Shown here piece after piece: positions 1-64,000 of a stretch of 64,000 nucleotides of DNA (the first letter of the stretch is position 1; the number at the start of each line of letters is the position of its first letter). A program made the translations under genes and the position numbers. The notes beneath the pieces are model-generated. The model was not told where the DNA came from and ran no database searches. It saw only the letters and a list, made by a program, of their open reading frames with translations. The stretch comes from a virus: IMG/VR virus record IMGVR_UViG_3300005326_000044, positions 1-64,000 of that record. One strand, 5' to 3'.

Positions 1-290
1 GTTTCACTGGGCCGCAAGGTAATATTGGTCCAACTGGACCGACTGGTCCAACAGGTTATACTGGCTACACTGGTTTTACTGGACCAACTGGTTACACTGG
101 TTTCACTGGGCCGCAAGGTAATGTTGGTCCAACTGGACCGACTGGTCCAACAGGTTATACTGGCTACACTGGTTTTACTGGACCAACTGGTTACACTGGT
201 TTTACTGGGCCGCAAGGTAATATTGGTCCAACTGGACCGACTGGTCCAACAGGTTATACTGGTTATACTGGCTATACAGGACCAACTGGT
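1..290 (+). repeat. 99-bp tandem repeat (about 3 copies visible) encoding a 33-aa collagen unit
   Basis: gttt(c/t)actgggccgcaaggtaat recurs at 1, 100 and 199. Unit is approximately [33 protein letters not shown]. Confidence 0.9.
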
Positions 291-3200
291 TCTGCTGGTA
301 ATGGTTATACGCTTGGAGCTTCTACATATGCAACTGGATTTGGACAGGCTGTTGTTTCTTCATCTAATACAACCGCTATTAGACGAACACTAATTGGGTA
401 CGGCGCTGGAGCCTCACTTACAGATGGTGACGAGAACACACTCATTGGAGCGTACGCTGGTAATGCGCTTAGTACCGGTAATAACAACACATTTGTTGGA
501 GTTTATTCTGGCTATGTTGCACAAGGAACAAGCGACAATACTTTTGTTGGGTATTCAGCAGGATACCAATCAACATCGATTCAATCCGTTTACATTGGGT
601 ATAGAGCAGGTTATTGGAACAAATCTACAGGTGGTAATGGATATGGAAACGTTGCAATTGGTTACGATGCAATGTTGGGTGATGCTGTTACTTGTACGGC
701 TTACGCTAACATTGCGATTGGAATAAATGCAATAAAAGCCATTACAACAGGCCATGATAACGTTGGAATTGGAACTAACGCTGGTCAAGCATTAACTTCT
801 GGTGTAGGAAACCTATTTTTAGGATGGAGCGCTGGATTCAGTGTCACTACAACCAATCAAAATACGTTCCTTGGTCATAGTGCTGGGCTTAATTCCACTG
901 GCGAAAATAACGTTGGAATAGGATACAACGCGCTGAGCAATGCAACAAGCACTGCATCAGCAGCCATTGGCTCTGGTGCGGGTTCTGGACCAATGGAAAG
1001 CTCTGTTGCCATAGGCACTTCTGCTGGAAACGGTCAAGGTTTGTATAGCGCAATTTCCATTGGATATCTTACAGGCGGTGGTGATTCCACAGTATATATT
1101 GGCTTACAAGCTGGATACAATTCTCCAGGGCAAGGTAATGTTGGCATTGGTTATCAATCGGTATATGCGGCTAACGGAGCCGGTGGAATATACAATACTG
1201 GTATTGGTAAAAACACCTTAACGTATATTGGGTCTGGAGCTAACCATAACACTGCTATAGGCAATGAATCGCAGTATCTATTAACAACAGGCACAAGAAA
1301 TACAAGCATCGGAGCAGGATCATTAAGAACAGCTACAGTTGCTGTTGATAATGTGGCTATTGGATACAACGCACTATACAATTCAAGTCCAGCAGCAACA
1401 GATGGATACAATACAGCGGTAGGTTCACAAGCGCTTTATACAACAACAAATGCAAGTCAAAATACTGCTATTGGATACAAGTCACTTTATACAAGCAACA
1501 GCAGTGGAAATACGGCTGTTGGATATCTTGCATTAACTGCAACATCATCGGGTGGAGCAAACACCGCTGTTGGCACAAGTGCTGGTACAGCCAATGCGGG
1601 CGGTCTTTACAATACTTTTGTTGGATATAGTGCTGGTGCAACAAGCGTTAGCGCTAATAGTGTAACGGCAATTGGCTCTGAAGCTCTGGAAGTTAATACT
1701 GGCGACTATAACACTGCGGTAGGAGCCCAAGCATTAAATGCAAATACAACAGCAGCCGAAAACGTTGCAATAGGATATCAAGCAGGATTAAGTATTCAAG
1801 GGGGCGGTCAAAACGTCCTAATTGGAGCCAAAGCTGGCGACGGCATAGTATCACAAGACATGAACGTTGTTATTGGGTACAACGCTTTAGCTGGAGACCG
1901 ATATAACAACGTAGTAATTGGACATAGTGCCGCGCAAGGTTATTTAGATTCTAGTGTTGTTATTGGTTCTGGTGCTTGCGCAAATACAGGTGGAGGCGAC
2001 ACTGTTGTTGTTATTGGTTATAATGCAAGTTCATGTTCGGTTGGAACAAACAACGTAGCTGTTGGAAATAATGCATTGTTTGGCGCAAGCGCTGGTGTAA
2101 GTTCTAGTAACAACACCGCTGTTGGTGCCAACACGTTGTATTCAATCAATAGTACGTCTACTGACAACACTGCTGTTGGAAATGCTGCTGGTCTAAATAT
2201 ATCAAGCGGTGTGCATAATACTTTGGTTGGCAGCAATACTGGTGTGGGTATTACTTCTACTTCCTATAACGTAGCTGTAGGAAATTATACCCTTCAAACT
2301 TCCAACACAAATCGATCTGGTCAAGTTGCTGTTGGTTATTATGCTGGAAGACTGACTGCGCCTGGATCAGCTGACGCAAGTGTTTATATAGGGCAATATG
2401 CGGGCGAACAAAGCGGAGCAGGAATCAATCGAGTTTATATCGGAGATGGAGTTGGTAGGTATGCGACCGGCGGTTACAACACATTCATTAATGCCGCCTC
2501 AGGCGCGGGCGTAATTAGTGGTACTTCCAACGTAGCCATTGGAGTATATAGCTTAACTGTCGCAAATACAATGTCTACTGGCAATAACGTTGCCGTTGGA
2601 ACATACTGTCTAACATCGGGCAATGCTACGCCAGCGATGGATTCAAACGTAGCAATTGGAACCAGCGTGCTCTATACGCCAACTGCTTCTATGTCTAACG
2701 CATCTCACAATATCGGTATTGGAAGAGCTATCGGTAACAAGATTACAACAGGCACTTACAACATCTTATTAGGTGAAACTGTTGCGGGTGAGCTTACTTC
2801 TGGTACGAACAACGTATTAATTGGACAAGAAACAGGCATAAAACTCGCAACTACCAGCTATAACGTTGGAGCGGGCTATCAAGCAATCTATTCGCCAACG
2901 GGCGAAAAGAACATCGCTCTTGGGTATAGAGCCCTTCATGGTGCTGCAACATCTTCTGCTCAATTGAATATTGCTATTGGCGCTGATTCATTGTTTGCTG
3001 TAACTACTGCGCGAGACAACGTTGCTATTGGTAACAATGTTGGCACAGCAATTACATCCGGTCAATTCAACACGATGATTGGCACTGGAGCCTGCAACGC
3101 TCTTACAGAAGGCATTTACAATGTTGCAATGGGCGCGGGCACATTGTATTCTACAACCACCGGAGATTACAACGTAGCTCTTGGGTATAGTGCAATAGAT

Positions 3201-6200
3201 TTGGGTGGCACAGACGTATCTTATTCCATTGCAATAGGACACTATGCCGCCAGAAGAGTTCCAAGTCATGTTATTGCTATAGGTAACTGGGCATTTGGAA
3301 ATGGAACAAATTATCGCGGTGGTAGAGCAAGTATTGCTATTGGGCATGAAGCTGGGTATCAACTTGGTGTTACAGAATCTTCAGATGGATACAATATTCT
3401 GATTGGAAGTCGTGCCGGTTATGGCGGAAACTCTGGAGACCCGAGACATAACATTGGTGTTGGAAGAGAAACGCTTTATGCTTTAACTACAGGTTTAGAC
3501 AACATTGCTATGGGTCAAAGCGCTGGAACCTCGATTGCTTCTGGCAAAGAAAATGTTCTGATAGGAAAACTTGCTGGCGCACCATATACCGGCGATTACA
3601 TGGTTGCGATTGGCTCTGGTGCTTTGAAATCTGCGGTAACTAGTGTTTGGGGCAGCACCGCAACAGGATTTGAAGCACTTTATAACGCAAACGGAGTGTA
3701 TGATGCTAGCACTCCAGGTGAGTGCGCCTATAACACGGCGGATGGTTATTGGGCATTGAGAGGGCTTGGTGTAGGTTTAGGCGTAGATGAAGTGTCTTCT
3801 GGCAACACTGCTGTTGGATTTAGAGCGGCATATAGAATTTTTGGAGTCAGCGAAGGAAACACTGTTGTTGGAACGAATGCTTTGGCCGGTAACGGACGCG
3901 ATGTAAGTTTCAACACATCTATAGGAGCTAACAATCTTTCTTCTTGCACAGGATCAAACAACACATCCGTAGGTTACAATTCATTGTTCTTTTTATTGGC
4001 CGCCGGATATAACGTAGCTATTGGAAACAATGCTGGAGTATATTCGAGATATGAACAAAGAAACGTTTTTATTGGAAATGAAGCAGGAACATATTTAAAT
4101 AACACCGGAGCAAGTTTAGCTTATGATACAGAGAACACAATTGTTGGTTATCAAGCGGGAAGAGGAGTGTATAATACGACAACCTATAAACATTGCGTTG
4201 CCGTTGGTGCGTACGCTTTAAATACTCTTACTTCTGGAATTTGGAACACAGCAACCGGAACTGAGGCTTTACGATCAATTACTACTGCATCACACAACTC
4301 AGCAGATGGATATGCTGCGCTTAAGGTCGCAACTTCTAGCTTTAACGCCGCAACAGGCTCGCTAGCTTTAGTTGGTCTTACTTCTGGAGCAAGCAATACT
4401 GCGGATGGTTATTGCTCTCTTGGTAGAATAACAACTGTTGGCAACCATACTGCTCTGGGTTGTAAGGCTGGATATTCAATCACGGCGGGAGACTATAGTA
4501 TCGCAATTGGTTCTGAAGCAATGGCTGGAGGAGGTTTAACTTATTCAGTTACAGGCAGTAACAATATTGCTATTGGTCAAGGAGCAATCGCTGTTGGTGG
4601 AGCAACTCTATCTGGCGGCGAAAATATTGCAATTGGTCATAATGCGTTAGATGCTGGAACTTCCGCTGCAAATAACGTTGCAATTGGACAAGATGCCGCC
4701 GGAACAGTTACATCCGGCACTCATAACGTTGCGATTGGTACGGGGGCTATAAATGGTGGGACAACTACTGGTTCATATAACGTTGCGGCCGGATATCATA
4801 CGCTTGATGCCGGAACCAGCGCCGCTTATACCGTTGCAATTGGTTATGATGCTGCTGGCACAGTAACTTCAGCAAGCGACACTATCGCAATAGGCAGAGG
4901 CGCAGTTAATGGTGCGGCAACGACTGGAGCAGACAATATAGGAATTGGTCGAGCCACTTTAGCAGCGCTTACTGATGGCACATATAATATTGCTATTGGA
5001 TATGCTGCTGGAGACGCCTTAAACACGGCAGACGGAAATATCGCAATTGGATATCTTGCTCTTACAGGAGCTACAGGTGGAGCAGGAACAGAAGCAGACA
5101 AGAATGTGGCTATTGGGTATACTGCTGGAGGAAGCATTTCAACTGCTAGCAACTGTATTGCTATTGGTAATGATGCAATGTATGGCGCTACAGTAACCGG
5201 AAATGAAAATATTGCGATTGGTTTATCAACACTTGACGCTGCTACCAGCGCGGCAAATTGTATTGCTATTGGCTCTAACGCTTGTGGAACGGTAACAACG
5301 GGCGGTAACAGCATAGGTATTGGTAACGGGGCTATGAACGGTGGCGCGGTAACTGGAAATGAAAATATTGCAATAGGTATATCAGCGCTTGATGCCGTTA
5401 CAAGCGGAATACAATCAGTTGCTATTGGTTCAAACGCTTGCGGAACAGTAACGTCAGCTAGTTACAGCATAGGAATTGGTGTTGGCGCCATGAATGGCGC
5501 AACAACAACCGGCAATGATAACATTGCCATTGGTCGTGATGCTCTTAATGCTGTCACTAATGGTATTGGAAACGTTGCTATTGGATACGATGCTCTAGGG
5601 GCTATGGTTGGCGGCACGAGCGCCCAAGGTTACTATAACGTAGCCGTTGGGTATCAAGCCGGTAATGCAATTACGACCGGGTATTACAACGTTTGCATTG
5701 GTGTAAATGCTGACGTTGCTGCTGGAAACTATGGTTGTATTGCTATTGGTGAAACGGCTATTTGTGACGCCACAACTGCCGCTTACAACAAAATACAGCT
5801 TGGTAACGGCACAAATGGGCGTGCAGCCAACACTTTACAGGTGGGAAGCGGTTCTCATTCTTGTTATGCTTTTGCGTGGACACCAACATCAGATGGCAGA
5901 TTAAAGAAAGATATTGTTGATATTGAATATGGGCTTTCGCTGATTGAAGCGTTGCGTCCAGTAAGTTTCAATTGGAAAAATCCAGGCAATGAAATTCAAG
6001 CTAGACCACATTTTGGTTTGATTGCTCAGGAAGTCAAAGCCACCATGTTAGGTATGGGCATACCGCCACACGGCGTTTATACAGATGAAGAAAAAGCCGA
6101 CTGGGCATTAAGTTATGATGGTCTAGTTGCTCCTCTTATCAAAGCCGTTCAAGAGCTTTCTTCTCAAGTCAAGGAACTTCAAGCTGAAGTATCTGAACTT

Positions 6201-6221
6201 CGCAAGAAAAACAACACCTAA
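3..6221 (+). CDS. Giant trimeric fibre protein, 5'-partial: collagen-like G-X-T region, long AIG/VG beta-roll (YadA-head-like) repeat shaft, C-terminal peptidase S74 intramolecular chaperone
   Basis: The frame of ORF 672..6221 is open back to base 3 ([24 protein letters not shown]...SAGNGYTLG...NVAIGYDAM). It has dozens of N-x-A-I-G repeats. The C-terminus [10 protein letters not shown]...LRPVSFNWK...HFGLIAQEV...[15 protein letters not shown] is the canonical S74 chaperone, with the S-D cleavage site at 5889-5894. Confidence 0.85.
4600..5600 (+). repeat. Degenerate 156-bp (52-aa; 17+17+18) higher-order repeats in the fibre shaft
   Basis: ggaaatgaaaatattgc occurs at 5199 and 5355. Protein units resemble [15 protein letters not shown]...AIG..A.GTVT....IGIG.GA.NG, about 6 copies. 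Confidence 0.75.
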
Positions 6222-6239
6222 TAAATTCATATCTAGTTG

Positions 6240-7805
6240 ATGACTAGTTGTGCAAAAATTCGACCAAATTTTGCCACACCAACGCACCAAGGAATATCTT
6301 GGGGTTCGAGCTTAGGTGATGGTTACACTATTGTACTGCGGTGGGATACAGCTTATTCGAGTTACTCAGGCTATTCGGTTGGTTACAATGTTTACTTTTC
6401 CACTAACATTTCTGATGTATTTTTAGAGGGACCAAAGTTTTTTACAAGAGATCAAACGGTCAATATATCTCAGTTTGCTCCAGGTGACCTTACACATTTT
6501 GCCGTAAGGGCAACTCTGTATAACCCAATCGACCTAGATCTCACAAGATTAACTCAGGCTTCTACCGCTACTAGCTCTTATATTTATCCAGAAACAGTTT
6601 TGGTCGAAAGCATTTCGGAAACTACTGGAATTATTCCGGTAATGGATTTAACGGATATTCCAGATTTTGGAATAATTAAAATAGGTTCAGAGCTTATTTC
6701 TTATACGGCTGTTGATAGAGTTAACAATTTGCTTCTAACGACTGTTGATCGTCGAGGATATTATGGCACAACAGCGGAGCCACATACTCTTGATGCCCAA
6801 AGTGATTCAACCGTTAAATTTTATCAAGGGGCTGAAGAGGAAAACGAGTTTATTGTCAGTGTCGTACCAGAATTTCATTATCCTTATTATGCTTATACGA
6901 CAGCAGATGGATACAAGCAAGTTACTAATGACATTCTTACAACTAATTTAACGGTTTCCGATGCGGACAACGTAGATTTTCCAAGATACGACTATACCGG
7001 ATATCACATGACCAATATGGAGGATTATTTCTCAGGGCATTGTCTTGGTAGCTATACAGGCGGAGAATATGGTTGTGCTGATGGCTATAAGCTTCGCGGA
7101 TTGAATTTACAGGAATCTAACCTTCAACGCTTGGAAATGTTGCTTCAAGTGACTGGAGAGCCAGTTGTCCTTATCAGAAGACGATGGACTGGAATTCGTT
7201 GTCGATGTTTGAGAGCTTCTGTGGAATCTGCTGAGGCAAGATGTCCAATTTGTCTTGGGACGGGTTTTGTTGGAGGCTATGAACAATATTATAACCCAAG
7301 ACGTTCGGACGGACGTTTGATGATAAGGTTTGAGCCAACAACGGATGACCTTCAATATAAAGAAAAAGGGTATGAACAAAGCTTTAATCCAAATTGTTGG
7401 ACAATTACTGTTCCGGCGTTGAAAGACAGAGATGTCCTTATTCGCTTCAACCAGGATGGAACGGAAGAGTTTCGTTATGAAATATTAAATGTAAATAGGA
7501 ATAAATTACTGTTTTCGCTTTCTGGCTCCCAGAAATTTCAAACTGCAAGACTAGATAAAACCGACATTATCTATCAGTGGAGAGCTTTTAGAAATACAGC
7601 TACGATGCCAAGGAAAATCATGACCACAGCTAGTACTTTAGCTGGGCATGGGCCTCACCTTCATGAAATTGTGGTAAATGAAAACGTTACCAGTTTATCA
7701 CAGATAAATCAAACTACAGCGGTCTCAGCTGGACATCAACATCCCATCATAAATGGTGTAGTTCAAGCGGTGCTTGGACACAGCCATGACATTGTGATTG
7801 TTTAG
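6240..7805 (+). CDS. Putative neck/head-completion protein with Fn3-like N-terminus, Cys4 zinc-finger motif and His-rich tail
   Basis: GEPVVLIRRRWTGIRCRC...RCPICLGTGFVGGY resembles neck proteins of large myophages. The N-terminus has LRWD...VGYNVY; the C-terminus has HLH/HQH/HSH. The start could also be TTG at 6237. Confidence 0.5.
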   Translation: MTSCAKIRPNFATPTHQGISWGSSLGDGYTIVLRWDTAYSSYSGYSVGYNVYFSTNISDVFLEGPKFFTRDQTVNISQFAPGDLTHFAVRATLYNPIDLDLTRLTQASTATSSYIYPETVLVESISETTGIIPVMDLTDIPDFGIIKIGSELISYTAVDRVNNLLLTTVDRRGYYGTTAEPHTLDAQSDSTVKFYQGAEEENEFIVSVVPEFHYPYYAYTTADGYKQVTNDILTTNLTVSDADNVDFPRYDYTGYHMTNMEDYFSGHCLGSYTGGEYGCADGYKLRGLNLQESNLQRLEMLLQVTGEPVVLIRRRWTGIRCRCLRASVESAEARCPICLGTGFVGGYEQYYNPRRSDGRLMIRFEPTTDDLQYKEKGYEQSFNPNCWTITVPALKDRDVLIRFNQDGTEEFRYEILNVNRNKLLFSLSGSQKFQTARLDKTDIIYQWRAFRNTATMPRKIMTTASTLAGHGPHLHEIVVNENVTSLSQINQTTAVSAGHQHPIINGVVQAVLGHSHDIVIV

Positions 7806-7857
7806 TTGTTAGATTACGCATAACGCAGCATTAATCAGGACAGGAGCAACTAAAATC

Positions 7858-10800
7858 ATGCCTAGGCTACCTTTTATCGGTTCAGGAAATACGCTTCAAG
7901 GGAACGGTGAATTAGCCGTTCGCAAACAAGATTTTGTGTCTCACGCTGAAGGCGGTGGATTCAGACATACAGCTGATCAAATTGACATGAATCCGCCTTT
8001 GAGTGTGGCGCCAAACTATAGAACCGTTCAACAAACTTTAGAAAAAATCGAAAGTTATATCTTTGGGCGAGAGTACATCACGATTGGTGACGGAGTAGAT
8101 TCTACAGGTGACTACACTGTAGGTAGTACTGACACACCTACTGTTAATGATTGTATTACTGCTGCGGTTGCTTCTGGTAAATTAAATAAGGGAGGCTGGC
8201 TTTATTTCAAGCCTGGAGTTTTCAATTTTGATACTTCTGTGACTCTTCCTATGGGTGTATCAATTATTGGAAGCGCTGAATCATCTATTTTGAACGTTAC
8301 TCCGACGTTAGGAGCAACAGGTTTGCCGCTATTTACTGTTCCTGCGTCTTTCGACATTCAATTTGGTGAAAAATTAACAGCGCCAGCAGAACAATATAGA
8401 AGCGATGGGTACGGCGTAACTCGATTTGTCAATGTTACTTTTACTGATAATTTTGGAGCAAGTTATATCCCAGGACTTACTACTCCAAACTCTTGTTTCA
8501 TTAAGATGTTGCAAGATTCAAAAGTTAGTATAGAAGACTGTGTTGTTTTGGGCCGAGCCAAACATGGCGCTACTTCTGCTACGGCGTTAGCTTCTAATGC
8601 GTTTGTTATTTATGCTCCTGCATCTGCAGCTACTTATGGTAGCACACTGTCTATCAAAGATTGCGTTATTCATGGTGTTAAACAGGTTGTAAAATTTCTT
8701 GGCGATCAAACAAAATCAAACTTTTTTGAATTTAGGAATAATAGAGTTTGGTGTTTTAATACAAGCGACGCAACAAAATGGTATTTGAATCACGTTAATG
8801 CTTGTCCAACTCATGTAACCGGAAACTCTTTCAAATTTAGCAATATAAATGGGGCAAACAGCACAGTTCTAAGTGTATGTTTCAAGTTTTCTGGAGTGGC
8901 TGCAAGTTTGGTAAATATTGTTGTTCAGTCAAATACATTGGTAGATTCTCCAGATAATATCAATCATAAAAACCAGCTTTTTGAAATTGATTCTACGGCG
9001 GTTGGAAATATGATTCGTTGGAATGTTTCTGGAAACATATGCGGAAATATTTCTGATATGAACAGTTGGTATCTTGTTGTAGGCGATGGAGTTTATTCTA
9101 TTGGTGACCTCAATGGTCGAGATGTACTCAACGCTGTTTCCAATTATTCTCTTCAATTTCAAACACATATGAGTGAATTAGATGGCACAGCCGATCAAAT
9201 GACTTTATTTATTCGACCCGGCCAATATGTCATCAATAATACGTTCCATGAATGTGGTTTAGGAACAAAACTGATTGGTTTGATGGAGGGCGGTTATCTT
9301 CCTCAAATATCTTTCGACAATCCTACGGATGCTGCTAGTGCCTCAGGTGTAACATTAGATACATCTATGGTTAACGTAGCTTTGGGAAATCATATTGAAA
9401 ACTTGAATTTCTATTCTAGAGACCCTGTAAGAATCGTTGGATATTTAGCTACAAAAAACTTTCTTAATCAAGAATATTTTCAGGATTACTATTTGATTAA
9501 AAATTGTTGGTTCAAAAATGTTGGAATATATCCATGCACATTAACGGATGAAAATTATCTAACATCAGAATATCAAAACAAAGTAAAAATTGAAAATTGT
9601 CGCTTTGCGTCAAATGGTTCTGTAGCAGCAACTAAAATGCATGCTATTTTGATTAATAAAAGCAAAGCATTATTTGAGTTTAGAAACATTATTTTTGAGC
9701 GTGGAACATCGGCTTGGTACGGTTCTTTCTTATCTGAAAGGGATTCTGATGGTGATGTTTATACTCCAACTATCGTAATTGATAATTGTGATTTGTATAC
9801 GGCTGGCGCCACTTTACACACTACTGATGTTACAGATACTGATTTTATCAGCATTCCAAGATGTAAATCATTGTCAATTACAAACTCCAACATAGATGCA
9901 TCTGCTGTTCAATCACTCGTGTCTGTTATCAATGTTTCTGCGGTGGCTGATTCTGTCAACATTTCAGACTGTAAAATTGTTGGAGCAAACCTCGCGATAG
10001 AAAATGATGGTGGAGCAAGCACTGCAATTTCAGTGGTTACTGACGCTTGTCCTTTAATTAAAATTCACAACAATCATATTTCTAATGCTCCAGTAGGAAT
10101 ACTTGTTCGAATGGAAAACACCTCGGCAAACGCAATGTCTTCTAATATTTCTATAAATGGAAACATTGGTGTTTTTGGCAGCAAATCAACTTCTTTTGCT
10201 CAAATTAAATGGGGACAAAATCCAAATGATGACATTCGAGTAACCAACATAACAAACAATCAAATAGATTGTTCTAGCATAAATGTTGGAGACGCTTTAA
10301 TTTATCAAGGAGTAGCTGCAATTGACGCTGTTATAAATGTTTATGCGTTTGGAGATTATGTTACTAATACAATCACAAACATTACTAACAACATTATCTT
10401 TGGCGGACAAACACATCAGAATTTTGCTGCGCAAGCAATGATTTCTTCCAGAAACTGTAGAAAGACATATATTAACGGAAATCAAATCCGGATGCTTCGA
10501 GAGACTGATGTTGATGGTTATACGATTAGTTGTATGTCGCATAATGGGTCTGCTTACACTGTAGATGAGCACTCTCTTGCTGTTATTAAAGACAATTCAA
10601 TTAGGCTCACAAATAGTTTGGAACTTAGTTCTAAGATTATGATTCCGATTAATTGCCGTAACATTAATTTTGTTGACGTGCAAGGAAACACAATAGACAC
10701 GGCTAATACTTATCTGACGCATTATATTGCAGCAAACGCTCCTGTTGCTTATCCTGCGCCAATAGATGGGCTAGTTGTAAACAACATATTCAGCAAACCA

Positions 10801-11733
10801 TTAGCGTTTGAAATAACATATACAACATTAAATGGGAATACACTTAGATTTGGAGAAGAGCCCACTTCAACCAGAGAAGTTCTCATCACTTATGGTAATG
10901 GTACGTACGATAGTAGAATTCGTGCAGAAAACAATAAGAATCAAAAAGCTATAATAGATATTAACTGCACAGAATTCAAACAGTATGGTTTCAACATGCT
11001 GTCTGCGGTAGATGATAATACTCCGTCAAGAATTCTTCAACCGGCAGCCCTTATGTTAAAAAATACATTTGCTGCGGCTCACAGCACAAACTTGACAAAG
11101 ACAATGCAGCGTATGATCGACGTAGCTGGTCTTGTTCCGGGTGAAGGAGAAATTGGTTGGAGCGAATTGCCTGACGGTTTATACTACACAAACGTATGGA
11201 GAGACGGCTATGAAGGCGGCGACCCACAACTGGAATATTTGGATGGTGGAATACTTAAAGGGCATTACCAACATCAAATTATCATTCCAATGTCAAATTT
11301 GCCCGTTGGATGTCAGCTTGCAAACATAGATATCCCTATCTATTTCAAAAACAAACATAATGCACCTGTAACAGTAAGCGTTTCTGCGTCTTGGATTTTT
11401 GGTAACGATAGAATTAGACTAGGACTTACCGATGGTTATCAATACATTGATGACCCATCGTTGGCCGGAGAAGTTTGGAGACTAACCACCACAACGCTTG
11501 ACACTGGCGAAGAGACAATGGTGTTGATGAATAATCAACTGCTACAAAATAATGGGACATTTACGGTTACAAAAATTGCCAATGATTCCTGGGGGCCATC
11601 TTCAAGCACAAGAGTTATTCCTCGTCCAAACTCTTACATTCTACTTGCTATTGCTAGGACTAGCCCAGTACCAAGCACCGAAAAAACTTTGGGCTTCGCT
11701 ATACCGTTCGCAAGATTAACAGTTCTATACTAA
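7858..11733 (+). CDS. Large tailspike/fibre-like protein with parallel beta-helix (pectate-lyase-like) domains
   Basis: Duplicated (I/V)GDGV..(T/I)GD motif precedes F-K/R-PG-x-(F/Y) beta-helix openings. Many I.(D/N)C/I.NN repeats. GGAG RBS at ~7843. Confidence 0.55.
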   Translation: MPRLPFIGSGNTLQGNGELAVRKQDFVSHAEGGGFRHTADQIDMNPPLSVAPNYRTVQQTLEKIESYIFGREYITIGDGVDSTGDYTVGSTDTPTVNDCITAAVASGKLNKGGWLYFKPGVFNFDTSVTLPMGVSIIGSAESSILNVTPTLGATGLPLFTVPASFDIQFGEKLTAPAEQYRSDGYGVTRFVNVTFTDNFGASYIPGLTTPNSCFIKMLQDSKVSIEDCVVLGRAKHGATSATALASNAFVIYAPASAATYGSTLSIKDCVIHGVKQVVKFLGDQTKSNFFEFRNNRVWCFNTSDATKWYLNHVNACPTHVTGNSFKFSNINGANSTVLSVCFKFSGVAASLVNIVVQSNTLVDSPDNINHKNQLFEIDSTAVGNMIRWNVSGNICGNISDMNSWYLVVGDGVYSIGDLNGRDVLNAVSNYSLQFQTHMSELDGTADQMTLFIRPGQYVINNTFHECGLGTKLIGLMEGGYLPQISFDNPTDAASASGVTLDTSMVNVALGNHIENLNFYSRDPVRIVGYLATKNFLNQEYFQDYYLIKNCWFKNVGIYPCTLTDENYLTSEYQNKVKIENCRFASNGSVAATKMHAILINKSKALFEFRNIIFERGTSAWYGSFLSERDSDGDVYTPTIVIDNCDLYTAGATLHTTDVTDTDFISIPRCKSLSITNSNIDASAVQSLVSVINVSAVADSVNISDCKIVGANLAIENDGGASTAISVVTDACPLIKIHNNHISNAPVGILVRMENTSANAMSSNISINGNIGVFGSKSTSFAQIKWGQNPNDDIRVTNITNNQIDCSSINVGDALIYQGVAAIDAVINVYAFGDYVTNTITNITNNIIFGGQTHQNFAAQAMISSRNCRKTYINGNQIRMLRETDVDGYTISCMSHNGSAYTVDEHSLAVIKDNSIRLTNSLELSSKIMIPINCRNINFVDVQGNTIDTANTYLTHYIAANAPVAYPAPIDGLVVNNIFSKPLAFEITYTTLNGNTLRFGEEPTSTREVLITYGNGTYDSRIRAENNKNQKAIIDINCTEFKQYGFNMLSAVDDNTPSRILQPAALMLKNTFAAAHSTNLTKTMQRMIDVAGLVPGEGEIGWSELPDGLYYTNVWRDGYEGGDPQLEYLDGGILKGHYQHQIIIPMSNLPVGCQLANIDIPIYFKNKHNAPVTVSVSASWIFGNDRIRLGLTDGYQYIDDPSLAGEVWRLTTTTLDTGEETMVLMNNQLLQNNGTFTVTKIANDSWGPSSSTRVIPRPNSYILLAIARTSPVPSTEKTLGFAIPFARLTVLY

Positions 11734-11740
11734 AGGAAAA

Positions 11741-12394
11741 ATGGCTTGGAATAATTCACCACCTAATTACCCAAACGGGTTAGATAATCAAGAGCTTTCT
11801 GGTAATCCGGCCTATCTTCCCATTCCTTCTGATCAAGCTAATTTTGTTGATTACATCGCAAGATTACGTAATTCTATTATCGCCATTGAAAGCGAGCTTG
11901 GCGTCAAACCTGCTGGAGTTTATGGCTCTGTTTCTGACCGTTTAGATCAAATTGTAGCAGGAAGCAGCAACGAAGACGGTTATAGCGATTCATTGTTTGT
12001 TGTTGACGTAACGCAAACCGCTAATTTTTCCGGGTCGATTGCTGTGGGTGAACCATTAACTCTTACGTCTGGCGGGCTTGTTAAATCAAGAGCAGACGCA
12101 ATTGGTTTCCAATATGTTTACGGTACGGTTGCGGTTGCTAACGCGAACGTTGTTCCTGGTACACTTATTCCTGTGGTTGTCTCTGGTTTTGCAACGATAG
12201 CCGGGGCGACATTTACTAAAGGACAAACGGTATACCTTGCGGCAACTGGGGGCGTAACAACCGATGCTGCCACTTTAGCAGCAGCTGACGGCGTTTACAT
12301 TGTAAAAATAGGAACAGCCACAGATACCACACAAATTATGGTTGAAATTGAAGAGCCTATACTTAATTCGGCTGGCGGTTGGTACAATCCATAG
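11741..12394 (+). CDS. Small virion structural/decoration protein (DUF2190/capsid-cement-like C-terminus)
   Basis: C-terminal pattern GSIAVGEPL...G.V...PG..IPVVVSG...GQTVYL...VKIGTA. Its N-terminal module is shared with the 1865-aa protein. Confidence 0.45.
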   Translation: MAWNNSPPNYPNGLDNQELSGNPAYLPIPSDQANFVDYIARLRNSIIAIESELGVKPAGVYGSVSDRLDQIVAGSSNEDGYSDSLFVVDVTQTANFSGSIAVGEPLTLTSGGLVKSRADAIGFQYVYGTVAVANANVVPGTLIPVVVSGFATIAGATFTKGQTVYLAATGGVTTDAATLAAADGVYIVKIGTATDTTQIMVEIEEPILNSAGGWYNP

Positions 12395-12424
12395 ACTAAA
12401 TTCTTATAAGACACAAAGGCAATA

Positions 12425-15259
12425 ATGGCATATAAATTCTTCGTCGTAGACAGCAACCTAAAGCCAGCGCTTATAAATCCCCAGCATAATTTGTTGACTG
12501 GATTAAATGGCGCAGCGGGTTATTATCACGTTAGTCAAGATGGGTATAGTTTTGTTTCTGCCGCTTCGACGCCTCCTCCTGGAAACGGATATGTGTTGTC
12601 TTGTGTTGATGGAACCTTTACTTGGATTCTATCAGACGCAACTATTCTTGGGGAAGCTCCTGCGATAGAAGGTTACTTTCTAAAAACTACAGCGTCTGCA
12701 ATGGAATGGATTCCTAAATCTAGTGTTCTTACAACTGAAAGCTGGACTATTACGCCAGACGGCGGAACAGCTTATTTATACCAATGGGCTGGGGCTGCAA
12801 ACTCTGTTAAAGGCGAACTAGTTGAAGTTGATAACACTTGGGAAATCGGGGGCGAAACTTTTGCAAATCAGCTAAGCAATTTAACATTAAGCAACACAAC
12901 AATAGATAATACAGATTCGCATAGAGTTTATTTAACAGTTACAAACGACGATCCCTTTGTTGAAGTTGCTGTGTTCAACGCTTCTAATATGTTAACGAAA
13001 ATAGCAGGAGGCGTTGGTGACTTATCTTCTGGCGGAACAATAGTTTTAGACGGCTATACCGTAGATAATATCACCGGGTCAGTTGACGTTGTTTCTAATG
13101 CCAGAACAGACATTACAGGTTATGCTACTTATGGTTTTATACAAGGATGCAAACAAGCAACGGTAAATTCTAAAGCGTTAGGCGTAATGTACACGGACAA
13201 CGCCGTTCCGGGAGCGTCAGTTTGGGTTGTTCGAGAAGGTACAGCGAAGGTTTTATTAACAAACAATATTGGAGTATATCCTGGTGCTTTGATTGGAGCG
13301 GACGTTAATACTGGGTATCGATGCGCTGTACAATCCATTGTTTCTGACGGTTTTGTTGGTTGGTCCCAAGAATGGAACGGCGGAGGAACAGATCAGCTTA
13401 TAGATGTGTCTTTGAGTTTAGGAGTAAGCGGAACAAGCGAAACAAGCGCTCAGCCTGTTGTGTCTCGAACTATATTTGTTGACGTAAATGGTGACGACAA
13501 TACTGCTCAACGCGAAAACATGATGTTACCATATCGTACGATTCAAGCCGCATTAAACGCGGCACAAAGCGGAGATGTGGTGAAGGTTGGTCCAGGAACT
13601 TTTGCTGAAGACCGCATATATTTGCCTGACATTAAAGAAATTTCGCTAGTCGGCTCCGGTGAGTTGACAAAAATTGTAGGAGGTATTGAAGGCGAAGCTG
13701 TGATTTGCACACAATGGGATCCTTATCCTTCAACCAGCGATCAGATTATTACGATTGCAGATTTGTATGTTGAGCAAAATGGCCAAGGATCAAGTTTTGA
13801 TTTTATGGGCGTACCATATAGCGAGGGCGTAAATCCCGGAAGTGTTTATGTAATTAATGTAAGAACTGTTGGTCAACAAGCTGCTCCTTTAGAATTTAGA
13901 TGTTATCAAAATGTTTACATTTCCGGTTATATTGGCGAAGGTCTTAGTTTTAGAGCAGTGCAGCAGATAGATATCGTCAATACTCCTGGCTCTCCCGCCG
14001 GTATCGGTTTGTGGGTTAGTTGGCTTGAAAACGATACATATTATCCTTACCCTGATGTTGGAACAACGTTAAATGTTTATGGTTCAAATGTTGGCGGAGT
14101 TAGTTTAACCGGCTTCATAAAATTTAAAGCCTACGGAAGCAATATTGGCGGCATTACAGCTACTTTAACAGATAAATTTGCAGAACAAGGTACAGTTTAT
14201 ACTTCTGGTTGTAATGTTGGCGGGGCAGCAATTACAGCTACCGGAGTAATTAGTGGTGATGTTGCTGTTTTTGATTCAAGCAGCCTTGGCGGCTTTTCGC
14301 TTGAAAAAAGCTCAGGCCCTAATAGAGTAACTGCTGCCGCTAGAAATTGTTCAATTCCAAGTGGTGTTACCGCTGGCAATGGTTGTGATATAGATGCTAG
14401 AAAATCGTATCTTGAAAGTATTTCTACTGTAGGGGACGGTACGGTTTTATCTGACTCAAGCCTATATGATGCGGCTGGAATTAATCGTGTTGATGTTGGC
14501 GCCCTTACCGTGCCTTCTACAAATCAAGTTCTTGCACTAACCGCTGAGGGAGGTCTAGCGATTCGTATGACTAATAAAACAGGCGAAGCGTCTGTCAAAG
14601 GAAGCGTTCTACAAATTGATCGCACATGGATAATCACAGATACGGTTCAGCTATCTTCGCTATATCTGGAAAATGTCACCATGTCTTTTTCAGATGCTGG
14701 AAGGCTTTATCTTGAGGTTATCAATCAAGATCCTGATGTTACTGTTTGGGTGTGGGCAGATGAGGCGCGCTCTATTAAGGTTGCGTCTGGTACCCTTATG
14801 GGCGGTTGGGCCACTGGTGGTGCAGTAACCCTTTCTGCATCAGGCGGCTCTGGCATCAGCGGCACCGTGGATGTTGTTGCTTCGGCTGTAAATGAAAGCA
14901 CAGGAGTCGCAACTCACGGAACAAATAATGGAGTCATACTTCCAACAGCTACTATAAACGGCATATTACCTCCGCCACTAATTGGTGTTATGTACTCTGA
15001 CAGCGTATCAGACGGATATGACGTTTGGGTTGTTATCTCTGGTAAAGCTCAAGTTTTGACTTATGCCGGTGCTGCTTGCGGTGGACATTTGATTCTTAAC
15101 CAAGCTGCTGCTCCCCATAACGCTAAGGTCTTATGTGAACTTGAACGCACAGCAAACTATGTGAACCTTGGTGTTGGCATAGCTTTGGAGCGGGTTACAA
15201 GCGGTCTTGTTCTTGCTAAGCTTGATCTTCGTGGATTTGGCTCGGCGCTGGTAGAGTAA
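12425..15259 (+). CDS. Multidomain fibre/decoration protein: two cement-like modules flanking a right-handed beta-helix
   Basis: TIFVDVNGDD...PYRTIQAALNAAQSGDVVKVGPGTFAE is a typical beta-helix start. The SVKG...GVMY.D...G..VWVV..G.A.VL module is internally duplicated. Confidence 0.5.
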   Translation: MAYKFFVVDSNLKPALINPQHNLLTGLNGAAGYYHVSQDGYSFVSAASTPPPGNGYVLSCVDGTFTWILSDATILGEAPAIEGYFLKTTASAMEWIPKSSVLTTESWTITPDGGTAYLYQWAGAANSVKGELVEVDNTWEIGGETFANQLSNLTLSNTTIDNTDSHRVYLTVTNDDPFVEVAVFNASNMLTKIAGGVGDLSSGGTIVLDGYTVDNITGSVDVVSNARTDITGYATYGFIQGCKQATVNSKALGVMYTDNAVPGASVWVVREGTAKVLLTNNIGVYPGALIGADVNTGYRCAVQSIVSDGFVGWSQEWNGGGTDQLIDVSLSLGVSGTSETSAQPVVSRTIFVDVNGDDNTAQRENMMLPYRTIQAALNAAQSGDVVKVGPGTFAEDRIYLPDIKEISLVGSGELTKIVGGIEGEAVICTQWDPYPSTSDQIITIADLYVEQNGQGSSFDFMGVPYSEGVNPGSVYVINVRTVGQQAAPLEFRCYQNVYISGYIGEGLSFRAVQQIDIVNTPGSPAGIGLWVSWLENDTYYPYPDVGTTLNVYGSNVGGVSLTGFIKFKAYGSNIGGITATLTDKFAEQGTVYTSGCNVGGAAITATGVISGDVAVFDSSSLGGFSLEKSSGPNRVTAAARNCSIPSGVTAGNGCDIDARKSYLESISTVGDGTVLSDSSLYDAAGINRVDVGALTVPSTNQVLALTAEGGLAIRMTNKTGEASVKGSVLQIDRTWIITDTVQLSSLYLENVTMSFSDAGRLYLEVINQDPDVTVWVWADEARSIKVASGTLMGGWATGGAVTLSASGGSGISGTVDVVASAVNESTGVATHGTNNGVILPTATINGILPPPLIGVMYSDSVSDGYDVWVVISGKAQVLTYAGAACGGHLILNQAAAPHNAKVLCELERTANYVNLGVGIALERVTSGLVLAKLDLRGFGSALVE

Positions 15260-15358
15260 TTGAATCTTCGTAAGCATTATCAATTACCTTGTATTTAATT
15301 TGAAATGTTTTGGTTATTTTTAATCAAACAGTATTTTCTCAAAACAATCAAGGTTGTC

Positions 15359-15679
15359 ATGGAAAGTGAAAACAAAAACGTCAGTGGTGGCAAATTAACT
15401 AAAACCTCTGCTGGTAGAAAATTTCTACTTACAATTCTAATTTTCTGCGCAGCAACGCTTATGTGTATCGTTCCACCTGTTGTGTCATCATTTGTGTTTA
15501 AAGCTGATTCTCCACTTATGGTGTTGTCTGGAGCAGAATGGGTAAGCGTTATGAGTCTAATTTGCGCTTTTTATTTTGGAGCAAACGTTGCCCAAAAACA
15601 TTTGCTTAATAAAACGACACCACAAACAAATGGTGAAAATCCGTCACCATCTGACCCTCCTCCATCAAATAATCCGTAG
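15359..15679 (+). CDS. Small two-TM membrane protein, holin-like
   Basis: GRKFLLTILIFCAATLMCIV and EWVSVMSLICAFYFGANV are hydrophobic helices with RKF/YFG signatures. ATG 15359, preceded by AAGG, is preferred over 15305. Confidence 0.45.
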   Translation: MESENKNVSGGKLTKTSAGRKFLLTILIFCAATLMCIVPPVVSSFVFKADSPLMVLSGAEWVSVMSLICAFYFGANVAQKHLLNKTTPQTNGENPSPSDPPPSNNP

Positions 15680-15765
15680 GCAACAAGTTCGCCTATAGAA
15701 ACACGCAATAATCTAGGATTTATCTTGAAGTAAGGCTTGACATCTTGTGCCCACCTTAAGGCAAA

Positions 15766-18700
15766 ATGACAGCATATCCAAACAATATAGATACAGACAA
15801 TGAACTTCCCGCAGTGGACGATAACAACGTTTCTGAAATTGGCGGAGATGTAATTAATCGTCTTCGTGATGCAATTTTTGCTATCGAACAAACCCTAGGG
15901 ATTGAACCACATGGTACTGCCGGTTCTGTGGCTCAACGTATAAACACTTCTCTTGACGAAAGCGGAAATCTTCGGCCAGAAGCTTTAACTTCTCTTGGCT
16001 TGTTGACCAATATTATTGATTCTCAAGTTTCCGCCAACGCTGGAATTAAAGAGACCAAGTTAGCTTTGGATTATTCTACAGCTGCACTATACAACAATAT
16101 ATTTGCAGTTGCATCCAACTTGTCGGTATTAAACACACATGTAACCAACGTTGTTTATACTGATTTGTTAGGACACATTGGCGGGCAGCAATACATTTCT
16201 AGCGATCAATTCGGCAGACATGTTGCCTCAAACATTGATGTAAATCCTCCTGGGGCAGACCCAAGAGATCAAGCTTTTGTTAGTTCTGGATTACTGAATA
16301 AGACTGGTGGCGTTCGTCCGGCAAATTTGATGTCTGCGTTACTTGAAATTAACAACGAACTCGTAACTCACGAAACATCATCAGTCGGACAACATGTAGC
16401 TTCAGCAATCAGTTTAATTACCAATTCTTTTGGTGTTATCCCTACTTCGGCAAATAACGTTCAAGCGGCTATTGATTTTATTGATAATATGGCGGAAGCT
16501 GTTTATAATGAACACCGCGCCATTATGCATAGCAACGGCATTCCGCGTTCGAGCAGAAGTGAAGATTTTATTGCTGATGGATATGCAAACGCTCTAAATA
16601 CAGCTGTTGTTTGTGAGACTTTCCTTGATTGGTCTAATCATCTAATTGACTTGGTGAAAGTTCACCCTGATGGTGTAACAACACATCAGCTAGACGAATT
16701 GTTTAGGCGGATTTCTGTTGGTGATAGTGCTTGTATTAATTATGGCGGATTTATCGCTCGTTTTTATATTAAGTCTATTAACCACGTTCCAGGTTCTATT
16801 TGGAATTTTAAGATTGATGGTATTCATCTTGAAAATAAACAACTTTCAACTCCTACTTATCCTGCTTATGTAACGTTTGAAAAAACAAAATTCGACGAAA
16901 ATAATTTCGGTATACTCGCTGTTGCCGCCGCAAATCACAATCTATGGGCAGCAAATCCTGGCGTTCCCGGAAGTGTTATTGTAGTTCCGCCGTCATCGCC
17001 GCAAATGTGCGGTATGGATTTGAATCTGGACGAGCTAGATAGCACGCACCGGATGTTATACATCCATTTTTATCCTGACGGAAATCCAGCAAATGGTTCT
17101 ATTGAACTTCCTGGGATTGACGTAACAGGCAACTTGGGCATTACCCCAGGAGCTTACACTTTAGATGACGTAATCTCCAATGTAAATTCTGCTTTTAGGT
17201 CCGCTGGTTATAACTATCGAATGGTTGCTTTTGAATACAAAGGACAATTCGGTTTAGCAGTTGCGGACAATTATGGAAACGCAGGTTTTTCGGTTGTTGC
17301 CGGACAATTTAATAACTCAAATGTCTTAACACCGTATGGTGAAAATAACGTTATTGGTAATGACCGTGAAGGTGATTACAAGGACGCTTTGGGTCTCGGA
17401 ATTCACAAAGCAAATGTAGCAAGTCCTAAATATGTTACGCCTACAAGCGCCAGCACGTCTTTTCCGACAACAGTTTTTATTGGACGCTCAAACAAAAACT
17501 ACAGCACAAACGGAGCATATCGCAGTGCTTTAGCTTCAGACCCGACCGTCAATACAGATGGATACTGGGACGCAACCATTATTGGCCGTACAGTGACTGC
17601 GGCTTCTGTTGAAACAACTTATGAGGTCGCACTTGATTTAACGCAAAGCAGAATTACAACTGGAAGCACTATTGTTGTTCTACCTGTAGAGGGCGCTTCA
17701 TATTCCACCAATGATTATGGTCGTTTTATTGTAAAAAATGTTACCAGAACCGGTTGTCCATCTACTTCCGCACAAATCACTGTAGTAAACGCGATTCACG
17801 GTACCGGCTCAGCTATCGATAGTTCTTTAGGAGCAGGCACATCAGTTAAAATCTATTTCGGTTTTGATTCTGTATCGTTTTCCAGCAACGTATATGACGA
17901 AAACATTCCAGGTAACACCAAACGTTACTTTGAACTTTTTGTCAACATGGAAGGAAAAACTGAAGCATATGAGCGTGCTCGTTTTGCTATAGATTCTGTT
18001 GCAGGTTTGATTGATACATATTCTCTCGTTACAACAACGAAGAGCAACGGTTGGCACATCTATGAAGTAAGTCCAAAATTCAAGGGGTATCCTGAAGTTG
18101 GAGGTTCAACTGGTAGAAAATACGTTCGTTTCTATATTTTCAACTATGATAGCACAACAAAAGCTTATGACGGATATGTCAAGCAAGTAGATGCCACAAA
18201 CCAAACTGTTTATGTTGGTCCAATCACCAGAGTTAGAAAAGGTGAAGTTGGTAGATATTATGACGATTCCGGTGTTGATTACATTGAAATCGGATTCAAT
18301 GAACCATATAGTTCTAACGTTGATATTCTGTCAAGCTCTTCGGATATTAGATATCTTGATATTGAAATCTTCCAGACCGAATCTGATAATGATGAATTTA
18401 TGCGTCTTGCATTTTGCGAGCAGCTATATCTTGCCGCAAATATAAATGGTGGCGTTATTGATTATGTCAAAGATAAACGAAATTTTGGAAACGTTGGAGA
18501 AAAAGATCTAACAGATAGTGCTCTTGGTTTTATTGAGAGTAACTCTAGGTTGATGCATGAAAACGGCGTTATCAATGGTTTTGATTTTGTCAAGACTGAT
18601 GGAAATAAGTTTAGCTTTTTCAATGGCGGCATCGGGCATGTTGGCGGAAGAATTGTTAACAAAAACTCTTTTTCCGTAAAAGTAAACGCTATGTTCCCAT

Positions 18701-21363
18701 TTGGGTCAAGCGCAACATCTTATGCTGCTTCCGTTGTTATCTGTCTAACCAGTCACGGAACAATTGAGCTTGTTCCTGTAGGAACCATTACTGTTGTAAC
18801 TCGATTTGCAGTTAGTGGCGGGTCTAGATACGAAAGAATCTATACTATTCCTGAGTTGATTGAAAACAGGAAAGATTTATTGCCGCTTTGGGTTATCAAT
18901 TATACTTGTGAAAAAACAGTAGATGGAGAACCCGTTTTAGCGGCCATAACGGACTGCCAAGATTTTAGAAGGTTTATTCGCAGCGGCAGTGTTGATGAAT
19001 TACATGTAAGCGGCATTTCTCTATATAGTGAAACCAACGCATCTTCAACGGCTCTTGGAAACTTTGCTAGCCTACAGGCCGCAGTAAACTATGCGAAAGC
19101 TATTTCACTTAGAGCAAACACAACTATTCTAGTAAAGGGTCGAGTATACTTACCAGCTGAAGTTGTCATTTCGTCCAATATAACTATTGAAGGTGCGCCA
19201 AACAATCAAATCGTTTATACCGGACAAAAAGCCCTTAATATTGGAAACATTACGACTTCAATTCCTGTTAGCCAGGGGATGATACCCATAGTTTATCCTG
19301 ATCATTTTGTCACTAACGTTCGAATTAAAGGTTTAAATTTCCTTCGAAAACTGAACCGAGGTACTGGCGCACAACCTTATGCTGCTAATGGTTATGGAAG
19401 CGGAACGATTGTTGCGTCATGTTTGAACGGCATGGTTCTATTTAGTAATATTACGGTTGAAGATTGTAGTTTTAGCACAGACACTGGAGCCGGATATAGA
19501 GCGTCTTGCTCTCCACACATTTTGTTTGAACAGATTGGTGACGGCGGAGAATTTACTAACATTACCGTTCGTAAAAATAGATTTACTGAGCCTAACGCCC
19601 AGTTAGATATTGCATTTGTAAATAGAGGCGGACTAAGTGTTATCCCTAATCCAACTACGAATCCTAACGCTAAAGGAACAGTTCTTCGAAACGTTTTGAT
19701 TGAAGAAAACGTTTCAAATAAGTTGGGTTATATTATGTTGAGCAGCGATAACACATCTGATGCTGCCGGAACAAAATCACGAGGACTGTCTGCGTATGGC
19801 GTAAGTGTTTTGAACAATTCAACTGGATTCATTTGGTTGAATATGTCTAGATATTTTTATTTAGGCAGCAACGGGGTATCTTCAACAGATTATTCTTCAG
19901 GGATAGATCAGCCTCAATTAATTGTAGACAACAACAAGTGTATTGGAATTGGTTATAAAACTATCGTTGGTAGTGAATCAACTGGCCCAACCGATAACGG
20001 CTTACCAGTTGTAGCGACGCCATCAACTATTGTCAAGAACAACAAATGCAGCAGTGTTTATGTTCCTATGTTTGCTGATAAATACAGAGACGCAGCCAAT
20101 GACAATTATCCAGGAGAACTAATTATTAGCGGGAATATTGTTTCTTTGAGCAAATATGAGGCGTCTTTATTTGACCCGAGCGATTCTCCTGTAAAGACAA
20201 TCAATTCTGGTTATGCTATTTATGTTCCGTCCAACATCAAGGACATGTCAACTTGTGGCGCACATGTCATTATTGAAAAAAACATAATTGATTCACCGCA
20301 ATATAAGCTTTATGGCGGCGGAATTGCTAACGACGCTTTGCTTTATCTTACTGGAATTTATTGTTATGTTCCAGCAAAAATTGTAAACAACATCATCTCT
20401 AAATGCTTTAGCGGCACAGGAATTAGCGTTGGTGCTGTTACAGCAAATCTTACTTTACCATTTGAAATTACTGGAAACACAATTGAGCGAGGAGTTCTTA
20501 ACGTTTCTTCGTACATTCAAGTAGAATCAACGTTTACTGACAAAATCTATATTACAGATAATTATTTTGATTCAAACACGATTAACGAAGTATCAACAGA
20601 CTTAATTTCCGCTACATCTGCATATCGATACAAAGTTGTCGCTCAGCGAAACAAGAACCAGTCTTTTACCGTAGATATGATTCCTCATTTCCGAGCAGAG
20701 CCACAATACTATCTAGGCAACGCTTATGGAAATCCAAGATGGTGGACAACTTCTCGCTTTTCTTCTACGTCGGCCTTTTATTCAAGAACCACAAACGTAA
20801 TTTGCAACGTTCCTTCTCCAACATATGGTGGAGCGCCATATGGGTCAGCTGTTTTGCCTGCCATTATTGACCTTCCATATGTTGATGGCGCCACGCCTAT
20901 TAAGATGGAATTTTATGTAACAGTCAGCAACACGCAAACTAACCCAGATTATACAGGCGAACAAATTTATCCATTACTATTCTACCCGACACTAGGTACG
21001 CTTAGCGTTTTTGGAATATCTAATCAGATTTCATTTGATGTTGGTACCGGTACAGTCGGCGCTGGAGGTTACCACAATAGTCACGCAGCAGTAAGTGTAA
21101 ATAATACTGTTGATGAATATTTTGTTCGTGCGAGCGCTATCGCTACTACGCTAGTTTCTTTTGATCTAACAACTCTTGCGGCTAATTCATATTTCCAAAG
21201 TATTTTGTCATCGCAACGAACTATTCCATTGGCCTTGACTTTTGCTAAAAGCGCTGGCGGCTATAAAGTACCAATAGAGCTATATACCACGACAATTAGT
21301 GAAGCAAGCGGAACATATGACATGATTACATTGGCATCTCCCAAAATCACGTACCGTTATTAA
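15766..21363 (+). CDS. Giant virion fibre/spike protein (1865 aa) with C-terminal beta-helix region
   Basis: N-terminal YPNNID...LRDAIFAIEQTLG anchor module and H-x-A-x-x-I motifs. GNFASLQAAVNY...ISSNITIEG is a beta-helix opening followed by I..N/N repeats. Confidence 0.5.
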   Translation: MTAYPNNIDTDNELPAVDDNNVSEIGGDVINRLRDAIFAIEQTLGIEPHGTAGSVAQRINTSLDESGNLRPEALTSLGLLTNIIDSQVSANAGIKETKLALDYSTAALYNNIFAVASNLSVLNTHVTNVVYTDLLGHIGGQQYISSDQFGRHVASNIDVNPPGADPRDQAFVSSGLLNKTGGVRPANLMSALLEINNELVTHETSSVGQHVASAISLITNSFGVIPTSANNVQAAIDFIDNMAEAVYNEHRAIMHSNGIPRSSRSEDFIADGYANALNTAVVCETFLDWSNHLIDLVKVHPDGVTTHQLDELFRRISVGDSACINYGGFIARFYIKSINHVPGSIWNFKIDGIHLENKQLSTPTYPAYVTFEKTKFDENNFGILAVAAANHNLWAANPGVPGSVIVVPPSSPQMCGMDLNLDELDSTHRMLYIHFYPDGNPANGSIELPGIDVTGNLGITPGAYTLDDVISNVNSAFRSAGYNYRMVAFEYKGQFGLAVADNYGNAGFSVVAGQFNNSNVLTPYGENNVIGNDREGDYKDALGLGIHKANVASPKYVTPTSASTSFPTTVFIGRSNKNYSTNGAYRSALASDPTVNTDGYWDATIIGRTVTAASVETTYEVALDLTQSRITTGSTIVVLPVEGASYSTNDYGRFIVKNVTRTGCPSTSAQITVVNAIHGTGSAIDSSLGAGTSVKIYFGFDSVSFSSNVYDENIPGNTKRYFELFVNMEGKTEAYERARFAIDSVAGLIDTYSLVTTTKSNGWHIYEVSPKFKGYPEVGGSTGRKYVRFYIFNYDSTTKAYDGYVKQVDATNQTVYVGPITRVRKGEVGRYYDDSGVDYIEIGFNEPYSSNVDILSSSSDIRYLDIEIFQTESDNDEFMRLAFCEQLYLAANINGGVIDYVKDKRNFGNVGEKDLTDSALGFIESNSRLMHENGVINGFDFVKTDGNKFSFFNGGIGHVGGRIVNKNSFSVKVNAMFPFGSSATSYAASVVICLTSHGTIELVPVGTITVVTRFAVSGGSRYERIYTIPELIENRKDLLPLWVINYTCEKTVDGEPVLAAITDCQDFRRFIRSGSVDELHVSGISLYSETNASSTALGNFASLQAAVNYAKAISLRANTTILVKGRVYLPAEVVISSNITIEGAPNNQIVYTGQKALNIGNITTSIPVSQGMIPIVYPDHFVTNVRIKGLNFLRKLNRGTGAQPYAANGYGSGTIVASCLNGMVLFSNITVEDCSFSTDTGAGYRASCSPHILFEQIGDGGEFTNITVRKNRFTEPNAQLDIAFVNRGGLSVIPNPTTNPNAKGTVLRNVLIEENVSNKLGYIMLSSDNTSDAAGTKSRGLSAYGVSVLNNSTGFIWLNMSRYFYLGSNGVSSTDYSSGIDQPQLIVDNNKCIGIGYKTIVGSESTGPTDNGLPVVATPSTIVKNNKCSSVYVPMFADKYRDAANDNYPGELIISGNIVSLSKYEASLFDPSDSPVKTINSGYAIYVPSNIKDMSTCGAHVIIEKNIIDSPQYKLYGGGIANDALLYLTGIYCYVPAKIVNNIISKCFSGTGISVGAVTANLTLPFEITGNTIERGVLNVSSYIQVESTFTDKIYITDNYFDSNTINEVSTDLISATSAYRYKVVAQRNKNQSFTVDMIPHFRAEPQYYLGNAYGNPRWWTTSRFSSTSAFYSRTTNVICNVPSPTYGGAPYGSAVLPAIIDLPYVDGATPIKMEFYVTVSNTQTNPDYTGEQIYPLLFYPTLGTLSVFGISNQISFDVGTGTVGAGGYHNSHAAVSVNNTVDEYFVRASAIATTLVSFDLTTLAANSYFQSILSSQRTIPLALTFAKSAGGYKVPIELYTTTISEASGTYDMITLASPKITYRY

Positions 21364-21371
21364 AAGCAAAT

Positions 21372-22163
21372 ATGGCTGTTGGAACATTTATCCCATCCGA
21401 TCTTTTAGCAATTCATAAAGTTGTACAGAATACCCAGCTGACAGCAGCCAAAGAACTGTTGGTGTCAACTTTGCGCGATTATTTCAGGCAAAGTTTTGAT
21501 TATCATTACGTTAGCGATGAATATGGTTTCCCAAAAGTATTGGATAGAACTGATGTGCCTCTTGAAGCTGGTATTGAGGATGACGAAGCGACAAGAATTT
21601 GGATTGGTCAGGAAAGCAAGCAAGACGTAAACTTTTATCCAGCTGTTACTATACGTCATACCGGGGCTAACTATAAAGCTATTTCCTTTAACCAGGATAG
21701 AGACTGCGTTCAGTTTGAAAAACGTATCTTTACTGATGGTTACGGCAGAAATCACACAATCAGCGTTCCTCAATACTTCCTATTTGTTGGCGCTTGGGAC
21801 ACCAACTTTGACATTGATATTGAAACGGAATCTCCAGAAACCAGGATGGTTTTAGCTGAAAACATCACGATGCTTTTCCAGAACATCGCAAATTGGGAAC
21901 TTCAAGCTAAAGGTCTCTTTATTAAAAGCACAAGACTAAGTGGAGAACAAAGTGTCGATAAGCACAATGATAAAATTTTCAAGCAAACTGTCTCCCTAGA
22001 ATGTCGAGGCGAATATCGTCGCGTCATCCCAATTGACAGCGTGGTTGATGTAATTAATGTGTGCATTGAGTTTGGTCTTATCGGCAATGATTCCCCTCCT
22101 GCGGAAAACCTGCGTATAAATTTCGAGTTAGATTTACTCGATGTTTTACTTGGTGTAGGTTAA
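21372..22163 (+). CDS. Putative tail terminator/completion protein
   Basis: Size (263 aa), YPAVTI motif, beta-rich pattern, and position just upstream of the sheath. Confidence 0.45.
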   Translation: MAVGTFIPSDLLAIHKVVQNTQLTAAKELLVSTLRDYFRQSFDYHYVSDEYGFPKVLDRTDVPLEAGIEDDEATRIWIGQESKQDVNFYPAVTIRHTGANYKAISFNQDRDCVQFEKRIFTDGYGRNHTISVPQYFLFVGAWDTNFDIDIETESPETRMVLAENITMLFQNIANWELQAKGLFIKSTRLSGEQSVDKHNDKIFKQTVSLECRGEYRRVIPIDSVVDVINVCIEFGLIGNDSPPAENLRINFELDLLDVLLGVG

Positions 22164-22220
22164 CATTCCTGGAATCGTATTATTGTGTTGTAGCATAATA
22201 CAATAATTGCACATAAATAT

Positions 22221-23195
22221 GTGCAAAGCGAAGCAGAAATCATCAAACTAATCGAGGAGTATGCCAATAGCGCAGGCGAAACGCCTACTATTAAAGCATT
22301 TTCCGATAGATATGGATTTTATGCTTCTTCGATTGTTAGAAAATATGGTTCTTGGAATAATCTTTTAAAGAAGGCCAACCTAAAACCAAACAAAGCTGAC
22401 ACACGTTCTACAGAACAACTTCTTCTATGGTTGAAATCCCATCCTGATGCTCGTTACCAAGAAATTCCACTTGGTATCCGAAGCCGTCTTGAAACGAAAT
22501 ACAATTCTATTTCTGAGGCGAGAAAAGCTGCTGGTCTTCGTGTAACAGACTGGAGAACAGCAACTAGAAGGCGTAAGTATATCAAATCATCAAACAGTGG
22601 AAGACCAATAGAATTCACTGAAGATAAGATTATTGAAGGCTTGCAGAAACTCGCGATAGAGTTTGGCCGCCCTCCTCGAATTTGCGACATCACAAAGAAA
22701 CGCTGTGGTTTTACACCGGCTGTTGTCATTGCCCGATTTGGCAGTCTAAACAGCGCGCTACAAGCCGCTTCGCTTCCTATCGTTAATTCTTACCAAGAAC
22801 AAAACAAGCTAATAAAAGAGCTAGAGATTCTCGTTCTCAATGCAAAGTTAGTGCTTGGAGACATTCCTTGTTTCTTTAACTTTGAAGACGATACATTGAA
22901 ACCAACGTTTGTTTATTTGAATCATTGTGAGCTTGTAAGACTTAAAAGAAGCGACATCAATGAGGAAGAGATAATAAAATACAAAAAAACGTTTGGGAAG
23001 GTTATTATTTGGTATTTAGTAGATGATTCGCTGCAAGATTCAGCTAACGCCTCTATAATTTGCACAATGGATCTCATTTCAAATTTAAGCGGCAACAAAA
23101 TAGTAGTAGCTGAAAAACTAATGTCGTTACGAAAACAATATGATGAGCTTACAAGGGTATATGTTGGACAGCCCGTCATCGAAAAGATGGTTTAA
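22221..23195 (+). CDS. Homing-endonuclease-associated-repeat protein (DNA-binding repeats; nuclease domain not evident)
   Basis: Repeats GETPT...RKYGSWNNLLKKANL, KYNSISEARKAAGL and FTEDKIIEGL...GRPP...RFGSLNSALQAASL match the HNH-associated repeat pattern. Basic, non-structural composition; GTG start. Confidence 0.65.
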   Translation: MQSEAEIIKLIEEYANSAGETPTIKAFSDRYGFYASSIVRKYGSWNNLLKKANLKPNKADTRSTEQLLLWLKSHPDARYQEIPLGIRSRLETKYNSISEARKAAGLRVTDWRTATRRRKYIKSSNSGRPIEFTEDKIIEGLQKLAIEFGRPPRICDITKKRCGFTPAVVIARFGSLNSALQAASLPIVNSYQEQNKLIKELEILVLNAKLVLGDIPCFFNFEDDTLKPTFVYLNHCELVRLKRSDINEEEIIKYKKTFGKVIIWYLVDDSLQDSANASIICTMDLISNLSGNKIVVAEKLMSLRKQYDELTRVYVGQPVIEKMV

Positions 23196-23217
23196 TAACT
23201 AAGTAAAAAAGGTAAAC

Positions 23218-25695
23218 ATGAGTCCAAACATTCCAGAAGCAGATTATTTGAATCCTAATGTTGTTGCTCACTCCGAAGTGGTAACAAGTGGGGTTTCTAT
23301 TCCGGGCGCCAATAGAACCCTATGCATTATGGGGGAAGGTCGTCGTCGTGAGGTTATCGTCAATTTCGCAGCTGGTTATGGACAGGATGGGTTTAACGCA
23401 ACCTATACTTCCACTTCCGGTGCTGACGGAAGACATTTTCTATTGAAGCACGCTCCAATTGTTTCCAATAGAACAGAGATTCGAAAAAACGGCGCGCCTC
23501 TTACTATCCTTGAAGGACCTATTACTGGCGCTACTTTTTCAAATCGATATGATGCCAAGGTAGATACTACTACAGGCCAAATTGAGCTTCAAAGAGCTAG
23601 AATTTATAATCAAGGCGGCGCAGACTATGTTCCTTCTTCGGCAAATACAGGCGACGGAACAATTACTAGTCTGACCTTAACTGATGATAACGCTCCTGAA
23701 GAAACTTGGACGGTACGCTGTACCGCCGTTCGTAGAGACACGTACGGTAATCCTATCGATGGTTATGGTATATTTACGGTAACTGGTTCGGTTTCTGGTA
23801 AAATTCTAAACGAGTCTGGCGCGCCGATTATGTGGCAATCAGATGGTGTTGTTCGAACCAACGATGTTCTTCGCTTTGCAATAAGTGAAGGCTCAACTCC
23901 TTTTGAAGTAAATGATATTTTTACCATTAGAGTTGTAAGCGGCGTACTCAAAGCAGGAGACAATCTAATTGCACACTATATTGCAACTCTGGACGTAAAC
24001 GATCCTGAGTTCTTTACTGATATGGATCAAATTGTTGCAAAACACGGTCTACCAAGCACTGATAATACACTGTCTCTTGGTTGCCAAATTGCTTTTGCTA
24101 ACTCTGTTCCAGGTGTATATTGTATCCAGTGCGCTCCTGGTATTCCTCGTCGTGTAACTTATACTCTTGCTGAAACCGCAACTGGCGGCAAAACAGCAGA
24201 AGATCTAACATTCCCTCTTCCGGTTGGAGTTGTCCCAGATACTGACAGCAGCATTAAGTTCTTTTATGTAAACAGAACTACAGGCGTTCGTACACAAATT
24301 CTGCCGAACAAAGTTGATTTCTTCACCGCAGAGATTGAAGCTGACATTTCGTCCTTCATTATAGGCGGAACATACGCTTATTCCTATACCGTTGTCAACG
24401 GCTATGGTTTGGTTAGAGATGGAGAAAACGGCAGCTTAACTCTTGATGTTCCGGAGTACGCTTATTTTGCTGACGATTCTGTTGTTTTCAATACAGATGA
24501 TGCTGGTTCAGGTACATATAAATTGATCATAACTGGTTCAACTAGCACGAACAATAGCCCCGTTGGAGGCTTTGAAATCGTTGGCGTTTCGGATGGCAAA
24601 CTCCGTATTCATCGCACTTCTGGTAGCTTTACCGAAGAACTCAATAGTTCAACTATCACATGGGAAATAGTTGATACGGCAACAGAAACATCAAAGATTT
24701 TGCTTACAGAAGATCTTGCCCCGGCCATTGGTCAGGGTCTAGAGTGCATGGTAATCGATACAAGAGACGCTACATTTTATGATGCTGGCTGGATTAGCGC
24801 TCTTGAAAAATTAGAGACAGTTAATGTGGACATGATTGTTCCGCTTCCTAAACAAACTATCAGCGCTATTATGCAAAGCACAATGGCACACTGTATCAGT
24901 ATGTCTAGGCTTAAGAACGGCAAAGAGCGTGTACTTCTTACTGGTGCTGTTCAGGGTCTATTGCCGGTACACGTTACTGGCGAAGAGAGCGCTGCTGTTG
25001 AAGACCTTGGAGTGCTTGAAGGAATTCAAGGCGACGATCCACTAGAGATTCAGAGCGGCAATATTGAAGACTTGACCAACTACAGCGTCCGCGCTGCATA
25101 CGGCTCAACGTATCGCTGCATTTACATGTACCCTGATCAGATTCTAGTATCTGTCTCTGGTACAAACACATATCTCGATGGATTCTACATGGCAGCCGCT
25201 CTTGGCGGTTGGCTATCAGCTACTGGCAACGTAGCAATGCCCGTTACCAATAAGGTCATTACAGGTTTCTCGATTCCTCGTTCGCGCACATTCTCCACGA
25301 TTGTTGCAGAGAACATTACTCGTGAAGGCATCGTTCTCGTTGAGCCTGTGCTTGGAGGCGGCAGGGTTGTTTGGGGTAAGACAACTTCTCAATCCGGTTT
25401 CCCAGAGGAAGAGGAGATTTCCATTCTCTTTATTCGTGACAAAATTGCTAAGGTTTGTCGCGAAGCTCTACGCGGGTTTATTGGTCTACCAGAGAGTCCG
25501 ACACTTGCCAGTAATATGTTGGTTCGAGTGAACGGTCTTCTTACAGCCTTTATCAATCAAGGTCTAATCACAGCCTTTAGCGATGTTACTGTTGCTAAAG
25601 ATTCAGTTGAACCTCGCCAGTGGAATGTCCGTTTCAAGGTTACTCCTACCTATCCGATCAACTGGATTTATATCCGGTTTGAAGTTGGGTCATAA
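23218..25695 (+). CDS. Contractile tail sheath protein (825 aa, with large inserted domains)
   Basis: C-terminal sheath signature: HC..MS....KER, YMAAALGG, EISILFIRD.....R...FIG, GLITAF.DV.V...P....V.F...P.YPINWIYIRF. Lies immediately upstream of the tube gene. Confidence 0.9.
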   Translation: MSPNIPEADYLNPNVVAHSEVVTSGVSIPGANRTLCIMGEGRRREVIVNFAAGYGQDGFNATYTSTSGADGRHFLLKHAPIVSNRTEIRKNGAPLTILEGPITGATFSNRYDAKVDTTTGQIELQRARIYNQGGADYVPSSANTGDGTITSLTLTDDNAPEETWTVRCTAVRRDTYGNPIDGYGIFTVTGSVSGKILNESGAPIMWQSDGVVRTNDVLRFAISEGSTPFEVNDIFTIRVVSGVLKAGDNLIAHYIATLDVNDPEFFTDMDQIVAKHGLPSTDNTLSLGCQIAFANSVPGVYCIQCAPGIPRRVTYTLAETATGGKTAEDLTFPLPVGVVPDTDSSIKFFYVNRTTGVRTQILPNKVDFFTAEIEADISSFIIGGTYAYSYTVVNGYGLVRDGENGSLTLDVPEYAYFADDSVVFNTDDAGSGTYKLIITGSTSTNNSPVGGFEIVGVSDGKLRIHRTSGSFTEELNSSTITWEIVDTATETSKILLTEDLAPAIGQGLECMVIDTRDATFYDAGWISALEKLETVNVDMIVPLPKQTISAIMQSTMAHCISMSRLKNGKERVLLTGAVQGLLPVHVTGEESAAVEDLGVLEGIQGDDPLEIQSGNIEDLTNYSVRAAYGSTYRCIYMYPDQILVSVSGTNTYLDGFYMAAALGGWLSATGNVAMPVTNKVITGFSIPRSRTFSTIVAENITREGIVLVEPVLGGGRVVWGKTTSQSGFPEEEEISILFIRDKIAKVCREALRGFIGLPESPTLASNMLVRVNGLLTAFINQGLITAFSDVTVAKDSVEPRQWNVRFKVTPTYPINWIYIRFEVGS

Positions 25696-25714
25696 CATAA
25701 TCCTAGCGTAAATG

Positions 25715-25746
25715 AAAACGGATGTCCTAAAGGGCATCCGTTTTTG
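25715..25746 (+). terminator. Intrinsic terminator hairpin after the sheath gene (potentially bidirectional)
   Basis: aaaacggatgtcc-taaa-gggcatccgttttt: 13-bp stem with one G-U pair, flanked by A and T runs. Confidence 0.8.
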
Positions 25747-25888
25747 TTAATTAACTTATCTTATGCTAATGATAATCCAAGTATTTTAGCTTCTTTTAAT
25801 TGAAAATTGTCAATTGATTTAATTTTTGTTATGTCAATAAACGTGTATTTAGTTGATAAGAAAGACTTGACAAACACTAGAGGGCACA

Positions 25889-26560
25889 ATGGCTGACTAT
25901 CCGCAAACTGGGTCAATTCTAACAAATAGCGGCGGGAATATTAACCAACTAAGCGCTGGAAGCTACGGTCAAAACTTTAACCGTACCGGCATTTCTCTCA
26001 GCACCATGATTCTAATTCAGGTGGGGGAGACTCCTGTAGGTGCTATTCAGGAGATTTCAATCAATGAAACCAGACCTATTCGCGTTATTGGCGAAGTAGG
26101 AACAGACGGTATCATTGACTCAGCACCACAGAAATACGCAGAGTTCCGAGGAAATTGTAACCGTATTCGGTTCGATCGTTTACGTATTGCAGAAGCATTT
26201 GGCCGTGGATTTACTCACGTTCATGCTCAACGCATTCCTTTCGACATTACGATTACGGATTTCTTTGGTTATTCTCCCTCAGCCGGACAAGACGCTAAGA
26301 TTGTTACCGTTATCAAGAACGTTTGGATTAGCGGTATCAACTACACATATAGCGCAAGCGAGTATATCGTAAGCGATCGTATGGAGTTTGTTGCTGAAGC
26401 AATCTTTAGTCAGTTGGCTGTTGGCGGCGGAAATGTGGCTACTGGTGGAGCACGCGATCTAGACATCGCAGTTGACCCAATCGAACAGATGGCTGATCGT
26501 GGTCTGCGTCGGGGCTCTCTCGATGCACCCGGACTTCTAAATGCCGTCTATCAGTCCTAA
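25889..26560 (+). CDS. Tail tube protein
   Basis: IQVGETPVGAIQEISINETRPIRVIGEVG...PFDITITD...IKNVWISGINYTY is the tube pattern of large myophages; follows the sheath. Confidence 0.8.
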   Translation: MADYPQTGSILTNSGGNINQLSAGSYGQNFNRTGISLSTMILIQVGETPVGAIQEISINETRPIRVIGEVGTDGIIDSAPQKYAEFRGNCNRIRFDRLRIAEAFGRGFTHVHAQRIPFDITITDFFGYSPSAGQDAKIVTVIKNVWISGINYTYSASEYIVSDRMEFVAEAIFSQLAVGGGNVATGGARDLDIAVDPIEQMADRGLRRGSLDAPGLLNAVYQS

Positions 26561-26654
26561 TCAATTGTTTCTAGCAAGTCTTCTCGCCTAAAACCCTCTA
26601 AAAAATTCAGTAAGTTATATATAACGGTTCGGACCCAATTCAAGAAGGAGAAAT

Positions 26655-27407
26655 ATGGGTAATATCGAAAGTAAAATCGGAAAAACGCCGGTTAGTTCTG
26701 TTCCTATGCGAACATTTACTGTTGATGATCCAACAGCGTTGCAGGACATTCCAGCGGCAAACGAAACTCCAGCACATATGAAGCAGATATCGCCGCAACA
26801 ATTTCAGGAATACAGAAATCAAATTGCAGCGTTGAAACAAGAGCAAAGCCAAGGTTCTTCACAGCAATTTGGTTCCACCGAAGATGTTTTAGCTCCAACA
26901 CGCGGCACAAGAGAACATAACCCAGAAGACGAACAGCTTCTTAGCATGTTTACTGGAAATAGTTCAAGCATCTCAAGAAATACTAGTCCGGTTGAGGAAA
27001 AAATGCCTCAAGATAGAAAAGACATTCTTGAAGTTCTGCTTGGCCTAAATCAAAAAACCGCTTCAACGGAAATTGAAGGTCACGAAATCGTTTTGAGAAA
27101 ACTTAAGAGCGATGAAAACAAACGTATTTTCAAACACGTTAATAAGTTGCCCGACCCTATTGAAAAGATCTATACAACGAAACATTTTGTCCTTGCTTTA
27201 TCTGTTGTTTCCGTAGACGGGCAAGAATTATCTGAAATTCTTAGTGGAGGAGAGGATGAAGACAAGCTTCGCCTTGAACTCATTCAGAATATGGAAAGCG
27301 AAGCTGTTGAACAACTGTGGAATACTTATAAAGACAAGATCAGCAATGTCTACAATGTTTCTTCGCCAGAAGCAACGAAGGAGGTTATTTCTGATTTAAA
27401 AAAATAG
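26655..27407 (+). CDS. Tail assembly chaperone (G-like)
   Basis: Acidic protein between tube and tape measure that ends in a slippery sequence. Confidence 0.7.
   Translation: MGNIESKIGKTPVSSVPMRTFTVDDPTALQDIPAANETPAHMKQISPQQFQEYRNQIAALKQEQSQGSSQQFGSTEDVLAPTRGTREHNPEDEQLLSMFTGNSSSISRNTSPVEEKMPQDRKDILEVLLGLNQKTASTEIEGHEIVLRKLKSDENKRIFKHVNKLPDPIEKIYTTKHFVLALSVVSVDGQELSEILSGGEDEDKLRLELIQNMESEAVEQLWNTYKDKISNVYNVSSPEATKEVISDLKK
27395..27404 (+). other. Programmed -1 ribosomal frameshift site (T TTA AAA / A AAA AAA)
   Basis: GAT TTA AAA AAA TAG. The -1 frame continues AAA ATA GTG AAG GAG CCT... into ORF 27407..27808, the conserved G/GT arrangement upstream of tape measure genes. Confidence 0.8.
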
Positions 27408-27808
27408 TGAAGGAGCCTGATCATAGATTTTTATGGCATTTGTGTGAGATGTTTCGGTGTGAGCCAGATGACCCTCGGATTACTGAAATGGACGACATCA
27501 AAAAAACTTGGATGTATTATAGCTGGCTCGAAAGCCAAGGCGAAGAAAATCTAAGGTTGCGTCGATTAGGGTGTTTGATTGGTTCATTCTGGAATCCGGA
27601 AGCAGCAAAAGAAATGCTTGGAATTGGGGTCAACAAAGTAGCAGTTTCTGATGAACAATTTGAAAAAAGCATTGAGTTCGTTAGAGAAAACAAAAAGGCT
27701 CCGTTTGTGCTAAAAGATGGCGATCTTATTTCCACTAAGTCTGAACAACCACCGGGCAAGAAAAGAAAAAAGAAGAAGCAAATTCAATTTGATATGTCTG
27801 GAGAATAA
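27407..27808 (+). CDS. Tail assembly chaperone, frameshift extension (T-like portion of a G-T fusion)
   Basis: In the -1 frame relative to the upstream gene and overlapping its stop. Pattern FLWHLCEMF...PDDPRI..MD....WMY..W. Confidence 0.7.
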   Translation: MKEPDHRFLWHLCEMFRCEPDDPRITEMDDIKKTWMYYSWLESQGEENLRLRRLGCLIGSFWNPEAAKEMLGIGVNKVAVSDEQFEKSIEFVRENKKAPFVLKDGDLISTKSEQPPGKKRKKKKQIQFDMSGE

Positions 27809-29982
27809 TGTCTGATATATTTAGTCAAATTGGGCTTAATCCCCAAGATATCTTAAAAATAAAGAAAGCCCTTGACCCTGAAGATCTTCAGAAATTCTTA
27901 CACCACTTAATGGAAATTAGTAACAAAGGCGGAGAAGCCTTTGTTAAGCTCAAAGAACAAATTCAAAAAGCTCTTTCTAAGCTTCAGAATACATCAGATA
28001 TAGATGAGTGGAAAAGATCGTTTGAAAGTCTTGGAACTAAAGCGGCTGAAGTATTCAATAATATAACTTCGGACCTTAAAGTTTGGACTAACGTTTGCAA
28101 TGATGCCACAACATATATAAAAGATTTTTTCAAAGCGATTGAAGAAGGTGACGCGACCGCTGAAGAGAATTTAACGAAATTGATTTCTTTGACAGCAATG
28201 TTTACTACAGAAGCTGCAAAATCTTTAGGACAATTCTCCGCAGAAGCAAATAAAATAACTGAATCTTATAAAGACGTATTGAATCTTGTACCCGTAGCAG
28301 GAGAAGCTTTTGCTAAGGTTGCCCAAAAAGCTGATTTTGCCAAAGGCTTTGAAAATAGTTTCATGAGCGCTATGGCAAAGGTTGGTGAAATGGACAAGGT
28401 CTTGGCATCAGGTATGTCCTTTGAAAATATGAATGGCAGAATGCGCGAGAACATGGATAAGCTAGTGCTTATTAGCGATTCTGCTGCGACTAAGATGGGC
28501 ATGGGGATGAGCGAAAGCATCTCAAAAACGATGAAGCTGATTGAAAGTATCCCTGATGCTTATGATAAAACGTATAAGATTGCGGGGAAAGAACACGTAC
28601 AAGCAATGCAGCTTCTTGAAACAGTAGCAAGAGGGACAGGGCAAACGTATGATTCTGTAGCGGCTGTTGGGCATCAAATGTTCATGACATGGAACACTGA
28701 TGCTAAAGAAGCAGCCTCACGATTTTCTCTCATTTCATCTGCGGCTAACGACACAAATATTCCGTTTGAAAGATTGCGAGATACCGTTCAGGGCATTGAT
28801 CAGGACTTTAGAATGTGGGGCAGATCAGCAGATGGCACAATCGGAATGCTCAAGCAAATCAATGAGATTCTAAAAGAGCAAGGGCTTGGTGCTAACGCCG
28901 TCCTAGAAATCCAGAAATCACTTGCTTCATCCGCAGAAAGAATGAGTTTTGATAAGAAAGCTTTCTTTGGTATGGAAGCTGGTATTGGTGGAGGCGCGGC
29001 TCATGCAGGCTTAGAAGTTGAAAATATGGTTCAAAAAGGAGATTGGGGTAAGCTGATTGGAATGATGCAAGATGTCGTAGGCAACATGGGCGGGAACGGG
29101 CAAGTAATGAATATGCAAGAGGCTTTAGCTACCCCTGGAGGAGCAGACATATACCTACAGCAGAGAATGGCTCTTCAACAGTTCTCTGGTATTGGCGACG
29201 CTGGTATGCTTAATAGAATTATGGATATAATGAACAAAACCCAGCTTGGCGAAGCGCCAGACCAAGACGGAATGCTTGCTCTTGAAAACGCTTTCAATAA
29301 AGGAAACACCATTCAACAGCATCAGTACAATGATCTGACAAGAATTGCAAACAAACTCGAAAATGGAAAGATTCTAGTAGCATTTGAAGCATTGGAACAA
29401 CAACAGAATTTGACAGGTGCTGGCGGAAAAGAGGATTTATATCTTAAGGCTCAAGCGTTGGCTGAAACAAAAACAGCGGGCCATTTTGATACTCTAAGCC
29501 GTTCAGTTATCAATGATTTTAAAGGTTTGTTAGGTGATTTGCGAGGTATGGTCGTAAACTCTAAAGATATACTTGACCAGCAACTTAACAAAGCAAAAGG
29601 GGCTCTAGAAGACAAAAGACTTGCAAGAGAAGCTGATGAATTAGCTGCCCCTCCAGTAACTTCATCCGTAGCGCCTGTAATTCCATCTCGCAGTAAAAAT
29701 TCAGCAGCAACCGGGCTGTATAATGCGGCGGTACAAAGTTTTGTTCCTCCACAACAGATTGTTGAAGATGTAAATGGAGAAGACGGCACAATAACACCAA
29801 GATTACCACAAACAGGGGTCGATACAGCTTCTAATCCAAATGGACCTCAAGGAACTCTTCGTATTGTAATCGAAAAGAACGGCGAAGTAACACATGAAGA
29901 ATTTGTAAGTGCTATGCAATTATTTAGAGAAGAGTTTAGGAAAACCGTTAATGTTGGTCCGAACCAAAACAAATCCGCATAA
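27808..29982 (+). CDS. Tape measure protein
   Basis: Alpha-helical, Ala/Lys/Met/Gln-rich 724-aa protein directly after the chaperone pair. Confidence 0.7.
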   Translation: MSDIFSQIGLNPQDILKIKKALDPEDLQKFLHHLMEISNKGGEAFVKLKEQIQKALSKLQNTSDIDEWKRSFESLGTKAAEVFNNITSDLKVWTNVCNDATTYIKDFFKAIEEGDATAEENLTKLISLTAMFTTEAAKSLGQFSAEANKITESYKDVLNLVPVAGEAFAKVAQKADFAKGFENSFMSAMAKVGEMDKVLASGMSFENMNGRMRENMDKLVLISDSAATKMGMGMSESISKTMKLIESIPDAYDKTYKIAGKEHVQAMQLLETVARGTGQTYDSVAAVGHQMFMTWNTDAKEAASRFSLISSAANDTNIPFERLRDTVQGIDQDFRMWGRSADGTIGMLKQINEILKEQGLGANAVLEIQKSLASSAERMSFDKKAFFGMEAGIGGGAAHAGLEVENMVQKGDWGKLIGMMQDVVGNMGGNGQVMNMQEALATPGGADIYLQQRMALQQFSGIGDAGMLNRIMDIMNKTQLGEAPDQDGMLALENAFNKGNTIQQHQYNDLTRIANKLENGKILVAFEALEQQQNLTGAGGKEDLYLKAQALAETKTAGHFDTLSRSVINDFKGLLGDLRGMVVNSKDILDQQLNKAKGALEDKRLAREADELAAPPVTSSVAPVIPSRSKNSAATGLYNAAVQSFVPPQQIVEDVNGEDGTITPRLPQTGVDTASNPNGPQGTLRIVIEKNGEVTHEEFVSAMQLFREEFRKTVNVGPNQNKSA

Positions 29983-29996
29983 TTATTTAGAGGCTT

Positions 29997-30707
29997 ATGG
30001 ATAACAACACAATATATTCTACCAATGGTCAGTCGAGAGGTTACGCAACATATCGTCGTCAGCTTTTACGTTGGCTGGTTCCTGATGTTGGATATATTCA
30101 AATGTATGTAAATCCACAAAGCATCAACATCAATCGTGCCAAAGCAATTAAAAGCGAACGAACCAAAGGTGGATTTGTTATTCAGTATTGGGGAGAAGAA
30201 CTTACAGACATCACGATTACCGGAACTACGGCTACCTCAGGAGTTGAAGGACTGAACATTCTTCATGACATCTATCGCTCTGAACAAATAGGATTTAATA
30301 CTTCCGCTTTGAACGCTGAAGCCATTTATGAAAACGAAACTGTTCAAAGCTGGATTGATACCGTTTTTCCTAGCATTGGTGATGCGTTAGATTTTTTCAA
30401 GGACTTTGGAGACAATGGGCTTAATACTCCGTATGCCCAAGCAAAACCTACTTTAGCTTACATGGCTTCTTCAGTAGAAATGCATTATATGGGTTCGTCG
30501 TTCAAAGGGTTTTTTACTGGTTTTACTTGCACTGAATCCGCTGACCAAGCTGGGTGGTTCAATTACGACTTGAAGTTCAAAGCGTTCCTTGAACGTGGGC
30601 GCCGTAGTAACTTCATGCCATGGCATCGTTCTCCTACGGTAACAAATCAAACAATGAATTCAAGCGTTCCATGGGAACTTAATATGTCCTATTACAACTT
30701 AAGGTAA
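29997..30707 (+). CDS. Tail tube initiator / baseplate-tube junction protein (gp48/gp54-like)
   Basis: MYVNPQSINI...RTKGGFVIQYWGEELTDITITGTT...FKGFFTGFTCTES...FNYDLKF tube-fold pattern; follows the tape measure. Confidence 0.65.
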   Translation: MDNNTIYSTNGQSRGYATYRRQLLRWLVPDVGYIQMYVNPQSININRAKAIKSERTKGGFVIQYWGEELTDITITGTTATSGVEGLNILHDIYRSEQIGFNTSALNAEAIYENETVQSWIDTVFPSIGDALDFFKDFGDNGLNTPYAQAKPTLAYMASSVEMHYMGSSFKGFFTGFTCTESADQAGWFNYDLKFKAFLERGRRSNFMPWHRSPTVTNQTMNSSVPWELNMSYYNLR

Positions 30708-30710
30708 GAA

Positions 30711-33700
30711 ATGTCACTATTTTCTCAGTCCTCATTTGATACTGTAGCTGATATTCTGGGTTTAGGTCCTGGCAGTTACGCTCGTGGATTAACTGAAGCA
30801 GCGCAGCAACTTGCGAACACGTTAGATAATACTGTAAAAAATAGTTACGTGGAATCTGGTTGGGTTGACCCTCAAAAAAAGGAACCCAACATACGCAATA
30901 TAGTTACACAGACTCCAGAGCTTATCATTATTGTAAAGAAGAAAATGTTTTCAATGTTGAAAGACAATTATCCTATTGAACATATGGATAAAGATGAAAA
31001 ACATTTTTATGCTGCTGCGAAAAAGCTTTTTGAGAATAAGTGTAGAGAAATTGCAGCGTATGAAAAAATATCCAAAGTTGAAAAGATTGTTAGAGAAAAC
31101 AACGTACTGAATACTGGGATGGCGGCAGCTGTTATAGATGCTCTTGACTCTACCGAAGCTGTGTTTGCCGGGCAGGCAGATATTTTTGGTGACAAAGCTC
31201 TCAGCGCTGTTTCTTCTGTGTTCTATGGTAAATTCTTTTCGGTTATCAACAGAATTCGTGACTTGCTTTATTTGAACGGTTATTCAACTGTAACCAGTTG
31301 GACACAAAATACAAAAAATGTACAAACATTCATCGGTAGTGGCACAGGCGTTATTGAATTTGGAATTGTTACTTCTTTTAGCTGTACAAACTCTGTTAAA
31401 TTTGGGGGTGGAAGTGCTAGTTTTTCTCTTTTAGACCCATACCGGAATCTAGCTATTATGGAATCTGATATCGAACGAGCAATCTTCGAGGTGTCAGACA
31501 ATAAATTCAACCTCATGAATGGGTATGCTGATTCCTTGCAAAACGAAAACACTACATTGCTAAATGAACTAAATAGCATGAGGAGTCAAAGAGGAGCAAG
31601 TGCGGTATCCATCCAAGTCAACCCTTATGCCAGCAATTACAATAGAATTATTTTGTCACTTGATCGATATGGCATTGAACTAACAAGTCCTGGTGGAGAA
31701 GGCTTACGGGGCGATTTGTTTGATAGTGAAGTTGCGTCTGCAAAACAAATTTTTAACACACTAATCAATACGTATCGAGAGCCATACGTAGACGCAGCAG
31801 GACAAGAAAGAATTCAAGATGGAACCATTAACGGACGAGGGATAGCCGATGTAGAACTGTTTAGAAATGACGAGAAAAAACTGTTACAGCAGGTTTTTGA
31901 TAATGCTTCGTCAGTTGCATCTCTACGATCAAAGGATTATTCCGACTTTGTGGATTATGGTAGAAGAACAAATTATGTTCGACGCTTGATGCGCGAAAAC
32001 TTTCTTGGTAAACAAGTTATTCAACCGCTGGATATTGTGTCAGCTTTTATTTCTTCACAAACCATTGATGACAACGCAGTCCTGGCTGGATTGAAAACTC
32101 TTTCTGTCGATGAAAGTAGCAACCCTATTGATTCTTTCCTTAATAGCACGGTTGGACAGGTATTAATTCCTACCGCAAAAATTGATGCTTTTATTGCGGA
32201 TACAGCGTTTCAAGCTACTGGTATTCCAGCGCTTACCAATGCTGTCGGTGACCTTGTTGGAGGCTCGGATGAGTCTACTACCTTCGATGCTCCCGCAGAA
32301 GGAGCAATAACAGCTAGAGAGTTCTTGAACAAAGGTGTTTATGATCTTCGCTCAATTGCTTCTGGTGGGTCAGGCCCGCTAGGTCAATTAAACAAAAATA
32401 TTGGAGATCTTAAAGACCTTTGGGGAGATATGTTTGGGACCAAAAAGCCTAACTATGCTCTTGAAGCTGAAAAGAACATGTTGGCTGGCCCAGACTTTCC
32501 AATGTACCTGTATTTGTCTCTTAGAAAGTATTTTGGTTCAAGTGATTATGGCACCTGTGTTTTCAATGGGGTTGTTAGGCGTGTAACAGAAGATGGAACT
32601 CCTGGTTCTTACACTGTAAAGGTAGAATGCAAGGATAATTCATTTTACTTTGAGCAAGGGTTCTATCAGGAGAAGCCGTCTATCAAACAGTTCAATGGAC
32701 ATTTGTACGACCCATTAACCCCGTTTGATTTAGACTTTGACGAAGCCACAGGCAAAGTATCTGACTCGAATTTCCAGCTATTAGATGAAAATCTTGATTT
32801 ATTAAAGTCTAAAGTTGTCAAATATAAATTTGGGCGTTTTGTAAACAAAATTGTAACTGCTGACAACTATATGGATGCAGACTTTGATAACGTGAAAAAT
32901 AGCGTTAGCATTAGTAAACGCCAAGCTAATTATTTGCTTGATAATATTGCTGAGCGAGTTTCATCTATTCAAGATGTCACGAGAAAGATATTTCACAATG
33001 TAGATGGTCTTGTTTATAGATGGAAGCGAGGTATTGGAACCGCTTGGATTGATAATTCCGGCAAGAATATGGCTGGGGAAGGTCTTGCTGAGCAAAACCA
33101 GAACAATAGAGTCGCTAATGTAATCAGACAGGACCCATTTGCTGGACAAGATATTGTTAATGTAATTTCTTTGTTGATCACAGCGGAGCCTTACAATCTT
33201 TCTACTTTTATTGATGCTGGAATCAAAACAGGAATCCTTAATATAACAAAAAACGGAAATCCCAATGATTATATCAATGCGCTAACCAAAATGGTTAGAA
33301 AACAAAATAGCATTTGGGGTGAATTTATTCCGTTCAAGAGGTTTACATTAAGCACCAACATGTATAGCCAAATGTTGGCTTCACAATTCGCCATCAAATC
33401 TCAAAGCAAGCAGATTGGCAGTCTTCAAGCTCAAAAAGCCAAGTTAATGCAGCAGCTTGTTAAAACAGACACCAACTTTGCTACGCCAGAAAACCTAAAA
33501 GCGCTTTCAACAATAAAATATCCAGCTAGCACAACAATTGTCGTTCAAAACACAGAGTCAGTAGCTGTTGCTAAAGAAATTGTAAGGCTTGACGCGCAAA
33601 TAAAACGAGCCGAAAATGAACTTAGAATGGCTGCGTTATCCGATTCTTCAAGACTGTTTAGAATTGTTGGTGATCAAGAAGTCATGTTTGATTCCTATAA

Positions 33701-36317
33701 TGACATTGACCCACAGACGCATCAGCCACGTCCGGCGTTAGCTGAAGCTACCAGAAACCTTACAAAGAAACAAAACTACATTACGCAACGGAAATTATGG
33801 CAAGTTAAATCAAATACAGATAGAAACTTGTTTATTGTTTGTGATGAATATGACCAAGACGTTGATATTCAGGGCGCTGTTCAGAATTTGTCTGACTTTC
33901 AGATGATCAACACTAACTGGCAAAAAACTGGCGATAAAATAAACGCTTTAGCTAAGTTGGTAGGCTTTGAGATTTTTTGTAACTCACAGGGCCATATTGA
34001 ACTTCGCGTTCCTCAGTATAACCGAGTGCCAAGCAGCGTGTATTTTGAAATGATTCGAAAGAAACGCAACTATGGAATTCAATATTACCCCACGTTTCTT
34101 GAAAAAACATTTACAAATCGTATTATGAATATCTTCGATGAAATAGAAGAAGTCGAAGATTGGATTCGAGTTTATACAACTCTGCTTGGGTATTCTACCG
34201 ATGCTGATCGCCAACTCTTTTTGGCTGGCACTTTAGGCACCAGTTCTGGAAGTGAATTTGCATTTATCACCGATGAAAATTCTGGTTCGTTGGCATCATT
34301 GCGCTCAGCAGTAACTCAAATCTCTACAGACTACACAGACACCTACAATAACAAAGATAACCTATGGAGTTCATTGCTCCAGAGTCCTGTCACTTTGTCG
34401 GACGTAGGCGATTTCTATGAAAGAAATACTAGCAATTCATTTGTTTCTGGCCGTTTTAATTTCTTCCAGAAAAACAATCCTAAAGTTTTGGAAAATGTTT
34501 CCGTCGAAGGAACTGGCGACCAAGTTACGAATTTCAAAAAGGTTGCCCGAGACACATTCAATAACTATGATATTCTAAAACAACTCAGCAATTTAAGTGA
34601 TTTATATGACTCCAACAAAACAACACTGGATTTTGTTGGAACAGAAATGATGGAAAGCATTCTAGAAGACAAGATTCATCGACTTGAAGCGAAGACAGGC
34701 AAGAAAATCGACATTCATAAATTCGTATCCAATGCTTTCAGCAATTCAATGTCCGGCTCGGTCAAATTCTTGTCTCCTATTGATGTAATGAATCTTCAGG
34801 GCAAAATTAGCCAATGTGTTTCTACAAGATATCGCGCCATTCTTTCTGCTGCAAATATCATAAAAAACATCGATCAAACTGCACGAGCGGCATCCGACCC
34901 TAACACTTTGGGTGGCGTACTGTTTCCGAATTTGTTCAAGACGGATGATATCCCTGATTATATGTACCATATGATCGAGGATGAGGCCGAGGATGATTAT
35001 GGTTTCGGGTCAGGTAGAAGATTTGTTGTTCACCCCAAAGATGTTCTCAACGTTAGTTACGGAGAACAAGACCCAGAATTTACTTCTATATGCGTAAAAG
35101 GCGCCGAGCAAGGCGGTTTGGTAGGTGACCAAGGCTTTCAAATTGGTGCCGGAATGGAAGTCCGCAGTGTGTGGGCAACGTCTTATGATTTATGGAGAAT
35201 GTATGGAGCGAAGGATGGCGGTACAAGATATCTTCCATTCCTTAACAACGTAGAAACTCAAATTGCTCCCTACGCTATTATGTTGCTTAACCAACAAAGA
35301 GCAGGGCTTCTACACGCTTCCGTTACAAGAACCGGAAATGAATATGTCCAACCAGGAGAAGTATACTTCTTAAAAGACAGAGAACTTTTGTTCTATTGTG
35401 AAGATGTTCGCCATAACTTCACTTACGGTTCAAATTTCACAACAACGATGACTCTTACTTACGGGCACACTGTTGGAGAATACATTCCTACTCCTCTTGA
35501 TATTATCGGTAAGTCTATTTACCGTGGACATCATACAAACGTTGGAGATTATCGAATGTCTCACCCCGCAGGAGCAAGCGTTGCTTCAACGTCTGAAGTT
35601 TACCTTGGTACATTGAGATTTGACCCAAATGCTTTCACAGATGTCGCTAAAGGAAAAAAGATGTTGCTTGGCGGACAATATGGAGAAAAGAACAGAACAA
35701 CTCTTACAGATATTCTGTATAAAATACAGAATCTATTAGATAATTACAATTACCCTGTTGGGAAAAGCACTTACTCATGCATTTCCGTTCGTATTTTCCA
35801 AGATAAAAAGGGACCAAGCACTTGGAATAAAATTGCAGCTGAGGAAGCCATTACTCTTCTTAGAAATCCAGCAGCAGTGTTTGAGGAAGAAGAAAAGAAA
35901 GAAACAATAACTCTTCCTAGCGCTAAGTTTATTGGCGGAGATGAAACCGCTTTTACAGATAAGCTGGGCGAGCCTCGAATAGTAGCTTTATACGAGTTCA
36001 AAACGAAAGACAATCTATCCTTCAATACGGTCAGGTCTCCTTCTGTTACGGCAATCAGTTATGCAAAAGAGATGGCGCAAGATGTAAATATGTGGGAAAA
36101 AATAAAGCTAACATTTAGCCCTGACAACCCGGATGAAACGTCGGAAAAAATAAAGAGTGCTTTAGTTGACAATATTATCGATATCTGGGTTGAGTTTGTT
36201 GACTTGAACGATAGTTTGCGCCAAACCCTAGGTAATAGTGATTTGGGTTCATCATCAAAAGCTACAGAATCAAAGCCTACACAGTCCCTCGTTACAGCTA
36301 AAGTTAAAATAGGTTAG
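30711..36317 (+). CDS. Baseplate hub protein (T4 gp27/P2 gpD-like fold) with very large insertions
   Basis: Motifs VFNGVV..V......YTVKVECKD, GFEIFCNSQGHIELRVPQY and GNEYVQPGE...FYCEDVRHNF...FTTTMTLTYG; canonical position. Confidence 0.65.
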   Translation: MSLFSQSSFDTVADILGLGPGSYARGLTEAAQQLANTLDNTVKNSYVESGWVDPQKKEPNIRNIVTQTPELIIIVKKKMFSMLKDNYPIEHMDKDEKHFYAAAKKLFENKCREIAAYEKISKVEKIVRENNVLNTGMAAAVIDALDSTEAVFAGQADIFGDKALSAVSSVFYGKFFSVINRIRDLLYLNGYSTVTSWTQNTKNVQTFIGSGTGVIEFGIVTSFSCTNSVKFGGGSASFSLLDPYRNLAIMESDIERAIFEVSDNKFNLMNGYADSLQNENTTLLNELNSMRSQRGASAVSIQVNPYASNYNRIILSLDRYGIELTSPGGEGLRGDLFDSEVASAKQIFNTLINTYREPYVDAAGQERIQDGTINGRGIADVELFRNDEKKLLQQVFDNASSVASLRSKDYSDFVDYGRRTNYVRRLMRENFLGKQVIQPLDIVSAFISSQTIDDNAVLAGLKTLSVDESSNPIDSFLNSTVGQVLIPTAKIDAFIADTAFQATGIPALTNAVGDLVGGSDESTTFDAPAEGAITAREFLNKGVYDLRSIASGGSGPLGQLNKNIGDLKDLWGDMFGTKKPNYALEAEKNMLAGPDFPMYLYLSLRKYFGSSDYGTCVFNGVVRRVTEDGTPGSYTVKVECKDNSFYFEQGFYQEKPSIKQFNGHLYDPLTPFDLDFDEATGKVSDSNFQLLDENLDLLKSKVVKYKFGRFVNKIVTADNYMDADFDNVKNSVSISKRQANYLLDNIAERVSSIQDVTRKIFHNVDGLVYRWKRGIGTAWIDNSGKNMAGEGLAEQNQNNRVANVIRQDPFAGQDIVNVISLLITAEPYNLSTFIDAGIKTGILNITKNGNPNDYINALTKMVRKQNSIWGEFIPFKRFTLSTNMYSQMLASQFAIKSQSKQIGSLQAQKAKLMQQLVKTDTNFATPENLKALSTIKYPASTTIVVQNTESVAVAKEIVRLDAQIKRAENELRMAALSDSSRLFRIVGDQEVMFDSYNDIDPQTHQPRPALAEATRNLTKKQNYITQRKLWQVKSNTDRNLFIVCDEYDQDVDIQGAVQNLSDFQMINTNWQKTGDKINALAKLVGFEIFCNSQGHIELRVPQYNRVPSSVYFEMIRKKRNYGIQYYPTFLEKTFTNRIMNIFDEIEEVEDWIRVYTTLLGYSTDADRQLFLAGTLGTSSGSEFAFITDENSGSLASLRSAVTQISTDYTDTYNNKDNLWSSLLQSPVTLSDVGDFYERNTSNSFVSGRFNFFQKNNPKVLENVSVEGTGDQVTNFKKVARDTFNNYDILKQLSNLSDLYDSNKTTLDFVGTEMMESILEDKIHRLEAKTGKKIDIHKFVSNAFSNSMSGSVKFLSPIDVMNLQGKISQCVSTRYRAILSAANIIKNIDQTARAASDPNTLGGVLFPNLFKTDDIPDYMYHMIEDEAEDDYGFGSGRRFVVHPKDVLNVSYGEQDPEFTSICVKGAEQGGLVGDQGFQIGAGMEVRSVWATSYDLWRMYGAKDGGTRYLPFLNNVETQIAPYAIMLLNQQRAGLLHASVTRTGNEYVQPGEVYFLKDRELLFYCEDVRHNFTYGSNFTTTMTLTYGHTVGEYIPTPLDIIGKSIYRGHHTNVGDYRMSHPAGASVASTSEVYLGTLRFDPNAFTDVAKGKKMLLGGQYGEKNRTTLTDILYKIQNLLDNYNYPVGKSTYSCISVRIFQDKKGPSTWNKIAAEEAITLLRNPAAVFEEEEKKETITLPSAKFIGGDETAFTDKLGEPRIVALYEFKTKDNLSFNTVRSPSVTAISYAKEMAQDVNMWEKIKLTFSPDNPDETSEKIKSALVDNIIDIWVEFVDLNDSLRQTLGNSDLGSSSKATESKPTQSLVTAKVKIG

Positions 36318-36351
36318 AATTTAGTTTTTAGTTAGATATATAGAGAAAAAA

Positions 36352-38604
36352 ATGACAAAGGATTTTTTAGATACCCTTCGAAAAATTCAAACCGAATTTT
36401 CACTTTCAAGCGCCTCTCAGGAAAGCGTTCCAACGACTAATCCAGATGATTATGACGCTAAGATTGCTTGCATAACAAGCATAGACGAAAGTAAAAATAG
36501 AATTCAAGTAAGGCTTATCGCTGGTGATTATTTTACCGATGAGTTTCCTGTAATCTATCCAGGTTTCATGGGAACGCCAGATGGCGCTGGGTTTTGGCAC
36601 GGTTTGTCCGTCAATGATGTTGTCACTGTAACTTTGGCTCAAGGAAAACGTTGGATTATTACAAACAAATTAAACAACGTAGCTTCTAATCAAATAAATG
36701 GAACAAGAGTTTTTCCTCAGGACGAAGACATAGGGGTACCAGTCAAAGAAGGTTCTTACGGGTTTAGAGCTAAACTACAGTCGCCAAAACAAACTATTGG
36801 TGGCAGGTTTATGTCTGTGATGGCTGTTCCTGGTGATGGGATTCATATAGGTGCGCCTCCATTTTCATCTTTGTTTTTTGATTATTTTCCAGACACAAAC
36901 GGAACAGACAAATCTTCGTCGGTTGTTTCCCTGCAAGGTGGTCAATTATATAGTTTTTCAGAAAGCGGTTATTCAGTTGCTGGTATTGCTTTGCGCCCAA
37001 GTCAAAAACCAAGCAACGAGATGTTAGATCCTCATGATGAAGAGCGCTGGTATCGTGGTTTGAGCGCAATATGTTTAGACCCATCTCGAATAAAATCAAA
37101 TGTTACCGACAAGGAAGCTATCAGAAACCCACCGTTCAATGAAGAGCGTGAGGTTACTTATGAATTTGCAGAAAGCTCAGGCGTAGACGCTGATTCTATT
37201 GAAAAAAGAAAGCAAATGCTTCATGCTTTTGAAGACACAAACGCGATAACAATTTCGCGTTCATCTTCAAGTCGCAGAAACCGAAAATATGATACTTTGA
37301 GTCTTAGCTTGGTTTCTCCCAATCAATTGATGGAAAGAGCCAAAGGTACTCTTATAGATATTTATGGTAATGTCCTTGATTTGAATCGTCAAGCAATTCC
37401 AGTAGGCAGCGAACAATTAGCTGGGCTTGATGGAACAGAAAAATCATTTGATATTGTGCGAGCATTGCATAGAAAAGGTGTTGCCCATCACTTTGAATTA
37501 AATGCTCGAAAAGATCCAAAGGAAGATGTATCAGAGTCTGGGATTGGGAAAGAATACGGAGCGACTTCGGGAAGTTATAAGCGAGAAAGAAGCCGCTTAT
37601 TCTTTGATATCGACAAAGAAGGCCAATTTAAGATTAATATACCCGCTTCTAGCGAAGTAGGAAACGTAGGTCTTTTAGTTAGGTATGAAAACGCTTCTAC
37701 AATAAATGCGGTCAAAGATAATTACGGTACAAATTATGATACGTTTGTCCAACCAGAAAAAGGTAAGTCAGATATTCTTGTTGATGAATTTGGTGTAGGT
37801 TGTGTTGCTTTAAAGGGCAACGAAAAATTAGTTCCTACGGACAGAATAACATCTAAGCCTGTCAAACTAGGAACAGCCTTCCATGACATATCAAAAACTT
37901 GTTGTGAGCCAATATATCCGACTGGGAATGCTGCTGGCAGCCCTGGCAAGCTACTAGAAGGAAAAGGTCCCGCTATCTTTGCTGGGCCTGACGCCACAGA
38001 CAAGAAAACATCTGTTGTTACCACAGAAATCAATATTGATGGGGAAGAAGCAAACGCCGGAGGGCGGTCTGGAACTCTTGTTTTTGACGGAATGTTAAAT
38101 TGTAGTGTTGGCGCCAACTCTGTTGATAGGCAATCTTTATGGTTGGACTTACAAGGCGGAATGATTTCGCGTATTGGAAGAGATAAAAACAACATCTCTG
38201 TATGCAGTCAATTAGACGGAAGCATGTTTGTTCAACTTGGCTCCAGTGGGACACCGCTAGATAAACGTTTCACTACCAAAAAAGGGTTTACAAGCGACGC
38301 AAATATCAACGTTATTTTTGAAATTAGAGTTATAACTGAAAACAATCGTTTTCACCGGTTTAGAATGGATAACTCTGGAATTCTGTTTCAAACCCCAGGG
38401 TCTTTTAGAGTTCTGGCTGCTGGAGAAGTGGAACTGCACGGCTCTAATATTCAGAACAACGCAGAACATATCGTTGACTATGGTTCATATTTTGATCCAA
38501 ATAAATGGATGGTTTCTCGTGATGACACAGGAGATGGTAGACCAATGACCACTCAAAATGAATTCGTTCCAGACGGAGATACAGGGCCAAGCACAATAGT
38601 ATAG
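36352..38604 (+). CDS. Central baseplate spike protein (gp5/gpV-like)
   Basis: N-terminal OB-fold-like ITSID...IQVRL...GFWHGL..NDVVTV and C-terminal beta-repeat FRMDNSGILFQTPGSFRVLAAGEVELHGSNI; follows the hub. Confidence 0.55.
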   Translation: MTKDFLDTLRKIQTEFSLSSASQESVPTTNPDDYDAKIACITSIDESKNRIQVRLIAGDYFTDEFPVIYPGFMGTPDGAGFWHGLSVNDVVTVTLAQGKRWIITNKLNNVASNQINGTRVFPQDEDIGVPVKEGSYGFRAKLQSPKQTIGGRFMSVMAVPGDGIHIGAPPFSSLFFDYFPDTNGTDKSSSVVSLQGGQLYSFSESGYSVAGIALRPSQKPSNEMLDPHDEERWYRGLSAICLDPSRIKSNVTDKEAIRNPPFNEEREVTYEFAESSGVDADSIEKRKQMLHAFEDTNAITISRSSSSRRNRKYDTLSLSLVSPNQLMERAKGTLIDIYGNVLDLNRQAIPVGSEQLAGLDGTEKSFDIVRALHRKGVAHHFELNARKDPKEDVSESGIGKEYGATSGSYKRERSRLFFDIDKEGQFKINIPASSEVGNVGLLVRYENASTINAVKDNYGTNYDTFVQPEKGKSDILVDEFGVGCVALKGNEKLVPTDRITSKPVKLGTAFHDISKTCCEPIYPTGNAAGSPGKLLEGKGPAIFAGPDATDKKTSVVTTEINIDGEEANAGGRSGTLVFDGMLNCSVGANSVDRQSLWLDLQGGMISRIGRDKNNISVCSQLDGSMFVQLGSSGTPLDKRFTTKKGFTSDANINVIFEIRVITENNRFHRFRMDNSGILFQTPGSFRVLAAGEVELHGSNIQNNAEHIVDYGSYFDPNKWMVSRDDTGDGRPMTTQNEFVPDGDTGPSTIV

Positions 38605-38616
38605 TTTAGGAGAAGA

Positions 38617-40587
38617 ATGCCTCGATCAGGTAAATGCAAAACAGATTCAATCAATTTTGATATTAATGGCCCGATGCTGCCATATCCGTCTCTTCCTGGA
38701 TTCGGGCAGAATATCGGTTTGCCAGATCTTGGTTTGGCTCTTCCAGAAGGCTTTCCAGAAAACATCTTTGATCTTCTAAATAAACTAAAAATTAAATGGC
38801 CTGGAGGAATTGATCTACAAGGGTACTTGGATAGTTTTATGAAAAAGCTATCCCACTTGCTTGCCAACTTGTTGACACAAATGTCTGTATTTTTGGCTAT
38901 TTACAATTTGATTTTAGCAATCATTCAAATGATCGTTTGTATCATTGAAGTATTGTGCGGTGCGATTCGAAAGATACCTAAAAAATTAAAGAAGCTTTTT
39001 AGAACATGTATTCCTATTTTTATTTCTATTTTCCCGTTCCTCGCTCTTATAGCATTGATTCTTGCTATCATCGCAATGCTGATGGCTCTTATCAATTACA
39101 TTATTGCAATGCTAAAGAAGATTTGGGAAGAACTCAAGCGCAATTTTGAAAATCTGAAACATTTAGTTTTAACTGACGGTAATCGCGCAGGCAATATTGC
39201 TGTTGTTCGTAAAATTTCGTCGATTTTGTGCATCTTAGAAAACGTTTTGATTATGTTTTTATTGGTGAAGGTTGTTATTGACACAATCAAAGCTCTCTTG
39301 AAACGCAAAATCAACAAACCTTGTTCCGGCACAAGTGATTGTAGCTGCTGTACAAGTTGTTCAGATTTGTTGCAGCATCCGGACCAAGTAGCTAACAAGA
39401 ACCTCACAATTACTTATTCGGGTTCAGCGCCTCTAGTTGAAAACCTGGATGCCACCGAGGTCGTCACAGCTATATCTACAGATATGGTTTCGCCTTATCG
39501 TTTTACAGAAATTCTCAGTACAACATTCAATGGCTGTAATGTCGGTCCATTTTTCCCGCCTCAGCCAATTGATTCTTATACTGCTGACCGTGCCCCATAC
39601 GTTTTGAACATCAAGATGCCGTATACTTCTTCTCTTGGCACAAGGGAAATTGTGGTGAATGATGTTGTAGTAGCTTGGGTCGAAGCTGACCCTGTTGGAA
39701 GCGGAAAGGTTCGTTTGGTGGGAGGTAAAGCCGAAGACCCAAGCAAAGAAATTACTGGGTATACTTTGCTTCAATGTTTACGCGGCAAAGATATGCCTAA
39801 GATGGCTCCTGGTATTCCAGTCAATTCTATAACAGTATCTGGAACAATTGGTGAACTCAAGGTTAATCTAGAAGAACTATTTGTCTTGAACCTAACATCT
39901 GCTGATTGTATGCCTGAGGTTGCCGCAGAGAGAGACGCTTTCTTCGCCACTATTGATGATAGTATGTTGGATGACCTTGTTTTCCCTGATATAGGCGAGG
40001 CAATGGACAATATGACCAACGCCATTAATGGTTTGAGGGCAAATTTTAATGACGCAAACATTGATAATTTCTACAACAACATGAATGGTATCTTGGGGGA
40101 CCTTCTCGACCAAGCTGAAAATACCTATACTGATACTTTGAATTTTATGGTGAGCCCACTACATTCTACAGCTTCATTAAGTCCTGAGATTCAATTTACC
40201 GGCAAAGAAATTGATGTCATTGTAGTTCTTCGAAATGCTGTGCTTCAGACTATCAAGGATGTTGTAGGAGATTATGCAATTCCAACAAAAACACAAGACG
40301 CTCTTAGAGAAAAAATTACAGCTGAGGCTTCCTTAGGTGTTGTTTCAGATTTCACTTATGACAATGACGGCAATTTTGTCGCCAAGATTGCTAGCACTAC
40401 TGAAGGTGATGGAATTTTGAAAGTGTTTTGGGACAAACAACAACTTGGGCAGATTATACGCCCTGTCAATTTGGATGAACCAACGACAATCGTTGAAATA
40501 GAACTGCCTTATTCCTTTGTTGGCTTTACGGCTGATGAAGTTACCAAGCCTCGCAGAGATGAAAGCGACACAGCAAACAACAGGTAA
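38617..40587 (+). CDS. Hypothetical baseplate-region protein with long hydrophobic helices, Cys cluster and C-terminal Ig/invasin-like domain
   Basis: Hydrophobic stretches VFLAIYNLILAIIQMIVCIIEVLCG and IFISIFPFLALIALILAIIAMLMALINYIIAML; Cys cluster CSGTSDCSCCTSC; Ig-like STASLSP...IVVLRN...YDNDGNFVAKIAS..EG.G.LKV. Confidence 0.5.
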   Translation: MPRSGKCKTDSINFDINGPMLPYPSLPGFGQNIGLPDLGLALPEGFPENIFDLLNKLKIKWPGGIDLQGYLDSFMKKLSHLLANLLTQMSVFLAIYNLILAIIQMIVCIIEVLCGAIRKIPKKLKKLFRTCIPIFISIFPFLALIALILAIIAMLMALINYIIAMLKKIWEELKRNFENLKHLVLTDGNRAGNIAVVRKISSILCILENVLIMFLLVKVVIDTIKALLKRKINKPCSGTSDCSCCTSCSDLLQHPDQVANKNLTITYSGSAPLVENLDATEVVTAISTDMVSPYRFTEILSTTFNGCNVGPFFPPQPIDSYTADRAPYVLNIKMPYTSSLGTREIVVNDVVVAWVEADPVGSGKVRLVGGKAEDPSKEITGYTLLQCLRGKDMPKMAPGIPVNSITVSGTIGELKVNLEELFVLNLTSADCMPEVAAERDAFFATIDDSMLDDLVFPDIGEAMDNMTNAINGLRANFNDANIDNFYNNMNGILGDLLDQAENTYTDTLNFMVSPLHSTASLSPEIQFTGKEIDVIVVLRNAVLQTIKDVVGDYAIPTKTQDALREKITAEASLGVVSDFTYDNDGNFVAKIASTTEGDGILKVFWDKQQLGQIIRPVNLDEPTTIVEIELPYSFVGFTADEVTKPRRDESDTANNR

Positions 40588-40590
40588 ATT

Positions 40591-42117
40591 ATGGGATCTA
40601 ACGAAGTCATTAAAACAATTGTGGAAACATATAAACAGTTTCCATTAGACAAAGGGTCTCTCCAATCTTTTATATCCTCAATTTTTGCTAAAATTGACGC
40701 GCATAGATTGCGTGTAGTCAAAGACGAAAACAATAAGGTTTCTACGGAGGATATGATTTCTTCCGGGCGCACTCTTGATGAAACCTTTGATGAATCTTAT
40801 TGCCATGCTTTCTACCGCATGTTGGGCCTCCCTGTGATTTCTAAGAATATGAAATTCTACAATCCAGGGTCTTATGGAAAAGCAATGACGCACACAGAGA
40901 ATCAGCTGTTCCATAGCAACATCAATAAAAATCAAGACGTTGGGCTGGCTGCGTTAGAAGATTTGCGAGAGTCTAGTTGTAACTATAACCTGTTTTTATT
41001 TAGCAGCGAAGGAACTTTAGCAAGAGAATATAAGATATCTATGCTAAAATACCCGAAGCCGATTTGTATGCTGGGTGATATTGACTCTCCTTTCAAGCCA
41101 GATAATGAACAACAGTTAAAAATTACTGAGCGAGGAAGTGATAGTCTTTATGTGAAACATTTTTTACGCCCATTCAAATGTAACGCTAAAATTGCGCCAG
41201 CTTCAAAATCTAGAACCGCAGCTAAGCTTGCGGCTCCTTTCTATGAAAGCAAGATGGATGAAAGTGTGGAGAAATTAGAAAAGCAATATATTGAAACTGT
41301 TTGCAAATTGCGTTTTACTGAGCCGTCATCGGATATCAAAGGCCAGATTGAAACGATGATTGCGGGAATGCAAACGGTAGAAATTGACGGGAAGAACCCG
41401 TTCAAGAAGCTTTTGTCCAATCAATCAGCTTTAGAGATTTTTGTATCTAACGTTTTGTTTGCAAATTTTGTAAACGCCTGCTTGATATATTCTGATAAAA
41501 TTGCAGAGTTCCGAAGTCTTGGAGATAAAATTGATGCAGCACAAGAAAAACAAAGCAAGATTACAGCTAAGATTGAGCAGCTAGAGCGTGACTACAACTT
41601 CTATTCTGGGATGGTCGTGTTCATGCCTCCGGATTTCAAACACAAATTCAGAGGACAAGAGTATGCTTCTCAGAACCCACATTCAGGAGTTCTTGCCTCA
41701 GAACTTGTTTCTTTAATTGATTCGCCCGCAAGTTATTGTCTTAAGAATTTAGAAAGCGCAAAGAGCACAGAAAAAAGTATTAAAGCAGAAGCAAACGAAG
41801 TATCCAATGATATGTTTTATTACACAGGAGAAGTAACTGGAATTGGCATTATTGATATCTTAGCTTTAATGTTGGCCTTTTGGTTAATCTCCAGAGACGC
41901 TCTAGTTTCTATGCTTGATGAAGCATCATTTAGTAGACTCTGGAACGATGCAAATAATGAGCATTTGAGATGCGAGGCGGTCAAGACCCGCCATGACAAA
42001 CAAGCCCCACCGCTAGACATTGAGAAAGCCCTCACGGAATACGATCAGCAGGTCTTCAATCTATTAAGTCTAGCTGATTCAATAATTAAGCATAACAGCA
42101 AGGACAAATCCAAATAA
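40591..42117 (+). CDS. Hypothetical protein (baseplate region; coiled coil plus a hydrophobic segment)
   Basis: 508-aa ORF tightly packed in the operon; contains GIGIIDILALMLAFWLI. Confidence 0.6.
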   Translation: MGSNEVIKTIVETYKQFPLDKGSLQSFISSIFAKIDAHRLRVVKDENNKVSTEDMISSGRTLDETFDESYCHAFYRMLGLPVISKNMKFYNPGSYGKAMTHTENQLFHSNINKNQDVGLAALEDLRESSCNYNLFLFSSEGTLAREYKISMLKYPKPICMLGDIDSPFKPDNEQQLKITERGSDSLYVKHFLRPFKCNAKIAPASKSRTAAKLAAPFYESKMDESVEKLEKQYIETVCKLRFTEPSSDIKGQIETMIAGMQTVEIDGKNPFKKLLSNQSALEIFVSNVLFANFVNACLIYSDKIAEFRSLGDKIDAAQEKQSKITAKIEQLERDYNFYSGMVVFMPPDFKHKFRGQEYASQNPHSGVLASELVSLIDSPASYCLKNLESAKSTEKSIKAEANEVSNDMFYYTGEVTGIGIIDILALMLAFWLISRDALVSMLDEASFSRLWNDANNEHLRCEAVKTRHDKQAPPLDIEKALTEYDQQVFNLLSLADSIIKHNSKDKSK

Positions 42118-42124
42118 AAGGCGC

Positions 42125-42553
42125 ATGTCTTACGATTTGAAGCTAGAGAACGGAAACTTAAAGATTGCTTCCAACGGCGATTTGGAACAAGTCAAATATA
42201 CAGATAAGCTCGTACAAGACGTGCTCAAGCTTGCAATTACGCCTCTTGGCGCAAACCAACTTGTTTCTTGGTATGGCTCTAGCGTCGGCAAAACGCTCAT
42301 TGGTGAACCTGCCGATCTTGAATTCGCCAAACAAATAACATCAACCCAGCTGGCTTCTTCGCTTGAAATGTTGAAGCTACTACAAACAAAACAAATGCAG
42401 TATCAAAACGTTGCCGCATCAGAGGCAATAAGCAGGGTATTACAAGTGTATGTTGGGAATGATAAAACTGAACTAAGACAAGTCAATGTTATTATTTCTG
42501 TTCTAACCAGAGCAGGTGTCAGAATAAACCCATCCTTTGTTGTTCATATCTAG
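42125..42553 (+). CDS. Baseplate wedge / sheath initiator, gp25 (GPW)-like
   Basis: DLKL.NG.L....GDL..V...DKLVQD.LK...TPLG.....WYGS pattern; immediately upstream of baseplate J. Confidence 0.8.
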   Translation: MSYDLKLENGNLKIASNGDLEQVKYTDKLVQDVLKLAITPLGANQLVSWYGSSVGKTLIGEPADLEFAKQITSTQLASSLEMLKLLQTKQMQYQNVAASEAISRVLQVYVGNDKTELRQVNVIISVLTRAGVRINPSFVVHI

Positions 42554-42565
42554 TTAAAGAGAACC

Positions 42566-45500
42566 ATGGTTGTAATCCTATCAACGGCCCAGATCGTCCA
42601 GAGAACAATTGATTTCCTTAGAAATGCACAGCCTCTTCTTGATATTAAAGAGGGCTCGGTCGCTCGCGATCTTATGGTTGATTCTGTTGCAGTAAGGATG
42701 AGCGAACTATATGATGAGCTTAACAAAATTTCTACTTCTCAGTCTTTAGCGCGAAGCATCGGCTCAGAACTTGATAATCTAGTAAGCAACTATGGTGAAA
42801 GTAGACGCCCTGCCAGCAGATCAATTGGTCCAGCTATACTAACATTTGAATCTATTTTATCGGACCTAATTATTCCAAGCGGAAGCTTGATCTACTCTAA
42901 AAGTGGCGTAACTTTTCGTGTAATCAGCACCTATTCTATTACGAGCGGTGATGAGGCTAGATATAAGTCGTTAGCTACAAGACTTCAGTCAGATCTTAGT
43001 TACCTAAATATTAGAGATCCTTATGCTATAGAAGTTTTAGCAGAATGCACGACTACTGGAGCCAGCGGCAACATTAGTAAGTATGCCCTTACATCAAGTA
43101 ATATCACAGGCATTACTGGCGTCACGAACGTTGTAGCTTTTAGCGGCGGACTTCAGGCTGAAAGCGACACCGCATATCGCAACAGAATCATTTCCGTTTT
43201 CTCTGGGTCTAACACCGGAACAGAACTAGGCTACACCAACAAAGTAGCCGTTGACCCAGCAGTATTGAGCGTTATCACGGTTGGCCCAGGTGATCCATTG
43301 ATGACTCGGGACGATTCGATTCAGATGACGGATTCTAGCGGGAATCTTGTGTTAGATGAAACGGGCGAACCTATTATCACTACGGACGGCACGGGTGGGA
43401 AAGTAGATGTATATGTTCACGGCTTCAGACTGCTCGAAAACACACAGAGCACTATTTATAACGATAGGTCTGGACAAGATGACGCAACAGCGTCCCAAAA
43501 CGATTTGGTTCTAGGACAAATTCCTGGGTTTGAAACCGCTTCTCTTAATAAAAAGCGCATGCACGCTAAGAGGACAAGAGCGCTACCTGCACAACCAGTT
43601 GTTTCTATTCTTGAGGTTGTTGGCTCTCGAAGCGGAGCATTCCAAAGCGAGACGATCAATGAATATGGCGTATCTTCTGGGAATTATCGTCTTGTAAAAG
43701 ACACTGGAGCTTATGCTGGCAGCCCGTTTGGTTTGGATAAAATCCAATGGATTCGTAATTCTACTGAGATTCTTGGAGAAGACGCAACAAAAACAAACAA
43801 TAACGGACAGGACTCTTTAACCTATTCAGACGTTCTTAATATTCAGAACGTGCGAAGAGTTATTACAGTCACAAATGAAAATTCAATTGTTAGTAAAGCT
43901 GATCGGTCTGAGATTACTTTAGCTCACACTCCTATCCGAAACATTATTAAGGTTGTAAACCTTACAACTGGTGAAAGATATGTAGTAAGCGATCGTAACC
44001 CTGATGGCGTCAGCGGAGCATATAACTTGACCGGTAGAATTATTATCTCTGGTAATTCGTTGCCTTCTGTAAGCGACACCTTGCAGGTAGATTATGAGTG
44101 GATTTTCTACCACGACACTTATGTTGATTTTGATTCCAAAGCAATATCTGATAACATCAGAACGGCCACCGATTGTGTAGACTGGGGCTATTCAAACATG
44201 ATTCGTCGAGAGCAAGTAATGCTTTCGATTGACAATAATGTTGCTTCCCTTGTCGTGTCATTACCCGTTGCTGCCGTAGCAAATGTGAACAAAGTCTACA
44301 CTGATTTGTCCAAAATTGTTACACTTGATAATTCCGGAAACCTACAAATCAGCAACTTAACACAATCAGTTTCTAATGTTGTTTCTGTTAGAACAATATC
44401 TGGAAAAGAATTATTTAGAACCAACAAAAACAACGGTTATTTCGACAACAACAAGATTGTTTTACCAACCGATAGTCCTGCCGCTCAAGGTGACATCGTT
44501 GATATAGTTTATAATGCAAGAGATATTTTTATGGTCAACAATGTATCTGGAAGCTTTTCAGATACAACTATTACTCTTTTACCAGGAGCTATAACCGAAT
44601 ACGGACTTCAAGACGGCGACTTGCTTGAAGTAAATTACATTTGTTCAGTATCTGAACTGTTCCCCACAACGGATATTTCTACGCTGCCTGCTGCTGGGCC
44701 GACAAACGCAAACAAGTTTAACACAGCATTAAGAACTGCGTTTGGTTTTCAGCCGATTTGTAATGTGTTCTCTGGAAACGTTATAACCGGCAACCTAAGA
44801 AAGTCGCCATCTAAATTGGCTATTAATTTCTCCGGCATTCTTACTCCTGGAGTTCTTAGTATTAAGGGCGACGTTTACAATTTGTTTGATCAGGTAGTAT
44901 TTACAGCTACATCAAATGGCATCATACAAGACTTGACCGGAGCCATTAAATTAGGGCTAGGATTAGGCTCGGATGATTCTTTACCGGCCAATATTCGTTT
45001 GGCTAAGATTGTAAAGGTTGAAAAAGTTGAAGCAACCAACAGTATAGTTACTTCGGTTCTATCTGATTACGATGTTGTTGGGTACAAGCTGAAAAACGCA
45101 GACTTCACTTTAGATACAGCCGTTACAGAAGCTACTTTGCGCCCTACACAATTTGAGCTTCCTAGCACCACGACAAATGAGGCTTCGCCTATTTTGGCTG
45201 GCGATAAGCTAAGAGTTTCATTTTATACTTTTACTCCGGATGTTACTGAACAAGTGTCTGTTTCAACCAACGGCATTCAATACACCACAAATAGTTATGG
45301 GCACATAACTCTTATTTCTGTTGCCAGCGGATTCAAAACAGGAACAACGTATACTGGATCTATTTCAATATCCGCGATGAACCAACCTTCTATTGGAACA
45401 AGATATAAAGCCGCTTATACGCATAGGACTCCTAAACCAGGAGAAAGAATCACGATGCGATATAGCTACAATTCGCTTATCAATGACGTAACTATAAACT

Positions 45501-45844
45501 TAGAACGAGATCGTCAGTTGACCGCTGATGTTTTGATCAAAGAAGCGCCTTACATCCAAATAGACTTAACTGCCTCTATTATTATAGCGAAAACACACAA
45601 GAACTCATCAAGATCAGTCGCTCAAAGCGTAGCCGATGCTATCACGGCAACCATCAATCAACTTAAGATGGGCTCGGTGCTTCATGCTTCAGATCTGATT
45701 AATGCCGCGTATCAAGTTGCTGGGTTAGATTCCATAAGAATTACAAGGTTCAACAAGGCCGGTCTCACCGGTCAGGTTTTGAAAATTCAAACGCTAAGAA
45801 ATCAATACCTTCAAGCAAACACAATTTCAATAACTATAGAATAA
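42566..45844 (+). CDS. Baseplate J-like wedge protein (gp6/gp47 family), extended
   Basis: EGSVARDL...G.ELD.L..NYG..R.PA....G and ECTTTGASGN...VTN..AFSGG...ESD.AYRNRI are baseplate-J signatures. Confidence 0.85.
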   Translation: MVVILSTAQIVQRTIDFLRNAQPLLDIKEGSVARDLMVDSVAVRMSELYDELNKISTSQSLARSIGSELDNLVSNYGESRRPASRSIGPAILTFESILSDLIIPSGSLIYSKSGVTFRVISTYSITSGDEARYKSLATRLQSDLSYLNIRDPYAIEVLAECTTTGASGNISKYALTSSNITGITGVTNVVAFSGGLQAESDTAYRNRIISVFSGSNTGTELGYTNKVAVDPAVLSVITVGPGDPLMTRDDSIQMTDSSGNLVLDETGEPIITTDGTGGKVDVYVHGFRLLENTQSTIYNDRSGQDDATASQNDLVLGQIPGFETASLNKKRMHAKRTRALPAQPVVSILEVVGSRSGAFQSETINEYGVSSGNYRLVKDTGAYAGSPFGLDKIQWIRNSTEILGEDATKTNNNGQDSLTYSDVLNIQNVRRVITVTNENSIVSKADRSEITLAHTPIRNIIKVVNLTTGERYVVSDRNPDGVSGAYNLTGRIIISGNSLPSVSDTLQVDYEWIFYHDTYVDFDSKAISDNIRTATDCVDWGYSNMIRREQVMLSIDNNVASLVVSLPVAAVANVNKVYTDLSKIVTLDNSGNLQISNLTQSVSNVVSVRTISGKELFRTNKNNGYFDNNKIVLPTDSPAAQGDIVDIVYNARDIFMVNNVSGSFSDTTITLLPGAITEYGLQDGDLLEVNYICSVSELFPTTDISTLPAAGPTNANKFNTALRTAFGFQPICNVFSGNVITGNLRKSPSKLAINFSGILTPGVLSIKGDVYNLFDQVVFTATSNGIIQDLTGAIKLGLGLGSDDSLPANIRLAKIVKVEKVEATNSIVTSVLSDYDVVGYKLKNADFTLDTAVTEATLRPTQFELPSTTTNEASPILAGDKLRVSFYTFTPDVTEQVSVSTNGIQYTTNSYGHITLISVASGFKTGTTYTGSISISAMNQPSIGTRYKAAYTHRTPKPGERITMRYSYNSLINDVTINLERDRQLTADVLIKEAPYIQIDLTASIIIAKTHKNSSRSVAQSVADAITATINQLKMGSVLHASDLINAAYQVAGLDSIRITRFNKAGLTGQVLKIQTLRNQYLQANTISITIE

Positions 45845-45854
45845 CCCAGCATAA
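45840..45854 (+). promoter_or_regulatory. Representative copy of a candidate phage late-promoter motif AATAA-N4-RYAT(A/T)
   Basis: AATAAcccaGCATAA. Similar copies lie upstream of gene starts at 6220, 7819, 15282, 15322, 15707, 22202, 23194, 25836, 29968 and 42081. Confidence 0.5.
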
Positions 45855-45888
45855 GTAAGAAAGAATATCCTACCGCTGCTAAGGAACG

Positions 45889-48800
45889 ATGGTAACAAAT
45901 CTCAGAATAGTGGAATGTAAGGTTTTAAATTCTCGCACAATTCGAGCCAGATTTTCTGAACCGCTTGATTCTACAGTGCGCGCAGAAAATATTAGCGTTG
46001 CATCCATCACATCAGGCGTACCAGACCCGATAGTAACGAAAACCGCTATCAAGCCTAACAACGTGCTTGATATAACAACATTGCCTCTATCTCCAGCAGC
46101 ACATTACGAAATTACTTTTGCCAGCACAAATCTCAGGCCGTTCAGAAGCGTCAACGGCTCGGTTTTATTTGAAGACGGAAAAACAAACATTTTAGTAATT
46201 ACTGGTCCACCATCGACAGATAATTTTGTGTTCAATCGAATGGTGAAATTTCTAAAAGATACACCATATGAAACAGACCAGCCTGGAGTTATCAAAGATT
46301 ATCTACACACTGTTTCAGACCTTTTGATGAAATCGTTTCACGATATTCGCCAGTGTAAATCTGATAATTACCTAAACATTTTAGTTACTGACGAAATTCA
46401 CAAGAGAGAATCTGGGCCATTTGATCGTTTGGATAATGAAGGGGTATACGAGATATTACGGGTTGGCCTAAACCAAACTGGAACAACCATCCAACATTCA
46501 GCTTCATATAGTGAGTTTCCAGCTACGCCTGTATCTCTTCAGGAAGTTAGAGTTGCCAATGAACAGCTTCGAACTGCCGGTGCTGGAAGTGTTGGTTTCT
46601 ATAAAGACGTTTTGACGTTAGCTCACGCTAACATTATTCGACTTGATTCGATGACTGTTTTCTATGAAAATGGTTCAACAGCAAATTACGACATCAATGC
46701 TTACGGATATCAGCTTCAAACATCCAGGTATGACAAAAAAGCTTCGCCTTTAGTTGCTTTAGAAAATAACCAAGTTAAACTTAGTGATAAAGCTATTTTT
46801 TCTGGATTCAAAGCGCCTGTGCCTGGAGACATTGTTCACATAAGTTATGCTTATAAGGACACCGGTAGAATTGTTGAACAAGCTGATGATATTTCTATTT
46901 ATGAAATCAAGCAAGCTGTACGTGAAGTGTGTCCTCCAGTTGCAACCGTCTTTTCGCTAGGGCATGCCCCAATTACAGATCAAAGCGGGCAAACTACACC
47001 AGCGTTGAATGAAATTCAATTTTTAGACCCTCTTGCTGTTCCTCCGTACTCAAGACGGCACGCAGCCTTTCAAAAGGAAATTGATTATAACCCCGAGAGG
47101 ATGCCGTCGGTCGCTGGTGAATACTCTATCGATTATGACACTGGTAAAGTGTACGTGTACGGTATAAACAGAACCGAGGATGTTGGAACTGGAAGATTTC
47201 CTCCGGTATGCACGTACTATTATAAATTCCTATACACAGCTGATTTAGATTACACCTACAACGAAACTCTACAGGAAGTTGCAGCAAGTTCTATTAGAGA
47301 CTTGCCTGGGAAAAATGTTGTCTTACAATTTAGATACTCTAACAATCTAATTCCTGGTGTTGATTTTTCTGCTCAAATTCATACTGAAGAACTCGCGGAG
47401 CGCGTTCAAAACAGAGTTTCTACTCAACGTTCCGTAAAAGTATTACACCCACCAATAACCAATGCGTTTCGCGTATTGAACGAAACAACAGGTGAGCAAT
47501 ACGGTATCACCAGGTTTAATGATGATACCATTTACTTTAATTCCCAAACTCCACCATCATTTTTTACTATCAACCGGGAACGAGTAACCTTTAAACAATT
47601 TTCAAATGAGCCTCTAATTAAATCGGATGAAACAACTAATGCTGGCGGATTGAATGTTTGGAAATTCTTTCTAAATAACTCTAAGATTGTTTCAACAACA
47701 GATGATTGCTTGGGTTCAAAAATCAGCACATCGCTAATGTTTACCGATACAGATTCGTTTAGTAACGAATTGTATTTCGAGCGTGACGCAACCGTTACCG
47801 CGAATGTTGATAGGCTAACGGCGTATGGTGATTATGTTGTTGATTACTATAATGGAATTATCTGGTGTGCTGTTCCTTCAAATCATGTTGATAATGTAGG
47901 CGCAATTTCTTATCGAGCATGTTGGATTGTTACTAATTATCCAAATATTATGTCTGTTCTTGATTTGTATACTCAAACTGACGGCGAAGCACAAAAAATC
48001 AAATACGATTATGCTGATTTTGACGCAGAGACCGTTAGCCTTTTGCAGTATCCGTCTTCTGATATTTATCTTTCAGAGGACACCACTTTAACTATTGTTG
48101 ACGGTGTAATTTCTTTGCCAATTGCAGGCAAGATGGTGCGTCATCTGTATGATTATTCTTCGGTGGTCAACAATGAGTTATTGATTGATTTCGCTTCCGC
48201 TACCACTGTAACAGGGTCTGCCGCCAATGTAGGCGCAGTCTCTCATTATACAACAGCACAAGTAGCAGGAAATGGCACCATAGTGTTAAGTGATTTGCCC
48301 GTAAACGTTAAGCTTACCTCCATCACAAGAATTCTAAACTCTCAAGGAACAGAGTTGTTCAACACGCAAATCGCTGATGGAAGCGTTTTGAATCATACAG
48401 TTACTCTTCCTTCAGATACAACCGCAATTGCTGGAGAATCGGTAACCGTTATTGCGATGGTTGAATTAGTAAATTCGACTTCTGTTCTTGTTGATGTTGA
48501 TGCTGGCGGGCTGTTTATTGATTATATCTTTTGTAACGACGAGATTGTTGTTAGTTATGAACATGGTGATAATTGTCTTGATTTTCGCGAGTCTACAACC
48601 GTTCCAGAAGGAACTATTTACTATGTAACATATCGGTATGGCGCGCTTCGCGATGCTCTTTTTGCAAACTTTGGGTCCATTATTGAAATGGATATTTTCA
48701 AAGAATTTAGCGTAAACTTGCCGCGAGAACGGTATCGCGATGCGATAATGGCTTGTCTTCAAACGTTTCCTAAAGGACCAACTGCCGCTGCTGTTTCAAA

Positions 48801-51800
48801 TATTGCTAAGATTATATCTAAGGTAGCACCAGAGATTAGAGAGAGCTTCTTCCAAGAGTGGATTCTTGGGACAAGCTATTTGTATAATTCCAATCCTGTT
48901 GTAACTGGTACGCCAGAATTGCTTCCTGGCAAATATAACTCTGGCATTAATCTTTCTAACTCAGACGAGACGGTTACCGTCCCCTTTGGCTCACACGTTC
49001 AGCTTGAGGAAGGAACGCTGGAGTTCTTTGTCACTCCAAATTGGAACGGGCTAGATTGCAACGCTGATATCACCTTTACAATTACAAGAGATGCTGTAGC
49101 CCTTGAGGCGGAACACATTTTTATTGGTGCTTCGGCTGCGAATCCTGTTTTAGATTACGACGGTAAATTTGTTGTAACTAAAGACGAATCAACCAAGAGT
49201 ATTCCGTCCAATATTTCTCTTATTAACTACGGCGCTTTTGTCTATTATGATTCTGATTTGAAACTTTGGAAAGTTCTTTTTAAGGATGAGCCTACAGGAC
49301 ATACGTATAGCGCAATCATTGAAGCTTCTGATGCTGAATTTTGTAACGTTCAACCTATCGCCAATACGTTCAATCTAGGCGATAAGGTTACAACCACAAG
49401 AAACAGAATTACTGTGGAAATGAACCTGGACGCTAACGAACCAGTAAGGGCTGATGGATATCATGATGGATATTATGGGTTAGATGGATACGTTGCAAAT
49501 TATAGCTTTGATGGGTTACAGTTTGTTTCTACTTCTGAAAACTATTTCATAGACTTTGGTGAGTCTCCCAATGAGAACCGCATTTCTATTTTCAAGGATG
49601 GCCGAGGTTATCTTGTTTTTAGAATTTGCAGCAAAAAAGACAGACTAGGAAAACCGCATATTTATCAGATTAGCAAAGATATTTCTGATTGGGAAGTTGG
49701 CAAAACCCATGCGATAGGCGCCAGCTGGAGAGTTAATTCGGTTGACAAAAATGATGAAATGCATCTGTTCGTTGACGGCTTAGAGGTACCTAACATCATT
49801 AGATATGGCGGTAGACCAAAATCTTCGGCAACTGATCGCTTTAGAAACGTAGTTCCAGAGATTCTCTCCGACGCTGTGCCAGCAAATGTAACAACTGGAA
49901 ACGATCTTGTTATCACAAGTGGGTCAAATATCCTTTCATCTTCATCTGTAGATTTCGGTATAGCTGGAATCCAGGTTGGCGACAAACTGTATATCGAAGA
50001 GCCTGTTTATGAACACCCGGTTGATGGATATTTTACAATCACCGAAATTGTTACTGGACATTCTGTTCAAGTTAATCATACGTTTAACTTTACTTTATCT
50101 GAAGTTACCTTTAGCGTAAACAAATGGCAAGTGCCTACTTCCATCGATCTTATGTTTGAATCGAACATAGCAGTTTCGGTAATTAGTGCTTTAACAGGCG
50201 AAGAAACAGAAATTCCGGGAGTGCGAGCCGATGTGCCTTTTTATTCGATTACTGTAAGCGATACAGGACAACCTTATCTTGTACTTAAGGGTGGAGCCCA
50301 GGTGGGAGATAGAATAGCTATAAGAAGCCTTGGTTTGAATTATAGAAGAGCAAGAGATAGACGATATGTATGGGGAAGCTCCTCAAGCATTATTCGAACA
50401 AATCTTCCTCCGCCCATCAACCTAGATTATGTCAAAGTTATTTCCATTCTAAAGCCGTTGCTAAGCGTTGGAAATATTAATGCCACACCTACTCCTCAGG
50501 AAGTTCCTGGCGGCGGCGTAATATGGATGATTGACAATGAAAACATTCCTGGACAGCTAACAAACCTAAACCTGACCGGAGTAACGAATATCAATTCAAC
50601 GGAAGGGCGACTGTGGGTTAGCATATTTGCTGACGCTTATGTTATGTTTTATCCAACTGCAACATCTGGTTGGGGAGACACAGTAGCCGTTGCCTATATC
50701 GATAATGTCGGTGGAACATATAACGTTATTGAGTTGCATGGGTCTGGAATTTCTGGAACGTTGGACCTTGTGCCTAATGCGCAAACCGATTATCCTCAAG
50801 TTTATTCAACAGAAGGTTCCTCAACCGTTTACGTTAATATTCTTGATGTATCCATGACTGTTGACAAACAACCCATTGGAAATAGTGGGCGAACAATTGA
50901 GTTCGACGTTCGCAACGTTGGAAACATTGACGGTTATGCTAACATTGAAATTACAGGAACAACATATTCCGGCGCAACAACAGAAACAATCGAAGTCATT
51001 ACCCCTGGGTCTTATCTATCCTCCGAGCAGTTTATAACCATTTCAAATGTTCGCGTTGTTGGTAAGGTCTTTTCTTTTGCAAATCCACTTATGCATTTGG
51101 AGATAAAAGAAGCATATGGTTTGACGCAAAGCGAAAATGATGCTGTGCCCGCTATCATTCGATATTCCTTCAAGGAAACCACGATTACGGATCTTGAGGC
51201 AATCGACTTTGACACCTTAACATCAAGTACAACCTATTTTTATAGCGACAGTATTGGGCGTCAAGTTGTCATTACGAATCCCCCAGCTGCGGCTGGTACA
51301 TATTCGATTTTAGAAATTGTTGATGACAACACTGTTAAAATAGACGGATATGTTCAGCTTTTTGCTTCTGGCACAGCTGACATTTACAACACATCTATTA
51401 CTCGTAGCGGTTTTGCTAACGGCATGTTTACGTTTGAGCAAATGGGCAGCGCTGGCGTTCCATTTATTATACCGCAAGGTTATTATGATTTCGATTATGG
51501 AACTACGTTAGAGCTTCCTTTTGAAATTTCTTCTGCGCGCAACATGTATGTTGGAAGCAATTACAGCGGCACAAAACAAGCAGATGCTATTATTGAAGAA
51601 CTAATCTCACTTTCTGAATGTCTTACTGACGTTCGTGTTGGTGAAAGAGCTTCTACTCAGGACCGCAGCATTACTTCAGACGCCGTTTCCGTGACTCCAG
51701 CTGTGGCAGACGAAAACACCTTGTTATTGTTACATTTTGATTCTTTGCCGTTAGTAGATTCTTCTACGCCATATACATCATTTACAAACGAATATATTCA

Positions 51801-52896
51801 AACATCTAGGGGCGTAAATTCTAACTTTGGCAAGGCTTTGGTCGTGAAAGAAAAGCCTTTGGTTTTAGATAATACCAACATATTGTTCAATAATGAAGGC
51901 ACTATCGAATTTTGGGTTAGTCCGATGTTTGACACATACAACGATCCAATAGGCCGAGTGTATTTCGACGCTGCTGCATCATATGTTTTTGAAACGACAA
52001 GCTCTACAAAACGAGACGTTTTATTAAGCAGAGCAGCAAAAGCTATTATTAGTGTTACTATTATTGGAGACAAAACCAATACAAATTATGCTTCGGGCTC
52101 TAAGCTTTATGACAACCAGTTAGGCATTCGTCTTGGACTAGAACTTCCTGAAGCTAATACCCCGGTAAAAATTACCTACATTCCTGCTCGTGGCAACGGG
52201 GATAGAATTTCAATTTACAAGACTTCTTCGAACGCCTGTAACTTTGATATTGTAGCCAATCAAAAATTACACAGTCTTTCAACGCCAATTTTCTGGCCAA
52301 GAAATACATGGCATAAAATTACGGCTACTTGGTCCTGCAATTCTCGCCAGGGAACTGACACTATGCATTTGTTTATAGATGGACAGGAAAAAGTTAAGCT
52401 CATGCTTGGCTCTGGTTTGAATTTTGGATCAGAATATACTTTTGGAACAGTAACATCATTCGTGTCTCCCAATGCTGTTTTGGACAACATCATCTTGAAA
52501 GATTCGTTCAATAAACTGTATGTTGGCGGAAACGCATATGGTGGTTTCCTATCAAACAGCAGAATCGATAACTTGAAGATTTCTAAGAAACAAAAATCTT
52601 TTATCACTATTAACGGACAAAGATACGACAATGATTATACCACAAACACTGCGTTGGCTTTGCCTGTAATTGAGGACACGTATACTACTTATTTGATGGA
52701 CTTTGAAAGTGAAAAAGTAAAAATAGAAGATTTTGCTATTTTGAAAAATAGCATTACCGGCATCTTTGACTTCGAAATTGATGTAATAGACTCTTTTGGC
52801 ATAGTAAATAGCAGCCAAAAGGTGCAAGAGATAATAACAGCACTAATCAACAAACTCAAGCCAGCAAACTCCCGAGCATTTATCAACATACTATAA
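45889..52896 (+). CDS. Giant baseplate wedge protein (gpI/gp7-like core) carrying LamG/ConA-like lectin domains
   Basis: gpI-like elements ERYRDAI......KGPT...V and terminal KLKPANSRAFI. Two LamG-like blocks: EGT(L/I)EF(F/W)V.P, W.....H.I.A(S/T)W and MHLF(V/I)DG. Confidence 0.6.
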   Translation: MVTNLRIVECKVLNSRTIRARFSEPLDSTVRAENISVASITSGVPDPIVTKTAIKPNNVLDITTLPLSPAAHYEITFASTNLRPFRSVNGSVLFEDGKTNILVITGPPSTDNFVFNRMVKFLKDTPYETDQPGVIKDYLHTVSDLLMKSFHDIRQCKSDNYLNILVTDEIHKRESGPFDRLDNEGVYEILRVGLNQTGTTIQHSASYSEFPATPVSLQEVRVANEQLRTAGAGSVGFYKDVLTLAHANIIRLDSMTVFYENGSTANYDINAYGYQLQTSRYDKKASPLVALENNQVKLSDKAIFSGFKAPVPGDIVHISYAYKDTGRIVEQADDISIYEIKQAVREVCPPVATVFSLGHAPITDQSGQTTPALNEIQFLDPLAVPPYSRRHAAFQKEIDYNPERMPSVAGEYSIDYDTGKVYVYGINRTEDVGTGRFPPVCTYYYKFLYTADLDYTYNETLQEVAASSIRDLPGKNVVLQFRYSNNLIPGVDFSAQIHTEELAERVQNRVSTQRSVKVLHPPITNAFRVLNETTGEQYGITRFNDDTIYFNSQTPPSFFTINRERVTFKQFSNEPLIKSDETTNAGGLNVWKFFLNNSKIVSTTDDCLGSKISTSLMFTDTDSFSNELYFERDATVTANVDRLTAYGDYVVDYYNGIIWCAVPSNHVDNVGAISYRACWIVTNYPNIMSVLDLYTQTDGEAQKIKYDYADFDAETVSLLQYPSSDIYLSEDTTLTIVDGVISLPIAGKMVRHLYDYSSVVNNELLIDFASATTVTGSAANVGAVSHYTTAQVAGNGTIVLSDLPVNVKLTSITRILNSQGTELFNTQIADGSVLNHTVTLPSDTTAIAGESVTVIAMVELVNSTSVLVDVDAGGLFIDYIFCNDEIVVSYEHGDNCLDFRESTTVPEGTIYYVTYRYGALRDALFANFGSIIEMDIFKEFSVNLPRERYRDAIMACLQTFPKGPTAAAVSNIAKIISKVAPEIRESFFQEWILGTSYLYNSNPVVTGTPELLPGKYNSGINLSNSDETVTVPFGSHVQLEEGTLEFFVTPNWNGLDCNADITFTITRDAVALEAEHIFIGASAANPVLDYDGKFVVTKDESTKSIPSNISLINYGAFVYYDSDLKLWKVLFKDEPTGHTYSAIIEASDAEFCNVQPIANTFNLGDKVTTTRNRITVEMNLDANEPVRADGYHDGYYGLDGYVANYSFDGLQFVSTSENYFIDFGESPNENRISIFKDGRGYLVFRICSKKDRLGKPHIYQISKDISDWEVGKTHAIGASWRVNSVDKNDEMHLFVDGLEVPNIIRYGGRPKSSATDRFRNVVPEILSDAVPANVTTGNDLVITSGSNILSSSSVDFGIAGIQVGDKLYIEEPVYEHPVDGYFTITEIVTGHSVQVNHTFNFTLSEVTFSVNKWQVPTSIDLMFESNIAVSVISALTGEETEIPGVRADVPFYSITVSDTGQPYLVLKGGAQVGDRIAIRSLGLNYRRARDRRYVWGSSSSIIRTNLPPPINLDYVKVISILKPLLSVGNINATPTPQEVPGGGVIWMIDNENIPGQLTNLNLTGVTNINSTEGRLWVSIFADAYVMFYPTATSGWGDTVAVAYIDNVGGTYNVIELHGSGISGTLDLVPNAQTDYPQVYSTEGSSTVYVNILDVSMTVDKQPIGNSGRTIEFDVRNVGNIDGYANIEITGTTYSGATTETIEVITPGSYLSSEQFITISNVRVVGKVFSFANPLMHLEIKEAYGLTQSENDAVPAIIRYSFKETTITDLEAIDFDTLTSSTTYFYSDSIGRQVVITNPPAAAGTYSILEIVDDNTVKIDGYVQLFASGTADIYNTSITRSGFANGMFTFEQMGSAGVPFIIPQGYYDFDYGTTLELPFEISSARNMYVGSNYSGTKQADAIIEELISLSECLTDVRVGERASTQDRSITSDAVSVTPAVADENTLLLLHFDSLPLVDSSTPYTSFTNEYIQTSRGVNSNFGKALVVKEKPLVLDNTNILFNNEGTIEFWVSPMFDTYNDPIGRVYFDAAASYVFETTSSTKRDVLLSRAAKAIISVTIIGDKTNTNYASGSKLYDNQLGIRLGLELPEANTPVKITYIPARGNGDRISIYKTSSNACNFDIVANQKLHSLSTPIFWPRNTWHKITATWSCNSRQGTDTMHLFIDGQEKVKLMLGSGLNFGSEYTFGTVTSFVSPNAVLDNIILKDSFNKLYVGGNAYGGFLSNSRIDNLKISKKQKSFITINGQRYDNDYTTNTALALPVIEDTYTTYLMDFESEKVKIEDFAILKNSITGIFDFEIDVIDSFGIVNSSQKVQEIITALINKLKPANSRAFINIL

Positions 52897-52902
52897 GGAA
52901 CC

Positions 52903-55833
52903 ATGACACAGCGTCTACAGATCTCAGCAGAAAGTGTAAATTGGAGAGATGGACAAAAAGTCGATGAACGCGACTTACGCGTTGAACAGACTGGAATTCA
53001 GCAAACCACATCAGCCATATTGAATAACTTCTTTGGGTCCGGTTTGTTATCCCAGACCACCCAACGTGTTACTATTTTTGATTCAACTCAATTGACGCAA
53101 GATCAGCAGATGTTAATTTCCGCCAATATTTTTGACGGAAACGGAATCGCTCCTCACGCACAACCTGTTGATAATAGTCTTGGGGCTCAATTAGAAGTAA
53201 CGCTTTCTGATTCGATAGCAAAAGGAAATAAGTCTACGAAGGTTTTGGTTATAGGCTTAGACTTTCAAAATAACCTACAATATGAAACATTTGTGTTTCA
53301 TTTGAATGAGTCGCAAGTTGGCAAGAAACACTTTACAAGAGTTCTCGGTTTGCTGTTCAATGATTTCAAAGGAAACGATAATGGGAGCAGGAATCTTGGT
53401 GGTCAAATTACCATCAAAGAAGCTCTTCCTATGCAAGTGTCTCGCTCTTGTTTGATGTCAGCCCAAAACGTTGAGCCTAATCTATTTTTCCGAGATCTCA
53501 AACTTTATAGTCTAACAGATTTCCCCAACGTAACAGTAGCTTTATCTACTATTCTGCAAAATGTTATTGGCTCTGGCTATTCCGTTAATGCTTTAGACAT
53601 CAAGGTTACAGGACTGAACAAGAGAAATCTTATAGCTGATGACATTACCACACATTATGGGCAAAAATTCCAAGCCACAACGAATAACATTCAAAAAATT
53701 ACTTTGTTGCTTGGCGCGGATAATGTTGGCGGTTCTTATGATTGGTCTGGAACACTAGTCGTTAGCATTTATGCGCTACAGACTTCTGTAAGTTGTCCTA
53801 CCGACATCGTTCCGGAAACTCTAATTGACTTTTTACCAGACCCAACTCCACTGGCTCAATTAACTTTTACTCAAGCTGATTTGGAAGCCAACGGATATAA
53901 ATTGAATAACGTTGAACAGCCTGTTGATTTCATCTTTGCAAACACCAAAATTGGAAGTACAGTAAACACTGGAATTGTTGCTGGGCAGTATTACATGATT
54001 GATGTTCGTCGGAGTGGGGCTGCCGGAACAGGTTCTCTTTTCATGGCTACAGGAGGTAGTCATTCAGAAACTTCTCGGTTCACATTTTTCAATGGCGTTG
54101 CTTGGACGGATGTAACTGAAGAAGACATGTGGTATGAGGTATACTCAGATTCTCTGAAGGTTGCTGACGGCATGGGTGTCGATGCTGGAGCGAGCATGTT
54201 CGTTCCCAAGACAAACACCAACGCAACAACCGGTCTAACTGAGGATTATTCTAAAGAAGGAATTTCTTTTATCAATAGCGGGCAAAATCAATTAAATTTT
54301 CTTGTAGCCCAAGCTGTTCGAGAATTGTATCTAGAAAACCAAGACCCTCGAACGGGTACACGTCAAAAATCCAGGCAAATTTATAAAGCATCAGTTTCCG
54401 CTGTCTCTTCAGCTACACTTGCTTTGCTAAAAACTGATTCCGAGCCTGTGGTTATCGGTTCAGCATATGATACAAACAGTAAAAATAGTGTTACCATCAT
54501 TGGGACTCAAGATTATTTTGGGCAAGCATCAGGAAACACATTTACCATTATCAACCCTCCAATTAGTCTGCTTTCAAACAATTTGATTGGTTGTAAAATT
54601 GTACCAAACATAGCAAATCCTACAGCTATTTATCGTATCGTTGATGTTAAGCTCTGTACTGATGGGTATGGTGATGTTAATGGCGACGGCAAAATTGACC
54701 GAGATGATATCGCAGCAGCCTTAGCTTTGAAGGGCGAGGATGTAAGCACTGAAGCGACTCAAATCAAAATTTCTCAAGGAGAATTTACTGTACAACAAGT
54801 GTTACGTGCAGACGTTGACGGCGATGGCATCGTGTCGGATATTGATGTCGGCTTAATAACAGATTATGTAGAGCATAGGATTAATTCTTTCCCGGCGGGA
54901 TATTCTTTTCCCGAATTGATTTTATACTTAGAGCATAACCTAACAAGACATGATGGGTATTACGATTACTCAGACATCTACGCGCGAAAACATCCGCTTT
55001 CGACAGAAAAGATTGCCGTAGCCTTGATGAACGATGAGCAGAAAATATATTACGGTCATCCTGATAGGGTTCTTGTTGAAAGCGATGTAACATTCAATAC
55101 CGCTCCTTTCGTAGCTGTATCATATCGCATTACAAACACTAGCGATTACTGGCAAGAACATCTTGTACGTTCCACCTATGCTGGAAGACTGCTTCCTTGC
55201 GCTTTTACTTACAATACTAGTAACCCTGATTATGATTGTGATGCGGCTGTAGAATTCAAGTGCGAACAGCGTTACGCTGCTCCTCCTTGTGATGGAGGTC
55301 GTGTTGATATGTTTGTTCCAGCTAACTTAGTTGTTGCCGGAAGCATTCTATCTACAAATGGAAATAGTTTTCCAATTGATTTTGAAACAAATACAGTGAC
55401 AATAGAATTCCCTGAAGAGCAAATTATTTCTGGAAGTATTGATATTTTCAGAATGTTTGTGGCAGACAAGGGAAATGGGTTTACTATTGCAAATTATCCC
55501 GCAATGAAATTCTCTGACTGTTCTTTAGTTCAGGGAGACGCTCTTGAAAACAATCAGGTTAAGTTCTCCGTTGCCATCCAGTCGTACCATCCAAACCTGG
55601 ACGGCTATTCAATTCTAGATGGGTATGGAATAATTATTGACCCAATCATGACTGTAAGTATGAACCACGAGACCGGCCTCTTAGAATTCAATTCTACGAA
55701 CCAGAAGACCGACCCGGTTAATACGACATTAAGAACTAAGCTTCAAATTACAGTCATGTTGAAAAAAGCTGGATGGAAAAACATTGCAACGTCAGTTGAC
55801 TACCTTGACCTACCTAATTTGGTAGGGCTTTAA
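52903..55833 (+). CDS. Baseplate/fibre-attachment protein containing a dockerin-like domain
   Basis: N-terminal VNWRDGQKVDERDL..EQ. Paired Ca-binding repeats GDVNGDGKIDRDD and ADVDGDGIVSDID at ~54670-54870. Confidence 0.55.
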   Translation: MTQRLQISAESVNWRDGQKVDERDLRVEQTGIQQTTSAILNNFFGSGLLSQTTQRVTIFDSTQLTQDQQMLISANIFDGNGIAPHAQPVDNSLGAQLEVTLSDSIAKGNKSTKVLVIGLDFQNNLQYETFVFHLNESQVGKKHFTRVLGLLFNDFKGNDNGSRNLGGQITIKEALPMQVSRSCLMSAQNVEPNLFFRDLKLYSLTDFPNVTVALSTILQNVIGSGYSVNALDIKVTGLNKRNLIADDITTHYGQKFQATTNNIQKITLLLGADNVGGSYDWSGTLVVSIYALQTSVSCPTDIVPETLIDFLPDPTPLAQLTFTQADLEANGYKLNNVEQPVDFIFANTKIGSTVNTGIVAGQYYMIDVRRSGAAGTGSLFMATGGSHSETSRFTFFNGVAWTDVTEEDMWYEVYSDSLKVADGMGVDAGASMFVPKTNTNATTGLTEDYSKEGISFINSGQNQLNFLVAQAVRELYLENQDPRTGTRQKSRQIYKASVSAVSSATLALLKTDSEPVVIGSAYDTNSKNSVTIIGTQDYFGQASGNTFTIINPPISLLSNNLIGCKIVPNIANPTAIYRIVDVKLCTDGYGDVNGDGKIDRDDIAAALALKGEDVSTEATQIKISQGEFTVQQVLRADVDGDGIVSDIDVGLITDYVEHRINSFPAGYSFPELILYLEHNLTRHDGYYDYSDIYARKHPLSTEKIAVALMNDEQKIYYGHPDRVLVESDVTFNTAPFVAVSYRITNTSDYWQEHLVRSTYAGRLLPCAFTYNTSNPDYDCDAAVEFKCEQRYAAPPCDGGRVDMFVPANLVVAGSILSTNGNSFPIDFETNTVTIEFPEEQIISGSIDIFRMFVADKGNGFTIANYPAMKFSDCSLVQGDALENNQVKFSVAIQSYHPNLDGYSILDGYGIIIDPIMTVSMNHETGLLEFNSTNQKTDPVNTTLRTKLQITVMLKKAGWKNIATSVDYLDLPNLVGL

Positions 55834-55880
55834 TTAAATCTTTTTTGAGCACAAATCTTCCTTAGAGGTTGGTGATATAT

Positions 55881-55912
55881 AGGCTTCCGAGCTTTTGCGA
55901 GGAAGCCTTTTT
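55881..55912 (+). terminator. Intrinsic terminator ending the structural module
   Basis: aggcttcc...ggaagcct stem followed by a T run, about 50 bp after the last structural gene. Confidence 0.6.
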
Positions 55913-55931
55913 AATTTAAATTAAATTTAAG

Positions 55932-55958
55932 TTAAAGATCTACTACGTAGATCTTTAA
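55932..55958. repeat. Perfect 12-bp inverted repeat
   Basis: ttaaagatctac-tac-gtagatctttaa. Confidence 0.85.
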
Positions 55959-56023
55959 GCAAAAAAATCCAAAAACGAATTCAATTTTCGTGGGGTTTGA
56001 GAAGTATGTGCCTTAAAATGAAA

Positions 56024-56032
56024 GATATATAG
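56024..56032 (+). promoter_or_regulatory. Second candidate regulatory motif GATATATAG
   Basis: Exact copies in intergenic DNA at 36335, 55874 and 56024; a related palindrome GTTATATATAAC at 26614. Confidence 0.4.
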
Positions 56033-56038
56033 TGTTTT

Positions 56039-57178
56039 ATGAAAGTCTATATGAAACAATACTTACAATCTCAACATTCCTGGGGAATTGTAGGTCAAAA
56101 CATAGCAAGATCTTTGAGAGATGATTATCATCATGAAGTTGATCTTTGCACAACAAACCTCAGCAATACTCCTACTGTTGGACCGTTTCCCATTGATCTT
56201 TTACCTAATCTAAAATGTAAAAATTGCTCCGAAAAAATTAGGAGTCGTCCTTGTTTATTAGGAAGTAATTACGATATGAGCATTGCTTATACAGCTATGC
56301 ATAACTGGAGAGATTATTTCAGTCAAGCAAAGAAGAATCGTTTTGGCATTTGGAATTATGATGGAACTCATATTCCTCCAGGTTGGGCTAAATTCTATAA
56401 GTTTGTTGATTTAGTTTTACCTAGTAGTGAATATTCCAAGACAACATTTATTAGGAATGGTATTCCAGCTGAAGTCATAAGAGTTATTCCTCATGGTGCA
56501 GCAGAAGAATTTTTTTCCAGGCAAAATGTGTACAACATTGACATGGATAGAAAATACAAGTTCTTTGTAAATATTGCTCAGCCTCATACTCGCAAGAATA
56601 TTCCTGGGCTTTTAGATGTATGGGGTAAATCTTTTACCAATCGTGATGATGTTGTTTTGGTAGCAAAAGTGGCAATTAAAGAAAACGAAAAGAAAATGCC
56701 ATTTGAGGTTTCGTGGATAGATGAACTTCTAAAAATGAAAAAGAGGTATAGAACTCATGCGCCTGTACTTGTTGTCAATGACTTTATCCCATACATTTCC
56801 GATTTATATCGTTCCTGTAATATTGGATTGTCTTTATCACACGTTGAATGCTTCAACATGCCTGCCTTAGAATCCATGATTGTGGGAAACATTACTATAG
56901 CAAGCAACTACGGCGGTAGCGTTGACTTCATGAATACAAATAACTCGCTATTGGTAAATGGGAAAATAGGTCGAGCACCTGATAATTGCCAATATTGGAT
57001 ACCTAACGTATACGGTGAGATGTTCTTTCCAGATACAAATCATGCGGTTGAAACGCTTCAACGTGTCGTAAAAGAATACGATGCATTGAAAGAACAGTTT
57101 GCTCCTGGGATTGAAAAGATTAGACAAGAGTATACTTGGAAAAGTGTGGTAGGAAAGATTTTAGAATTAGCGAGGTAA
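56039..57178 (+). CDS. Glycosyltransferase, GT-B fold (GT4-like)
   Basis: VLPSSEYSK, VIPHG, HTRKNIPGLL, and the GT4 E-x7-E motif ECFNMPALESM. Confidence 0.85.
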   Translation: MKVYMKQYLQSQHSWGIVGQNIARSLRDDYHHEVDLCTTNLSNTPTVGPFPIDLLPNLKCKNCSEKIRSRPCLLGSNYDMSIAYTAMHNWRDYFSQAKKNRFGIWNYDGTHIPPGWAKFYKFVDLVLPSSEYSKTTFIRNGIPAEVIRVIPHGAAEEFFSRQNVYNIDMDRKYKFFVNIAQPHTRKNIPGLLDVWGKSFTNRDDVVLVAKVAIKENEKKMPFEVSWIDELLKMKKRYRTHAPVLVVNDFIPYISDLYRSCNIGLSLSHVECFNMPALESMIVGNITIASNYGGSVDFMNTNNSLLVNGKIGRAPDNCQYWIPNVYGEMFFPDTNHAVETLQRVVKEYDALKEQFAPGIEKIRQEYTWKSVVGKILELAR

Positions 57179-57182
57179 AGCA

Positions 57183-57923
57183 ATGGTTCAAGTTTCAATT
57201 TTAACTCCAGTATATAATGCTTATAGGTTTACTGAGCAGTATCTAAAAGAACTTTCCAATCTTGGGCAAGAACACGAAATCATTCTCGTTGACAATGGTT
57301 CGACTGATAAAACAACAGAGATTCTAGCTAAATATGAAGAACCAACGTTCCATATTTGTCTTTCTGATACACTTTTTGTTTGGGCGATTAAGAATTCTGA
57401 AAACAAAGGCTTTGCCGTCGCTTCTAATCAGGCTTATCAAAAAGCAACTGGGGACATCATAATTTTTTTGAATAACGACATCAAAGTCCATCCAAACCAT
57501 TTGCGTGATTGGACACAAACGATTGTTCGCGCTATTTGGGACAATCCTGATGCGTTGGTTGGACCGACTGGTGGGTATGTGGATCCTCATACTTATAACT
57601 TCCAGTATCATTGTTCTTCTGAGAAACAAAAATTCAATTATCTAAGCGGCTGGTGTTTAGCGGGACGGAAAGTAACTTTTGAAAAATTACGAAAGGACAA
57701 TGGAGAGGATGCCATTGGCCCCTTTTATGATTTCGGAACTTATTTTGAAGACACTTATATGGGTTTTCGGGCAACAAGCCTAGGAATCTCTATGAAAATT
57801 ATTGATGTTCCAATTGTGCATTTCGGAATGATGACATCTCGGCAAATGAACACTAATAAAATGTTTGCGGAAGCTAGGGTTCGGTTTATCAAGAAAATGA
57901 AGGAAAGTGGTTATGGACGATAA
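57183..57923 (+). CDS. Glycosyltransferase family 2
   Basis: VSILTPVYN, IILVDNGSTD, ENKGFA.ASNQ, IIFLNND, YFEDT. Confidence 0.9.
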   Translation: MVQVSILTPVYNAYRFTEQYLKELSNLGQEHEIILVDNGSTDKTTEILAKYEEPTFHICLSDTLFVWAIKNSENKGFAVASNQAYQKATGDIIIFLNNDIKVHPNHLRDWTQTIVRAIWDNPDALVGPTGGYVDPHTYNFQYHCSSEKQKFNYLSGWCLAGRKVTFEKLRKDNGEDAIGPFYDFGTYFEDTYMGFRATSLGISMKIIDVPIVHFGMMTSRQMNTNKMFAEARVRFIKKMKESGYGR

Positions 57924-58068
57924 CAAAATTGTCAGGCAAGGTAGTCTAGCAGATCAGTATGTATCCATGGAAGAAAAAGATAACTTTTGGCTTGGATATC
58001 TCTGGGGTATTAGTACCGGACTTCTGTTGATTGCAACTGTTTCTGCTCTAATCGTTTTTTGGAAATAA
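57913..58068 (+). CDS. Small single-TM protein (51 aa; below the ORF-track cutoff)
   Basis: MDDNKIVRQG...NFWLGYLWGISTGLLLIATVSALIVFWK*. It fills the gap between two GT genes and has AGGA upstream. Confidence 0.55.
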   Translation: MDDNKIVRQGSLADQYVSMEEKDNFWLGYLWGISTGLLLIATVSALIVFWK

Positions 58069-58072
58069 TCAG

Positions 58073-58915
58073 ATGCCAACTATTCACGCTCTCACACTTA
58101 CCTGGAATGGTAAACCACTTATTGCAAAGCTAGCTGATAGTTTGAGGTTAGGCTTTTTATCTACTGGCTTGCGTTGTATTTGGCATGTGCGTGATAATGG
58201 GTCTACGGATGGAACAAAAGAGTTTTTTGATCGTATTTACTGGAAGCAAGATATCCGATATTACTATGAAAGTCACAACAGAGATAATTACGCGAAATGT
58301 AATAACGATTTGTTTACATGCGCGTTGATGGACTCTCAAAGTTTACTCAACATCAATGAAGATTATGTTTTGTTTATCAACAATGACATTGAAATTATTG
58401 ACCCCACTTCTTTGAGGAAGATGTTGGATCTTTTTAGAGATGGGGTTGGTGTTGTAGGCTCCAGGCTTCTTTATCCAAGTGGAAAAATCCAGCATGGCGG
58501 AGTTGTGTTTCCAAAAGAATATATAGGTTTACCAAAACACCTTGGGGTAGGAGAAGCGCCTACAAAATACACTTCCTTGAACAGGGAATTTCAAGCGGTA
58601 ACTTTTGCTTGTGCTTTGGTTCGAGCCAGCTGTATTGTTGGCTTGCAAAACAAAAAGATCGATGAAGATTATCATTGGTGTTTTGATGATGTAAATACCT
58701 GTCTTGATATTGTTTATCGGCAAAAGAAGCGAATTTTATATTGTGGTGAGACGAACATTATCCATCATGAAAGTGAGACGCTTAAGAAAAATCCAATTAA
58801 TAAAGTTTATGAGAAACATAATTTTGCTAAACTTAGGCGTGAGTGGGGAAACATAGTTGATTACGATTATGGAAAGTATTTGACAGGCAGAGAAGGGTAT
58901 AAGGTAGTTAAATGA
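58073..58915 (+). CDS. Glycosyltransferase family 2
   Basis: LTWN, DNGSTDGT, VLFINNDIE, GVVGSRLLYP.G.IQHGG, AVTFAC, FDDV, HHES. Confidence 0.9.
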   Translation: MPTIHALTLTWNGKPLIAKLADSLRLGFLSTGLRCIWHVRDNGSTDGTKEFFDRIYWKQDIRYYYESHNRDNYAKCNNDLFTCALMDSQSLLNINEDYVLFINNDIEIIDPTSLRKMLDLFRDGVGVVGSRLLYPSGKIQHGGVVFPKEYIGLPKHLGVGEAPTKYTSLNREFQAVTFACALVRASCIVGLQNKKIDEDYHWCFDDVNTCLDIVYRQKKRILYCGETNIIHHESETLKKNPINKVYEKHNFAKLRREWGNIVDYDYGKYLTGREGYKVVK

Positions 58916-59691
58916 GTGCTGATACGACCCTGATGATGGTGACTTATAATCGCCTGGACCTTACGAAAGAAACATTTGAAGGCGCCCTCAAATATACTGG
59001 TAGAAAGTATAATTTGATTGTTGTGGACAATGGGTCAACTGATGGAACGACAGAGTGGTTGCAGTCTGTTGATAAATCAATGTATCCTGAGATGGATGGA
59101 TTGAAGATTGTTCTTCTAACAAAGAACAAAGGGATTGCTTATGGTAGAAGCAAATGTCTTGCGGAAATGTTTCGTTCATTTCCAGAAAGCGTTTATTTGG
59201 GAACGATAGACAATGATGTTGCTATCCCTAATAAAAATTGGCTTGCTGATTGTATTGATGTTTTGAATTTTGCACCGAAAGCTGGCCTTTGTGCGGTAAA
59301 TTATGAAGGCAAGACATATCCTAAAACATCCGTCAAGACTGAGACAAGAACGATTCCGCTGCAAATTATTTTACGCACTCCAGGAACAGCCACAATTGTA
59401 TTCAGGCGTTCTAGTTTTGAAAAGATAGGGTATTTCGTGAATTATGGCACATACGGTCACGAAGACGCTGCGCAGTGCTTAAAATTGCGGTTATCAGATA
59501 CTCGATGCTCTATGTTATATTACTTAGATGAGCCGGGGATACATCTTGGTGAAGGTGAACGAGATGTAGGCGAGTATAGAAAGATGAAGACAGAAGAGTT
59601 CAATAGGAATTACAGTAAATTTGTAAATGATCTTCGAGCTTGGAGCAGTGGAGCAAAATCGTTATATACAACGTTCGTGGAGGAAGAATGA
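58912..59691 (+). CDS. Glycosyltransferase family 2
   Basis: VTYNR, IVVDNGSTDGT, NKGIA, IDND, IGYF..YG.YGHED; ATGA overlap with the upstream gene. Confidence 0.9.
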   Translation: MSADTTLMMVTYNRLDLTKETFEGALKYTGRKYNLIVVDNGSTDGTTEWLQSVDKSMYPEMDGLKIVLLTKNKGIAYGRSKCLAEMFRSFPESVYLGTIDNDVAIPNKNWLADCIDVLNFAPKAGLCAVNYEGKTYPKTSVKTETRTIPLQIILRTPGTATIVFRRSSFEKIGYFVNYGTYGHEDAAQCLKLRLSDTRCSMLYYLDEPGIHLGEGERDVGEYRKMKTEEFNRNYSKFVNDLRAWSSGAKSLYTTFVEEE

Positions 59692-60635
59692 AAGCATATG
59701 TTGCCGGTCATAGAGGTTTAGTAGGGTCTGCTATTTGTAGAGAGCTAGAGCGAAGAGGAGATTCATTTATAACCAGAACTTCCAAGGAAATGGATTTACG
59801 GCAAGAGTCTGCGGTGCATCTATTCTTTGAGCATTGTGGAGATCAATTTGATTGTGTTTATCTTGCTGCCGCACATGTAGGTGGGATTGTTGCTAACAAT
59901 TCTCAGCCTTTTGATTTTATTTACAACAACCTGATGATTCAAAACAATATAATTCTTGCTTGTCGTAAGTACAATAAAAAGCTTTGTTTTCTTGGAAGCT
60001 CTTGTATTTATCCAAGAGAATGTCCTCAGCCCATCAAAGAAGAATACTTGATGACCGGGCCATTAGAGCCGACGAATAGTGCTTATGCAGTAGCTAAGAT
60101 TGCTGGAATTGAAATGTGCAAAGCTGCTTATAAACAAGGGTTGAATGACGGCACTTCGTTAGATAGTATTATCATAATGCCTTGTAATCTTTATGGGCCG
60201 AATGATAATTTCGATTTGACTAGCTCGCATGTGTTGCCAGCATTAATGAGGAAGTTTCATGAAGCTAAGGTAAATAATATTTCTCGAATAGAAGTTTGGG
60301 GAGATGGTTCACCTTGGCGTGAATTTTTGCATGTAGATGATTTAGCTAAGGCTTGCGTCCATCTTATGGATGGTGCGAGTTATAACGCAGATCATCCAAT
60401 TATTAATGTTGGTTCTGAGACTGAAGTCACTATACGCGATTTGACATTTGTCATAGCTTCTATTGTTGAGTATCGTGGTGAGTGGGCTTGGGATTGTTCT
60501 AAACCTAACGGTACACCTAGAAAAATTATGGATTCGTCGTACATTAGATCTCTAGGTTGGAAGCCTAGCATCAGTTTGTATCAAGGTGTTAAGGAAACGT
60601 ACGAATGGTATATGCGAACAAAAACACAGAATTAG
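59688..60635 (+). CDS. fcl: GDP-L-fucose synthase (GDP-4-keto-6-deoxymannose epimerase/reductase)
   Basis: YVAGHRGLVGSAI, YLAAAHVGGI.AN, FLGSSCIYP, LEPTN.AYA.AKIAG, MPCNLYGPNDNF, SHVLPAL, WGDG.P.REFLHVDD, KPNGTPRK. True start is ATG 59688 (ATGA overlap, GGAGG RBS). Confidence 0.95.
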   Translation: MKAYVAGHRGLVGSAICRELERRGDSFITRTSKEMDLRQESAVHLFFEHCGDQFDCVYLAAAHVGGIVANNSQPFDFIYNNLMIQNNIILACRKYNKKLCFLGSSCIYPRECPQPIKEEYLMTGPLEPTNSAYAVAKIAGIEMCKAAYKQGLNDGTSLDSIIIMPCNLYGPNDNFDLTSSHVLPALMRKFHEAKVNNISRIEVWGDGSPWREFLHVDDLAKACVHLMDGASYNADHPIINVGSETEVTIRDLTFVIASIVEYRGEWAWDCSKPNGTPRKIMDSSYIRSLGWKPSISLYQGVKETYEWYMRTKTQN

Positions 60636-61657
60636 ACTCTGACGTTGTCTTTTATCCATTTTCGCCTGGAATTCCATGGAACGCAAAGTCCGGAATAATT
60701 GAGCCATATATATCTCATGATATATGGTTAGAACTGATTAAGCCTAAAGAATGTAACGTAGTTTGTCCTGGCTTCTTTTTGGAAGTCCTTTTATTACCAC
60801 TGTTTTCTAAAGTTCTAGAAAGACATTCGGTAAAGGTGGACAAATGGATTGTTCCATCTTACTACAATGATTTTTTGAACTTGTTTGGGATTACTACTGC
60901 TAGTAGTGTAAGCGGGCGTTCTATTACTGTTTTTACAGAGTTCGACAGACTGTTTCGAACTGTTCGTGACTATCCTGCTCCGGTTTTTATGGATAGGATG
61001 GGGAAGGTATATTTCAATTGTCTGTTCAATTATGGTGAAAAAGTAGACCCTAATGGGGATTTTGTTGATAGGGACTATGAACCATTTTGGAGGCAGGTTC
61101 TTAAGAACACATGTTGTCACCCGTATGAGATATCTTTTCCCACTGTGGAACGAGATTTCCTACGTACTGTTCTTGAAAAATTATTGGTTCGGTATGGTGC
61201 TGACCCAGATAAACCATACTTTATAGTTGATAACATGGTGCGTTCTTATCGAACAGCAGATTATCGCGTTGCGATTGATGAGCAGCTTACGTTGCCAAAC
61301 GTCAACACCTTGGGTTCAGTTCTTTCTAGTTACAAGCATCAATGCGTGGTCATGGCTGACGGAGTTCAACAATACAAAATGCACAATGTATTTTCTTTGC
61401 CGCCATGGTACAAAATGAGTTCATTAGAATTTTTTGCTTTGTTGTTATTTGCCGGAGGTATATATTCCTCTGATCCAAACGTTTATATGTCTGGAGCCAT
61501 TTTAGGTTGTAGCAGAATAGTAGCCGTTGGTAACTTTGACAGTGGATGGGAGCTTAAGGACGCATTAGAGATTTCATGTGCTGTTGATAAAAGAAGAAAA
61601 TGGCAACAAAGAGATGACTTTGATTTGAACAGTGTTTTGAAAGTTTTGGTACAATAG
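60605..61657 (+). CDS. Hypothetical protein, possibly a divergent GT9-like glycosyltransferase
   Basis: The C-terminus FFALLLFAGGIYSSDPNVYMSGAILGCSRIVAV loosely resembles the GT9 'l..a...i..DSg..hlA.alg.p.v.l' motif; lies within the GT cluster. Confidence 0.35.
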   Translation: MVYANKNTELDSDVVFYPFSPGIPWNAKSGIIEPYISHDIWLELIKPKECNVVCPGFFLEVLLLPLFSKVLERHSVKVDKWIVPSYYNDFLNLFGITTASSVSGRSITVFTEFDRLFRTVRDYPAPVFMDRMGKVYFNCLFNYGEKVDPNGDFVDRDYEPFWRQVLKNTCCHPYEISFPTVERDFLRTVLEKLLVRYGADPDKPYFIVDNMVRSYRTADYRVAIDEQLTLPNVNTLGSVLSSYKHQCVVMADGVQQYKMHNVFSLPPWYKMSSLEFFALLLFAGGIYSSDPNVYMSGAILGCSRIVAVGNFDSGWELKDALEISCAVDKRRKWQQRDDFDLNSVLKVLVQ

Positions 61658-61663
61658 GAGAAC

Positions 61664-64000
61664 ATGATTTTTGTTGGCAAAGACGTAAGAGTCTATATTC
61701 AGAATAGTAAAAACATTTATGTGTTACATGATGCGTCTGGTGTTGTAATTAAAAAAAGCGGCCATATAACGTTTGATTTTCCTGTCGAAGCAAAAGCTGT
61801 TGAGCTTGTTATTTCTAAAATTGGCGGAGATGGTAAATTTTTCATAGATGGAGATGAGTGTGTTGCATCTTTGGTTCGGAATAATTTTTTGATAGATACT
61901 TCGGCGGCCAAACAAATTACTATTTCAAGACCAGTGCAATGTACTGGGGATATTATTGTATCTAGCCTTAGAATTATTCAATCTAACAAACAAGAAACAA
62001 TCATCATGGCAAATAGTGCAAGCATTAGGTCTAACTTATCTAAGTGCCGGGAAGTAAAAGGTTTTACATTTGTTGTTGGGCATGTCTTGGCTCAACCTAA
62101 CGCTTCCATTGAATTGGGCAAGGATGCAGGGCTTAAAACATTAATAACTGCGCCTGAAAATTGTTACAAGTTTGTTGATGATAAAATCATTTTTCCAATC
62201 AAATGTAAAATTATAGAATTTGAAATAACTGGTGGGGCCGAAAGTAGGCAGAATATGATTGAAGAAGTCATAGATGCTGATTTAAGTAAGTCTCCCGAAA
62301 TAGATGTTAGTAGCAAACCTCGTCAAGAAGAAGTGGCTGTAGCTTCTCCTGCGATAATTGACACTACAATCCATACAGTGTTTTACTCTTCGCAAGATAA
62401 TAAGTTTTCATCTGCTGTTAAGCGACGTGGGCACTTTGTAAATTTGCGGCCGGGCCATGTGAATAATGAACTTTTATTGTATCCAAACACAGAAATAAAG
62501 ATTCCGTATGTTGCTGACGCAGGTACGAATGCGGTTGAAATAATCATTGGAACTAAACAAAATCAAAGAAAAGGCTGTCCTATTACTGTTGGTGTAGTAG
62601 ATTCTTCGGGCGTCTTTAACAGTGAAGTTACATCAATAGAAGAAGCTGAGTTTAGAATCTATGTGCCTACTACGGTAGGGAATAATGAAGCAATAATAAG
62701 TATCCCTGCAAATTTTAAAGATGGGCTGAGGCTAAATAAACTTATCATTAGAAGAAGCTCGATGCAGAAGGTTGTAGAAGCTAGAGCTATAGCTACGGCA
62801 AAAATCCTAAATCTTCCTGTTAAGACGGCTAAATCAAATCAAGAAACGCTCGATACAAGCGTTAATATGTTGTCTAGCCTTGGCAAGAAACGCAAGGTTT
62901 CTATTGTGATGTCTTTGAAAAATAGAACCAATTTTCTTAAGTACACTTTGGAAACTTTGATCAAGCAAACAATGCCAAAGGATGATTTTGAACTGGTGGT
63001 TGTGGATGACGGCTCATCGGAAGATTTGGAAGGTTTTCTACTTAAGTACTCAAAACGACTGAACATAAAGTACATCAAGATTAATTACCATAAGTCTGAT
63101 ATCCCCATTTGGAGCCATACGCCAGCGCTGTCGAATAATGTTGGTTTTAAAAATGCTGATGGAGAAGTAATTATCATTTGTGGTCCTGAGATTTTGCATA
63201 AAGAGACAAACCTTGAAGTGGCGTATCGAGCAGCGATGAGAGATATTTCAGCCTTTGGTTTGGTGTGGCATAGCAATATGCATTTTGTTAACAACGTTTT
63301 TGCTATGCCTGACCCGGAAAAAATCAGCTTTGATAATTATATGAAGATGAGCGGGTCCCAGCATGAGTGTATAACGAAGAACGCTTTCTATTGGTATTTG
63401 CTTGCTGTAAAAAAAGAACACGTAATGCGAATTGGTGGCGTTGACGAAGAGTATGGGCGAGGGGTCTGTGGTGAGGATGATAACTTTGCTGCGCGCCTCA
63501 ATGTAGCAAAAGTGCCAAATACTCATGCGTTTGACATAGTAGCTATTCATATGGAACACAATATGGGGGATGACAAATATGATAAAAAGCGTCATCGGAA
63601 CACAAGAGAATGGAAAGAGGCGAGACAAATCAACTTAGTTCGTTGGAACGAATGGCACCATCATAAGAAGGCAGTAGCAAATGAGAACCGCGAATGGGGA
63701 AGCAATAATGTAATTGATGTGATTAAGTCTATTAGAGACGGTTTGGTTTTCGATCATAAAAACTATGATGTAACAACAACATATAAATTGAATAATTTGA
63801 AAGTTCTGTATTTGCCCTTAGCAAAGCAAACAGGGACAGAAGAGGCATTTAAGAAATTTGGAGTAGACCTGAAGATATTTGATTTTCTTGGGGCAGCAGG
63901 AGGTTCCGGTTCAAGAAAAAAGCAAGCTAATGAAGAGCTTGTGCGCGTTGCAACCGAATTCAAGCCGGACCTTATTCATATGCAGCTTCAATACACAAAT
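61664..64000 (+). CDS. Multidomain glycosyltransferase, 3'-partial: unknown beta-rich N-terminus, GT2 domain, start of a GT-B-like domain
   Basis: Manually translated open frame from ATG 61664 (AGGAG RBS) to the window end. From ~62894: KVSIVMSLKNRT...FELVVVDDGSSED...NVGFKNADGEVIII...IGGVDEEYGRGVCGEDDNFAARL. Then LKVLYL...FKPDLIHMQLQ. Confidence 0.85.
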   Translation, partial: MIFVGKDVRVYIQNSKNIYVLHDASGVVIKKSGHITFDFPVEAKAVELVISKIGGDGKFFIDGDECVASLVRNNFLIDTSAAKQITISRPVQCTGDIIVSSLRIIQSNKQETIIMANSASIRSNLSKCREVKGFTFVVGHVLAQPNASIELGKDAGLKTLITAPENCYKFVDDKIIFPIKCKIIEFEITGGAESRQNMIEEVIDADLSKSPEIDVSSKPRQEEVAVASPAIIDTTIHTVFYSSQDNKFSSAVKRRGHFVNLRPGHVNNELLLYPNTEIKIPYVADAGTNAVEIIIGTKQNQRKGCPITVGVVDSSGVFNSEVTSIEEAEFRIYVPTTVGNNEAIISIPANFKDGLRLNKLIIRRSSMQKVVEARAIATAKILNLPVKTAKSNQETLDTSVNMLSSLGKKRKVSIVMSLKNRTNFLKYTLETLIKQTMPKDDFELVVVDDGSSEDLEGFLLKYSKRLNIKYIKINYHKSDIPIWSHTPALSNNVGFKNADGEVIIICGPEILHKETNLEVAYRAAMRDISAFGLVWHSNMHFVNNVFAMPDPEKISFDNYMKMSGSQHECITKNAFYWYLLAVKKEHVMRIGGVDEEYGRGVCGEDDNFAARLNVAKVPNTHAFDIVAIHMEHNMGDDKYDKKRHRNTREWKEARQINLVRWNEWHHHKKAVANENREWGSNNVIDVIKSIRDGLVFDHKNYDVTTTYKLNNLKVLYLPLAKQTGTEEAFKKFGVDLKIFDFLGAAGGSGSRKKQANEELVRVATEFKPDLIHMQLQYTN

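Follow-up and report, generated by a model that had tools for sequence, protein, structure and literature searches.

Asp-Gly-Tyr as a possible tyrosine O-glycosylation sequon on the virion exterior of a clade of uncultured huge phages

The stretch of DNA analysed here (64,000 nucleotides, hereafter the window) comprises positions 1 to 64,000 of IMG/VR record IMGVR_UViG_3300005326_000044, a 92.7-kb contig of an uncultured huge phage, and raises the question of why one tripeptide, Asp-Gly-Tyr (DGY), recurs in a series of virion proteins. A total of 31 in-frame DGY were found in ten mutually unrelated virion proteins (11,310 aa), for which composition predicts 2.62; 2,000 rounds of within-protein shuffling averaged 2.62 and reached at most 10. 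DGY was the most over-represented of the 8,000 tripeptides in the window (31 vs 4.3, Poisson p ~1e-16) and exceeded a first-order Markov expectation of 9.1 (p ~1e-8). The persistence of the excess under both expectations and under shuffling ruled out a composition or Markov artefact. The ten proteins contained 83 DG dipeptides and three DGF, and with the fibre left out 26 DGY remained against 2.0 expected. The copies were also closely spaced, with nine pairs at most 10 residues apart (3.2 expected). The remaining 54 ORFs (20 others of the window and those of the rest of the contig; 18,998 aa, 67 DG) had no DGY vs 2.67 expected.

The original prediction, made from the letters of the window, had listed the 31 codon positions, the ten ORFs with about 11,300 aa and the DG and DGF counts, all of which were reproduced exactly, and the enrichment that it proposed to check by observed/expected ratios was borne out. 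Its claim that the constraint acts on the protein also held, as the degenerate DNA pattern GAYGGNTAY occurred 36 times on the + strand, mostly in the coding frame (31 copies, against five in the other + frames), and four times on the - strand, which ruled out a DNA-level motif. A common domain behind the copies was likewise rejected: an all-against-all BLAST, run on the ten whole proteins and on ~73-residue segments centred on each copy (35 residues either side), returned the fibre's own repeats only. A literature search for the DGY motif found no publication describing such a tag.

The tagged proteins and the DGY-free block of the window are as follows:

3-6221, + strand: tail fibre, 5'-truncated, with collagen repeats and a C-terminal S74 chaperone domain; DGY at 1401, 3384, 3741, 4305 and 4404
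6237-7805, + strand: 522-aa virion protein; DGY at 6318, 6906 and 7080, all in its variable N-terminal half
7858-11733, + strand: 1291-aa lineage-specific structural protein; DGY at 8404, 10513, 11203 and 11431
11741-12394, + strand: 217-aa protein with a weak cement-like match; DGY at 11975
12425-15259, + strand: 944-aa lineage-specific structural protein; DGY at 12539, 13049 and 15011
15766-21363, + strand: 1865-aa protein of the neck/tail exterior, encoded immediately before the terminator; DGY at 16576, 17557 and 18169
21372-22163, + strand: tail terminator-like 263-aa protein; DGY at 21735 (residue 122)
23218-25695, + strand: 825-aa tail sheath; a single DGY at 23758 (residues 181-183), which falls in a loop of the inserted beta domain
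25889-45844, + strand: inner tail and baseplate block (tube, chaperones, tape measure, tube initiator, 1868-aa hub, baseplate J and others); no DGY in the window
45889-52896, + strand: 2335-aa baseplate-periphery/fibre protein; DGY at 49453, 49465, 49483, 50023, 50929 and 51343
52903-55833, + strand: 976-aa distal protein with a dockerin/EF-hand-like loop; DGY at 54661, 54952, 55600 and 55618

Most of the tagged proteins matched no PHROGs or Pfam family. The 1291-aa protein was without a Pfam or PHROG family and without an orthologue in G001, a complete relative of 481 kb. Four of the five fibre copies were located within related internal repeats detected by BLAST and the five together stood against a Markov expectation of 1.85 (p 0.04), a weak enrichment once GY richness is allowed for, in keeping with the earlier suspicion that some of these copies may be by-products of xGY repeats. 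The 522-aa protein had three DGY also in its G001 orthologue (526 aa), and the conserved C-terminal half carried DGY in none of the orthologues seen. Residues 10-77 of the 217-aa protein resembled the N-terminus of the 1865-aa protein (BLAST). The family of the latter (43 unique orthologues) contained 186 DGY vs 15.3 expected, distributed over 52 alignment columns, some of which held DGY in 12-14 of the 14 sequences even though identity was about 30%. For the terminator-like family, the residue-122 column was DGY in 17 of 19 orthologues and the family total was 63 vs 3.8 expected. Three copies of the 2335-aa protein (49453, 49465 and 49483) lay inside 13 residues, and two of the 976-aa protein (55600 and 55618) were separated by six; the G001 orthologues of these proteins had five and seven DGY, respectively.

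The turnover of sites could be followed best in the sheath family. A Pfam Phage_sheath_1C match in the C-terminus of the 825-aa ORF was weak (E 4e-4, below the cut-off). Foldseek and VIA comparisons (Z up to 10.7) matched the ORF to the sheaths of P1, phi812, phiCD508, pyocin and AFP, and over 73-83 residues its C-terminal domain (734-817) aligned with an rmsd of 2.0-3.1. The matches spanned residues around 30 and 734-817, with residues 127-242 forming a separate domain. The C-terminal domain and the predicted fold thus identify ORF 23218-25695 as a contractile tail sheath. In the predicted model, which is confident for residues ~70-290 only, the DGY lies in a loop just before a strand of the separate inserted domain (pLDDT 80-92). 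Among cultured phages, no nucleotide match to the window was found and protein comparison detected distant sheaths only, e.g., that of Bacillus phage G (25%).

At least one DGY was present in 70 of 72 full-length sheaths, at shifting positions that made up 24 alignment columns, 23 of them outside the conserved core. In the main column the residue after DG was Y in 54 sequences, V in 7, A in 6, E in 6, I in 3, Q in 1, H in 1 and F in none; the lack of F replacements indicates that the tyrosine is not a replaceable aromatic packing residue. Sheaths that lacked the main site had more DGY elsewhere (2.08 vs 1.00, p 4e-5 without phylogeny correction), in at least six position sets. The 52 alignment columns of the 1865-aa family and the 24 of the sheath reflect repeated, independent gains.

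The inner proteins presented the opposite pattern. Across the relatives, the tube, hub, tape measure, chaperone and initiator families contained one DGY vs 21.3 expected, and Y was found in one of 288 distinct DGx states vs 18 for F. For the tube, no DGY was present in 86 unique orthologues. The capsid gene was located with PHROGs, a PF05065 search having given no match, and the major capsid protein had no DGY in 59 orthologues; five head-module proteins encoded upstream of it had one vs 8.6 expected. The capsid gene is adjoined by that of a 248-aa protein, whose predicted model was unusable (mean pLDDT 38.8). The absence of DGY from the tube, chaperones, tape measure, hub and baseplate J of the window, noted at the outset, was thus confirmed and extended to depletion of the inner families. 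The broader proposal, that DGY marks the outer surface, was upheld by the 23 of 24 sheath columns outside the core and has to be softened in that the split is not absolute, since the baseplate-J orthologue of a complete relative carries three DGY and the capsid protein carries none.

The pattern was kept across the clade (more than 150 relatives). In the loci of 99 relatives, 565 DGY were counted vs 76.5 expected, the reversed motif YGD being at 81 vs 76.5. The structural region of G001 contained 64 DGY vs 7.2 expected (p 6e-38) and the remainder of its genome 16 vs about 15, i.e., a neutral frequency, which agrees with the predicted difference between structural and non-structural proteins. 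The motif was strict: in G001 the observed and expected numbers were 12 and 12.9 for DGF, 1 and 3 for DGW, 7 and 11.6 for NGY and 4 and 6 for EGY, and among the DxY tripeptides G was the sole enriched middle residue. The flanks of 298 non-redundant DGY contexts were random and showed no hydrophobic periodicity, except that at +1 Pro was rare (2 vs 13 expected), D, E and K were low and Gly was high. A Kelch-like protein of G001 carries six DGY inside its repeat motif. Enrichment of roughly tenfold over chance, independent gains, positional turnover and random flanks together mean that DGY behaves like a sequon.

A candidate set of enzymes is encoded immediately downstream of the tagged genes:

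56039-57178, + strand: GT4-type (GT-B) glycosyltransferase (Pfam), whose gene immediately follows that of the last tagged protein; candidate writer
57183-57923 and 58073-58915, + strand: two GT2 glycosyltransferases (Pfam), conserved together with the GT4 gene
58912-64000, + strand: lineage-specific glycan add-on (Pfam) with a third GT2, an fcl-like epimerase, an unassigned 350-aa protein and a 1027-aa GT2+GT1-like protein

The add-on continues past the window with HAD-nucleotidyltransferase, methyltransferase and gmd genes (Pfam). Of 24 long relatives, 22 had a GT4 orthologue, as did every complete genome; the gene was consistently placed downstream of the tail genes and was present in each relative whose contig extends to that region. 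The two GT2 genes were detected by tblastn in the regions of 10 of 11 relatives. The GDP-fucose/extra-GT add-on was missing from most relatives. Of the GT/fucose cluster originally put forward as the modifier, the GT4 and the two GT2 genes therefore remain as a conserved companion of the tag, the GDP-fucose and extra GT genes being lineage-specific. The GT4 has neither DGY nor a TM-like segment, and among the ORFs at 56-72 kb the TM-like score was borderline only for the 58073 GT2 and the 350-aa ORF. No Pfam family of a flippase, polymerase, priming phosphoglycosyltransferase or oligosaccharyltransferase was detected among these ORFs. Compared with the PDB, the GT4 matched the generic GT-B nucleotide-binding region only, and among cultured phages it had no close homologue (21-25% identity to Streptomyces phage GTs).

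Because the GT4 was present in every relative examined, there was no presence/absence contrast and co-occurrence is uninformative. No GT-less or tag-less relative was found among them. Subclade B, reached via an in-clade sheath with no DGY (P0014), has the GT4 orthologue and a tag 2-5 times weaker, and the outgroup sheaths P0057, P0117 and P0107 had no relative among viral contigs. A 383-kb relative was binned in a Chitinophagales MAG, from which the host phylum may possibly be Bacteroidota.

Tentatively, and with close to an even chance of being right, DGY is a recognition tag on outward-facing virion parts that is most likely read by the phage GT4-GT2-GT2 enzymes. Selection would put DGY on these parts and remove it from inner tail proteins, and the reader would be a soluble, late-expressed phage enzyme, for which the conserved GT4-GT2-GT2 module is the best candidate. 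The modification would be covalent, with the GT trio as the writer: in the cytoplasm, either ahead of assembly or while it proceeds, a short glycan would be joined to the hydroxyl of the tyrosine. It would coat the sheath, neck, baseplate periphery, fibres and head accessory proteins, and the accessory GDP-fucose/methylation module may elaborate it in the lineage of this phage. The fuller formulation, to which somewhat less than an even chance is given, is that DGY is the acceptor sequon of a new cytoplasmic tyrosine O-glycosylation system in a large clade of huge phages with a global distribution (hosts possibly Bacteroidota), providing a sugar coat on tail, neck, baseplate, fibres and head accessory proteins, kept on exposed surfaces and purged from interior assembly surfaces.

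The link between the tag and glycosylation is circumstantial, and several observations weigh against the GT reading. Non-virion proteins show no avoidance of DGY, though a promiscuous cytoplasmic writer might cause it; the capsid and tail tube, which are reportedly glycosylated in mycobacteriophages, carry no DGY here; and subclade B keeps the GT4 despite its weaker tag. Tyrosine O-glycosylation by a soluble GT is rare, and the GT genes could serve another purpose, e.g., modification of the host surface.

Enrichment, turnover, clustering and inner-protein avoidance would be accounted for equally well if DGY loops were bound non-covalently by a decoration, fibre-anchoring or assembly protein, inner proteins avoiding mis-docking, and the 248-aa capsid-adjacent protein and other small accessory proteins would be possible partners or targets. 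Such docking is nevertheless unlikely, as three residues with random flanks offer a protein very little surface to bind specifically, tandem copies spaced by 4-6 residues leave scarcely any room for separate partners and no candidate reader was found. Another covalent change of the tyrosine (phosphorylation, nucleotidylation, sulfation, ADP-ribosylation or oxidative cross-linking) by a phage or host enzyme, with the GT cluster unrelated, would fit the strict preference for Tyr over Phe and Trp, which points to the hydroxyl, and also the presence of the GT4 where the tag is weak, which means that GT4 and tag density are not tightly coupled. This explanation, too, seems improbable: the late-region parts scanned with Pfam contained no kinase, sulfotransferase, Fic or ART family, and the GT trio was the sole enzyme set in conserved synteny with the tagged genes.

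A structural preference without any reader, i.e., a tight Asp-Gly turn followed by Tyr in beta-rich accessory domains of outer proteins, is suggested by DG being a classic turn former, by the sheath site in a loop just before a strand and by the six copies in the Kelch-like repeat motif. It is quite unlikely, however, given that NGY, DGF and DGW are not enriched, the flanks lack hydrophobic periodicity, the lost sheath Tyr was replaced by A, E, V, I or Q and never by F, tandem copies exist, and the tube and hub, inner proteins that are also beta-rich, show depletion of DGY where neutrality would be expected. That DGY loops on outer domains are small ligand-binding sites (host glycan, metal) for weak multivalent adhesion of the virion exterior is very unlikely, although Asp and Tyr are a common sugar-contacting pair, since it predicts neutrality in inner proteins where avoidance is seen and since three residues without a conserved context would hardly make a site.

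If DGY is a glycosylation sequon, as the preferred reading has it, it can be set beside known systems. Three-residue sequons include N-X-S/T (X not Pro) and the Bacteroidota O-glycosylation motif D-(S/T)-(A/I/L/V/M/T). Like these, DGY is minimal, context-independent and scattered over unrelated surface proteins, its sites come and go while their number is kept, and Pro is shunned beside it (+1) as in N-X-S/T. Unlike in both, the residues are different and the presumed acceptor is Tyr. The known sequons are recognised by extracytoplasmic transferases that use lipid-linked glycans; the virion proteins of phages stay in the cytoplasm until lysis. In contrast to PglB, PglL, WsfB and Bacteroidota O-glycosylation, no flippase, priming or oligosaccharyltransferase family was found at 56-72 kb, the region scanned of an incomplete genome.

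Another parallel is offered by the mycobacteriophages, whose virion proteins are thought to be glycosylated in the cytoplasm by phage-encoded soluble GTs (Freeman et al. 2023, as cited in PMC12582341, ref. 80, and PMC11256854). Phage-encoded glycosyltransferases (Pfam GT4 and GT2) are likewise present here. The mycobacteriophage targets are reportedly capsid and tail-tube subunits, with no short sequon said to be defined. Here, unlike there, the capsid (0/59) and tube (0/86) are untagged, so that, if DGY marks targets, these are other proteins. In Firmicute S-layers (Paenibacillus alvei, Thermoanaerobacter), a stable glycan-O-Tyr occurs at a few specific tyrosines of surface-array proteins, neither DGY nor another consensus being stated in the review, and transfer in these Gram-positive bacteria is extracytoplasmic, with a lipid carrier and an O-oligosaccharyltransferase (PMC2943079). 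For DGY, Tyr as the acceptor is suggested indirectly, in that Phe, Trp and His do not replace it. The multi-GT machinery of chloroviruses is virus-encoded and soluble, its sugars include fucose and methylated ones, and its sequon is non-canonical (PMC9614988, PMC7019647). The phage similarly encodes GTs plus fucose/methylation genes; chloroviruses, however, infect eukaryotes and have their glycan N-linked to an Asn in the major capsid protein, whereas here the capsid is untagged and the motif is DGY.

A glycosylation sequon of this kind would amount to a new code for protein glycosylation, based on soluble phage enzymes and a rare Tyr linkage and readable from sequence in hundreds of uncultured huge phages. 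These phages would be able to shield or functionalise the entire outside of the tail, which would bear on host recognition, defence evasion, particle stability and immunogenicity, and the three-residue tag with its own transferase set would be useful for glyco-engineering. Whatever the reader, the gain of DGY on outer proteins and its purge from inner ones provide a sequence-only classifier of exposed and buried virion proteins in uncultured phages.

Translation of the 30 large plus-strand ORFs of the window reproduced every one of the 31 Asp-Gly-Tyr (DGY) tripeptides of the original prediction at its position, in the same ten ORFs (11,310 aa with 83 DG and 3 DGF), and none was found in the remaining twenty (9,653 aa), as had been claimed. 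The composition of the ten tagged proteins predicted 2.62 copies, and 2,000 within-protein shuffles gave a mean of 2.62 and a maximum of 10. When observed and expected counts were compared for all 8,000 tripeptides of the window, the check originally proposed, DGY ranked first by over-representation (31 versus 4.3 expected, p ~1e-16), and the excess survived a first-order Markov expectation of 9.1 (p ~1e-8). The other 54 ORFs of the 92.7-kb source contig (18,998 aa, 67 DG) contained no DGY versus 2.67 expected. The DGY observation is confirmed and highly significant. The degenerate sequence GAYGGNTAY occurred in the contig 36 times on the plus strand, 31 times in the coding frame, and only 4 times on the minus strand; therefore, the constraint acts on the protein and not on the DNA, as anticipated.

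BLAST among the ten tagged proteins revealed no common domain, in agreement with the view that they are otherwise unrelated. The fibre was the only one of them with DGY sites, five in number, in related internal repeats. Some of these copies had been suspected to be repeat by-products, and their enrichment was weak given the GY richness of the protein (Markov 1.85 expected, p 0.04); with the fibre left out, 26 DGY remained versus 2.0 expected. The copies were clustered, with 9 pairs at most 10 residues apart versus 3.2 expected, including three DGY inside 13 residues at 49453-49491 and two at a spacing of six residues at 55600-55626.

The window covers the initial 64 kb of the IMG/VR source contig, which had a CheckV completeness of 22% and is part of a genome of about 400 kb. 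Pfam identified in the window a collagen/S74 fibre, a weak cement-like protein, an HNH-repeat protein, a sheath, a tube initiator, baseplate J and, past the final large structural gene, a series of genes for glycosyltransferases and enzymes of sugar-nucleotide metabolism, with the majority of the tagged proteins matching no Pfam or PHROG family. No close cultured phage was found, the best protein match being the Bacillus phage G sheath (25%), and more than 150 uncultured relatives had contigs of up to 481 kb. One near-complete relative (JAIXLO010000160.1, 383 kb; locus L129) had been placed by binning in a Chitinophagales MAG, which may be a weak indication of the host or a binning artefact. 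The HNH-repeat ORF (22221-23195; two HNH-associated repeats, PF18780, E 9e-22) separates the terminator from the sheath. As it is missing at that place in G001, a complete relative of 480,838 bp, it appears to be an insertion of the homing-endonuclease type into the tail operon. Residues 10-77 of the 217-aa cement-like protein showed 36% identity (E 6e-7) to residues 4-68 of the 1865-aa neck/tail-exterior protein, and these related N-termini may represent a common anchoring module for two virion proteins:

11741-11971, N-terminus of the 217-aa cement-like protein
15766-15969, N-terminus of the 1865-aa protein

Across 99 loci of relatives (sheath +/- 10 kb), DGY was found 565 times versus 76.5 expected, and the controls in the same loci were near or below expectation (observed/expected: YGD 81/76.5, NGY 92/99, EGY 46/59, DGW 10/16.5). 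In the structural region of G001 (44,283 aa) DGY was again the top tripeptide (64 versus 7.2 expected, p 6e-38), whereas the remaining 99,346 aa held 16 versus about 15 expected, in a split of the kind originally proposed as a check. Each position mattered (DGF 12/12.9, DGW 1/3, NGY 7/11.6, EGY 4/6), and in the DxY series enrichment occurred for x = G only. The 1291-aa protein, the 944-aa protein and the fibre were tagged though they had no G001 orthologue; hence the tag goes with the role of the protein, not with its ancestry. The whole clade carries this specific tag, which is confined to virion proteins. A 415-aa Kelch-like protein distant from the structural region (G001 98306-99553, locus L038) contained six DGY, which accounted for all six of its DG and of which several were inside its repeat motif.

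The tail protein families differed strongly in DGY content.

DGY in tail protein families of the clade (unique sequences)
1865-aa protein, terminator and sheath: observed 412, expected 31.9
Tube, 1868-aa hub, tape measure, chaperone and tube initiator: observed 1, expected 21.3 (Markov 16.9)

As a guard against relatedness, each alignment column with its third residue was counted once per distinct state. Tyr then made up 77 of 391 DGx states in outer families and 1 of 288 in inner ones (about 9 expected; Phe 18), and therefore the inner proteins are depleted, beyond mere non-enrichment. This part of the predicted outer/inner division stood; however, it is not absolute by protein name, as the G001 baseplate-J orthologue had 3 DGY and a 729-aa baseplate protein 2. 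In the sheath family, 23 of 24 DGY columns were outside the conserved C-terminal core. The part that faces the tube in the sheaths of T4, phi812 and pyocins is the core, and their inserted domains point outward. VIA-align related the core (residues around 30 and 734-817) to P1, phi812, phiCD508 and pyocin sheaths (Z <=10.7), and the separate domain 127-242 to FlgL/FlgK outer domains (Z about 8-8.8). In the AlphaFold model, the DGY site of the window's sheath (residues 181-183) was located in a loop preceding strand 185-190, with a domain pLDDT of 80-92. DGH was also in excess in inner tail proteins of relatives (62 versus 5 expected); this is unrelated to the DGY tag and presumably reflects a single, strongly conserved position.

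The relatives' head module included a major capsid protein (phrog_2522, E 3e-81) whose 59 unique orthologues had no DGY; with a mean identity of 95%, they count effectively as one data point. The 248-aa protein encoded directly upstream carried DGY in 62 of 62 orthologues (82 versus 2.7 expected), five proteins farther upstream had 1 versus 8.6 expected, and five downstream had 25-59 each versus 1-2.3 expected. Among the best 80 of 320 relatives, the capsid protein was 90-100% identical and the tail proteins of the same genomes only 30-50%, an extreme difference in evolutionary rate:

L221 10001-11011, equivalent to G001 256223-257236, major capsid protein gene, found in 80 related loci

The candidate writer of the tag is a glycosyltransferase (GT) module:

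56039-57178, GT4-type glycosyltransferase, the first gene past the last tagged protein, followed by two GT2 genes

A GT4 orthologue (34-44% identity, tblastn) was found in 22 of the 24 long relatives (the contigs of the other two end before the region) and in 4 of 4 complete genomes searched; the orthologues shared the strand of the tail genes and for the most part lay 23-45 kb downstream from the sheath. In a tblastn matrix of 11 relatives, conservation of GT4 and both GT2 genes extended to 10-11 of them. The third GT2, fcl, gmd, a 1027-aa double GT, a HAD-nucleotidyltransferase, a cupin and a methyltransferase were lineage-specific, with only gmd recurring, in two other genomes. Therefore, the tag tracks the GT trio, and of the GT/fucose cluster originally put forward, the fucose genes are a lineage-specific add-on. 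Most cluster proteins lacked a TM-like segment (borderline cases were the 58073 GT2 and a 350-aa ORF), and Pfam revealed no flippase, polymerase or oligosaccharyltransferase family among the ORFs at 56-72 kb. In another relative, G006, the GT4 orthologue was fused to a second GT-B domain (758 aa; L216 3418-5691) beside genes for a methyltransferase and a further GT, an example of how the glycan module differs between lineages.

No GT-less or tag-less contrast was found among the relatives examined. The subclade reached via P0014, a sheath with zero DGY, had a weaker tag (64 versus 31 near the sheath; 32 versus 16.3 overall and about 17 in the structural region of its complete 335-kb genome G025) and still has GT4. 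G025 (L197-L213, 34% GC) had YAA and AAY as top tripeptides (69 and 65, respectively, versus 15.6 expected), perhaps from a repeat protein. The more distant sister lineage P0048, known from short contigs, carried the tag on the sheath; farther sheath representatives (ranks 61-100) showed no enrichment (3 versus 3.3), and for three of these the viral contigs yielded no relative. Non-virion proteins of G001 were neutral for DGY, without depletion, which limits the glycosylation reading. A non-covalent docking motif is an unlikely explanation of DGY, and a site of another covalent Tyr modification is equally doubtful.

Orthologues at 30-50% identity retained some DGY columns: one in 14/14 and another in 12/14 sequences of the 1865-aa family, one in 17/19 terminators, and the main sheath column in 17/22 sequences of the first alignment and 54/88 unique sheaths, partial ones included. 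DGY was also spread over many positions that are not homologous, namely 52 alignment columns for the 1865-aa family and 24 for the sheath, and in many of these columns DG was present solely as DGY. At least one DGY was found in 70 of 72 full-length sheaths (chance ~15%), and the 26 sheaths without the main site had 2.08 other DGY versus 1.00 (Mann-Whitney p 4e-5, kinship ignored), in at least six different position sets. At the main site, A, E, V, I, Q or H, but never F, took the place of a lost Tyr. In 298 non-redundant contexts, the flanks resembled background, without hydrophobic periodicity, except at +1, where Pro was rare (2 versus 13 expected), D/E/K low and Gly high. By these patterns, DGY evolves like a recognition site. 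That it is a structural preference with no reader seems improbable, and a direct ligand-binding site more improbable still.

DGY resembles a glycosylation sequon in being a context-free three-residue motif with Pro excluded beside it and sites turning over while their number is kept. It differs from N-X-S/T and from D-(S/T)-(A/I/L/V/M/T) of Bacteroidota in sequence, presumed Tyr acceptor and cytoplasmic setting. In mycobacteriophages, the glycosylation targets are reportedly capsid and tube subunits, both untagged here, and no such sequon is known to be described. Virion glycosylation itself is known from these phages (Freeman et al. 2023, cited in PMC12582341). S-layer Tyr O-glycosylation, for which a review gives no consensus (PMC2943079), is extracytoplasmic, in contrast to the cytoplasmic setting of DGY. 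A full-text literature search on the motif found no paper. DGY is very probably a selected recognition tag read by something. More tentative, at slightly under even chances, is that the GT module of the phage reads it and that its Tyr is glycosylated.
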